Positions 1-50,192 of a DNA stretch of 50,192 nt are shown here, one piece after another (position 1 is the first letter of the stretch; every line of letters begins with the position of its first letter). Source of the DNA: an uncultured Methanosarcinaceae archaeon (lineage in GTDB: Archaea > Halobacteriota > Methanosarcinia > Methanosarcinales > Methanosarcinaceae); contig CAVTET010000013.1 of the NCBI GenBank assembly GCA_963733675.1, forward strand, positions 1 to 50,192, read 5' to 3'. The translations under genes and the position numbers were made by a program. The notes under the pieces are model-generated. The model had not been told where the DNA came from. It made no database searches and saw only the letters and a program-made list of their open reading frames with translations.

Positions 1-1
1 A

Positions 2-766
2 AATACCCCTTACAATGCCCCACAAATCAAGACGCGTTCAGAGACGGGCAATGTAAAACAGATCAATCATACAAATCTTGAATCTTATTTGTTAAAATGC
101 CCACATGATGCTGAAACATTTCACCTAGTACGAACTAACTACCTATGGGGAGAGGTAGCAGAGATTCTTGCTAGATGTGGGGTTCCTTTCAGTGGAATTA
201 CAAGATACTCATGGACACAAAGCGAGCGTAATCTATACAATGCGATTCAATCAATTCGGATATTCAGACAATTAACAAAATCCGAATTTTGTGCATTATT
301 GGATTATTATCCTGCAAGATTAACGGGAGCTCCAAGCAACCCAAGAGATGTAGCAGATTACAAAGCAGACATTGAAGCGAGAGCTAGTATCCCAACAATG
401 ACCAAATTAAATCCTAATCTTATAGAATCGATAAAAACTGAAGACCCGCTTAAACTGTCAAATATTAAAAAAGGATTAACAAGGCTGAAGATAGAAGGAG
501 CATTCCGAAGGGGGCTGCTAAGAATATCAGCAAATGATGTGAGCATGGTCAAAATTCTCACAATTCATGGGTCAAAAGGAATGCAAGCAACAAATGTATT
601 TTTACACACCGGAATTACAAGAGCGATCGATCAGGGAATGCTGACAAAAAAAGGTAGGGAAAACGAAGCTTTTGTTTGGTATGTCGGAGTTACAAGGACA
701 TATAACAATTTGGTATTTGTGTCATATCCAGGCTGTCAATATCAAATATCAGGGGTATGTACTTGA
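2..766 (+). CDS. UvrD/REP-family SF1 helicase, C-terminal part (5' truncated by window)
   Basis: Frame open from base 2; motif V-like LTIHGSKGMQ and motif VI-like ENEAFVWYVGVTR. Confidence 0.8.
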   Translation, partial: NTPYNAPQIKTRSETGNVKQINHTNLESYLLKCPHDAETFHLVRTNYLWGEVAEILARCGVPFSGITRYSWTQSERNLYNAIQSIRIFRQLTKSEFCALLDYYPARLTGAPSNPRDVADYKADIEARASIPTMTKLNPNLIESIKTEDPLKLSNIKKGLTRLKIEGAFRRGLLRISANDVSMVKILTIHGSKGMQATNVFLHTGITRAIDQGMLTKKGRENEAFVWYVGVTRTYNNLVFVSYPGCQYQISGVCT

Positions 767-2076
767 CTAAGACAATGGAGATAACGGCAACTGAAGAAAC
801 CATTTTACATTATCTAAACCCGCTGATAAAGGAAACAATTATCAGAGTATCGAATTATGGGAACTGCAAAAGATGGGCTAACGGAGATCGATTCCACTGG
901 TACAGTGATTATGAAAAACAGCCTATACCGATGACGGACAAGTATTATGACGAGTTGGTAAAAAAGCACCGTACCTTATATAGCACACTCTCACTGTTCA
1001 ACAAAAATGTGTTTGGGCTAGAATTCCGGAACCTGACATCAGACGAAAAAAAGAATATAAGCAAGCAGTATGTTGAGAAATATACATTAGGGATTGATAT
1101 TGATACAGTGGACGAAGTCAAAGGACACGGTATTAACATTCAGGAACCTAAAGTAAAGGAAGCAGTTGAAGCAGCTGCACAGTGGTACGTAGATAAGTTC
1201 AGAAAATTTGCTCCAAATTCAGTATATTGTTTGTTCTCTGGTGGCGGGATTTACGTACTGTTACACCATGAAGTCTTAAAGGATTATTTTGAACGAATTG
1301 GTTTTGGTGGGAAGGAAGATTATATCAAGCTTATAAAAACGCTTATAGATACTATTAATGAATTGACTAAGGCATACGAGATAGAATTCTTTAAAAAATA
1401 TCCAGACTACATAAAATACGTAAAAATTGACCACATTAACGGTGCAAAATGGATATTTAAAACCATATTCAGCGTTCACAAAACTCATAAATTTGCAGTA
1501 ATTCCACTAGACCAAAATAATATAAAAATTAAATTTGAAGAAGCAACAATTCCACTGAAAGAAGAAATAATTAAACGGGGAGCATATTGGTATACAGTTT
1601 ATGATGATACGAATGATTTTTTGGTAGAACTGTCTCCATACCTTCAAAAAATTGAGAAAAAAACGTTAGAACAAGAACGAAAACAATTTACTTCCCCAAC
1701 TCAATTCAGAGTATCAGATATGAGTCATGATTATGATGAATACCCACCTTGCATAAAACACATATTAGGATTGGATAGATGCGGAGTAGGTGCAACCCGA
1801 GCACTCGCGTTTTTAGCATCATTTTTAGGACATATCGAGCAGGACGCTGATAAAGCATATAATATATGGTCAAAAGTTGCAAAAAGGTGGCATGCGGTAG
1901 CTCTGGAATCAAATGTATTTCAATCCCATTATAAAGTCATGCACTGCGCATCTTGCACAACCTTAAACACCTACAGGGGCGGTTTTCCACACGTGGATAT
2001 CATAGAAATAGGAGCATGCAAGCCAGATTTAAGATGCCTGCAAATTAACTCTTCTAACCCTATATATTTATACTGA
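757..2076 (+). CDS. Archaeo-eukaryotic primase: PriS-like catalytic domain fused to PriL-like Fe-S C-terminal domain
   Basis: GIDID (DxD), FSGGGIYV, KID...FKTIFSVH; C-terminal YPPCIKHI...HCASC...GACKPDLRC...NPIYLY pattern typical of the PriL CTD. Confidence 0.75.
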   Translation: MYLTKTMEITATEETILHYLNPLIKETIIRVSNYGNCKRWANGDRFHWYSDYEKQPIPMTDKYYDELVKKHRTLYSTLSLFNKNVFGLEFRNLTSDEKKNISKQYVEKYTLGIDIDTVDEVKGHGINIQEPKVKEAVEAAAQWYVDKFRKFAPNSVYCLFSGGGIYVLLHHEVLKDYFERIGFGGKEDYIKLIKTLIDTINELTKAYEIEFFKKYPDYIKYVKIDHINGAKWIFKTIFSVHKTHKFAVIPLDQNNIKIKFEEATIPLKEEIIKRGAYWYTVYDDTNDFLVELSPYLQKIEKKTLEQERKQFTSPTQFRVSDMSHDYDEYPPCIKHILGLDRCGVGATRALAFLASFLGHIEQDADKAYNIWSKVAKRWHAVALESNVFQSHYKVMHCASCTTLNTYRGGFPHVDIIEIGACKPDLRCLQINSSNPIYLY

Positions 2077-2137
2077 TAACAAAATGTACATAGAAAAACT
2101 CAAAGCTGATTTTCTTGCCAACTAGTTCAAAAATGTT

Positions 2138-2369
2138 TTTGTAACGGGTATATTCAGCTTTCAGATAGGTAGTTACCCTTAAATTACAGCTATTGATATC
2201 GTTTTATACAAAGCAGATATATTTGTAACGGGTATATAATCATTTTTTTTTGTTTTTGAAAATATCCGTTACACCCATTACACCCGTTACAAACTAAATT
2301 GGTAAGGGCAGATAATATCGTTTTTGGTGTAATGGATTGAGTACATTTTACCAGTTACACCCGTTACAT
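2138..2369. repeat. Cluster of GTAACGGGT/ACCCGTTAC repeats; putative iterons/origin
   Basis: Copies at 2141, 2225, 2266-2290 and 2355-2368 in both orientations, directly after the primase. Confidence 0.6.
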
Positions 2370-2481
2370 ACTCAGAAGCTATAAGATTAATTTCTTGCCA
2401 TACCTATTATAAACATTTATTAGAATCGTGTCTGTATCCATTCAATATCCCCAATAAGTGATTTAAATGATCCTAGATGTC

Positions 2482-2570
2482 AAAAAGTTGATCTGTGAAC
2501 TGCAAGTGGGTCAATGCATGCAGCCCATAGAAGGGTTGGTTGAAAGGTAGGGTAGACCTTTAAACTATGA
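2482..2570 (-). ncRNA. Putative sRNA, family 1 copy A
   Basis: TATA-like box at ~2585-2600; GCTGCA...TGCAGT hairpin followed by GATCAACTTTTT; ends approximate. Confidence 0.5.
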
Positions 2571-2733
2571 CTCAATTTAAATTAAATATAGTTTTTTTAT
2601 ATATTCTAAATAGCAAAATTCAAACTAAAAAATTATGAAGTCTTGATTTTATAATACCTATCTAAAAAAAGGAACAATTTTTGGATATCCAGATAAAACC
2701 TGGAACCTACTCATTTAATATTGTTATTTTTAT

Positions 2734-3969
2734 TTACTTCTCAATTGGTAATTTTTTTTCTATCTTATGGTGTTTGAAGTGATTTTTTGATTTATGTTTA
2801 CTAAAAGGAGCTTTAGTTTTGGAAAAATTTACTTTATCTTTTAGAACGTTACCACCTATAAACTGCCCGATGGCAACTGGATGTGATCCGACAGTTACAT
2901 TAGTTATAACCTTGTTTGTGGTTGTGTCGATTACAGAGACAGTATCATCGTTCCAATTCGCTACATATACCTTTTTTCCCGTTGGGTTGACTGCAACTCC
3001 ATTAGGTTTTTCTCCTACAGGCACTGTAGCTATAACTTTGTTTGTTTTAGTGTTAATTACAGATATGGTATTGCTGTCCTCATTTGCCACATATACTTTT
3101 TTTCCATCCGGTGTGACTGCAATTCCATAAGGAGACTCTCCTACCTTTATATCGGTAACGACAGTGTTTGTAGCTGTGTCAATAACAGAGACAATTCCAA
3201 TAGATGTATTTTCACCATCCGAATTAGTTACATAGATTTTTGTTCCCACTGGATTGACTGCAATTCCCTTAGGAAATAATCCGCTTACATGTACTGAAGC
3301 TTTAATAGTATTAGTGGACGTATTAATTACAATTACGTCGTCGTTGTCATAGCACGTTACATAGACTTTTTTCTCATCCGGACTTACTACAATTCCATAA
3401 GGCTCACCTGATAATGGTATAGTGTTTGTAACTTCATTTGTCGCAGTGTCAATAACAGAAGCACTTCCTCCCTTTAGTCCTCCATTATTCGCTACATAAA
3501 CTTTTTTTCCACTTGGACTGACTGCAACTCCATAAGGAGTTGTGTCCTTTCCTACATTCACACGATCTATTTCCTCATTTGTAGTTTTGTTAATTATAGA
3601 TGCAGTTCCATCATGGTCGCTCATCAAACATATTCTCTCAGTTGGACCAGCTACAAGTCCATAAGGATATGCCAGCCCCCCTACAGATATATTGGCTGTA
3701 ACCTTGTTTGTGTCTGTGTCTATTACGGAAACGGTGTCTACCCAATCCGTTACATAAACTTTTTTCCCGTATGTGGTAGCTGCAACTCCATATCCCCCTA
3801 TATTTACAGTGGCTGTAACTTTATCTGTTGCTGTATCAATTACCGATACATTGTTGCTGCCTTCATTCGTAATATAAGCAAAGGGCGTTGCAGATGTGAT
3901 ACTTATCAGCACTAAAATAATAAATGCTGACATCAAGGCTATTGAAAATAACTTACGTATACTTATCAT
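2734..3969 (-). CDS. Secreted YVTN beta-propeller repeat protein with Lys/His-rich tail
   Basis: Signal peptide, repeated PYGVAVxPxGKKVYV(T/A)N / VSVIDT units. Confidence 0.92.
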   Translation of the reverse strand: MISIRKLFSIALMSAFIILVLISITSATPFAYITNEGSNNVSVIDTATDKVTATVNIGGYGVAATTYGKKVYVTDWVDTVSVIDTDTNKVTANISVGGLAYPYGLVAGPTERICLMSDHDGTASIINKTTNEEIDRVNVGKDTTPYGVAVSPSGKKVYVANNGGLKGGSASVIDTATNEVTNTIPLSGEPYGIVVSPDEKKVYVTCYDNDDVIVINTSTNTIKASVHVSGLFPKGIAVNPVGTKIYVTNSDGENTSIGIVSVIDTATNTVVTDIKVGESPYGIAVTPDGKKVYVANEDSNTISVINTKTNKVIATVPVGEKPNGVAVNPTGKKVYVANWNDDTVSVIDTTTNKVITNVTVGSHPVAIGQFIGGNVLKDKVNFSKTKAPFSKHKSKNHFKHHKIEKKLPIEK

Positions 3970-4022
3970 GTATTTTCCCCCTTTTCTAGACCTAAATTTA
4001 AAAAATTATTATATGTTCCATT

Positions 4023-4804
4023 TTGTATAGAATATTTATCAATCTGCTGGTTCAGAAGTATCAGTCCGTGGGGGGTATTTTTAAACAATTGCCGGGAAAC
4101 AATCATGTTAAATTCAATTGCATATTGTTTCAGACAGTTGCCAGTATAGACAGGGAAAAAGCAGAAAGATTAGATCAAGAATGGAGAGAAAACGGGGGAC
4201 GATGTCCCCTGATAGCTGAAGACACGGAAGACATCAAAATACATAAGAAGACAAACAAAGATGACTTCTGTATAAACGATTTCAGTAGCAACGATAATAA
4301 TATAGTCTATATAAATAAAGATATCAGAAGACAAGAAATAAAAGAGAAGATAGGAGAACAGAATTATACTCCCAATTTAGAATACCCCCCAGCAGTTGTA
4401 AATAATGAACAAGAAAAAGATGAAAAAATATTTTCTTACAAGTAAATGGAAAAAGTCTGTCTTCTGGTGAAATTCAGGGAAAAGTGTGCCAACAGCTATC
4501 GAAAAGCAGAATACAAACTGATTGTCTTTCGGTGTCTTCTGATGTCTTCACTACCCCTAATTTGTCTTCTGAAGCAATTGTAGACACTGATGAACAAAGA
4601 CATGTTGATAATTCAGATTTAGCTCCGCTACTTAGAAAAGCATTAAACAAACTTGCTAACTCTAATGAATATAATGGTGTAGTAGAAGACATAGACGCTT
4701 TTGTAAGTGTATTTAACGAAAGGACCCCTTAATACAAAATACGGTTTGGCCAGTGGGCGGTATTATATAACGCAGAAAAACAGAAAGCTAGGGATTGGAA
4801 GTAA
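4023..4804 (+). pseudogene. Degenerate 3' end of a replication module plus small YNGVVE-motif ORF (internal stop at 4730-4732)
   Basis: Read-through tail LRKALNKLANSNEYNGVVEDI...AEKQKARDWK aligns with 17416-17727; dense GAAGAC/GTCTTC repeats at 4218-4690. Confidence 0.45.
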
Positions 4805-4818
4805 TAGTCCTAGATATT

Positions 4819-4905
4819 AAAAAGTTGACCTTATAAGTTGTAGGGATTTTCACCCTACAGCTTGCGCACTTATCTACTTTGATGATATATGGGATGCTGT
4901 TGCAA
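4819..4905 (-). ncRNA. Putative sRNA, family 1 copy B
   Basis: AAAAGTATATAA promoter, GCTGTAGGG-TGAAAAT-CCCTACAAC hairpin, GGTCAACTTTTT end. Confidence 0.55.
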
Positions 4906-5179
4906 ATATAATTAAATTTAGTAAATTATATACTTTTGCTAATATATTATTCGAATCTAAATGATTTAGTATTAACATTAGTGGTTCTTATTTCAGAATT
5001 ATGGTAGATACATCCTTTCTAGGCAATCGATGACTACATCTCAACCCCAAAAGCATGTTTACACTTCCTGTAATAGGAGAATTGCATTTAATTCCTGAAA
5101 ATGCCTAGATTGTCCCGCAATCGATCTTTTTATGCTTTATTTAATTGGTGTAGGTGAACAGGCGCAAATCTGAAATGTC

Positions 5180-5265
5180 AAAAAAGTTGATCTTGTAGCC
5201 GCAGGTGTCAGCTGCCTGCAGCCTGTTGGAGAATCTATTGCAAGGTACTGGAATACCTATACTAT
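5180..5265 (-). ncRNA. Putative sRNA, family 1 copy C
   Basis: AAAAAGTATATTA promoter, GGCTGCAGG...CCTGCGGCT hairpin, AAGATCAACTTTTTT; 361 bp from copy B. Confidence 0.55.
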
Positions 5266-5696
5266 ATAACAAGATTTAATTAATAATATACTTTTTGCAT
5301 ATATACTATATAGTCTAGTTTTGAATAAATAGTATAGAACATAAGTGAAAACCTAGCTAAAAACCAAATGGATTATCCCCCTTTACTTTATTTATATCTG
5401 ATAAAAGTGATAAAAACATATAAAAAATATCGAGAACCTACCCAAAGTTCTGATTATGTACGAGCCTGGGGAATTGAATTGGTCAAAAGAACGACTTAAT
5501 CTGAGCTCACTAGTGAGACTTTTATTAAAAGTTCAATGAATTAATCATTGCCTTTCCAAAAAAATGGTCCACCGAGCCTGAGAATGGCGTATTGTGGATT
5601 TGACGTGTATAACCCATTTCCATACAGAACAAAATGAACTAAATGTTCAAATATAATACTGATTAATATTAATTATAAAGTAAAAACGGTGATAAT

Positions 5697-6128
5697 ATGG
5701 CTCGTCCTTCGAAACTGACTCCTGATATACAAAAAAGAATTGGCGATAATATTGCTTTAGGACACACATACCGGTTGGCTGCAGAATCAGTTGGTGTCAC
5801 ATATAAAACATTCAATGAATATATGAACAGGGGACAGACAGAGAAATCTGGGAAATATTTCCAGTTTTATAAATATATTCAAAAATGCAATGCTGATGCC
5901 GCAAAAGTTCTTTTGGAACGCATAAACGAAGCAGCCAAAAATGGTAACATGCAAATGTGTACTTGGATACTTGAACGCCGTTTTGCGTCAGACTTTGGAC
6001 GCCGGGTCTATAAGAAAACAAATATTGTATCTGATAATCAAAATGTGAGTGTTGAGATAGCATTCAATGATGCAGATGGCATTAGGGCACAAATTATAGA
6101 GAAGTTTGCATTGGGCAGAGATAATTAA
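5697..6128 (+). CDS. HTH protein resembling phage terminase small subunits
   Basis: MARPSKLTP, HTH-like AAESVGVTYKTFNEY, WILERRF..DFGRR; paralog at 20759. Confidence 0.55.
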   Translation: MARPSKLTPDIQKRIGDNIALGHTYRLAAESVGVTYKTFNEYMNRGQTEKSGKYFQFYKYIQKCNADAAKVLLERINEAAKNGNMQMCTWILERRFASDFGRRVYKKTNIVSDNQNVSVEIAFNDADGIRAQIIEKFALGRDN

Positions 6129-6163
6129 AAATTTTTTATTCTATTGTGTAATTATAACGGGAG

Positions 6164-6502
6164 TTACCAAAATCGCCACCATGGTTTCTTTGCTCCCGGA
6201 GCTTCAATTGTTTTTTGATTTAGGATAGTTTGAACTTGTATCATATAGTTATTATGGATACTTTTTAAATCATCTATTTCTTTTCTCAAAAACTCAATTT
6301 CGATCTGCTGTTCCTGTATCCGACCATTGTCCGGCGCTGTCTGGCAGTTGTCGCACGGATCATTTGCTCTGATTAATAAGTCTAGCCCTTTGATTATAGC
6401 TTCTGTCGGACTATCATACCCCAGTTGTCGCACAGATTCAAGAGTTATAACTGAGATGCGAACACTTATCTTACGTTTCTCATCTGCCATATTATCTGGC
6501 AT
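6164..6502 (-). CDS. RHH-like DNA-binding / coiled-coil protein ending KKPWWRFW
   Basis: KRKISVRIS beta-strand-like start, heptad region, aromatic-basic C-terminus; paralog at 21287. Confidence 0.7.
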   Translation of the reverse strand: MPDNMADEKRKISVRISVITLESVRQLGYDSPTEAIIKGLDLLIRANDPCDNCQTAPDNGRIQEQQIEIEFLRKEIDDLKSIHNNYMIQVQTILNQKTIEAPGAKKPWWRFW

Positions 6503-6630
6503 ATGTCAGGCATTTAATATAAAGTGTCGCACGTTATTTGGAAAGAATATTATGTCCGAAACGGTCCGGCACGGTAATGCCAATTGAAAAGTTGATTTTT
6601 ATAAGAAAACCGTGTCGATCTCAGACTCAT

Positions 6631-6702
6631 GGAGCTTTTGGACCTCATGGAGCTTATGGAACTCCTAAAACATCTGGAGCTCCTGGAACACTTGGAACTA
6701 AT
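6631..6702. repeat. 9-bp-period tandem repeat (GGARCTYMT-like x8)
   Basis: GGAGCTTTT GGACCTCAT GGAGCTTAT GGAACTCCT AAAACATCT GGAGCTCCT GGAACACTT GGAACTAAT. Confidence 0.85.
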
Positions 6703-6974
6703 TAACCCAAACACCCATTGTAAATAGAAAAATAAAGAAATAATAATTATATAGTACTCAAAACAAAATTAAAAATACGAATAAACGAAATCAAAACTCA
6801 ATTTTTCAATACTTTAGTCTCAATTAATAAATTTCTAATAAATTCTCTATCTCTTTACTTTCAATGAGAACTAATTTTTTAATGTGTCTTGATGCTGTTT
6901 ACGTCAATATATCTGAATATTAGTTGAATAGCAACCGTTCATCACAAATCAGAATTTTTTAGGGAGCTACACAA

Positions 6975-7991
6975 ATGTTCCAGACTGAACCTACAATTTG
7001 CCTCCAACACCTTGGAAACCAATTTTTTACACATCTAATGCAGCAAATAACTCAAATGGGATATCCCTCGTCAATAGTGCCCATCATAGTTATAGCTATT
7101 TTTGGCATTGATTTTAAAAAAAGTTTTCTTCTGTTTCAGCTATTTATGTGGACAGACCTGGTTACCGATATTCTAAAAATATTAGTCGGATTTCCAAGGC
7201 CTTATTATGTGGATAAAAGGGTCATTAACCTAGAAAATAACATAACAAGTACATCGAGTTTTAGTGGGAATAGAATAAAAGGCATTTTTGCTCTTCCTGA
7301 CAACCAGATTCTTAACACATTTCGTCTTCAAGAAGCTTTTAAACCTGGTTCTCTTGGTTTTCCTTCAGGGCACGTGTCGCTTACAACCGCACTATGGGGA
7401 GGGGATGCAACTGTTTTCAACAATCGGTTAATCAAAATATTAACTCCTTTCGCAATGGTATTGATGGCATTTTCAAGAGTATACCTAGGGAAACATTTCA
7501 TAGGAGATGTTGTAGGTGGAGCTATTGTCGGATTAATTTCCATAGTAGTTTTTGCGTATTTCCTGAAAAGCTCTCTGAGACAAGATTTTTTTAAAAAAGA
7601 GAGTTTTGAATTGGCTTTCAGACATGAGAATTTATTTTTTTACTGTTTTATGTTCGTTATTCCTATTATACTCATAGCATTCTCTCTGATAGGCTCTCAT
7701 CCTTTAAACACTGATATGGGATATTTACTTGGCATGAATGTCACATATCTCCTTATTATGAGAAAAGGAATACCAGATGACACCGGAACTGCGGGACAGC
7801 GGGCTACACGGGTGTTTATCGCGCTCCTGCTGTTTGAAGTGCCAAAAATAATTCTCAGCTGCGTGTTTTGTACAAATTACTTATTTGCAATAGAATTTCT
7901 GAAAACCTTCATTCCTGCATCTACAATCTGGGTTTCGGTAGTCATCTGCGAAAAATTTAACCTATATAAAAGAAATGAAGAAAGTTTATGA
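6975..7991 (+). CDS. PAP2-family membrane phosphatase
   Basis: KILVGFPRP, FPSGH and SRVYLGKHFIGD motifs; multiple TM segments. Confidence 0.9.
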   Translation: MFQTEPTICLQHLGNQFFTHLMQQITQMGYPSSIVPIIVIAIFGIDFKKSFLLFQLFMWTDLVTDILKILVGFPRPYYVDKRVINLENNITSTSSFSGNRIKGIFALPDNQILNTFRLQEAFKPGSLGFPSGHVSLTTALWGGDATVFNNRLIKILTPFAMVLMAFSRVYLGKHFIGDVVGGAIVGLISIVVFAYFLKSSLRQDFFKKESFELAFRHENLFFYCFMFVIPIILIAFSLIGSHPLNTDMGYLLGMNVTYLLIMRKGIPDDTGTAGQRATRVFIALLLFEVPKIILSCVFCTNYLFAIEFLKTFIPASTIWVSVVICEKFNLYKRNEESL

Positions 7992-8089
7992 GTAAGCCAG
8001 TTGACTTAACTTCAAAGTGCTGTGGAATGCAAAGCAAATGCATGTTGTGGGTTGTATAGAAAAAATATCGGATTTCAAAGAAACTAAAT

Positions 8090-8262
8090 AAAAAAGTTTA
8101 TAATGTACTAGACCAAATATTGTTTTGTCGAACAGACAAACAAATCCTCATACAGTAAATTCGATACTGTTGATGTGTGCAGCATCAGCAGTATTAATCT
8201 CTCCAATTCATAATACACTTTGATTTCCATAATAGTTAATTTTTGCAACGCTCAGACCCATC
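8090..8262 (+). ncRNA. Putative sRNA / conserved intergenic element, family 2
   Basis: AAAAAGTTTATAAT promoter, ATACTGTTG...CAGCAGTAT hairpin, T-rich end; homologs at 12225, 34796 and 43300. Confidence 0.45.
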
Positions 8263-8344
8263 CCCATGATGGACTCTATATCATTTTTTTGCCACACAAA
8301 CAGAGTCCAGAGTCAATGAGTAGGATAACAAAGCTGGTATTCTA

Positions 8345-8375
8345 ATGCAGAGTTTTTGCTATAAAACCTATGTAT
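8345..8375. other. 12-7-12 palindromic site
   Basis: ATGCAGAGTTTT-TGCTATA-AAACCTATGTAT. Confidence 0.6.
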
Positions 8376-8974
8376 CAGTGAAAGCAATACAGGAGCTTTA
8401 TCAATACCATAATTAACTATATCTCCTTCTTTTGAAACAAAAAAACCGAGTTATCATTTTTTTCCCGAACTTTGAGTACACCGATTTCTTGTACTTTAAT
8501 ACTTGAAATGTAGGATGATATAAAAAAGAAATAATAATTTCCTGCATATACACTAAAAAGGTGTAGAAATGAAAGCTGGAGTTTTAGTTTCTCATATTCT
8601 GTTATTAACCACAACACTTTTTTTACTTTTCACAATAGTTCCAGCAGCTGAATACAAAATAGTTAATATAGAAGTTAATGCAGAAAATAACGAAGGAAAT
8701 GCTAAAATAGGATTTAATAAAGCTTGAAATGAGCTAAATAATTAAAAAGGGGTTATTACAGTTCCCCTTTATTTTTTGCCGACATTACTTTATGCACTTG
8801 TGGGATTTGGTAAGTTCCATTTAATACCTTGGACCTGGTAGATACATTTTATATATCACATAAAAATTTCCATTGGGTGTGGATAGCCAATTTGATTCTT
8901 TTCTAGAAGGTTCACCGTGTTTGATGTAATGTCCAGGGAACTATCTAGATTTACCATGTAACACATTTTTATAT

Positions 8975-9238
8975 TCAGATTATATAGCTGCCACATCCAC
9001 CGTATCCGATGCCGTAACCGCAGCTGCCATACCAGGGATATCCAAAGCCATAGCCCCAGCCGCCATACCAGGGATATCCAAAGCCGTAACCCCAGCCACC
9101 GTAGCCACCCCAGCCACCGTAGCCGCCATGGCCCCAATGGCCGCCGCCGCGTGCACTAGCTGCAACTGCTGACAAAGATGTTACAAATAAAAATGCCAGT
9201 AAAATGGCAAGTACCTTTTTCATACTGAGTTTCAACAT
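8975..9238 (-). CDS. Small secreted Gly/Tyr/Trp-rich peptide (shared-leader family)
   Basis: AAAGGAGTGGAATAAATG RBS, signal peptide ending AASA, GYGGWG / GFGYPWY repeats. Confidence 0.85.
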   Translation of the reverse strand: MLKLSMKKVLAILLAFLFVTSLSAVAASARGGGHWGHGGYGGWGGYGGWGYGFGYPWYGGWGYGFGYPWYGSCGYGIGYGGCGSYII

Positions 9239-9565
9239 TTATTCCACTCCTTTTATTATATTTATAAGATAATATTTTTAGCCTTATCTTTGAATCATTG
9301 CTCTATCGATTAATAGTGAAACCAAACTTAACCGGCCTGCTAGTAAAAAGACAAGCATCTTTGTTACTGAGCAGCAATCATTAGTAATGTTTTAATTATA
9401 TATAAATATTATTAGATTAATAAAAAAATAAATGTAGAAGAGTTCACGAATGAATCCACACGTTTAAAAAGCGTATTTCTGCATTAAAATGGAAAAAAAT
9501 AAAGCATCAAATACCCTTCAATAAAATTCAAAAATGTAATTAACAACATAATTCCTATAATAACC

Positions 9566-9622
9566 CACCAGCACTACACTAACTGTGACTATGTGCTGAA
9601 CCCTCACACTAACCAATGGATT
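9566..9622 (+). pseudogene. Remnant of a secreted-peptide C-terminus
   Basis: Translates HQHYTNCDYVLNPHTNQWI, matching HGQYYPNCDWILNPYTNQWV of 23560-23883; no leader upstream. Confidence 0.6.
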
Positions 9623-9808
9623 GAAATGCTAATCAATGTGTATAGGCACCTATAATATATTCAAGTTTTAAGACCAGCTCCACTTTCAAGACAATGTTTC
9701 TAAGCATCTATAAATTCCAATTGGCTCTGTATCACTTTACTTCATCAAAAAATAGAATCCAGATCCGACAATTATTATTAACACATCTTATGCTTTTTCG
9801 TTTTCCTG

Positions 9809-9839
9809 ATGCACAGCTTTTGTGTGTAAACCTGTGCAT
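9809..9839. other. 12-7-12 palindromic site at inner edge of giant IR
   Basis: ATGCACAGCTTT-TGTGTGT-AAACCTGTGCAT (11/12 arm symmetry). Confidence 0.7.
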
Positions 9840-10080
9840 TACACTCATTTTTCAGCCAAAATAACCACCTTTCTTGACCTTATTGTGCCGAATATGCGCA
9901 GCTTTTTTTAAAAAATGTTTATTGTTGTGAGTAAAAGAATTTGCTATATTTATCCCAGCTTCAACTAATAAGGAAAAGTTATATAGTTTATGCAATTATA
10001 ATTGTTATTATAAAATTTTTTTGAAAGTTATTAATTTCTATTATCCATAATTTTAACCAATACCAATTGATTTGGTCTCA

Positions 10081-10492
10081 TGAACTGGTGGCAACAATGT
10101 CTCTGTAATTAACACAACAACTAATGCTGTTATAACTATTAATGATCCTAGCTTCAACTCTCCTGATGGAGTTGCAGTCAGCCCGGAAGGAAGAACACAC
10201 GCGGACACCTGGTTATGATGATTATGGCGGTGCTGTAGTCCCTGTAGCCCCCTTACCGGTAATGTCTAGCAGCCAGATGTATGGCAATGTACCTGATGGG
10301 TATGACAGTGAATCCAATGTGTATGCTAGTGGATCTTCTACAACAGAAATACAAAATTCGGAATCAGATGGTCACAAAGCTAAAGCACATTTGAGCAAAC
10401 ATAAACATAAGCACCAACATAAACACCATACAACCAAACAACATAAAACAGAGAAAAAAATACGTAGTATTAAAGTAGATAAAAACAGTTGA
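10081..10492 (+). pseudogene. Internally deleted remnant of a YVTN surface-protein gene
   Basis: GGNNVSVINTTTN fragment, then STTEIQNSES..KAHLSKHKHKH tail matching the C-terminus of 39077-41458. Confidence 0.75.
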
Positions 10493-10564
10493 ATTTCGAG
10501 ATAGGGGATCCACGTATGAAAGCGCTGGATATCCTGTATCCAAATTTTGAAAATGAAACAACAT

Positions 10565-10769
10565 TTGTTTGGAGATAGACACTATTAAAAACAAAAAAAC
10601 AAAATCTACTTGATCAGAATTTCATTTGAATATTTTATAGATAAGTATAAGTATCATATTTATTATATGCTTACGATATGATTTTATTTTATTATAAATA
10701 GTGACTTTATTACAAATGCTTTTTGATTCGTTTGTTTTTTTGTTTTTAATAGTGTCTATCTCCAAACAA
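10565..10769. other. Putative replication origin: perfect 39-bp inverted repeat around a 127-bp AT-rich spacer
   Basis: TTGTTTGGAGATAGACACTATTAAAAACAAAAAAACAAA at 10565-10603, exact reverse complement at 10731-10769, 116 bp upstream of cdc6. Confidence 0.75.
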
Positions 10770-10885
10770 GTAACTTATAATTTTTGTAGTATGAAGTAAT
10801 AGCTAATATTTTTCTTGTTTCTTTGTTTAAAATAGTCATTTATTGTGAAACATTATATAAATACTATTAAAAACAATTTGTCCCT

Positions 10886-12121
10886 ATGATAAATGAACCA
10901 TTAACAAGCTTCGAGCAAATGTTTAAAAAGAAAACGAATCAAATTATTAAGGATGCTTATGTCTTGTCTCTTGATTATCTCCCTACTGCATTAATAGGAA
11001 GGAATGCTGAAGTGAAAAAATTGGTTGAGATGTTCAGTCCATTGGAGTTTAAGGGCTATCCTGCAAATTGTTTTATTTATGGAAAATCTGGATCTGGGAA
11101 AACAGTAACAACGCGATTTTTTATGACTAAGTTATTGGAGATGCTGGAAGAAAGAAAGCACTTAGATCATCCATTAAGATGTGTTTATGTATCCTGTAAA
11201 TCTCACCGTAATTCAAACGCAGTTTTATATGAGATTATTTTACAGATTGATCCGTTAACAGCGATTCCAAGAAAAGGATTTTCTCTTGATTATTATTATT
11301 CTGTGTTATGGGAAATGATAAAAGAAAGAAACATATCTCTTGTAGTGGTTTTAGATGAAATAGATCAGCTAAAACAAACTGATGTTTTATACATGCTTTC
11401 ACGAGCGGGAGAATCTAGACTGTTACCGACTCGTCATTTTATTACTACGGTTGGAGTGTCAAATGACTTACTCTATGATGATAAGTTGGATAGTCGAACT
11501 AAATCATCTATGGGCTTTAAGGATGTAAAGTTTGATCCCTATGATGCCGAACAAATTAGAATGATTCTATATGATAGGGTTAAGTTGGCTTTCTATGAAG
11601 GAGCAATGGCAGAAGAAACAGTGGACTTGTGTGCTGCCATTTCTGCAAGAGTTCATGGTGATGCTAGGCAAGCTATAGATTTGTTAAAGTCTGCAGCCAC
11701 CTATGCTGAAAAGAATGGATTACTTCAGGTTCTCCCTGAACATATAGATAAGGCGTTTGAGATACTAGAAGAAGACACTATATTGTCTTTTGTGGATACA
11801 CTCCCACTTCATGATAAACTCGTTCTGTTGGCTGCTGCAAAACTTATTAATGGTACGAAGGGAACTACTGATTCAGTGAAAGTGATTCAATTATATAATA
11901 AACTCTGCGAAACGATAGAAGAAAAACCACAAGCAAGATCAACTGTTTCAAATAAATTAAGAGAATTCGCCACAATGAATGTTATAAAAGACACACCAAC
12001 GAAAAGGGGAAAAGGGGGTCGTATCGTTCAACTAAATATTGCTCCAAATTCTCTTGAAAACGTTCTTTGCAATGATTACCGGCTTGAAGAACTTGATGAA
12101 TACAGACCGTTAGGTTATTAG
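10886..12121 (+). CDS. cdc6: Cdc6/Orc1 replication initiator
   Basis: Walker A GKSGSGKT, Walker B VVLDEID, sensor-2 GDARQAIDL, C-terminal winged helix. Confidence 0.95.
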   Translation: MINEPLTSFEQMFKKKTNQIIKDAYVLSLDYLPTALIGRNAEVKKLVEMFSPLEFKGYPANCFIYGKSGSGKTVTTRFFMTKLLEMLEERKHLDHPLRCVYVSCKSHRNSNAVLYEIILQIDPLTAIPRKGFSLDYYYSVLWEMIKERNISLVVVLDEIDQLKQTDVLYMLSRAGESRLLPTRHFITTVGVSNDLLYDDKLDSRTKSSMGFKDVKFDPYDAEQIRMILYDRVKLAFYEGAMAEETVDLCAAISARVHGDARQAIDLLKSAATYAEKNGLLQVLPEHIDKAFEILEEDTILSFVDTLPLHDKLVLLAAAKLINGTKGTTDSVKVIQLYNKLCETIEEKPQARSTVSNKLREFATMNVIKDTPTKRGKGGRIVQLNIAPNSLENVLCNDYRLEELDEYRPLGY

Positions 12122-12224
12122 GACATAGAAATTGTCAAAAGTAGATATATTGAATAAAAAATAGTGTGGCTAGTAAAAGGTCATCTAATTAGTGTTTAAT
12201 TGCAATACAATATAACTTGGATTA

Positions 12225-12393
12225 CGGGTCTGAGCGTTGCAAAAATTGACTATTATGGAAATTAAAGTGCATTATGAATCTGGTAGAGAAATACTGTTGG
12301 GATGCACTCACCAACAGTATCTAATTTACTGTATGAGGATTTGTTTGTCTGTTCGACGAAACAATATTTGATTTAATACATTATAAACTTTTT
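12225..12393 (-). ncRNA. Putative sRNA / conserved element, family 2
   Basis: Reverse-complement homolog of 8090-8262 with hairpin ATACTGTTGG...CCAACAGTAT. Confidence 0.45.
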
Positions 12394-12436
12394 CTATAAG
12401 TAGTAGGTATTATAAGTATGAGAGTTGTTTAGGCCA

Positions 12437-12490
12437 ATTATTTCCAAGTGTTCCAGGAGCTCCATATGCTCTATGAGTTCCATAAGTTCC
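12437..12490. repeat. 9-bp-period tandem repeat (x6, inverted copy)
   Basis: Reverse complement reads GGAACTTAT GGAACTCAT AGAGCATAT GGAGCTCCT GGAACACTT GGAAATAAT. Confidence 0.8.
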
Positions 12491-12645
12491 AAGAGTAATA
12501 GCTTAGCAATGTTTTCTTATCACTGATGGAACTTAGGAAATTAGAGATTTTGACATAATTTTATTTTCACTATGTGCATGTTAACAGTATCCATGGCTGT
12601 GCCTTATATACAAGGTGCTCAATGAATTACATCAAATTGTTCGCT

Positions 12646-13325
12646 TTAGAATTGTTCATCTGGGAATTGTCCACCTGGGATTCCGTTTAGGTATTGTTCA
12701 CCTTGGAACAGTCCACCTGGGAATCTTCCGTCTTGGTTTTGTTTACCTGGGTATTGTCCGTTTTGGTTTTGTCCACTTGGGTATTGTCCAGTTTTGTGTT
12801 GTCCAGTTAGCATGGGTTTAGTTTTACCCTGCTGAATAAGAGCTTGATCAATAATTCTTTCAAACCTGTCTTTATTTTCAGCGTTTAATCCAATAATCCT
12901 AGCTTGTGATCTATCTAGAGTACTATTTCCATCGTCATTTATGTAAACGTATTTTCCGTCTTTTGTACCAATAATCACGAAAGCATCAGGAAGGTTGTAC
13001 CCACCAAAATATTTTGCAAGTTCAGGACTCTGATATATATCAATAGACGCGATTGTAGCTTTCCCTTTGTATTCTGCCGCGAGTTTTTCAAGAATAGGTT
13101 TCGTTTGTTGGCATGGTTTACAAGACTGAGCTTTCATCTCTACAAAAACCGGTCCTTTATGCAGAAATGTGTTTATTTGCTCAAGCTGAGTTATTTGCAC
13201 AACACTGTAGTGATCGTACATACTATCGTAAGCATTTACTGCCATTGATGTTACTGATGTTACTAAAAAGATTATCAGTAAAATGCCTAGTATTTTTTTG
13301 TTCTGTCAAAGATTTGTCTATACAT
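12646..13325 (-). CDS. Secreted thioredoxin-fold protein with Gln/Gly pentapeptide tail; leader frameshifted at an A7 run
   Basis: CKPC motif; adding one A at 13293-13299 restores MYRQIFDRTKKILGILLIIFLVTSVTSMAVNA in frame with the 199-aa ORF. Confidence 0.75.
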
Positions 13326-13640
13326 TGTGTACACTTTAAACTTTTTAGCTTTCTTATATTATAACTTTTTTTATCAGATTTTTTATTAAAATACGATCTC
13401 GTCTTTTCTTAGCAAAATCACAAACCGCATTTTTTCAGCATTTCACAGCATTTTTGATTTTATTCCATAGCATATCTATCATTATCCCAAAAATCATCAT
13501 CATCTAGTCATGCATCAGCATTACCAACGTCCAATTAATTGAATTTTTCAAAAAAGGAGGATAGTTTTGGTGGAATTGGTGGTTTAGAGTGTGTACTCAA
13601 AGCTTTAAGTAATCTTAGTGCCAATATCTTTTTAGAGTTT

Positions 13641-14165
13641 ATGAGGATCAAAGTAAGCATAGCTGGACTGGTTTTGATTGATATTGAAGAAAACAATCCA
13701 GATAATTTTACAAAGTTACTTCAATCAATTTCCGAATCATCGGTTACTAAATGTGCTGTGGGAGACAAACTAAAAACTAGTATTCCCACTCCAAAACAGA
13801 CTGGGCCCGAAACAAAAAAGATTGGATTGAATTTTGGCGCAGTTGATCAGGTGACCGCGGATAAGGTGACTACTGACCAGGGAACTGTTGATCTGGAGAC
13901 TGCTGAAAAATGGACCGAAGATATAACTAAATACATCCTGTCCAAAACAAATTATGAGCATGATTTGGGTGAATTAATGGACAATGTGCTTGGGAGACGG
14001 ATTAAAAAGAAAGAAGACCAAAAGTTCTACGACACTTTTCTTAACAAGATTAGACTGGTGCGAAACCGGATCAAACAAAAGGAAAATATTGAGTGGGATT
14101 CTGCCAGAAGGCATTATGGACACGGATCATATCCTTTAATTTACAAAATTAAAAAAATCGAATAA
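13641..14165 (+). CDS. Hypothetical protein
   Basis: Long ORF, first ATG at 13641; co-oriented upstream of the primase-helicase. Confidence 0.6.
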   Translation: MRIKVSIAGLVLIDIEENNPDNFTKLLQSISESSVTKCAVGDKLKTSIPTPKQTGPETKKIGLNFGAVDQVTADKVTTDQGTVDLETAEKWTEDITKYILSKTNYEHDLGELMDNVLGRRIKKKEDQKFYDTFLNKIRLVRNRIKQKENIEWDSARRHYGHGSYPLIYKIKKIE

Positions 14166-14182
14166 TCAATCGTGAATCAATG

Positions 14183-14348
14183 AACGAAAAAGCCTGAGAT
14201 TGTTACCGCAATCTCTAGGCTAGAATTCGTCAAGAGTGCAAATACTCGTAACGATATATTTACTTCAATTAGTACATATCTTTTCTCAGTATTTAAATCT
14301 TAGTGTTAGGTTGTTATTGACGATTTTAGCGCCCAGGCTTTTTCCGTT
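14183..14348. promoter_or_regulatory. Structured intergenic leader (nested inverted repeats)
   Basis: GAAAAAGCCTG/CAGGCTTTTTC, GAGATTG/CAATCTC and GCTAGAATTCGTCAA/TTGACGATTTTAGC pairings. Confidence 0.4.
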
Positions 14349-14366
14349 TGCAAAATTTTATATAAG

Positions 14367-14645
14367 GTGAATTTTATGACAAAAAATATTGCAGAAATGG
14401 AAAAATTTTATCCACCGCTTGAGTATGAGGAGATCGCAATCACTAAAAAACTTTTCAGAATTGCCAGGAAATCAACTGAATCTATACACGATCTTCTGTA
14501 TGTGAAATGGTCTAAAATGGATACGAAAAATGGAGCTGAAAGGTTTCAAAAACTCAGTTCTATAGCTAAAGAAGTCCATAGGTCATTTTTCATAATCACA
14601 GAAAGTGCAAAAGCTTACGAAGCGTTTATGGAAGAGGAGGCCTGA
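14367..14645 (+). CDS. Hypothetical protein
   Basis: 92-aa ORF in the operon-like run before the primase-helicase. Confidence 0.55.
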   Translation: MNFMTKNIAEMEKFYPPLEYEEIAITKKLFRIARKSTESIHDLLYVKWSKMDTKNGAERFQKLSSIAKEVHRSFFIITESAKAYEAFMEEEA

Positions 14646-14869
14646 ATAATGGCCCCGATTCATTTTTTGGTAAATATTTATTCAGAATATGATTCTTTTT
14701 GTGTGAGTAGGTACGTGGGGGTTCAGGTTGTCGAAAGTGCTAAATGATAACGCTTTGCCCTAATAGTGTGACTATTTTTCGATGAGAGTTATGAGGTGAA
14801 AAACGTGAATGTAAGCTCGCTTATCCGCAGGATTCACATATTTGGCAGGGGGAGCAGGAGACTTGGAAA

Positions 14870-17296
14870 ATGGCTATTAATGTAAATGATATGTCTATCA
14901 AAAATGCGGCTAAATACTATGCTTCTTTAGGAGTAATCACGCATCCGTTGCATGGGCCAGATAAAAAGGTTAAAAGCCCTTGCAAACAGCCGATACTCAG
15001 CGAATGGCAAAAACTGGGAATTCCTTTCAGTGATGGAGAGATCGAAAGTAGATATTCTAATGATGGGAATTTGGGATTTATATGCGAAAAAAGATCTGAT
15101 TTAACTGTTTTAGATGTCGATTGGCCTGTTAAAGGAATTTGGGACAATATCTTGAAAGGGGTTGATACAAGCGATTGGGTTAAACAAGATCATACTGGTG
15201 TAAAATGTCATTATTTATTTAGATATTTTGACGATATTAAAGCCAAAACGTATCCTGGGTTGGGATTTGATGTTCTTAGTGACACGATACAGAGAGACCG
15301 GGAAATGGGGGGGCTACAATATATAGGTGGTAATAACTGTGTTGCAGCTCCTTCTACACATCTCGATGGGAATAAGTATCAAATAACTGGAAACATCGAC
15401 AAGCGTCCTGTTATTCCTGGAATAGTGAAAACTCGGATCAATGATGCAATTAAACTTTATAAAGAAATAACTGATAAAATACTCCCAAAATGTAGGCGAT
15501 CATTTCAAAGGTTATATGATGCGCTTTTTATTGACAAAAAACACGAGTTTTATCATAAGACTTCGATTTTTATGGGAGATAAGGAAAATCGGGACAGGCA
15601 TTTACATTTGTGTGCGGAACTGAAAGTAAATGGAGCTACAGATCGGCATCTAGCGCTAATATGTATGATGATATTTGGCGACAGATATGATCCGACTACG
15701 ACAGAAAAAGAGTTACAACAAATTAAACCACTGCCAGCTACAACCGAATCCATTTTAAAAGATCCATATCTCAGTAGGTTCTTTACTGAAAGTGATGGAA
15801 AGACAATAACAGAAAAGCAAGCAAATGGGATATCTAACAAAGGTAAGCCAAAAAAAATAGACGTTCCATTTGACGTGGTGGCAGATAGAATCCAGTGTGA
15901 GTTCCACATTTTCACGATGCGGGATAATAAACAAATATATATTTACTCAAATGGGGTCTACAAAAGCGAAGGGTCTGATGCCATTTTGGACAATCGAGTT
16001 AGGGTTGTACACGATGAAATATATACTGAATATTGGACCCAGAAAAATCCAATGCATGAGCTAACACATATCCCACAAGCAACAACTCGGTACGTCGCTG
16101 AAGTTATCGCATATATTAGGGCGTTCACTTACACTACACGGGAAAGCATTGAAAAAGATCAAAGTAGGTATATAAATCTGAAAAATAAGCTCCTTAATCT
16201 TGAAACGTGGGAATTAGAATCCCACACTCCAGATATAAAATTAATAAGTCAAATCCCCGTAGATCATAACGAAGAAGCAGAATGTCCACTAATTAATAAG
16301 TTTTTCATAGATGTTGTATCAAAGTCTTATGTAGATTTACTATGTGAACTAGCAGGCTATTGTTTAACCACAGACTGTTCTCGTCAGAAAGCATTTTTGT
16401 TATACGGAGATGGCTCTAATGGAAAAAGTGTATTCCTTGCGCTTTTAGAATCGTTTGTAGGTAAAGCTAATACGTCTGCAGAGAGTCTACATAAATTGGA
16501 AAATGACAAATATCGAACTGCCAAGTTATATGGAAAGCTAGTCAATATCTGCAGTGACATTCCCAACTCAAAATTGGAAAAAACAGAAACTTTCAAGAAA
16601 TTGATAAGCGGGCTTGATTTAATCGACGGTGAAAACAAATATCAAGATTCTTTTGTATTTAAAAATACTGCTAAGTTGGTTTTTTCTGCAAATTCTCTAC
16701 CTGAGGTCAAGCGAGACAAGGCTTATTATCGCCGTTGGCAATTGATTCCATTTCCTAACAATTTTGAAGGCGTGACGGCAGACAAACTATTAATTAAAAA
16801 GTTGCAGGCACCAAATGAATTATCTGGTTTTCTGAATTTAGCTCTAGGTGCATTAAAAAGACTAAATCAAAAAGGTGAGTTCACAAACAGTAAATCCATT
16901 GAAGAAACTCAAAAGGAATATGAACTTAATAGTAATCCAATCGCCGCCTTCATGGACCAATGCACAGAACAAGGGAACGTAGACATAGATGCGGTGACAT
17001 TATATGGCATGTATGTTTTATGGGTCAATTATTATGGCAAGAATAAAATTGAGAATAACCAGTTTGCCAAAGAGCTTAAAAAACTTGGATATGAAAATTA
17101 CCGTGAGAATGTGCCAGGATATAACTGTAATAGAAAATCTACTAAGTGGGTTGATATCCGAATCCGTAGTGACATGCAGGACAGGCTAATACCAAAAAAT
17201 GATGATGAAACCGGTCCTATTTATACAGAACTATTGGATGGCGAAAAAACAAACTTGGGACAGGCAGAACAGGCTTTTTTACCATCCCAAACTTAG
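14870..17296 (+). CDS. Prim-Pol primase fused to D5/P4-like SF3 helicase
   Basis: N-terminal NLGFIC...LTVLDVD, HYLF, VAAPSTHLDG; Walker A GDGSNGKS, KLVFSAN, AYYRRW. Confidence 0.92.
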   Translation: MAINVNDMSIKNAAKYYASLGVITHPLHGPDKKVKSPCKQPILSEWQKLGIPFSDGEIESRYSNDGNLGFICEKRSDLTVLDVDWPVKGIWDNILKGVDTSDWVKQDHTGVKCHYLFRYFDDIKAKTYPGLGFDVLSDTIQRDREMGGLQYIGGNNCVAAPSTHLDGNKYQITGNIDKRPVIPGIVKTRINDAIKLYKEITDKILPKCRRSFQRLYDALFIDKKHEFYHKTSIFMGDKENRDRHLHLCAELKVNGATDRHLALICMMIFGDRYDPTTTEKELQQIKPLPATTESILKDPYLSRFFTESDGKTITEKQANGISNKGKPKKIDVPFDVVADRIQCEFHIFTMRDNKQIYIYSNGVYKSEGSDAILDNRVRVVHDEIYTEYWTQKNPMHELTHIPQATTRYVAEVIAYIRAFTYTTRESIEKDQSRYINLKNKLLNLETWELESHTPDIKLISQIPVDHNEEAECPLINKFFIDVVSKSYVDLLCELAGYCLTTDCSRQKAFLLYGDGSNGKSVFLALLESFVGKANTSAESLHKLENDKYRTAKLYGKLVNICSDIPNSKLEKTETFKKLISGLDLIDGENKYQDSFVFKNTAKLVFSANSLPEVKRDKAYYRRWQLIPFPNNFEGVTADKLLIKKLQAPNELSGFLNLALGALKRLNQKGEFTNSKSIEETQKEYELNSNPIAAFMDQCTEQGNVDIDAVTLYGMYVLWVNYYGKNKIENNQFAKELKKLGYENYRENVPGYNCNRKSTKWVDIRIRSDMQDRLIPKNDDETGPIYTELLDGEKTNLGQAEQAFLPSQT

Positions 17297-17486
17297 TATG
17301 ATAATAGCGCACACTCACAATATATAATATATTATAAAGTAAATGAGAGTAAACCAAGCACAAATATCACAATTTCAGAAAACCTGCCAACAAAAGGGAT
17401 CAAGCATGTCCGAACATGTGTTTTTTAGATAACGAGCGCCATAGGACAGGCTTGCAGAACAACCTTGTCAATGTGCCTGTCCTAGA
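17178..17486. repeat. GGACAGGC/GCCTGTCC repeats; putative iterons
   Basis: Copies near 17179, 17257, 17267, 17444 and 17475 across the helicase 3' end. Confidence 0.5.
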
Positions 17487-17727
17487 TCAAAAAGTGATAA
17501 ATTACGAGCAATCTGAAGAAAACAACATTTTAAAAAAAGAGACGAATATCCAGGTATTTAGAACATACTTAAAAAATTTAGTTAAAAATAACTATAATGG
17601 CGTTGTTGAAAGTATCCCTTATTTATAAAACTACTTCAATAGACGTTATCCAGGGTATAACCAGGTATTAGGTTATCAAGATTTGCAAAACGATGCAGAG
17701 AAACTTAATTCGTGGGGCTGGACGTGA
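17416..17727 (+). pseudogene. Small YNGVVE-motif ORF with internal TAA (17626-17628)
   Basis: Continues in frame NYFNRRYPGY...AEKLNSWGWT; homologous to 4484-4804. Confidence 0.5.
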
Positions 17728-17740
17728 TAATCTAATATGC

Positions 17741-17825
17741 AAAAAAGTTGATTTTTGTGAGCTGTAAGGGTGAAATCCCTACAGCTTGATCACTTATCTA
17801 CTCTTGATATTGGGGTGCTGTAGTA
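17741..17825 (-). ncRNA. Putative sRNA, family 1 copy D
   Basis: AAAAGTATATAA promoter, AGCTGTAGGG...CCTTACAGCT hairpin, AATCAACTTTTTT. Confidence 0.55.
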
Positions 17826-18102
17826 AATATAATTAAATTTATTTAATTATATACTTTTATAAATATATTATTCTAATCTAAATGATTTGGTATTAACATT
17901 AGTGGTTCTGATTTCAGAATTATGATAGATGCATCCCTACTAGCAATAATAAATAACTACATCTCAACCCCAAAAGCACGTTTACAATCTCTGTAATAGG
18001 AGAATTGTATTTAATTCCTGAAAATGCCTAGATCGCCCCACAATCGATCCCTGTGTGCTTTATTTAATTGGTTTAGGCGAACAGGCGCACATATAAAATG
18101 TC

Positions 18103-18195
18103 AAAAAAGTTGATCTTGCGAGCTGCAGATGAAGGAAAGCAAATGTCTGCAGCTCGATAGTAGGTATCGTTGCATGAAAGCACTGACACAGTTGA
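18103..18195 (-). ncRNA. Putative sRNA, family 1 copy E
   Basis: CGAGCTGCAGA...TCTGCAGCTCG hairpin, AAGATCAACTTTTTT; 362 bp from copy D. Confidence 0.55.
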
Positions 18196-18884
18196 ATTAT
18201 AAATAAATTTTATTGATTATATATTGTTAGGAATATATTCTCCTAATTTAAACTATTCAGTATTAACATTCTGTAGTCATTATCTCACAAAGTATAAAAG
18301 CTGGAAGCCTTCCTGATACCCAATAAATGACTTAATCTCAGTCTCTGGAGTCTGTTTTAATTTATATTTGATAGTTAAGGTATATGCGGAATTCCCATAT
18401 ACAATATACAAGGGCTATCCTTGATACAGGCCCTTTAGTTGCAATTAATCCTGATACAAAGGCTGATATAGCCTGATACAAGCCAGGTTAGTGGCAACTG
18501 ATGCAGATACATCATGATTCTTATCATCAATTGTTCTTTTACGGAAATACTTCTTCATTAAAACGGTCTCTATTTCATTTTTATCTGCATACAGTAACGT
18601 AAACACAGAATTCTACTATGGTAGATTCGCATCTAGTATCATTTGGCAATAGTTAACTTAACGACAAAGAATATTATAGACTAAACATTGAACCTTCTTT
18701 ATTTATCTCGGAAGGGTAAAACCTAACTTTGAAATCAATTATGCTTTTATATCCCAACTGTCTATAAGACAAAATGTTATCATTTACCATTACCATTGTT
18801 CATTAGTGATTAATTATAAATACTACTAAATCGTATCTAGTAGCGTAGTTTCTTGAAAATTGACAGGCTGGTGGATTGTATAAT

Positions 18885-19109
18885 ATGAAAGGTGGTAAAA
18901 CAAGATTTCAACAGAAATTTACAGAAGATATGTTCTTGAATGCTCTCCAAATTGACAGAATAAGGTCCAGTACAACAATTATGAGTCTAGTAGGATGCAG
19001 CAGGTCTACTGCTAAAAACATGCTTTATAAGCTTGTAAATGAAGGTAAAGTAAATAAAATAGAAATCGAAGGCAACGGTTACGGTTGGCAGAAAGTAAAA
19101 GGTGATTAA
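18885..19109 (+). CDS. Small winged-HTH protein
   Basis: STTIMSLVGCSRSTAKNMLYKLVNEGKV pattern. Confidence 0.7.
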   Translation: MKGGKTRFQQKFTEDMFLNALQIDRIRSSTTIMSLVGCSRSTAKNMLYKLVNEGKVNKIEIEGNGYGWQKVKGD

Positions 19110-19299
19110 AGTGAGTTTGATTGACAGTTACAAACAAGAAATTAATCGTAGGACTAAATTGTAAACATTTAATTGAAAAATTTATCGATTTACTATAGCG
19201 TCTACCGTGCTGCTTTTTGATTTGACTAGAGTCATTTCATTCAAAGGGATCAGTCTGGGAATTAAATCTATCCCTACTTATTTTATTCTAGTGTGATTA

Positions 19300-19425
19300 T
19301 CATTGATCTTTATATTCTTTAAGAGTCGATAGATACTGGTTGATTGAATTTACTGGCGTAATTCCTTCGATTAATTTTTTACCATATACATCGTAAACAT
19401 CTATAGTAATTGTGTCTGTATTCAT
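19300..19425 (-). CDS. 41-aa small protein (MNTDTITIDVYDVYGKKLIEG...)
   Basis: GGGGGTATTGAATG start context; truncated homolog MDTDTILINVYNRYGKKLIL next to sRNA copy A (~2379-2441). Confidence 0.4.
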   Translation of the reverse strand: MNTDTITIDVYDVYGKKLIEGITPVNSINQYLSTLKEYKDQ

Positions 19426-19466
19426 TCAATACCCCCATTATAAGTGATCCATCTGATCTTAGATAC

Positions 19467-19550
19467 CAAAAAGTTGATCTTTGTGAGCTGTAATGGGTAA
19501 AATTCCTACAGCTCGGTCGCATATCTACTTTAGTATTGAAGCTAATACAT
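19467..19550 (-). ncRNA. Putative sRNA, family 1 copy F
   Basis: TATATAA promoter, GAGCTGTA...TACAGCTC hairpin, AAGATCAACTTTTT. Confidence 0.55.
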
Positions 19551-20017
19551 TAATTACCATTAAATTTAATTAATTATATACATTTATGAACCTATAATTC
19601 TAACTCAAATTAATGTAGTATTAACATTACATAGTCCTGATCTCATGCATTATAAAATAGGGAAAGCTATCCATATCCGTCAATAAAAAACTTTATTTCA
19701 GTCTCTATGGCATAAATATAATTTATAACGGCCAAAATTTCTAAACCTACTCAAGAAAATGTCTTAAATTGCTCCAAAATGAATTATTTATGTCTTAATA
19801 ATTCAAAGGCAGGTTATATTAATTGAAAAATAAATCTTATAGTGGTCGAACTATCTAAAATATGAATATATGTGAATATTATATTCGATTTATGTGAAGA
19901 TATATTATTATATATATATATAAATTATTAATTCATATTAATATATATATTTCTTTCACTATTTATATCATAATATTTTTACCTTAGAAAAAATACCTGT
20001 AATAGGGGGGTAAATTA

Positions 20018-20260
20018 ATGATAAGTAAACAAAATTTGTACAAAATAACCATAGCAATAGCTTTAATTTTGATGTTGGTAAGTACTGTAAGTGCATCGAG
20101 ACATGGAAATGGAAATGTAATATTGAAAACCGATTCTTGTACCGGCTTTGTAGATTTCTTAAAATTCCCAGCATGTGGATGCGATGATGACTGCTGTGGA
20201 TGTGGATCTTTCCTGGATCATTGCACAGATCATAAAAATGACAATCGGAATGCTGACTGA
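20018..20260 (+). CDS. Small secreted Cys/Asp-rich peptide
   Basis: YVTN-type signal peptide (MISKQNLYKI...VSA); core contains CGCDDDCCGCG. Confidence 0.7.
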   Translation: MISKQNLYKITIAIALILMLVSTVSASRHGNGNVILKTDSCTGFVDFLKFPACGCDDDCCGCGSFLDHCTDHKNDNRNAD

Positions 20261-20758
20261 ATAGTGATTAACTGATTTTTTTTAATCACTAATTATTTTT
20301 TAATTATTCTTTTCATTTATACTTACATTGTTTGTTTTTGGTTCCTATCTATTTTTGCACATATTCTGTATAATACTAATTTTATCTAATAGCATGACAA
20401 TTATGTAAAATCCGATCCCAAAATCTAAGTAACAGTATCTGATAACATAATTTTTATAATTTTGAAGTAATGTAAATATATGAAAAAAATATCTCGAAGG
20501 TATCTACCGCTATATGGTCGTAAAATCATGGGGATTTAGTTTGTCTAAAAAAAGACTTAACCTGGAGTCACTAGTAAGACTTTTATTGAAAGTTCAATGA
20601 TTATCATTGCCTTTGCAATAAAATGTCTTAAAACGGCGGAGAATGGTTTATTATTGATCTGACATGTATAACCCCTGTCGTTGTGTCAAAGGGAACTAAG
20701 AAAATGTAAATACAATATTCAGTGATAGTTATTTTAAAGAGTAAAAACGGTGTTACAA

Positions 20759-21199
20759 ATGGCCAGACCTACAAAGCTCACTCAGGAAGTACAACAGAAG
20801 ATCGGTGATGGCGTATCCCTTGGATTAACGTACGCTCTTGCTGCTTCTGCAGCAGGTGTGACTTACCAGACGTTCAATCAATGGATGAAATTGGGAAGAG
20901 ATTCAACATCAGGCAAGTACTTTGAATTTTATAAACATATTGAACAACGGAATGCCGAAGGAGCTCTAAGAATATTACAAAAACTGAACGATGCTGCTAG
21001 AGCTGGAAACTGTCAAGTTTGTATGTTTATCTTGGAAAGACGTTTTAGTGAAGACTTTGGACGTCGGATATATAAGAAAACAAATATTGTTTCAGAGAAT
21101 CAGAATGTGAATGTTGATATAGCAATCAATGATGCAGATAGCATTAGGGCACAAATTCTAGCAAAGTTTGATCGGGTTGAAGAAAGTAATATTAACTAG
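20759..21199 (+). CDS. Terminase-small-subunit-like HTH protein (paralog)
   Basis: Homologous to 5697-6128 (MARPTKLT, ILERRF..DFGRR.YKKTNIVS). Confidence 0.55.
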   Translation: MARPTKLTQEVQQKIGDGVSLGLTYALAASAAGVTYQTFNQWMKLGRDSTSGKYFEFYKHIEQRNAEGALRILQKLNDAARAGNCQVCMFILERRFSEDFGRRIYKKTNIVSENQNVNVDIAINDADSIRAQILAKFDRVEESNIN

Positions 21200-21286
21200 T
21201 TAAGGTTTTTCATCCTAACTTAATACATTTTTGATAGAAAAGATTTTACTATTTATTCTTATCAATTGGTATAATTGTAGTCTAAC

Positions 21287-21688
21287 TTACCAAAATCTCC
21301 ACCATGGTTTTTTCTCGGTATATTCTGGTATCTGTTTCTGTTGACTAAGCAATGTCTGTATATGTACCGATTGAGCATGCATAGTTTCGGTTAATTCATG
21401 CATATTTTCATTTAGTTTTTCTATTTGAGTGTCCTTAACTTTTAGTTGTTCGTCCTTTCCTTTTGTTTGCTCATGTAGATCTTCAATTTGTCTCTGCAAA
21501 TCCTTTATTCGATCTTTCTGCAATGTGAGTGTATCTGATTTTATAGCTTTTCCTTCCGCGATTACGTCAGCTAAAAGCATCTCTAAGCCTTTTATAATGG
21601 CTTCTGTGAGTCCATATCCGTTTTCTTCCACCCTGTTATATAACTGTACAGGAATCCTTATGTTAATTCTCTTACTCGTTTCAGCCAT
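21287..21688 (-). CDS. RHH-like / coiled-coil protein ending KKPWWRFW (paralog)
   Basis: SKRINIRIP, TEAIIKGL shared with 6164-6502. Confidence 0.7.
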   Translation of the reverse strand: MAETSKRINIRIPVQLYNRVEENGYGLTEAIIKGLEMLLADVIAEGKAIKSDTLTLQKDRIKDLQRQIEDLHEQTKGKDEQLKVKDTQIEKLNENMHELTETMHAQSVHIQTLLSQQKQIPEYTEKKPWWRFW

Positions 21689-22218
21689 ATACAGCTAATA
21701 ACCTGTACAACTGTACATATATTTTGTGCTTTAGTACAATTATTGATATGAATTATCTTTTTAATCAATTTAAATATAATTATATATAGTTGTACAGCTT
21801 ATGTACAGGTAACTTATACAGATATTTATGATTTACAAAACAAATATATTCTCAAAAATAACTATGAGTGCCATAATCCACTGCTATTATATTCATAGCT
21901 ATGTACATACGCAAACTGTACAGTCATGCTCGACAGAGATTATAGGTATTCATGAAACCGAGAAATTCTTATTTCGATGCACAGTTTTTTGCGGCAAAAC
22001 CACTGTCTAATTAGCTTTCTTAACGAATTCCACATTAGGTTAGATTATTCCCATCAACGCTGAGAATAGAAGGCTACTTGCTAATATAGTCACTAGCATT
22101 AAAACAAAAAGTCCACTTAACATGCACAAAAGCATTATCAATTTAACTATTATAAAATATTATAATTATTATGTAATAATTAACTTAATGGAGATTCACA
22201 TTCATATGACAGTTTTTG

Positions 22219-22249
22219 ATACATCGTCTTTGTATGAAGACTTCCGCAT
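22219..22249. other. 12-7-12 palindromic site (degenerate)
   Basis: ATACATCGTCTT-TGTATGA-AGACTTCCGCAT; same spacer and downstream flank as 24128. Confidence 0.5.
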
Positions 22250-22568
22250 AAGCAAAAAGATAAATCCTATTTTTGTGGTGCAAGAAGAAGGACATAGAGT
22301 CAATCAGATTTAACAGAACTTTAAGCACAATGCTACGGAGAATATCTTTCTAATATGGTAATTTCATCCTAGGTAGTTGATACAGAACTAAATTTTCACG
22401 ATAATTGGAAATAATTATGGCTGCAAGAGATGAGCTGACACTACTTTGTAAAAACATAACATGAGATTTAAAACAACTTTATGAAAAAATAAACCAACAC
22501 CCATTAATTAGCCTATTTTTCATATTTGCAGTAGTATCATAAGAAAACCTTGTCAATCTCTGACTCCT

Positions 22569-22640
22569 GGAGCTATTGGAACTCTTGGAGCTTATGGAAC
22601 TCCTAGAACATCTGGAGCCCCTGGAACATTTTGAACTTAT
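22569..22640. repeat. 9-bp-period tandem repeat (x8)
   Basis: GGAGCTATT GGAACTCTT GGAGCTTAT GGAACTCCT AGAACATCT GGAGCCCCT GGAACATTT TGAACTTAT. Confidence 0.85.
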
Positions 22641-23062
22641 TAACCTACTTGTTTCCTGTTATCCAGTCTTCATTTATACCAATGAGTATTAAGATTATTA
22701 ATCTCAATACTTGTTTCTAGTTAGGAGATCCCCAACTACTCTGCTTTTTAAATATAAATTTTATTTTAATACTATATATAAATATTATTTCACAAATAAA
22801 AAAATAAATTGCACTTTCAAAATATAAATACTAACTAATATACAATAATTAATATATAGTAATGATCATTATAAATAATTATGAACTTATATAGTTAAAT
22901 CTAAAATCACATACAAGCCTCTCAATATTGATAAATGAGTAAACGATAAACAAACTTCGAAAGGACAATTGCAATTTTGTCAATAGTATGTTTTTAGATT
23001 TAACTGCGTAAGTCCTAACCAGATTAAAATTGTATCTAACTTAATAGAAAGGAGTGGAATAA

Positions 23063-23422
23063 ATGTCAAAACAATCATCCAGTAGAATGAAAATAGCACT
23101 GGCTAGTTTGCTGGTAGTTTTTTTCGTAGCAGCAGTTGCAGCTCCGGCATTAGGTGCTTATCAGACTCATAACAATTCCAGCAGTTCCAGTAGCACAGGA
23201 AACAAAGGACTGCAATCATTCAGCACAGAGCAATTAGCCAAACAACATTGTCCATCAGATACTGTTGTTTGGCTTAATCTTAACACAGGCGTTTATCATT
23301 TAAAAGGTGAACATTGGTACGGGAACACAAAGAATGGCGCCTATGTTTGTCAGAAAGAAGCAGATAAGGCAGGAAACCGAGCAACACGGGAACAGAGTAC
23401 TATTAAAAAAACTAAAGAATAG
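23063..23422 (+). CDS. Small secreted protein (shared-leader family) with two-Cys domain
   Basis: AAGGAGTGGAATAAATG RBS; leader MSKQSSSRMKIALASLLVVFFV; HCPSDTVVWLN...WYGNTKNGAYVC. Confidence 0.85.
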   Translation: MSKQSSSRMKIALASLLVVFFVAAVAAPALGAYQTHNNSSSSSSTGNKGLQSFSTEQLAKQHCPSDTVVWLNLNTGVYHLKGEHWYGNTKNGAYVCQKEADKAGNRATREQSTIKKTKE

Positions 23423-23559
23423 AGAGTTCAATGAATCTCAATTTTTGGTTGGGCTTTTATAAAGTCTACAATAAGCAACTTGTTAAACTCAGATGTTTAT
23501 CAAAATTATTCATCTTTTGATATATTACCAATTTGAACAATATAAAAGGAGAGAACTAA

Positions 23560-23883
23560 ATGTTGAAACAATCACCTGATAGAATGAAAAAAGTACTGGT
23601 TATTTTGCTGGTAGTCCTTTTTGTAGTATCTTTGACAGCAGTGACAGCTAGTGCTGCACGCCATGGCGGGGGCCATCGCGGCGGTGGACATCATGGCGGT
23701 GGACATCATGGCGGGGGACATCACGGCAGTGGACATCATGGCGGGGGACATCATGGCGGGGGACATCATGGCTGGGGCTGGGGAAATGATTATTCGCATC
23801 GTCATTGGTGGCATGGCCAGTACTACCCGAACTGTGACTGGATATTGAACCCATACACTAACCAGTGGGTATGGACCTGTTAA
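23560..23883 (+). CDS. Small secreted Gly/His-rich peptide (GGGHH-type x7)
   Basis: Shared leader ending TASA; 15-bp tandem coding repeat; C-terminal NCDWILNPYTNQWVWTC. Confidence 0.85.
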   Translation: MLKQSPDRMKKVLVILLVVLFVVSLTAVTASAARHGGGHRGGGHHGGGHHGGGHHGSGHHGGGHHGGGHHGWGWGNDYSHRHWWHGQYYPNCDWILNPYTNQWVWTC

Positions 23884-24127
23884 TGATAATAATAACAAAA
23901 ATTACATAAATTAAAAATTATAACCAAAATGCAGAGATGGATTTTACTGCTATTTAATCCTACACAGCATTGTACAAAAAAAGGACAACGGAGATTCAAT
24001 TAAAATAAAGATAGGATAAATAAAATTAAAATCCTTAACTTTTTTTATTTTAAGCGTGAGAGTATCAAAAGCAGAGTATTAAGCCATTCGTTATGCTAAC
24101 AAACTCATGTTTATATTGTTTTCATTG

Positions 24128-24158
24128 ATGTATAGGTTTTGTATGAAAACTTCTGCAT
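24128..24158. other. 12-7-12 palindromic site
   Basis: ATGTATAGGTTT-TGTATGA-AAACTTCTGCAT, between convergent genes. Confidence 0.6.
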
Positions 24159-24223
24159 CAGCAAAAAGATAAATTCTATTTTTTGTGGTGAAAGAAAAAG
24201 ATATCTTCCTTATGTAGGAATGT

Positions 24224-24991
24224 TTATTTTGGTTCACAATTGATTAGCGCAGCTCCCAATGCTCCCGTAATCTGCGGGTTGGGGGGAACGTAGAGTAATA
24301 TTCCCAACTCTTTTTCCAATGCTATCTTAATACCAACGTTTTTCGCTACACCGCCCACAAAAGCCACGTTTTGGTTTAATCCTGCTTGTCGGGCCATGAC
24401 AGCAACTCTTCTAGAAACGCTTTCGATGAGTTCTGCTGCGATATCTTCTTTCTTAAACCCTCTCGCTCTTAGTGATATAGCCTCGGACTCGGCGAAGACA
24501 GTACACATACTTGATATGCTAGCTGGTTCTTTTGAGCTTAGTGCCAAGAGACCAAATTCCTCTATAGGCACTTCAAGAGCTCTTGCGGTGTACTCTAAGA
24601 ATTTACCTGTGCCAGCTGCGCACTTATCGTTCATTAAAAAATCGGTTACTTTACCATCATTCACTGAGATAACCTTACTATCCTGACCTCCGATGTCGAT
24701 AATCCCGTTAACATCTGGGTATAGGTAATAAACGCCCATAGCATGAGCGGTAATCTCACTAATTGTTCCATCGGCAAATTTTATGCTGTTCCTGCCATAT
24801 CCCGTTGCAGACACTATATTTATATCTTCTTCGGCAATTCCAGAATTGGCAAGCACATTTTTGTACGCTTTCTCTGAAGCTGCTAAAAAATTGAAGGCTG
24901 TTGGTAATATAACTTGGGCAACAATATGATTGCAGTTAATAAGGACTGCTTTCGTGGTGGCCGAGCCAGAATCGATTCCTACTGAGATCAT
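24224..24991 (-). CDS. Acyl-CoA dehydratase activase (HgdC/BadF-BadG-like ASKHA Fe-S ATPase)
   Basis: GIDSGSATTK, ATGYGR, DIGGQDSK, MNDKCAAGTG, SMCTVFAESE. Confidence 0.95.
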   Translation of the reverse strand: MISVGIDSGSATTKAVLINCNHIVAQVILPTAFNFLAASEKAYKNVLANSGIAEEDINIVSATGYGRNSIKFADGTISEITAHAMGVYYLYPDVNGIIDIGGQDSKVISVNDGKVTDFLMNDKCAAGTGKFLEYTARALEVPIEEFGLLALSSKEPASISSMCTVFAESEAISLRARGFKKEDIAAELIESVSRRVAVMARQAGLNQNVAFVGGVAKNVGIKIALEKELGILLYVPPNPQITGALGAALINCEPK

Positions 24992-26133
24992 GATAGCATT
25001 TCCATGAAAGCATCTACACGAAGTCCTATCTGCTCGATATCAGAGTCGCTGTAGTCATTTTCGATTGCGAGCACAGGTATTCCTTTTTTCTTCAGCGCCT
25101 GCTGTACTTCATATTTCTCAATATTGTAGCCATGGCAGAATTGCAAGGTATAGTACACTACACCATCGACTTTAAACTCTCTCGCAAGTTCCAAGATGTT
25201 ATCGATGCGCCGGTTATTTGGACTCATACAGGAACAGGGTATTTTGATGTAGCGTTCTGCCAAAGCCAGCATTGGATCCTTATTTTCATCTACTAGATCC
25301 CAGAATGATCTTGTACCCGTACAACTTTCTTCCGCAACGATTACTCCACCCTTACTTTCGATGATTTCCGGCACTTTTGTGTTGCCACCTGGCATCGGAC
25401 AGCCGGAAATCATTATCCTGGGCTTGTGCACCCAGTCAACCTTGACTTGCTCTACTTCCCTAATAAGCATGCGAAGGGTTTTCTTTAATTGATCCGGAGA
25501 TAGGAAATACTGCTTTTGCATGACCTTCAACACATCGACACCATTGATGGATGGGGGATCCATTTTTCTTAAGTCATAGAGCCTGTGAAGCAACTGTCTA
25601 GTCTCGTTTAAGGACGTTATTTCCTTCTTTAATTGTTCAACGGTGACCTTATTGCCTGTAAACTGTTCCATGGCGCCTTTAAATTTATCAAGCTCTCTCA
25701 AAAAATAATTTAAGGCATCTGAGCTGTCGGGTCTTTGCGGGAGGTCGATCACATAGGTTGAAACATAATCCTCCAATAACTCGTACATTTTTTTCTTACT
25801 ATCGCAGGTATTTTCGGCGACGATTATGTCTATCATGCCGAAGTGAGAGCAGGACTTTACACCCGTACAACTGTTATTAACAATTGAACCAAAAGAAGAC
25901 TTGACAAGCGGGCAGATATTCCTAGGTAAATATTGTTCAGCTATTGACACGGTGTTATTCTTACCACCACAGAGTATCATACGGTCAGCGCCTGCTGCAA
26001 AAATAATTTCGTCAGGCACGAACAAGCAAAAAGTACCGACTATTTTCTTTCCAGTTTTCCTTTCCTCAGCTATCTGAAAAATTCGTGCTTTATATGAGTT
26101 TTTAATATAGTCAAGACTGCTTAATTGTTTCAT
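24988..26133 (-). CDS. 2-hydroxyacyl-CoA dehydratase family / double-cubane-cluster-type protein
   Basis: GTFCLFVP, LPRNICP, TCDSKKK, ESCTG, PCSC, FCH; overlaps the activase start (ATGA). Confidence 0.9.
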   Translation of the reverse strand: MKQLSSLDYIKNSYKARIFQIAEERKTGKKIVGTFCLFVPDEIIFAAGADRMILCGGKNNTVSIAEQYLPRNICPLVKSSFGSIVNNSCTGVKSCSHFGMIDIIVAENTCDSKKKMYELLEDYVSTYVIDLPQRPDSSDALNYFLRELDKFKGAMEQFTGNKVTVEQLKKEITSLNETRQLLHRLYDLRKMDPPSINGVDVLKVMQKQYFLSPDQLKKTLRMLIREVEQVKVDWVHKPRIMISGCPMPGGNTKVPEIIESKGGVIVAEESCTGTRSFWDLVDENKDPMLALAERYIKIPCSCMSPNNRRIDNILELAREFKVDGVVYYTLQFCHGYNIEKYEVQQALKKKGIPVLAIENDYSDSDIEQIGLRVDAFMEMLS

Positions 26134-26444
26134 TTTCTCTACAAATCATTCGTGATGACTTTATTAAAGCGTATTCTATTCCTGCAAAATAATTTCGATT
26201 TTCTGCAGCTCTTCGGAAGTTTCAGATATCGAAAAATACTTAAAGTTCACTTATCCGTTTACCTAAATAGCTATGTTTTAGGGCAAAAAAGTAGCTATTT
26301 GATTGTGTTTTTATCGTTACGCTTGGCTCTCATACAGGCTAACAAAACGACAACCGCAAAAAGCTATTAATTTATTGCATGGAAGTATTATATGCAGAAC
26401 AAACGATGGTTGATATTTGTAAAAAACGTAACGGAGAATGTTTT

Positions 26445-26777
26445 ATGAAAGTTGGCTTAATCAGATGTATTCAAACAGAAGATATGTGTCCTGCTACTGC
26501 TTGTTTAAAGGTGATGAAAGAAAAGAAACTGGCTTTTGATGGAATTACAGAAGACATTGAAGTAATAGGTATCAATACTTGTGGTGGTTGCCCAGGTAAA
26601 AAAGCTATAACAAGAGCGGTAGAAATGGTAAAACGGGGATCTGACACAATTGTATTGGCTTCTTGTATATTTAAGGGCACTCCTATAGGTTTCCCATGTC
26701 CTCATGCACAAGCAATGAAAGACTCTATCGTTAAAAAACTTGGCAATAAAGTAAAAATTATTGATTACACACACTAA
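26445..26777 (+). CDS. CGGC-domain protein
   Basis: MKVGLIRC...CPATAC...TCGGCPG...LASC...CPH. Confidence 0.9.
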   Translation: MKVGLIRCIQTEDMCPATACLKVMKEKKLAFDGITEDIEVIGINTCGGCPGKKAITRAVEMVKRGSDTIVLASCIFKGTPIGFPCPHAQAMKDSIVKKLGNKVKIIDYTH

Positions 26778-26852
26778 TTTTGCCAGTGTATCAAAAATTC
26801 TATAAAATATAGTTGATTCTGTATCTTTTTCTTCCCAATGATAAACAAAGAT

Positions 26853-27040
26853 TGTTTAGTCTGTTAGCAAAACGAGTTAAATAGTTAGGGAAAAATAGAT
26901 TAAAAGTATCCGATTGATCATCTCACTAACTACACAAACAACATTTTATAATTGTTAATTTCATGTTGATAGGTGTTAACTCCATGTGTAATTTAAAATT
27001 ATTTGTCACCTAATTTTCTAGGGCAATAACGATATTCTTT
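26853..27040 (-). repeat. Dispersed intergenic repeat, family 3
   Basis: Diverged inverted copy of 38531-38716. Confidence 0.75.
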
Positions 27041-27399
27041 AAGGTTATCAATATTGCCCTATTTTGTTATTCTTGAGCAATTATTATTTTGTCCTTTTTT
27101 TAAATTAATGAAAAGCCAATATCTTTACGGACAAATGTCTTTTTCTTATTTTCCCATTGATGTATGGGGTTTAGTGTTATATGTTCGAAGCATGAACTTT
27201 CCCTTAATATTTTATTCGTTAGTACCCACACCCACAAACTGAAAAGTATAGCAAGACGTAGATGTATTTAATTTTTAGTAAATCAGTTTTTTTCAGTCCA
27301 ATTTATTTTTATGGTTACAAGCAGATACTAAATGTCTTTTCCTTCTCACGCTTTAATTAGTCAGTGATTGAGATTGCTGACAAAGCAATTTGTTTACTT

Positions 27400-27714
27400 T
27401 TACCAACCTTGCTCGGCTATGACGGCCTTGGGAAGATATGCGGTGGCTTCATTCCAGTAGCATCCATAAGGTCCGCAGACTACCTCGCTATCCCCACTAT
27501 CTCCATAAGGTGCAGGTGGGTAAAATCCGAACCCAGGTCCTCCCCAGCCACCATTACCATAACTGCCATGACCATGATCACCATGACCACTGTAACCACG
27601 ATCATCAGAACCAGAAGCTGCGCTCGCTGACACTGTTAGCAATGGCACTATTGCAAAGACTAACATGAGAATGCCAAGTATTGTTTTCATTCTATCAAAT
27701 TTTTGTTTCCCCAT
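27400..27714 (-). CDS. Small secreted Gly/His/Tyr-rich peptide (shared-leader family)
   Basis: AGGAGTG RBS; leader MGKQKFDRMKTILGILML...SASA; GHGDHGHG, CGPYGC. Confidence 0.8.
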   Translation of the reverse strand: MGKQKFDRMKTILGILMLVFAIVPLLTVSASAASGSDDRGYSGHGDHGHGSYGNGGWGGPGFGFYPPAPYGDSGDSEVVCGPYGCYWNEATAYLPKAVIAEQGW

Positions 27715-28443
27715 CTTTGTATAACACTCCTAAATTATTTTCACTTTGTATTATTTTTGGAAAGCTGTTATTTTTTCCATTTTATTCCCAATCCCAAATC
27801 GTTGGTAAAAATCGTTGCGATTTTAAATAACCTAGTTTAAAAAAATAAATGGAAACATGTTAGTATATGATTATACTTCATTATTTGAAGAATCGTGTAT
27901 GTATACATCCTTTTATTAGACTATATTTAGTTTATGATTTATAATATATGATGAATAATAACTCAGAAACTAAGGTAAATTGAAATAATGATTGATTCAA
28001 AATAAAACAAGTAATATGAGTTTTAAGCCTAATAACATAAAATATGAAGAAAATAATGAAAAATGTTAAATATGAAGTTGTTATACATTCATATATCTAT
28101 CCAAAAAATATCAAAAATACGAGAATCTGAAGTCATTCATTGAACCTGTGGTAGTGATGGAATTCCATATCTATAGTTCAGGCAGCTGGAAATTTCAGGT
28201 TTCTAAAAACAAAATACCAAATTTTATAGAAGGATTTTATCACTCCATCCTTCTAATCTACTCTTTTTCAAATTGGCAGAATATCAAACTTACTCTATTC
28301 ATGATATATCCAGTCTTCGTGCATGCAGCAAATCTAAACATTAAATCAAGTAAGTGAGTCTTTTTAGGCTCAACTTATCTCATTTTCATCCCAAAAAAAG
28401 AATTCAAAATTGGACCATAATGATCCAAAACGCAATTAATTTT

Positions 28444-28767
28444 TTAGTGTCTAGTTGCCTTCTTTCCAATAAAATATAAAAAGCCGCCACTAACTATTAC
28501 ACCGATTACTGCAGACAAAATGTATCCTACAGACGATACCAGCTTCGAATCCTTAAAAGAAGGAGTGGGGGGGATGTTATAATCCTGCAGTGGTGCATGC
28601 CATAAATCAGAGAGCTCTTCCAACCCATGTGGCACAAACCCGATACGGTCCTTAAGCTCATCTGGTGCCCATTCACCATATGCAGTGCCTGCCGCAAGCA
28701 GACCTAAAGGCGCAAATATGATCAAGAATATCAAGCCAATAGATAAGTTTCTTATCATCTTATCCAC
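28444..28767 (-). CDS. PDGLE-domain membrane protein (CbiN/NikN-like ECF accessory subunit)
   Basis: Two TM helices, YGEW, PHGLE, WHAPLQDY; directly downstream of cbiM. Confidence 0.8.
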   Translation of the reverse strand: MDKMIRNLSIGLIFLIIFAPLGLLAAGTAYGEWAPDELKDRIGFVPHGLEELSDLWHAPLQDYNIPPTPSFKDSKLVSSVGYILSAVIGVIVSGGFLYFIGKKATRH

Positions 28768-28776
28768 ATTCTCACC

Positions 28777-29502
28777 TCAAATTGTGACTCCATTCATTAT
28801 TTCTGTTCTGTTAATTTCCGCTTCAGATTTTTCTCCATAAAATACAGATGTATCTGTTCTCTGGATATAAGCAAAAATAATTGCTGTAATCAGTGCTTCA
28901 AGAATGCTGAATGCCAAAGCGTGTTCAAGTACCATGGCAGGAACAGTTACACTCCAAGTATATGGCATATAAAGTGGGACTCCTTCAGCAGTGTGTTCCA
29001 AAATTGGCTGTAGCCCTAATTCAAAACCCGTACATAACGCTGCCACGGTCAGAGAAATCCAGCCAGCGATGGCCGCAGCAATAACCCTTTTAGAAGCTGT
29101 AATCTCTGAATTTCCGCTAATAAGCTTATAGGCGTAGTAAGCGACAAAGGGTACTACAACTCCCATATTAAAACAGTTAGTGGCTATGGCTGTTATTCCA
29201 CCATCACCAAAAATCATTGCTTGTAATACCAAAGTTACAGATATCGCTATAATTGCTGCCCAGGGCCCTATGACTATGGCAATAATTCCACCGCCTATAG
29301 CATGGCCTGTACTGCCACCTGGAACAGGGATATTGAACATCATTATTACAAATGAGAATGCAGCTGATAGTGCTAGCAGTGGTACCTGTTTGGATTTGAG
29401 CTCTGTGCTTAGTTTCTGTCCCGCATAATACCATATCGGGATCATGATGATCCAAAACGCAATATATGTATGCGGCCCTAAATATCCATCTGGGATGTGC
29501 AT
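28777..29502 (-). CDS. cbiM: Co/Ni ECF transporter S component CbiM/NikM
   Basis: N-terminal MHIPDGYL, PGGSTGH, FGDGGITA. Confidence 0.92.
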   Translation of the reverse strand: MHIPDGYLGPHTYIAFWIIMIPIWYYAGQKLSTELKSKQVPLLALSAAFSFVIMMFNIPVPGGSTGHAIGGGIIAIVIGPWAAIIAISVTLVLQAMIFGDGGITAIATNCFNMGVVVPFVAYYAYKLISGNSEITASKRVIAAAIAGWISLTVAALCTGFELGLQPILEHTAEGVPLYMPYTWSVTVPAMVLEHALAFSILEALITAIIFAYIQRTDTSVFYGEKSEAEINRTEIMNGVTI

Positions 29503-29999
29503 TTTATCTATTCCCCTAACTAATTTCCTATAGTTCTGAGCTGAAATCTTTATTCTGACCGAGTATTAGTTTAACTTCATAAGTTTGTCCAGTATTACAT
29601 ATATATATATTTATATTACTTTTTCGGACAATTTTTAATTTTATTCATAAGTACAGCTTTATTCCTATCTTGCATAGATCCAAGAGAAGCATTGTAATTT
29701 TAATATTTCCCGAAATCTTTTCTGGCATAGCATCTGTAAAATATCAAAATTATTGGGTCTTCAATTTAATTGATTTGACGAATAATTGTTCAATCAGTAA
29801 CATGTCTAAATTCTTTTTTTGTAGTAAATAACACAATTTTTTACTTTAATAGCATAAAATGTAATTAAATAAAAGAAAAATATTAAATATAAGTTTATCA
29901 TATAGCCATATGAAAGTAAAAATAAACCTCCGATCTCAACAAATTGTTTTATAGCCAGATTAAGATTGTATCAAATCTAAAAAGAAAGGAATGAGTTGA

Positions 30000-30329
30000 A
30001 TGTTGAAACAAAAACTTAGTAGATTAAAAAGGATACTGGCCATTTTGTTGGCAGTATTTTTTGTATTATCTGTGACAACAGTGGCAGCTAGTGCACACGG
30101 CGACGGTCGCTGGGGCTGGGGTGGACCCCGGTGGGGCTCTGGTCCGGGTTGTATGTGGGTGGGTGGTAATAATTGGCTTTGCCCTGCATACTCGGGAATG
30201 CCATATACCATTCAAACTACAGCACCTGCAGAGCCCGCAAAAGCTCCAGATCCGAGTCCAAATCTTGCAGGAGCAACTCTATTTCCAGAAACAGCATCAA
30301 AAGATTCAGAAACAAAACCAGCTACATAA
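30000..30329 (+). CDS. Small secreted Gly/Trp-rich peptide with Pro/Ala tail (shared-leader family)
   Basis: Leader MLKQKLSRLKRILAILLAVFFVLSVTTVAASA; CMWVGGNNWLC. Confidence 0.85.
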   Translation: MLKQKLSRLKRILAILLAVFFVLSVTTVAASAHGDGRWGWGGPRWGSGPGCMWVGGNNWLCPAYSGMPYTIQTTAPAEPAKAPDPSPNLAGATLFPETASKDSETKPAT

Positions 30330-30694
30330 ACACTAGCATATCCAAACTCATCTCATCTCCAAGCTCACAGACTTCTGAAAATGTGGGAACATCTTCACTT
30401 CTCAAGTAAATTAATTTAGTCAATATAAATAAAGTTCCAAAATAACTTTACTTTTTGTTTTTCTCTAAAAAACTATCCAAAAAGTCAATAATAACATGTT
30501 GTAAAAAGTTACCACATATCTTCGATTAAATGCTGAATAATGGTCATGTCACGGTCATGTCACGGAACGAAAAAAAATGGATGAGAATGATGGTAAACCA
30601 GATACTTTAACAGCAGCATTATATCTGATTATTTTTATAACATGCGGATATTTTATAATAAGGTATTTTATAATATCTTAAACATTTTACGCTT

Positions 30695-30725
30695 ATGCGC
30701 AGTTTTAGTATCTAAACATATGCAT
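30695..30725. other. 12-7-12 palindromic site
   Basis: ATGCGCAGTTTT-AGTATCT-AAACATATGCAT. Confidence 0.6.
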
Positions 30726-31036
30726 AAATGAAAGCAACAAAAAATGAAACTTTGGAAGCAAAACTATTGGCTCAGCATCCGACTTTTTAATAAAACAATA
30801 TTAATATCAATTTATTGTTCAATGTTAAAATATCTAATGGGAGAATAAGTTTTATTCAGAAACTATTTTTTTATAATTAATTTAAAATAACTACAAACTC
30901 AGTAAGAAATGTAGTTCATTAAAATTTGTTTGTGTACTAGAATGGATATCAACCAACTAATTTTTGGTAGTTTGAATAGTTACCAAAAACAAATTTCAAT
31001 ATAATTTTTGATTTTAGCCATAAAGGAGTGAACTAA

Positions 31037-31303
31037 ATGTTGAAACAATCGTCTAGTAGAATAAAAAGGGTACTGGCTATTTTGCTGATAGTTATTTTTG
31101 TAGTATTAGTGACAGTTGCGACAGTAAGTGCAGCGAAGCAGGTAAAAAAAGGGAACACAGCTGTGGTAAAAAAAGGGAACACAACTGTAGTAAAAACAGG
31201 TGGCCACCACCGTCCACGTGCCCACTACTATCATGGCCATTACTATCCTAACCGTGACTGAGTATGGGGCCCCCACCAGCAACAATGGATATGGAGCTGT
31301 TAA
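31037..31303 (+). pseudogene. Secreted peptide (shared-leader family) with premature TGA at 31259-31261
   Basis: HGHYYPNRD*VWGPHQQQWIWSC aligns with the 23560 C-terminus (TGG>TGA). Confidence 0.75.
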
Positions 31304-31583
31304 TGGTAATGATGAAAAAAACTGTATAAATTAAAAAATGTAACTAAAATGTAGATATGGGTCTTACTGTTTATGTAATTCTACTTAAAATTGTACAAAA
31401 AAAGTTCTATAAGACACTTCATTAAAATAAGAGTAAGATCTTTAACTGCATTAATTTTAGACTGTAATATCCCTAAGTTTTGTAAAACCTGATTGTCTAT
31501 GTCTTCTGTTTCTTTCATCACAAAAAAGCAGGATGCAGAGTCAATTATTATGTTAACAAAGTTCTGTTTTTATCGTTTCATTT

Positions 31584-31614
31584 ATGCATAGTTTTTGTGA
31601 TTAAATCTATGTAC
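31584..31614. other. 12-7-12 palindromic site
   Basis: ATGCATAGTTTT-TGTGATT-AAATCTATGTAC, between convergent genes. Confidence 0.6.
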
Positions 31615-31779
31615 CACATCTTAAGACCGATGTTGTTAAAAATATTTCTAAAGTTTGGAAATAAGTAATATCTTGTAAAACAGATACATAAACTTTTTTA
31701 AGTGAAATTAATACTTTTGATGTGTGAATAATCAACAGTACTTCTCAAACTAATCAGCAGACTAAGAATTCACATAACC

Positions 31780-32259
31780 TTAAAGATCTAATATTTCTTT
31801 TTTCTTTGCTTCATATTCTTCCTTGGTAATTATGCCATCATCACATAATTGTTTATATTTCCTTATTGTATCCGGCCCATCTGAATTTATTACTGGTTGA
31901 GAATAATTTATGATTCTATTTTCGATTTCCAATTTTATTTTTTTGGCAAGATTGTTGTATTTACCACGATTAAAAGGACATAATCCAAATGTAACGGTGT
32001 TTTCGTCATTTTGTATCCCATTAATAGATTCACGTGTAGTTTCGATATTTCCTGGAAGTATGAACTGTATATACCCCATCCAAAGTCCACATTCTTTCAG
32101 TTTTATTCCGGAGATCCGGTTCAAATAAATTGTTTTGTCTCCTTTAACGAACCCAAAATATAATTTTGCGAAAAGGCCCTTCCGTTTGATAATAACTTTG
32201 TCTTTGTAGAGTTCGAGCTGACCATTGTGACCTTTTAGCTCCATTAGCAAATCTTCCAT
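31780..32259 (-). CDS. DUF4429-like protein with C-terminal SHOCT domain
   Basis: KGHNGQLEL...GYIQF...DENTVTF; LCDDGIITKEEYEAKKKEIL. Confidence 0.8.
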   Translation of the reverse strand: MEDLLMELKGHNGQLELYKDKVIIKRKGLFAKLYFGFVKGDKTIYLNRISGIKLKECGLWMGYIQFILPGNIETTRESINGIQNDENTVTFGLCPFNRGKYNNLAKKIKLEIENRIINYSQPVINSDGPDTIRKYKQLCDDGIITKEEYEAKKKEILDL

Positions 32260-32490
32260 ATATTAACCAACTCATCTAATTTCATAAAATATATTTCATT
32301 TAATAGGAATCAATGTTGTTACAAAAATTGTGAAATCAAGAAATAAATAAATCATAGAACTCAAAAGTACTATGAAATATTGAGCAAATGCAGCGCGTGG
32401 TTTTATATACAAAAGAAAAAAAATATATGATCACATTTTTCGAGCTTCCTAATAGGTAAGAGTTCTATTTATTTATCGAGATGATATACA

Positions 32491-32521
32491 ATACATAGAT
32501 TTTAATGTTAAACCTGTGCAT
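32491..32521. other. 12-7-12 palindromic site
   Basis: ATACATAGATTT-TAATGTT-AAACCTGTGCAT. Confidence 0.6.
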
Positions 32522-32683
32522 CAACAAAATTATAGTCCTGCTTTCTGTGGCAAAGGAAAGAGTATAGAATCAGTAACAATTTGCAGGGTTTTAGGTATAC
32601 ATTTAAATTAAAAATATACAATAAAAAAATAAATTTAATTCTACTACATAAAATTGATTTATAAATATATTCAATTTTCTTCA

Positions 32684-34510
32684 TTATTGACCTAAAAGCT
32701 GCTTTGCAAAACTAATTAACGTTACTATCGAAGAGATGGTAAACAGGAATTTATCTGATTCTGATTGCTGCAATGTATTCAATTTATCATAAAACTTCTG
32801 AACGTCACTTTTGTTAGGGAGTTCACCAATTAAAATTATTATTTCGTTTAAATGAGTTATCATTTCGTTATACTCGTGCTCTGGAACGTATTTAGTTTTG
32901 GGAATTTCTTGAATCAAGAAACATATGCTATCCAATTGTTTTGTAAGATTTCTTTCGTGTTTCGTTGACTCAATCTTATTTAAAAGATACTTATTTTCTG
33001 GAAAATCTGCCATCCTTTTTTCTAGGATATAAATAATATCTTCTATTTTTTGTGTCATTTCCTCAGTGCTGCCGAGTTCCAATCCCTTAACTTCTCTCTT
33101 GATATCACAAGCAATGTCTTCGATGGCAGTTCCTTTTGATTCCTTGCATACGGTATCTGCTTTTTCTTGAATCTCTACAATAAGCCTTTTTAGATCTCTG
33201 TCCAGAATAGGCAGGCCTTTAACAATCATTTTTGTTGCAAAAGGCGTTCTTTCTGTGGTTTATCTCATGAGCTCTGCTACACGATCACAGTATTTACTAT
33301 AGAAATTAAGCTCACCTTTCATCCCGTGCACGTTCAATTCTTCCAAAGTTTGGACTTCTTTTAAAGCATTTGCAAGATTTCCAACAGCTTCAAAAAGCTT
33401 TTTCTTGCTCTTTGAGTTTCCAATTGCAGTTTTTGCTTCTGCCAAGTATCTATCCACTTGTTTTTTTGTTTCATGCTTTTTGAAAAGTATTGTATGGAAT
33501 GGACGGTAAAAAGGAAGGCAAAATTTAGATGGATTAAACTCTCTATCAAGTGATTCTAATGCCGCTTCCTTATAAAACTCAATTGCCTTTTCAAATTCCT
33601 CTTTATAATCTTCTTCGATCTCTGTTTGGGAAGCTTTAGATATACAGACTCTTGCAAGAAAATAGTTTGATAAACTCCTCACACCACCGTCTTCGTCATT
33701 TGTCAGTCTATGTAAGTCATTCCATACCTGTTCTTTAAATTCATCTGGAACTTGAGAAAACGCAGAACTGATAGCATCAGCTGCTATAGATCCTACATTA
33801 CTGTCTCTACTATTAGTCAGTCTAACTAAATCATTCTATGCCTGTTGCTTAAATTCATCTGAGATTTGAGAAAATGTAGAAACTAGAACTTTGGCTACCT
33901 TAGATCTTACATTACTGTTTTCATTATTGGTCAGTCTATGTAAATCATTCAATGCCTGTTGCTTAAATTCATCTGGGACTTGAAAAAATACAGAAACTAG
34001 AGCTTTGGCTGCCTTAGATCTCACATTACTGTTTTCCTTATTGGTCAGTCTAACTAAATCATTCCATGTTTGCTGTTTATCTGGGACTTGAGAAAATGCA
34101 GAAACTAGAGCACTAGCTGCCCTATCTCTTACATTACTGTCTTTATCATCGGTCAGTCTAACTAAATCATTCCATGCCTGTTGCTTAAATTCATCTGGGA
34201 CTTGAGAAAATACAGAACCAAGAACATTAACTGCCTGAGATCTCACACGACCGTCTTCATCATTGGTCAGTCTAACTAAATCATTCCATGCCTGTTCTTT
34301 ATCTGGTACTTCAGAAAACACAGAACCAAGAGCTTTGGCTGCCCTATATCTTACATTACCGTCTTCATCATTGGCCAGTCTATGTAAGTCATTCCATGCC
34401 TGTTGTTTATCGGAGATGGATGAAAAGTATTTTAATTGATCTAACGCTAGAATACGTTTCTTTGGATCAGCGCTAAAACATTGATTGTGAATTTTCTCTT
34501 GATCTATCAA
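32684..34510 (-). pseudogene. HEAT-repeat protein interrupted by in-frame TAG (33836-33838) and TAA (33260-33262)
   Basis: Three track ORFs lie in one frame; ~38-40-aa repeats QQAWNDLVRLTNDED.NVR continue past the TAG. Confidence 0.85.
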
Positions 34511-34795
34511 TTAACCAACACTCAAATTCCAATATAATTTACGCTTAAATTTTTTTCACTCAATATAAAGAAAATTAGCTATTATATAAATAGAAAGTAT
34601 TTTATTTATTCTGTTGCAGAGTTAGTATTCAATCTAGTCTCTTTTGATTATAGATTGCCAAAATCTTATCCATAATCGATACTTGGGATATAAGCAAAAA
34701 ATAGACAAATCCAAGAACTCAAACGCGCTGTGGAATGCTGAACAAATGCATTTTGTGAGTTGTATAGAAAAAAAATCAGATTTCAAAACTAAATG

Positions 34796-34960
34796 AAAAA
34801 GTTTATTATGTTCAAACACATTACTCTTTTGCAGAACATATCAATAAACTTTCTTAAGTAAATTGGATACTGTTGGTGAGTACATCCCAACAGTATTTCT
34901 CTACCCAATTCATAATGCACTTTTATTTCCATAATAGTTCATTTTTGCAACATTCAGCCC
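34796..34960 (+). ncRNA. Putative sRNA / conserved element, family 2
   Basis: AAAAAGTTTATTAT promoter; ATACTGTTGG-TGAGTACATC-CCAACAGTAT hairpin. Confidence 0.45.
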
Positions 34961-35216
34961 TGTAATTCAAACTCCATTGTATTACAATTGAGCATTAGTT
35001 GGATGTCCTTTTACTAGATTATACTCTTTTTGATTCAATTTCTCAAACTTTGGTAATTTCTAGATTTTGATAATCCAGTAAACTATCGAATATCATTGAA
35101 TTACACCAATATTTTAAGACATACGCTATCAAATTCCAACTAGTTGGGCTGGTTGTTATCTTATGATCACCAATATTTTACAAAGTTGTTCAATAAATCA
35201 TGAATCCGACTCTAAT

Positions 35217-35966
35217 TTAACATTTTTTTATAAATTCTTCCCTATAAACCCCAAGCCATATTGCTCTTTCATTTTCAAGAAGCTTTTCAAAATTCGAATG
35301 ATGCACAGAATTTGGTATGAAATTCCACCAATCTAACTTATGTCTTAAAAAATGCCACGAAGTAAACAAAATAATCAAAATAGAAATACTAACTGGAATC
35401 GGATAAGGATATGCTACTGTAAACATGATAGCTAATAAAACAAATATACAAAACACATGAAGATAATAGATTTCATAGTAAAACCAAGATTTAGGTTGGT
35501 CTACATAATCCCTTTCGGCAGAATACATTAACCATTGCTTAAGAACATCCCTTTTCAAGTATTTTGATACCTCCTTTTTACTTTTCATCCACTTTCTGTA
35601 ATATCTTAAAGAAGTTTCCCATCCTATCCAACATTCTTTATAATTATTATCTTCATGAAACAATTGAATATAAGCTACTATTCGTGCATCGCTTTTTAAC
35701 TTGTATGCAGTGAATTTTAAATTATGGTAAAGTACCATGCTCAAAAAAGGAAACATAAATAGCTTTAATAATGATCTTAAGTTTTCAGACGTCGAGTTTC
35801 CCAATCCTAGTGTAAAGTCTGTAGATTTTAAAATATACTGACTCACAGCAACGAGAGTGGTGAGGATTAGAATGGGTCTCTCAAAAATATATTTTCGATT
35901 CTGTTTATGTTCTTCTTGTAAAGATCGGTATTCTTCAATTTTAATGTCATTACCCATTTTTTTCAA
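35217..35966 (-). CDS. Hypothetical membrane protein (about 4 TM segments)
   Basis: 249-aa ORF with hydrophobic helices. Confidence 0.7.
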   Translation of the reverse strand: MKKMGNDIKIEEYRSLQEEHKQNRKYIFERPILILTTLVAVSQYILKSTDFTLGLGNSTSENLRSLLKLFMFPFLSMVLYHNLKFTAYKLKSDARIVAYIQLFHEDNNYKECWIGWETSLRYYRKWMKSKKEVSKYLKRDVLKQWLMYSAERDYVDQPKSWFYYEIYYLHVFCIFVLLAIMFTVAYPYPIPVSISILIILFTSWHFLRHKLDWWNFIPNSVHHSNFEKLLENERAIWLGVYREEFIKKC

Positions 35967-36566
35967 GCTCCAGTCTATTCTATTGACTTATTTATAATCA
36001 AGTTAAAATATCCAACAAAGTATAACGCTTAATGCTACTTTCACGGATTCTTTTTGCTCAGTTTCTCTAATCAAACTAAATTTTTTGCTTTGAATATATC
36101 ACATTTTGCCTTTATATGAAAGGATAATATTCTATTTTGTTTGTTGTAAAGTCAATAGGTGACTTAGTCTCTTGTGATTACATATTCACGGAACTTAATC
36201 CAGAAAGGATACGTGGGATATTATCAAAATTGGACGAATTCAAGAACCAAAAAGTCTTATGGAATGCTAAGCAAAGGCGGTTTGTGAACTGTATAGAAAA
36301 AAGTTAATTCGGTTAGCAAAGAGTCTAAGAATAAATTTGGTACGTTATTAGATAACAAAAGAAGGTTACATATATCAAAACTGCGTTTAGTAATTGAAAA
36401 AAAGATAATTAAAAAGGTCTAGGGATACCAGCCCAAGACCCTATCCCCATAAAGGAGAAAACAAAATGTTAAGAAATGTAAATGTGTTACTTAGTAGATA
36501 CTATGCAATTCTATATTTTATATGTTTCGCTAATCTGAACACCCGATCCTTTCAGGAAGTGATTAT

Positions 36567-37172
36567 GTGAGCACTGGATCGACATTATGGTCTTCTAAAA
36601 CAGAAAAGATCAATCAGTTTTTAATGTTGATGAAGGATCCAGAAGTCCAACCTTTTTTCCGGAATTACATAGAGAATATAATAGAAAATGTGCTTGCTAC
36701 TTCTGATTTAAAGATTTTGAAACGGCTTACAGCTATCGAAAAGATGCTTGAGCTTAACGATTATCCAATTGAAGATGACGAAGCTGAGAGTACAATTCCA
36801 AAACAGATTTCTTTACTTTCGAATCAAATAAAAGAAGTTATCAAAACGAATAATAAGCAATCAATTATGGAACCAATTCCCGAATTTACCCACATGGGCA
36901 TGAGCAAAACAACTGCAAGAGCGATATCACTATTCAAAGATGTAGTAGAAGTTACAATCAAAGGAAAAGATCAAATCGTGATTGGATCACGCGAAATTAA
37001 GAATTATCTAACAAATAATATCGAACCAGAATATAGAGTGGGAGATGTTCAGAACTTTAGGAAGGTCAAGCGAGATGTACTATCAACATTAAAAAAACTG
37101 CTACCCGATAACGTTTTATTGGATAGAAGCAAGCATGGACGACGGGAGATCAGACTTGTATATAAAACGTAA
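36567..37172 (+). CDS. Hypothetical protein, possibly DNA-binding C-terminus
   Basis: 201-aa ORF with basic C-terminus; followed by GTAACC/GGTTAC repeats. Confidence 0.65.
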   Translation: MSTGSTLWSSKTEKINQFLMLMKDPEVQPFFRNYIENIIENVLATSDLKILKRLTAIEKMLELNDYPIEDDEAESTIPKQISLLSNQIKEVIKTNNKQSIMEPIPEFTHMGMSKTTARAISLFKDVVEVTIKGKDQIVIGSREIKNYLTNNIEPEYRVGDVQNFRKVKRDVLSTLKKLLPDNVLLDRSKHGRREIRLVYKT

Positions 37173-37650
37173 CCAAACTGTAACCACGTTACGGACAATG
37201 TGGAAAGGATTGTAATAGAAATATATCTGGATCTCATGAATCCAGTTCATAAAACATAATGTTTTACAATAAAGAAGAAAGTCTATTTTTATAATGGCTG
37301 CACTTCTTTGAATATGATATAAAGATGGATGTGAATAGTGGTAAATATATAAAATAAATTGAGTATTATTGAATAAAATGTCTATCTCGGTTTTGAATTT
37401 AGTTTGATGGTCCGTAACATGGTTACGATCTGGTTACGGTTGCTGATCCAAAAAAATGAATAATATTTATCTAAATCAAGTCTTTAAATTAAATCATGCG
37501 GTTATCATATAGTGCTGGATAGGCTCGTAATAGGCTTATGATAGTGTTCTAATTAGGTGACAATGGGATACTAATCACCAAAAAATCGATTAGAGAGTCG
37601 CTAAATTAATTTGGTTTTTAAAAAAGAAACAGAGTAACATCGATTACCTT

Positions 37651-37710
37651 AAGGAATGTCATTATTGCCCTAATAATTAGGCGACCAACCCTTTTGAATT
37701 ATACATGGAG
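37651..37710 (+). repeat. Dispersed repeat family 3 (partial, 60 bp)
   Basis: AAGGAATGTCATTATTGCCCT...ACCAACCCTTTT.AATTATACATGGAG repeated directly at 38531. Confidence 0.8.
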
Positions 37711-37904
37711 ACTATGGAAACAATTATATTCAGCATATCGAAGATCTGAATGAAACTATGTACAATGGAAATCTTTATTAAATAGAAAATAGTACATAGG
37801 ATACCGGTATATTACCAAATACATTAGTAATTTAATGTTCCAATAGCAGCTGAGAAGTTGCAGATAATACATATCTGGTAAGACATATCTTAAGGTGAAC
37901 GGAA

Positions 37905-38147
37905 ATGAAGAACACATGGGAAAAAGTTTTTGAATATGCATCATCCCCATTAGAAGGAACTTTGTCAAGAAAACTCAGAGAAGGAGTCAACCTTCAGATC
38001 AATGAAGGGAAGGTCTACAAGAAGGCGGTGCTTTTCCTTGGAGAAGAATTCGTACGGATAACAGAAGATGAAGAAGGACAAAAACTTAATACCTATTATA
38101 ATTGGAATGCAATAGGTTCAATAAGATCATACAGTAAAAGTAACTGA
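37905..38147 (+). CDS. Small hypothetical protein
   Basis: AAGGTGA RBS, 80-aa ORF with plausible composition. Confidence 0.7.
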   Translation: MKNTWEKVFEYASSPLEGTLSRKLREGVNLQINEGKVYKKAVLFLGEEFVRITEDEEGQKLNTYYNWNAIGSIRSYSKSN

Positions 38148-38530
38148 GAATAGGTATTAATATATTAGACATATGTAAAAAAGTTTATCTTTTATAACGT
38201 TAATATGTTATGCCTTGATCCATAAATACACTCTAGTATAGATCCAAAATAAAATGTCTTAGCGTGATTATGTGTCTAAAATGAAAAAGTATCAAGTAAC
38301 TCTTTGATGTATAGTGTATCTTACCCACAACTTATAAAATCTATTTTTGATCTATCATTGAATATATAGCGATATCATTGGGACACATGGTGTCTCAAGG
38401 GTCATAAATGACAGTAAGATTTTCTGGTAAAACATTATTATTTCCTAATTTTTATATTTAATTTTAATAGGTCCCTAGCCGTTTAACTTCCATAGACTCA
38501 AAAAAGAAATAGGGCAATATCTATTACCAG

Positions 38531-38716
38531 AAGGAATGTCATTATTGCCCTGGAAATTAGGTGACCAACCCTTTTAAATTATACATGGAGAATACATCTA
38601 TCAACATGAAATTAACAACAATAAATGATTGTTTGTGTAGTTAGTGAGATGATTGATCCGATGCTTTAAACCTTATTTTTCCCTAACTGTTTAACTCGTT
38701 CCGTTAACAGACTGAG
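38531..38716 (+). repeat. Dispersed intergenic repeat, family 3
   Basis: Matches 37651-37710 (direct) and 26853-27040 (inverted). Confidence 0.75.
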
Positions 38717-39076
38717 TAATTCTGAATCAATGGTATTGCTCATTGTATATGTTTATCCACAGTATTTCTAAAAAATATACTAATTTATCTTTTCACTAAC
38801 ATCTATTTATATAATAATAAGTTATTTTAGCTTAGTCGGCGTCTGAGATTAATTCTTTTGTTTCCCCCATTAAATACTACCCCCTTATCTCAAAAAGATG
38901 CCGTTTACTTTTTACCTTCCTATTAAATATGTAACTTTAGCTGTCTACAAGATTAGTTGGTATGAATAAAACATTACCTTTTGCAGATATGTACTATTAA
39001 ACTTAACTTACAAACTTAAAAGTATAATATAGGATATCCAACACAGAGAATGTGGATATCCTATCTAGAAATCCAA

Positions 39077-41458
39077 CTATTTTTTGTCTACTTTAACACT
39101 AAGTGCTTTCTTCCCTGTTTTATGATGTTTGGTTGTATGGTGTTTGTGCTTATGTTTGTGTTTGCTTAAATGAGCTTTCGTTTTGTGGACATTAGATTCC
39201 GAATTTTGTATTTCCGTTGTAGAAGGTCCACTAGTATACACATTTGGTACACTGCTAAACATCGGGCTACTAGACATTGGTCCAGGGATCATAGGAATCA
39301 CAGCACTGCCATAACCACCATAGCCAGGTCCACCGTAGTTATCTCTGTCACCATTGCGCTCTTCTTCATTGTGTTCTTCCTTCTTGTTTGGCTGTTCATA
39401 GCGAACTATTGCAATAGCATTGGGTGAAATAATTGGTTGGCTGTTGAATGAACCTGTTGCATATGCTGCATTGGTCACATGACCTGCATTAATGTCTGAC
39501 TGTGTTGTTTTGTAGGTAGTTGTTCTTGTCACGCTTGAACCTGGACTAAGGATACCACTGTTTTGTATAGGTACTGTGCCAAAATTGTCGTCTACAACAG
39601 TGATCGGTGCTGAGATATCTGCATTTCCGGAGTTAGTCACAGTGTAGTGGTATGTGATAGTCTGTCCTGCATCATCATAACGCGTTGGATATGCTGATTT
39701 TACTATTGCCAGAGCTGCATTCTGTACATTTGGTGTTACAGTGATCAAATTCTGGACTATTCCCCCATTCCCACTAGTCTCTGCAGTTCCTATTGGATCT
39801 GTATATACAAAGTTTCCTGGTACTGTTTGTCCATTATACGTAGCAGTTGCATCGAGCTGAGTGATGCTCAATGGTGTACCATAAACTATGCTTGCAAGTG
39901 GATTTGGAGTCCAGGTAAGGGTAGGAGTATAGGTTATAGTATCAGTTGGGGTAAAGGTAGCAGTCAATATATGGGTACCCACATCTAATATACTTCCTAT
40001 AGTTATAGGAGTTCCTGGTGTTACATTGATCAAAACACTTGCTGACGTTGTCGTATAATTTGTAATATCGGTTGGTGTGAAAGCAGTACTTAATGTCTGA
40101 CCCAAACCTGCAGCTAATACAGTTCCTGTTGCTGGAGTATAGACAAAGCTTCCAGGTACTGAAGAAGTTGCATCTAACTGAGTACTGCTCAATGGCGTTC
40201 CATATGTTATGTTTGCAGGGTTACTCCAGGTAATTATAGGAGTTGCAGTTGTTACATTAATAAAAGCACTTGCTGATGCTCTAGAATAATCGGCAGAATC
40301 TGTTGGTGTAAAAGTAGTATTCAATTGCTGGTTTTGACCTACATTCAGTAAAGTTCCAGATTGTGGATTATATGCAAAAGTTCCAGGTACTGAAGCAGTT
40401 GCATTTAACTGAGTGCCGCTCAATGCTGTTCCATATATTATGTCAGCAGGGTTATTCCAAGTAATTATAGGAGTTATTAGTATGGGGACTATAAACTGCC
40501 CGAAGGCATTAGGCGAGTTCCCGACATTCACCGTCTGTATCACACTGTTTGTGGTCGTGTTAATTACAGAGACATTGTTGCTATTTTGGTTCGCTACATA
40601 TACCTTTGATCCATCAGGTGTGACTGCAACTCCAATAGGAATGGATCCTACAGGCACATTAGTTATAACAGTGTTCGTTGCTGTGTCTATTACAGAGACT
40701 TTGTTGTTTCCTAAGTTTGTCACATATACCTTTGTTCCATCTGGGCTGACTGCAATTCCATAAGGCCATATTCTTACTTTCACAGTGGCTGTAACAGTGT
40801 TAGTTTCTGTGTCAATTACAGATACATTATTGCTGAATTCGTTTGTCACATATACTTTTGTTCCATCTGGGCTGACTGCAACTCCAAAAGGTTCACCCCC
40901 TACATTCACAGTGGCTGTAATCGTGTTATTTGCGGTATCAATTACAGAAACATTGCCTGGACCTAGGTAGACGGTTGGACTCGTCACGTATACCTTTGTT
41001 CCATCTGGGGTAACTGCAACTCCCCAAGGAGTACTTACAGGGATCGTGGCTGTAACAGTGCTTGTTTCTGTGTCAATTACAGATACATTATTGCTGAATA
41101 CGGTTGTCACATATACCTTTGATCCATCAGGTGTGACTGCAACTCCAAAAGGATTGGTACCTACATTCACCGTGGCTGTAACTTTGTTTGTAGTTGTGTT
41201 AATTACAGAGACCGTGCTGTAACCCTCGTTCGCCACATATACTTTTGTTCCATCTGGGCTGACTGCAACTCCTTCAGGATAATCAAATCCCCCTATTGTA
41301 GCTGTAACAGTGTTGGTTGCTGTGTCAATTACAGAGACAGTGGTGCTACCAAAGTTAGTAATATATGCAAATGGTGCTGCACTTGTGATACTCAGCAGCA
41401 TTAAAATCATAGCTGCTGAAACTAAGGCTATTGAATACAACTTTTGTTTATTGATCAT
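39077..41458 (-). CDS. Cell-surface protein: YVTN beta-propeller, TPIITW..PA.I.YGT repeats, DUF11-like Ig domain, His/Lys tail
   Basis: Signal peptide, about 7 YVTN repeats, GQTITYHYTVTNSGN, KAHLSKHKHKHKHH. Confidence 0.92.
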   Translation of the reverse strand: MINKQKLYSIALVSAAMILMLLSITSAAPFAYITNFGSTTVSVIDTATNTVTATIGGFDYPEGVAVSPDGTKVYVANEGYSTVSVINTTTNKVTATVNVGTNPFGVAVTPDGSKVYVTTVFSNNVSVIDTETSTVTATIPVSTPWGVAVTPDGTKVYVTSPTVYLGPGNVSVIDTANNTITATVNVGGEPFGVAVSPDGTKVYVTNEFSNNVSVIDTETNTVTATVKVRIWPYGIAVSPDGTKVYVTNLGNNKVSVIDTATNTVITNVPVGSIPIGVAVTPDGSKVYVANQNSNNVSVINTTTNSVIQTVNVGNSPNAFGQFIVPILITPIITWNNPADIIYGTALSGTQLNATASVPGTFAYNPQSGTLLNVGQNQQLNTTFTPTDSADYSRASASAFINVTTATPIITWSNPANITYGTPLSSTQLDATSSVPGSFVYTPATGTVLAAGLGQTLSTAFTPTDITNYTTTSASVLINVTPGTPITIGSILDVGTHILTATFTPTDTITYTPTLTWTPNPLASIVYGTPLSITQLDATATYNGQTVPGNFVYTDPIGTAETSGNGGIVQNLITVTPNVQNAALAIVKSAYPTRYDDAGQTITYHYTVTNSGNADISAPITVVDDNFGTVPIQNSGILSPGSSVTRTTTYKTTQSDINAGHVTNAAYATGSFNSQPIISPNAIAIVRYEQPNKKEEHNEEERNGDRDNYGGPGYGGYGSAVIPMIPGPMSSSPMFSSVPNVYTSGPSTTEIQNSESNVHKTKAHLSKHKHKHKHHTTKHHKTGKKALSVKVDKK

Positions 41459-41722
41459 TTAGTTTCCCCCATTTTAAAAAGCAAAGGCAGTGAAATAAAA
41501 TATAACTATTAATATTCCAACTAGTTTATTAATAAAAACTTCTACTAATTTATAGGCAAGTATAGCTATAAAAAACCGTTCAAAAATACAGAAGCAAATG
41601 TTAAATTTAAAAGAATATCCATCGAAAACCAATTAGTTGATGCATTTATTTTAATAAAATCTATGTATTATTATCTGAATTTAACTAAAAAATACCTTAT
41701 AATTTAGTCTGAAAATGATAAA

Positions 41723-41753
41723 ATGCACTGATTTACACACAAAAACTGTGCAT
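41723..41753. other. 12-7-12 palindromic site at inner edge of giant IR
   Basis: ATGCACTGATTT-ACACACA-AAAACTGTGCAT; spacer is the reverse complement of the 9809 spacer. Confidence 0.7.
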
Positions 41754-42323
41754 CAGGAAAACGAAAAAGCATAAGATGTGTTAATAATAATTGTCGGATC
41801 TGGATTCTATTTTTTGATGAAGTAAAGTGATACAGAGCCAATTGGAATTTATAGATGCTTAGAAACATTGTCTTGAAAGTGGAGCTGGTCTTAAAACTTG
41901 AATATATTATAGGTGCCTATACACATTGATTAGCATTTCAATCCATTGGTTAGTGTGAGGGTTCAGCACATAGTCACAGTTAGTGTAGTGCTGGTGGGTT
42001 ATTATAGGAATTATGTTGTTAATTACATTTTTGAATTTTATTGAAGGGTATTTGATGCTTTATTTTTTTCCATTTTAATGCAGAAATACGCTTTTTAAAC
42101 GTGTGGATTCATTCGTGAACTCTTCTACATTTATTTTTTTATTAATCTAATAATATTTATATATAATTAAAACATTACTAATGATTGCTGCTCAGTAACA
42201 AAGATGCTTGTCTTTTTACTAGCAGGCCGGTTAAGTTTGGTTTCACTATTAATCGATAGAGCAATGATTCAAAGATAAGGCTAAAAATATTATCTTATAA
42301 ATATAATAAAAGGAGTGGAATAA

Positions 42324-42587
42324 ATGTTGAAACTCAGTATGAAAAAGGTACTTGCCATTTTACTGGCATTTTTATTTGTAACATCTTTGTCAGCAGTTGC
42401 AGCTAGTGCACGCGGCGGCGGCCATTGGGGCCATGGCGGCTACGGTGGCTGGGGTGGCTACGGTGGCTGGGGTTACGGCTTTGGATATCCCTGGTATGGC
42501 GGCTGGGGCTATGGCTTTGGATATCCCTGGTATGGCAGCTGCGGTTACGGCATCGGATACGGTGGATGTGGCAGCTATATAATCTGA
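42324..42587 (+). CDS. Secreted Gly/Tyr/Trp-rich peptide (IR copy)
   Basis: Identical protein to 8975-9238. Confidence 0.85.
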   Translation: MLKLSMKKVLAILLAFLFVTSLSAVAASARGGGHWGHGGYGGWGGYGGWGYGFGYPWYGGWGYGFGYPWYGSCGYGIGYGGCGSYII

Positions 42588-43186
42588 ATATAAAAATGTG
42601 TTACATGGTAAATCTAGATAGTTCCCTGGACATTACATCAAACACGGTGAACCTTCTAGAAAAGAATCAAATTGGCTATCCACACCCAATGGAAATTTTT
42701 ATGTGATATATAAAATGTATCTACCAGGTCCAAGGTATTAAATGGAACTTACCAAATCCCACAAGTGCATAAAGTAATGTCGGCAAAAAATAAAGGGGAA
42801 CTGTAATAACCCCTTTTTAATTATTTAGCTCATTTCAAGCTTTATTAAATCCTATTTTAGCATTTCCTTCGTTATTTTCTGCATTAACTTCTATATTAAC
42901 TATTTTGTATTCAGCTGCTGGAACTATTGTGAAAAGTAAAAAAAGTGTTGTGGTTAATAACAGAATATGAGAAACTAAAACTCCAGCTTTCATTTCTACA
43001 CCTTTTTAGTGTATATGCAGGAAATTATTATTTCTTTTTTATATCATCCTACATTTCAAGTATTAAAGTACAAGAAATCGGTGTACTCAAAGTTCGGGAA
43101 AAAAATGATAACTCGGTTTTTTTGTTTCAAAAGAAGGAGATATAGTTAATTATGGTATTGATAAAGCTCCTGTATTGCTTTCACTG

Positions 43187-43217
43187 ATACATAGGTTTTA
43201 TAGCAAAAACTCTGCAT
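43187..43217. other. 12-7-12 palindromic site (IR copy of 8345)
   Basis: ATACATAGGTTT-TATAGCA-AAAACTCTGCAT. Confidence 0.6.
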
Positions 43218-43299
43218 TAGAATACCAGCTTTGTTATCCTACTCATTGACTCTGGACTCTGTTTGTGTGGCAAAAAAATGATATAGAGTCCATCATGGG

Positions 43300-43472
43300 G
43301 ATGGGTCTGAGCGTTGCAAAAATTAACTATTATGGAAATCAAAGTGTATTATGAATTGGAGAGATTAATACTGCTGATGCTGCACACATCAACAGTATCG
43401 AATTTACTGTATGAGGATTTGTTTGTCTGTTCGACAAAACAATATTTGGTCTAGTACATTATAAACTTTTTT
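43300..43472 (-). ncRNA. Putative sRNA family 2 (IR copy)
   Basis: Mirror of 8090-8262. Confidence 0.45.
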
Positions 43473-43570
43473 ATTTAGTTTCTTTGAAATCCGATATTTT
43501 TTCTATACAACCCACAACATGCATTTGCTTTGCATTCCACAGCACTTTGAAGTTAAGTCAACTGGCTTAC

Positions 43571-44587
43571 TCATAAACTTTCTTCATTTCTTTTATATAG
43601 GTTAAATTTTTCGCAGATGACTACCGAAACCCAGATTGTAGATGCAGGAATGAAGGTTTTCAGAAATTCTATTGCAAATAAGTAATTTGTACAAAACACG
43701 CAGCTGAGAATTATTTTTGGCACTTCAAACAGCAGGAGCGCGATAAACACCCGTGTAGCCCGCTGTCCCGCAGTTCCGGTGTCATCTGGTATTCCTTTTC
43801 TCATAATAAGGAGATATGTGACATTCATGCCAAGTAAATATCCCATATCAGTGTTTAAAGGATGAGAGCCTATCAGAGAGAATGCTATGAGTATAATAGG
43901 AATAACGAACATAAAACAGTAAAAAAATAAATTCTCATGTCTGAAAGCCAATTCAAAACTCTCTTTTTTAAAAAAATCTTGTCTCAGAGAGCTTTTCAGG
44001 AAATACGCAAAAACTACTATGGAAATTAATCCGACAATAGCTCCACCTACAACATCTCCTATGAAATGTTTCCCTAGGTATACTCTTGAAAATGCCATCA
44101 ATACCATTGCGAAAGGAGTTAATATTTTGATTAACCGATTGTTGAAAACAGTTGCATCCCCTCCCCATAGTGCGGTTGTAAGCGACACGTGCCCTGAAGG
44201 AAAACCAAGAGAACCAGGTTTAAAAGCTTCTTGAAGACGAAATGTGTTAAGAATCTGGTTGTCAGGAAGAGCAAAAATGCCTTTTATTCTATTCCCACTA
44301 AAACTCGATGTACTTGTTATGTTATTTTCTAGGTTAATGACCCTTTTATCCACATAATAAGGCCTTGGAAATCCGACTAATATTTTTAGAATATCGGTAA
44401 CCAGGTCTGTCCACATAAATAGCTGAAACAGAAGAAAACTTTTTTTAAAATCAATGCCAAAAATAGCTATAACTATGATGGGCACTATTGACGAGGGATA
44501 TCCCATTTGAGTTATTTGCTGCATTAGATGTGTAAAAAATTGGTTTCCAAGGTGTTGGAGGCAAATTGTAGGTTCAGTCTGGAACAT
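43571..44587 (-). CDS. PAP2-family phosphatase (IR copy)
   Basis: Identical protein to 6975-7991. Confidence 0.9.
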   Translation of the reverse strand: MFQTEPTICLQHLGNQFFTHLMQQITQMGYPSSIVPIIVIAIFGIDFKKSFLLFQLFMWTDLVTDILKILVGFPRPYYVDKRVINLENNITSTSSFSGNRIKGIFALPDNQILNTFRLQEAFKPGSLGFPSGHVSLTTALWGGDATVFNNRLIKILTPFAMVLMAFSRVYLGKHFIGDVVGGAIVGLISIVVFAYFLKSSLRQDFFKKESFELAFRHENLFFYCFMFVIPIILIAFSLIGSHPLNTDMGYLLGMNVTYLLIMRKGIPDDTGTAGQRATRVFIALLLFEVPKIILSCVFCTNYLFAIEFLKTFIPASTIWVSVVICEKFNLYKRNEESL

Positions 44588-44859
44588 TTGTGTAGCTCCC
44601 TAAAAAATTCTGATTTGTGATGAACGGTTGCTATTCAACTAATATTCAGATATATTGACGTAAACAGCATCAAGACACATTAAAAAATTAGTTCTCATTG
44701 AAAGTAAAGAGATAGAGAATTTATTAGAAATTTATTAATTGAGACTAAAGTATTGAAAAATTGAGTTTTGATTTCGTTTATTCGTATTTTTAATTTTGTT
44801 TTGAGTACTATATAATTATTATTTCTTTATTTTTCTATTTACAATGGGTGTTTGGGTTA

Positions 44860-44931
44860 ATTAGTTCCAAGTGTTCCAGGAGCTCCAGATGTTTTAGGAG
44901 TTCCATAAGCTCCATGAGGTCCAAAAGCTCC
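44860..44931. repeat. 9-bp-period tandem repeat (IR copy)
   Basis: Mirror of 6631-6702. Confidence 0.85.
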
Positions 44932-45059
44932 ATGAGTCTGAGATCGACACGGTTTTCTTATAAAAATCAACTTTTCAATTGGCATTACCGTGCCGGACCG
45001 TTTCGGACATAATATTCTTTCCAAATAACGTGCGACACTTTATATTAAATGCCTGACAT

Positions 45060-45398
45060 ATGCCAGATAATATGGCAGATGAGAAACGTAAGATAAGTGT
45101 TCGCATCTCAGTTATAACTCTTGAATCTGTGCGACAACTGGGGTATGATAGTCCGACAGAAGCTATAATCAAAGGGCTAGACTTATTAATCAGAGCAAAT
45201 GATCCGTGCGACAACTGCCAGACAGCGCCGGACAATGGTCGGATACAGGAACAGCAGATCGAAATTGAGTTTTTGAGAAAAGAAATAGATGATTTAAAAA
45301 GTATCCATAATAACTATATGATACAAGTTCAAACTATCCTAAATCAAAAAACAATTGAAGCTCCGGGAGCAAAGAAACCATGGTGGCGATTTTGGTAA
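45060..45398 (+). CDS. RHH/coiled-coil KKPWWRFW protein (IR copy)
   Basis: Identical protein to 6164-6502. Confidence 0.7.
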   Translation: MPDNMADEKRKISVRISVITLESVRQLGYDSPTEAIIKGLDLLIRANDPCDNCQTAPDNGRIQEQQIEIEFLRKEIDDLKSIHNNYMIQVQTILNQKTIEAPGAKKPWWRFW

Positions 45399-45433
45399 CT
45401 CCCGTTATAATTACACAATAGAATAAAAAATTT

Positions 45434-45865
45434 TTAATTATCTCTGCCCAATGCAAACTTCTCTATAATTTGTGCCCTAATGCCATCTGCATCATTGAAT
45501 GCTATCTCAACACTCACATTTTGATTATCAGATACAATATTTGTTTTCTTATAGACCCGGCGTCCAAAGTCTGACGCAAAACGGCGTTCAAGTATCCAAG
45601 TACACATTTGCATGTTACCATTTTTGGCTGCTTCGTTTATGCGTTCCAAAAGAACTTTTGCGGCATCAGCATTGCATTTTTGAATATATTTATAAAACTG
45701 GAAATATTTCCCAGATTTCTCTGTCTGTCCCCTGTTCATATATTCATTGAATGTTTTATATGTGACACCAACTGATTCTGCAGCCAACCGGTATGTGTGT
45801 CCTAAAGCAATATTATCGCCAATTCTTTTTTGTATATCAGGAGTCAGTTTCGAAGGACGAGCCAT
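45434..45865 (-). CDS. Terminase-small-like HTH protein (IR copy)
   Basis: Identical protein to 5697-6128. Confidence 0.55.
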   Translation of the reverse strand: MARPSKLTPDIQKRIGDNIALGHTYRLAAESVGVTYKTFNEYMNRGQTEKSGKYFQFYKYIQKCNADAAKVLLERINEAAKNGNMQMCTWILERRFASDFGRRVYKKTNIVSDNQNVSVEIAFNDADGIRAQIIEKFALGRDN

Positions 45866-46296
45866 ATTATCACCGTTTTTACTTTATAATTAATATTAAT
45901 CAGTATTATATTTGAACATTTAGTTCATTTTGTTCTGTATGGAAATGGGTTATACACGTCAAATCCACAATACGCCATTCTCAGGCTCGGTGGACCATTT
46001 TTTTGGAAAGGCAATGATTAATTCATTGAACTTTTAATAAAAGTCTCACTAGTGAGCTCAGATTAAGTCGTTCTTTTGACCAATTCAATTCCCCAGGCTC
46101 GTACATAATCAGAACTTTGGGTAGGTTCTCGATATTTTTTATATGTTTTTATCACTTTTATCAGATATAAATAAAGTAAAGGGGGATAATCCATTTGGTT
46201 TTTAGCTAGGTTTTCACTTATGTTCTATACTATTTATTCAAAACTAGACTATATAGTATATATGCAAAAAGTATATTATTAATTAAATCTTGTTAT

Positions 46297-46382
46297 ATAG
46301 TATAGGTATTCCAGTACCTTGCAATAGATTCTCCAACAGGCTGCAGGCAGCTGACACCTGCGGCTACAAGATCAACTTTTTT
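46297..46382 (+). ncRNA. Putative sRNA family 1 (IR copy of C)
   Basis: Mirror of 5180-5265. Confidence 0.55.
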
Positions 46383-46656
46383 GACATTTCAGATTTGCGC
46401 CTGTTCACCTACACCAATTAAATAAAGCATAAAAAGATCGATTGCGGGACAATCTAGGCATTTTCAGGAATTAAATGCAATTCTCCTATTACAGGAAGTG
46501 TAAACATGCTTTTGGGGTTGAGATGTAGTCATCGATTGCCTAGAAAGGATGTATCTACCATAATTCTGAAATAAGAACCACTAATGTTAATACTAAATCA
46601 TTTAGATTCGAATAATATATTAGCAAAAGTATATAATTTACTAAATTTAATTATAT

Positions 46657-46743
46657 TTGCAACAGCATCCCATATATCATCAAAGTAGATAAGTGCGCAA
46701 GCTGTAGGGTGAAAATCCCTACAACTTATAAGGTCAACTTTTT
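46657..46743 (+). ncRNA. Putative sRNA family 1 (IR copy of B)
   Basis: Mirror of 4819-4905. Confidence 0.55.
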
Positions 46744-46757
46744 AATATCTAGGACTA

Positions 46758-47539
46758 TTACTTCCAATCCCTAGCTTTCTGTTTTTCTGCGTTATATAAT
46801 ACCGCCCACTGGCCAAACCGTATTTTGTATTAAGGGGTCCTTTCGTTAAATACACTTACAAAAGCGTCTATGTCTTCTACTACACCATTATATTCATTAG
46901 AGTTAGCAAGTTTGTTTAATGCTTTTCTAAGTAGCGGAGCTAAATCTGAATTATCAACATGTCTTTGTTCATCAGTGTCTACAATTGCTTCAGAAGACAA
47001 ATTAGGGGTAGTGAAGACATCAGAAGACACCGAAAGACAATCAGTTTGTATTCTGCTTTTCGATAGCTGTTGGCACACTTTTCCCTGAATTTCACCAGAA
47101 GACAGACTTTTTCCATTTACTTGTAAGAAAATATTTTTTCATCTTTTTCTTGTTCATTATTTACAACTGCTGGGGGGTATTCTAAATTGGGAGTATAATT
47201 CTGTTCTCCTATCTTCTCTTTTATTTCTTGTCTTCTGATATCTTTATTTATATAGACTATATTATTATCGTTGCTACTGAAATCGTTTATACAGAAGTCA
47301 TCTTTGTTTGTCTTCTTATGTATTTTGATGTCTTCCGTGTCTTCAGCTATCAGGGGACATCGTCCCCCGTTTTCTCTCCATTCTTGATCTAATCTTTCTG
47401 CTTTTTCCCTGTCTATACTGGCAACTGTCTGAAACAATATGCAATTGAATTTAACATGATTGTTTCCCGGCAATTGTTTAAAAATACCCCCCACGGACTG
47501 ATACTTCTGAACCAGCAGATTGATAAATATTCTATACAA
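46758..47539 (-). pseudogene. Replication-module remnant (IR copy)
   Basis: Mirror of 4023-4804. Confidence 0.45.
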
Positions 47540-47592
47540 AATGGAACATATAATAATTTTTTAAATTTAGGTCTAGAAAAGGGGGAAAATAC

Positions 47593-48824
47593 ATGATAAG
47601 TATACGTAAGTTATTTTCAATAGCCTTGATGTCAGCATTTATTATTTTAGTGCTGATAAGTATCACATCTGCAACGCCCTTTGCTTATATTACGAATGAA
47701 GGCAGCAACAATGTATCGGTAATTGATACAGCAACAGATAAAGTTACAGCCACTGTAAATATAGGGGGATATGGAGTTGCAGCTACCACATACGGGAAAA
47801 AAGTTCATGTAACGGATTGGGTAGACACCGTTTCCGTAATAGACACAGACACAAACAAGGTTACAGCCAATATATCTGTAGGGGGGCTGGCATATCCTTA
47901 TGGACTTGTAGCTGGTCCAACTGAGAGAATATGTTTGATGAGGACCATGATGGAACTGCATCTATAATTAACAAAACTACAAATGAGGAAATAGATCGTG
48001 TGAATGTAGGAAAGGACACAACTCCTTATGGAGTTGCAGTCAGTCCAAGTGGAAAAAAAGTTTATGTAGCGAATAATGGAGGACTAAAGGGAGGAAGTGC
48101 TTCTGTTATTGACACTGACAAATGAAGTTACAAACACTATACCATTATCAGGTGAGCCTTATGGAATTGTAGTAAGTCCGGATGAGAAAAAAGTCTATGT
48201 AACGTGCTATGACAACGACGACGTAATTGTAATTAATACGTCCACTAATACTATTAAAGCTTCAGTACATGTAAGCGGATTATTTCCTAAGGGAATTGCA
48301 GTCAATCCAGTGGGAACAAAAATCTATGTAACTAATTCGGATGGTGAAAATACATCTATTGGAATTGTCTCTGTTATTGACACAGCTACAAACACTGTCG
48401 TTACCGATATAAAGGTAGGAGAGTCTCCTTATGGAATTGCAGTCACACCGGATGGAAAAAAAGTATATGTGGCAAATGAGGACAGCAATACCATATCTGT
48501 AATTAACACTAAAACAAACAAAGTTATAGCTACAGTGCCTGTAGAGAAAAACCTAATGGAGTTGCAGTCAACCCAACGGGAAAAAAGGTATATGTAGCGA
48601 ATTGGAACGATGATACTGTCTCTGTAATCGACACAACCACAAACAAGGTTATAACTAATGTAACTGTCGGATCACATCCAGTTGCCATCGGGCAGTTTAT
48701 AGGTGGTAACGTTCTAAAAGATAAAGTAAATTTTTCCAAAACTAAAGCTCCTTTTAGTAAACATAAATCAAAAAATCACTTCAAACACCATAAGATAGAA
48801 AAAAAATTACCAATTGAGAAGTAA
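47593..48824 (+). pseudogene. YVTN protein (IR copy) with three frameshifts, possibly consensus errors
   Basis: Deletions relative to the left copy near 47942, 48117 and 48545. Confidence 0.75.
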
Positions 48825-48987
48825 ATAAAAATAACAATATTAAATGAGTAGGTTCCAGGTTTTATCTGGATATCCAAAAATTGTTCCTTTTTTTAGATAG
48901 GTATTATAAAATCAAGACTTCATAATTTTTTAGTTTGAATTTTGCTATTTAGAATATATAAAAAAACTATATTTAATTTAAATTGAG

Positions 48988-49076
48988 TCATAGTTTAAAG
49001 GTCTACCCTACCTTTCAACCAACCCTTCTATGGGCTGCATGCATTGACCCACTTGCAGTTCACAGATCAACTTTTT
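48988..49076 (+). ncRNA. Putative sRNA family 1 (IR copy of A)
   Basis: Mirror of 2482-2570. Confidence 0.5.
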
Positions 49077-49480
49077 GACATCTAGGATCATTTAAATCAC
49101 TTATTGGGGATATTGAATGGATACAGACACGATTCTAATAAATGTTTATAATAGGTATGGCAAGAAATTAATCTTATAGCTTCTGAGTATGTAACGGGTG
49201 TAACTGGTAAAATGTACTCAATCCATTACACCAAAAACGATATTATCTGCCCTTACCAATTTAGTTTGTAACGGGTGTAATGGGTGTAACGGATATTTTC
49301 AAAAAACAAAAAAATGATTATATACCCGTTACAAATATATCTGCTTTGTATAAAACGATATCAATAGCTGTAATTTAAGGGTAACTACCTATCTGAAAGC
49401 TGAATATACCCGTTACAAAAACATTTTTGAACTAGTTGGCAAGAAAATCAGCTTTGAGTTTTTCTATGTACATTTTGTTA

Positions 49481-50192
49481 TCAGTATAAATATATAGGGT
49501 TAGAAGAGTTAATTTGCAGGCATCTTAAATCTCGGCTTGCATGCTCCTATTTCTATGATATCCACGTGTGGAAAACCGCCCCTGTAGGTGTTTAAGGTTG
49601 TGCAAGATGCGCAGTGCATGACTTTATAATGGGATTGAAATACATTTGATTCCAGAGCTACCGCATGCCACCTTTTTGCAACTTTTGACCATATATTATA
49701 TGCTTTATCAGCGTCCTGCTCGATATGTCCTAAAAATGATGCTAAAAACGCGAGTGCTTGGGTTGCACCTACTCCGCATCTATCCAATCCTAATATGTGT
49801 TTTATGCAAGGTGGGTATTCATCATAATCATGACTCATATCTGATACTCTGAATTGAGTTGGGGAAGTAAATTGTTTTCGTTCTTGTTCTAACGTTTTTT
49901 TCTCAATTTTTTGAAGGTATGGAGACAGTTCTACCAAAAAATCATTCGTATCATCATAAACTGTATACCAATATGCTCCCCGTTTAATTATTTCTTCTTT
50001 CAGTGGAATTGTTGCTTCTTCAAATTTAATTTTTATATTATTTTGGTCTAGTGGAATTACTGCAAATTTATGAGTTTTGTGAACGCTGAATATGGTTTTA
50101 AATATCCATTTTGCACCGTTAATGTGGTCAATTTTTACGTATTTTATGTAGTCTGGATATTTTTTAAAGAATTCTATCTCGTATGCCTTAGT
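49481..50192 (-). CDS. PriS-PriL fusion primase, 3' part (IR copy; 1-nt insertion near 49533)
   Basis: Mirror of 1366-2076. Confidence 0.75.

Follow-up and report, generated by a model that had tools for sequence, protein, structure and literature searches.

Sites, Modules and a Large Inverted Repeat in the Window

The window analyzed here is the whole contig C13 (50,192 nucleotides) of a peat-soil Methanosarcina genome of 3.9 Mb (G000). It contains a series of 31-bp imperfect palindromic sites, the gene modules and longer stretches that they enclose and a large inverted repeat (Table 1). The longer of the two stretches encodes Orc1/Cdc6 (10886-12121) and a PrimPol/D5-type helicase (14870-17296), while the shorter one encodes a BcrAD_BadFG ATPase, an HGD-D dehydratase, a CGGC protein, CbiM, a PDGLE protein and the products of two signal-peptide genes. 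ORF and Pfam inspection bears out the first-pass annotation of this DNA in that the site-enclosed units carry signal-peptide genes and the SHOCT gene, and that the window is devoid of a recombinase gene, as no C13 match was among those listed by the genome-wide PF00589 and PF01797 searches and none was found by Pfam scans of 20 window ORFs. The Rfam search of the window found no RNA family.

All nine 31-bp sites listed in the first-pass annotation are present. Eight are matched by the consensus ATGCAYAGKTTT-N7-AAAMCTRTGCAT at no more than three mismatches, where 0.00 are expected from 100 shuffles, and that at 22219 is recovered by a weight matrix made from the genome-wide copies, with which it scores 16.3 bits and the other eight score 32.9-43.7 bits. 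Among the degenerate sites listed along with them, those at 9894, 21977 and 41640 are visible, while that at 9454 is very weak. The placement of sites 24128 and 31584 between convergent ORFs is also confirmed by the ORF positions, which are 23560-23883(+) and 24224-24991(-) for the former and 31037-31261(+) and 31780-32259(-) for the latter. Missed previously was the 8.5-kb inverted repeat, whose arms are 99.8% identical over 8498 nt and whose inner end falls inside a site (9809/41723); contig C2 stops at window position 9829, within site 9809. Because the window holds this repeat, site 43187 is the reverse complement of site 8345 and site 41723 is the inverted site 9809. Consequently, all nine sites exist, but only seven of them are independent, and the spacer shared by sites 9809 and 41723, to which attention had been drawn, is a mere product of the duplication.

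Table 1. Coordinates of the sites, modules, stretches and inverted-repeat arms in the window.
Feature	Coordinates	Strand	Remarks
Inverted repeat, left arm	1366..9862 (alignment with 41702..50192); 1366..9840 (arm)	+	99.8% identical to the right arm
Site	8345..8375	+	43.7 bits; polarity >; homology to contig C7 begins exactly at 8345
Module	8376..9808	-	Gly/Trp/Tyr-rich signal-peptide gene 8975-9238; C7 copy 91.7% identical, starting at a C7 site
Site	9809..9839	+	34.5 bits; polarity >; inner end of left arm
Degenerate site	9894..9924	.	Only the left arm is good; lies 85 bp from site 9809
Stretch	9840..22218	+	12.4 kb, plasmid-like, between two co-oriented sites
Decayed site	21977..22008	.	Spacer +1 nt; G044 counterpart (L029 position 4217) 20.9 bits
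Site	22219..22249	+	Degenerate, 16.3 bits; polarity >; G044 and G047 HSPs begin at 22228-22229
Module	22250..24127	+	Two signal-peptide genes: 23063-23422; His/Gly-rich 23560-23883
Site	24128..24158	+	41.1 bits; polarity >; convergent genes on either side
Stretch	24159..30694	.	6.5 kb (genes in text)
Site	30695..30725	+	35.1 bits; polarity >; switch of homology partners
Module	30726..31583	+	Signal-peptide gene 31037-31261
Site	31584..31614	+	35.7 bits; polarity >; convergent genes on either side
Module	31615..32490	-	SHOCT/DUF4429 gene 31780-32259
Site	32491..32521	-	35.5 bits; polarity <; metagenome contigs diverge from the window at 32523
Degenerate site	41640..41668	.	Spacer -2 nt; 84 bp from site 41723
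Inverted repeat, right arm	41702..50192 (alignment with 1366..9862); 41722..50192 (arm)	-	Reaches contig end
Site	41723..41753	-	32.9 bits; polarity <; inverted copy of 9809, inner end of right arm
Site	43187..43217	-	Exact reverse complement of 8345, copied via the inverted repeat

Site Architecture, Polarity and Spacers

The site alignment bears out arms that are conserved at constant total length. Positions 13 (T) and 19 (A) are conserved too, and therefore a 13-5-13 geometry fits the site as well as the 12-7-12 geometry; the center of the site is TTTT-N5-AAAA and the consensus arms are ATRCAYAG...CTRTGYAT. Among 162 sites, mirror positions pair no more than independence predicts (observed vs. 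predicted: 0.45 vs. 0.43 for positions 3/29, 0.35 vs. 0.38 for 6/26, 0.61 vs. 0.61 for 8/24 and 0.17 vs. 0.30 for 9/23). This independence of the arms fits a protein on duplex DNA and not a hairpin.

The sites are directional: the summed log-likelihood ratio of an orientation model is 1433, compared with 759-987 for five controls in which the arms were drawn independently. Neighboring sites in G000 are mostly co-oriented at short range (same vs. opposite orientation: 21 vs. 2 at gaps of up to 1 kb, 42 vs. 11 up to 3 kb and 61 vs. 17 up to 6 kb) but not beyond 6 kb (31 vs. 38), for which reason a replichore-wide polarity of the KOPS or Chi-like kind was rejected. Co-orientation is also found in 80 loci of other genomes (23 vs. 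6 at gaps of up to 3 kb). In the longest array (C1:861290-867184), all eight sites point in one direction, while the ORFs point in both. In oriented sites, T5 is carried by the strand that is read by whichever gene faces the left arm, and such genes point toward the site in 72 cases vs. 34. The T-runs of the sites face incoming transcription.

Sites 22219 and 24128 do have a spacer in common, yet theirs is one of just five such cases among 74 neighboring pairs genome-wide, for which about 2.5 are expected, and as a general rule spacer sharing between neighbors is not above that of random pairs. The mean identity of the central 5 nt is 2.11 for neighbors vs. 2.12 for random pairs, and full identity (5/5) is found in 6.8% of the neighbors vs. 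3.4% of the random pairs (p = 0.098).

Genome-Wide Family and Lineage Distribution

The scan of the genome with a weight matrix, which had been proposed in the first-pass annotation, gave matches far above background: 225 sites of at least 10 bits in G000, compared with 3-9 found with five column-permuted matrices. The scores form a continuum between 10 and 51 bits, and decay is seen in many of the copies. The sites are intergenic, with 4% of them lying within open frames of at least 300 nt vs. 56% of random positions, and 15 arrays, each short (up to eight sites), are scattered across the genome. The units enclosed are genome-wide single-gene units, in agreement with the earlier proposal that the sites bracket cargo, and this cargo includes secreted peptides, a ParE toxin cassette, a rhodanese, a TPR protein and the SHOCT protein; one paralogous family of secreted peptides is encoded in many modules.

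At no more than two mismatches, 106, 95, 51 and 46 copies are found in the genomes of one Methanosarcina clade, 0-15 in 20 other Methanosarcina genomes and none in 12 genomes of other genera; between species of one genus, the number of sites varies by a factor of about ten. Among the genomes compared, the site family is confined to Methanosarcina and expanded in one clade. An exact site match is found on a single viral contig, and a role as viral attachment site was rejected on this ground. A paper on Methanosarcina tandem repeats (PMC6749651) is, in the portions available, unconcerned with the 31-bp sites.

Conserved flank families of 85-190 nt adjoin the sites, which suggests repeated units larger than 31 bp. 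The families are side-specific (family 1 adjoins the right arm in 41/41 cases and family 5 the left arm in 10/10) and combine combinatorially, while 72 of the 225 sites are free of flank families on both sides. Solo half sites in the window are near chance level (six solo among 20 arm matches, with 4.3 matches expected), and accordingly the sites were rejected as terminal inverted repeats of abutting transposons. A MITE would be a defined element with terminal inverted repeats, a target duplication and empty/filled polymorphism; the observations that bear on these criteria are the near-chance level of solo half sites and the absence of any site-only insertion candidate around 154 sites in relatives.

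Homology Boundaries and Moved Modules

Paralogous matches within G000 cover the site and one flank only at 79/225 sites and both flanks at 9/225. In relatives, 59 of 154 sites are end points of homology to G000 and 7 are crossed by it, vs. 28 and 75, respectively, of 295 control positions 350 bp away. The sites are thus end points of homology between paralogous as well as orthologous regions, a role observed directly in the self and between-genome comparisons. Of 105 site-to-site segments, 17 have a paralogue that covers at least 80% of the segment, mostly with 0 bp of homology past the sites. The ParE toxin cassette occurs four times in unrelated contexts, once inverted; all its copies have a site at both ends, and its two bounding sites are co-inherited at 29/31 positions and differ from each other in their centers. 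Similarly, homology of the SHOCT module to its counterpart in genome G044 (L030 7027-7985), which lies in a different context, extends strictly from site to site, and the module at 30726..31583 has a 90% identical copy on a G044 contig whose start falls within the site. Some metagenome contigs diverge from the window right at sites (32523, 41753 and 30711), and a go-back joint (24165>22355) is present as well; both observations are anecdotal and apply to the contig ends listed, and window parts without cover carry no meaning in this comparison. An RNA-library contig spans 31583-31887, although contigs cannot reveal transcript ends.

Other expectations of the first-pass annotation fared less well. 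Homology was expected to break within the 7-bp spacer, but the mismatch profile of 27 independent pairs rises gradually, with no step. In the synteny test that it proposed, no module was seen to be cleanly inserted or deleted at a site: of the 13 collinear indels that distinguish relatives from G000, none ends within 60 bp of one. No clean case of one site here and site-module-site there was found within G000 or between genomes, and the three candidates from a within-genome search for empty sites were all rejected as products of repeat families or self matches. Whenever conservation between genomes extends to the two flanks (7/7 cases), it includes the site, and therefore the comparison gives no sign of recent activity. 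Two rearrangements were rejected as examples of site-driven change. For an inversion of 32.5-38.4 kb relative to genome G031, no site was found at the far end, and the 13 kb missing from genome G047 with the loss of the eight-site array has at its borders not sites but two copies of an 857-bp element, together with an 8-bp target duplication. An 857-bp element is also found on contig C4, 12 bp from a site.

Search for the Enzyme

Tyrosine recombinase genes (PF00589; 13 places in G000) are no nearer to sites than chance: the nearest site is at 475 bp for one and at least 1959 bp away for the other 12, and none of the 13 places is next to one of the 15 arrays. Mobile repeats are very abundant in the genome, which has 70 matches to the Y1 transposase family (PF01797). 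Eight of these lie within 2 kb of sites vs. 10.7 expected (59 of the 70 matches used), and no Y1 transposase gene was found between two sites at the six places nearest to sites that were inspected; identification of the sites as IS200/IS605 or RAYT ends was therefore rejected. A multi-copy tyrosine recombinase of 378 aa has orthologues of at least 84% identity only in the clade with the site expansion. As the enzyme acting on the sites it is a lead only, since its distribution is confounded by relatedness and its gene is part of a different repeat, located at contig ends.

Comparison With Known Systems

Site-bounded gene cassettes are known from bacteria, namely integrons and the dif modules of Acinetobacter. 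According to the portions of PMC13141974 available, the pdif modules of Acinetobacter resemble the units described here in that short two-armed sites with variable spacers bound small accessory modules, including toxin-antitoxin modules, that one and the same module recurs in different surroundings and homology stops at the sites, and that the two sites of one module may differ in spacer; the exchange of dif modules is explicable by fusion at a first site and resolution at a second. In the same source, the pdif site consists of distinct XerC and XerD arms of 11 bp each around a 6-bp spacer and neighboring sites alternate (C/D, D/C), whereas the arms described here are near-identical with a geometry of 12-7-12 or 13-5-13 and neighbors are direct repeats (42 vs. 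11). The present sites also differ in being archaeal, chromosomal and present in about 225 copies. The dif/XerA sites of archaea share with them the archaeal host and an imperfect inverted repeat with arms that one recombinase species could read, but as described in part of PMC11840125 they are 28 bp long (11-6-11), are most conserved at TAA-N6-8-TTA and number one or two per replicon, unlike the approximately 225 copies with a TTTT-N5-AAAA center found here. The Xer/pdif membership suggested in the first-pass annotation is thus unsupported by geometry, by the orientation of neighbors and by the missing TAA-N6-8-TTA core. The pdif modules use XerC/XerD; for the present sites, recombination is proposed from sequence comparison, and an involvement of Xer would be putative.

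Chromosomal integrons carry toxin-antitoxin genes and genes for small proteins that have no known function and are often secreted, and the cargo of the modules described here is similar. As in integrons, single-gene modules lie head-to-tail between imperfect palindromes in one orientation and the genes are more often read toward one side of the site. The attC sites of integrons are 57-141 bp long, variable in length and conserved in their fold, in which R and L boxes are paired; in contrast, the present sites are of constant length (31 bp) and conserved sequence, with no covariation between the arms. The present arrays are also short and scattered with no integrase adjoining, and the ParE cassette takes both of its bounding sites with it. 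Archaeal integrons have reportedly been described in one study.

REP sequences are palindromes of 20-40 bp in more than 100 copies that are intergenic, often 3' of genes, and form mosaics with other motifs (portions of PMC2817692 and PMC3733652), and the present sites are likewise short, extragenic palindromes in more than 100 copies that are combined with conserved motifs. Neither their arms nor their flanks carry the GTAG/CGTC tag by which REPs are defined in the part of PMC3733652 available, no RAYT gene is flanked by site copies at the six places inspected, and neither hairpin covariation nor site-only insertion polymorphism was seen. Furthermore, the present units are gene-separated and co-oriented, rather than clustered and alternating as BIME units are (PMC2817692, in part).

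Interpretation

We tentatively propose, with slightly less than even confidence, that the sites are protein-recognized recombination sites that bound mobile gene modules and that resemble dif modules and integrons but belong to neither. The sites would be duplex-DNA targets of a dimeric sequence-specific protein, most likely a trans-acting site-specific recombinase, in which the two arms of 12-13 bp may each be read independently and the asymmetric center of 5-7 bp may confer direction on the site. Recombination between sites at different places would move or exchange whatever lies between two sites as one piece, and integration at an existing site would create direct repeats and, if repeated, head-to-tail arrays of single-gene modules. 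We infer the involvement of a recombinase, its identity and the position of strand exchange. In favor of the proposal are the abundance of the sites, their independent arms, polarity and co-orientation, the homology boundaries within and between genomes, the moved modules, the end of the inverted repeat inside a site and the expansion in one clade. Against it are the collinear indels, none of which ends at a site, the unshared spacers of neighbors, the gradual mismatch profile, the two co-inherited ParE sites with their different centers, the chance-level proximity of tyrosine recombinase and Y1 transposase genes, the conservation of the site wherever both flanks are conserved and the flank families. 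The earlier reading of the modules as mobilized by a trans-acting recombinase is partly supported, by the abundance of the sites, the bracketing of modules and the homology boundaries, but not in its Xer/pdif membership, spacer sharing or synteny indels.

A different, rather unlikely explanation is that the sites form a REP/BIME-like intergenic repeat, spread in the clade by some enzyme that may since have been lost, retained or tolerated because its copies bind a protein or mark transcript ends, and acting as passive hot spots of rearrangement. The hundreds of intergenic copies, their lineage-specific number, the continuum of scores with many decayed copies, the mosaic-like combination of side-specific flank families, the T-runs facing incoming transcription and an enrichment near gene ends and between convergent genes (27% vs. 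19%) all agree with it, as do the 70 Y1 transposase-family matches and the lack of a recombinase linked to the sites in proximity tests. It conflicts with arms that show no compensatory change and, in their consensus, no GTAG or CGTC tag (as defined in the available part of PMC3733652), with Y1 transposase genes that are neither flanked by two sites (six places inspected) nor enriched nearby, with zero site-only insertion candidates around 154 sites and with co-oriented, gene-spaced neighbors where BIME units are close and alternating (PMC2817692, in part); passive hot spots also leave the array-wide co-orientation unexplained. It is improbable that the sites are favored insertion targets, or safe havens, for several small mobile elements represented by the flank families, each inserting on one side in one orientation so that homology stops at the outer edge where the element ends. 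The strictly one-sided families 1 and 5, homology that often ends at the outer edge and not at the center, the 857-bp element 12 bp from a site on C4 and the richness of the genome in mobile repeats would be expected from such targets. The ParE-type modules with a site at both ends in all copies and the 72 sites without any flank family would not, the flank families have no identified target duplications or terminal repeats, and the purpose of the site itself would be left unexplained.

It is very unlikely that the sites have no role in DNA rearrangement and serve as binding sites of a transcription factor or a chromatin/boundary protein or as a bidirectional transcript-end signal. Independently evolving arms are what a dimeric DNA-binding protein would produce, and the strand bias of T5 with its site-ward genes, the occurrence of one paralogous secreted-peptide family in many modules and the RNA-library contig over 31583-31887, which as a contig cannot show transcript ends, are compatible with this explanation. 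The sites carry about 33 bits of information, however, where by our simple arithmetic about 16 would be enough for 225 sites in 3.9 Mb. In line with the view of the first-pass annotation that they are not promoter operators, they have no constant distance to gene starts (by rough gene calls), and they are depleted within 100 bp upstream of genes (7/107 vs. 309/2355). Nor would such functions account for a copy number that varies about tenfold among sister species of one genus, a co-orientation in the longest array that is independent of gene direction or the homology boundaries at sites. The empty Rfam result for the window also speaks against this explanation.

Significance

To our knowledge, integrons are the only site-bounded cassettes reported so far from archaea, and a keyword search of open-access text, which covers neither subscription journals nor supplementary files, found no published description of a 31-bp site system. 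The 31-bp sites look like a so far undescribed archaeal gene-cassette system. Should the sites be passive, they would constitute a well-documented REP-like family in an archaeon with an unusual co-orientation. It is possible, though we hold it with less than even confidence and below the proposal on the sites themselves, that the peat-soil Methanosarcina clade has its own chromosome-wide cassette system, in which about 200 polar 31-bp sites are used by a single recombinase species and single-gene modules (secreted peptides, toxin-antitoxin pairs, small enzymes and even replication modules of a plasmid-like kind) integrate head-to-tail, trade places among loci and pass from one species to another. 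Such a system would be a functional counterpart of integrons and dif modules, unrelated to them in site and probably in enzyme. If true, the 31-bp site would provide a defined substrate for fishing out a new archaeal recombinase, the system would help to account for the strong mosaicism of peat Methanosarcina and its wealth of small secreted-peptide genes, and a polar, chromosome-wide, lineage-specific set of sites that delimit shuffled modules would represent a new route of gene flux in methanogens.

Site Number and Placement

All nine 31-bp sites that the first-pass annotation listed in the window proved real. The pattern ATGCAYAGKTTT-N7-AAAMCTRTGCAT with at most three mismatches recovers eight of the nine, with a chance expectation of 0 in 100 shuffles, and a weight matrix derived from genome-wide copies finds 9/9, including the ninth at 22219, which is the weakest (16.3 bits). 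Among the degenerate sites reported with them, those at 9894, 21977 and 41640 are visible and that at 9454 is very weak. The window is the entire 50,192-base contig C13 of a 3.92-Mb assembly of 15 contigs, and it carries an inverted repeat missed in the first pass, in which positions 1366-9862 match 41702-50192 (8.5 kb, 99.8% identical) around a 31.9-kb middle part. It follows that site 43187 duplicates 8345 and site 41723 duplicates 9809, so that the nine sites reduce to seven independent ones. The inner end of the inverted repeat falls inside a site: the repeat arms are identical up to site position 8, have a common unusual centre and diverge fully right after the far arm. The 14-kb contig C2 holds a third copy (4260-14081) and stops at window position 9829, inside site 9809. 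Flipping or heterogeneity of the replicon at the inverted repeat is possible, as is an unresolved assembly.

Genome-wide, 150 copies were found with at most four mismatches, while the matrix scan returned 228 positions of at least 10 bits, merging to 225 sites, against 3-9 matches for five column-permuted matrices. In the site logo, about 45 bp form a palindrome in which the TTT(T) and (A)AAA blocks are very strong, positions 3, 6 and 9 vary together with their mirror positions, and the outer T/A runs are weak. Open frames of at least 300 nt contain 4% of the 150 sites vs. 56% of 3000 random positions. By rough gene calls, no preferred distance to gene starts was found, and the sites are rarer in the 100 bp upstream of genes (7/107 vs. 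309/2355) and somewhat commoner between convergent genes (40/147 vs. 564/2966). Gaps between successive sites are shorter than 2 kb in 64 of 213 cases vs. about 23 calculated for random placement, and the genome has 15 runs of at least three sites, the longest with eight sites in 5.9 kb. Full sites paired with weaker ones 84-85 bp away occur at window positions 9809/9894 and 41640/41723, with further 84-bp pairs at C5:246274/246358, C5:247163/247247 and C7:95773/95857; all such pairs lie inside one flank family (cluster 4) and possibly represent a compound site.

Site Polarity and Architecture

An orientation model gave a summed log-likelihood ratio of 1433, compared with 759-987 in five controls, and the oriented consensus is ATRCAYAG-T-TTTT-G-Y-N-W-Y-AAAA-Y-CTRTGYAT. 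Among the 187 of 225 sites that could be oriented confidently, neighbors pointing in the same direction outnumber those in opposite directions by 21 to 2 within 1 kb, 42 to 11 within 3 kb and 61 to 17 within 6 kb, and beyond 6 kb the counts are 31 and 38. All eight sites of the eight-site array point one way, and the ORFs there run both ways. With the same oriented matrix, neighbors in 80 loci of other genomes are co-oriented in 23 cases vs. 6. The polarity is thus real, since it is organized along the genome, and because co-orientation is local it does not represent a replichore-wide signal. On the left-arm side, genes run in the direction of the site in 72 cases vs. 34; on the right-arm side there is no bias (54 vs. 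51).

Across 162 distinct sites, complementarity between mirror arm positions does not exceed the level predicted from independent base frequencies, and at positions 9/23 and 15/17 it falls below that level. Pairs should be preserved if the site folded into a hairpin as RNA or single-stranded DNA, but not necessarily if a dimeric protein binds it as duplex DNA. The lack of covariation argues that the site is not a hairpin, and hence against REP/RAYT-type, IS200-type and RNA-stem explanations.

Flanks, Homology Boundaries and Moved Modules

Conserved flank families of 85-190 nt adjoin many sites, and the five largest account for 150 of 450 sides. They keep to one side of the site (right-arm for family 1 in 41/41, left-arm for family 5 in 10/10) and combine freely across it. 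In flank family 1, runs of 9-bp tandem units (about GTTCCANGA) are found at a distance of 45 nt from many sites, on the right-arm side in every case (41/41), and within the window at 12426-12495 and 44849-44936; such runs are either iteron-like or remnants of Gly-X-Y coding sequence.

Within the source genome, a peat-soil Methanosarcina, a paralogous match covers the site and one flank only at 79 of the 225 sites and passes through both flanks (at least 100 bp) at 9, and per-site match starts and ends peak at both site edges, at 36 sites each. In 89 loci of relatives, homology to this genome stops at 59 of 154 sites and runs through 7; at control positions 350 bp either side of the sites it stops in 28/295 and runs through 75/295. 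A paralogue covers at least 80% of 17 of the 105 site-to-site segments, and most paralogous segment pairs have no homology within 400 bp beyond their bounding sites, which are usually recognizable or decayed in the paralogue too. The ParE cassette has four copies (contigs C1, C12, C3 and C4), one of them inverted, always extending from site to site, with both sites travelling almost whole. The SHOCT module recurs in the related genome G044 with the same two bounding sites and a different context on both sides, and window 20-36 kb is without collinear counterpart in sister genomes, its pieces being scattered and ending at sites. Metagenome contigs provide single, anecdotal examples of divergence exactly at site edges (32523, 41753). 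Others join window 24165 to 22355 (runs X4 and X7) and 24186 to 22376 (run X1); the former joint leads from just past site 24128 back to about 106 nt past site 22219, out of register, and could be a tandem copy, circle or paralogue of the module.

Several direct tests of the recombination reading are negative or neutral. The homology break forms no clean step in the spacer, and site positions 3 and 6 look fast-evolving. None of 13 collinear indels ends at a site (0/13) in the synteny test proposed by the first-pass annotation, and a within-genome search for empty sites found no case. Spacer sharing between neighboring sites, noted for individual pairs in the window, is not general, and the centres of neighbors are not in common. 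This does not exclude the model, because the two sites flanking one dif module also have different spacers, according to the Acinetobacter dif-module paper (PMC13141974). That both sites of the ParE cassette travel almost whole, and that no recombinase is linked to the sites, belongs with these negative or neutral outcomes.

Cargo Between the Sites

Most of the 74 short stretches between sites contain a single gene; the cargo is diverse and includes many small signal-peptide proteins that are Gly-, His-, Trp- or Tyr-rich. Pfam confirmed a rhodanese, a TPR protein and a ParE toxin, the last with a small partner ORF upstream of it, and gave a weak match to SIS; the cargo in the window comprises SHOCT/DUF4429, Orc1/Cdc6, a PrimPol/D5-type helicase, CbiM, HGD-D and BcrAD_BadFG; other inter-site genes are, from their translations, presumably Fic/Doc, TetR, MntP and sensor kinase genes. 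The signal-peptide proteins form a large paralogous family with many loci genome-wide; the signal peptide is conserved (MLKQS..R.KK.LAILL..) and the mature parts are rich in Gly/His/Trp/Tyr. One member adjoins CbiM and PDGLE genes, which suggests that the family may bind metal; a Pfam scan of one member (L021:9266-9571, in a compared stretch) matched no family. Window 9840-22218 is a plasmid- or virus-like replication block between two co-oriented sites, without an integrase. Contigs from RNA library X15 cover both small modules (window 30671-32671), and one of them, 31583-31887, begins at a site edge, such contigs being unable to show transcript ends.

Coordinates of cargo genes in the window and of intact tyrosine recombinase genes elsewhere in the genome
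Feature	Location	Positions	Remark
Signal-peptide family members	window	8975-9238, 23560-23883, 27400-27714, 30000-30329, 31037-31261, 42324-42587	
Orc1/Cdc6	window	10886-12121	in block 9840-22218
PrimPol + D5_N + DUF5906 helicase	window	14870-17296	in block 9840-22218
378-aa tyrosine recombinase	C1	1159553-1160686	intact
378-aa tyrosine recombinase	C3	665344-666477	intact
378-aa tyrosine recombinase	C4	1240-2373	intact
378-aa tyrosine recombinase	C8	329-1462	intact

Recombinases and Other Elements

Comparison of the positions of Y1 transposase and tyrosine recombinase genes with those of the sites found no recombinase linked to them. A 378-aa tyrosine recombinase with a C-terminal zinc-ribbon-like CxxC...CxxC motif has 4 intact copies, 97-100% identical and all near contig ends, and a broken copy at C1:607310. 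Close orthologues of it are confined to the clade in which the sites expanded, a pattern that relatedness by itself would produce. The IS200/IS605 Y1 transposase family has 70 matches in the genome, most with internal stops, and only 42% of random positions fall in open frames of at least 600 nt, which together point to a low coding density with many decayed genes or to assembly indel errors. An element of about 857 bp is present in more than 60 copies with 83-99% identity (e.g., C5:309700-310570 and L021 15481-16318); one instance shows the ends GGTTCCGTTGCAAAAA with a target duplication of 8 bp, and two copies bound the 13 kb that the related genome G047 lacks.

Distribution

Copies with at most two mismatches number 106 in the source genome, 95 in G044, 51 in G031 and 46 in G047, all of one clade, 0-15 in 20 other genomes of the genus and 0 in 12 genomes of other genera of the same order, with 0-1 in a reversed-pattern control. 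When one genome per prokaryote species was scanned with the exact pattern, 96 stretches turned up, and among the 80 listed, 73 are titled Methanosarcina, Methanosarcinaceae or Methanosarcinales; the motif was matched in one viral contig only. The motif is thus an old one in the genus that was amplified in one clade. A keyword search of open-access text found no literature describing the site family, which may possibly appear in supplementary repeat catalogues.

Possible Functions

Tentatively, and at somewhat less than an even chance, we read the sites as recombination sites for site-specific integration and exchange of gene modules, in part as in the first-pass annotation. A polar two-armed duplex site, head-to-tail arrays and site-to-site modules that recur in unrelated contexts are together as this reading predicts, and so are the homology stops within and between genomes and the inverted duplication that ends in a site. 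A circle with one site would integrate into another site and leave direct repeats, while a single module would be exchanged if two molecules fused at one site and then resolved at another, as is proposed for dif modules in PMC13141974. The abundance, mosaic flanks and decay of the sites would fit a REP/BIME-like repeat that serves passively as a hot spot, which we consider unlikely given arms without covariation, the lack of a tag and of a flanked transposase gene, the co-orientation of the sites and the absence of site-only polymorphism.

That the sites are a preferred target for other small elements is improbable: it would account for the side-specific flank families and the breaks at outer site edges, but explains neither the modules with two sites nor the site itself. 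Least probable is that they are pure binding or termination sites, with which the independence of the arms and a T5 run that faces incoming genes would agree; against it stand the excess information, the tenfold copy-number differences within a genus and the homology boundaries. With respect to known systems, the exchange sites proposed here would function most like dif modules and integrons, although they lack defining features of both: they differ from dif modules in arm/spacer geometry and are without alternating orientation or dif core, and unlike integrons they have neither attC structure nor an adjacent integrase. The defining features of REP/RAYT are also absent. We file the sites with the general site-bounded gene modules, here in an archaeal chromosome.
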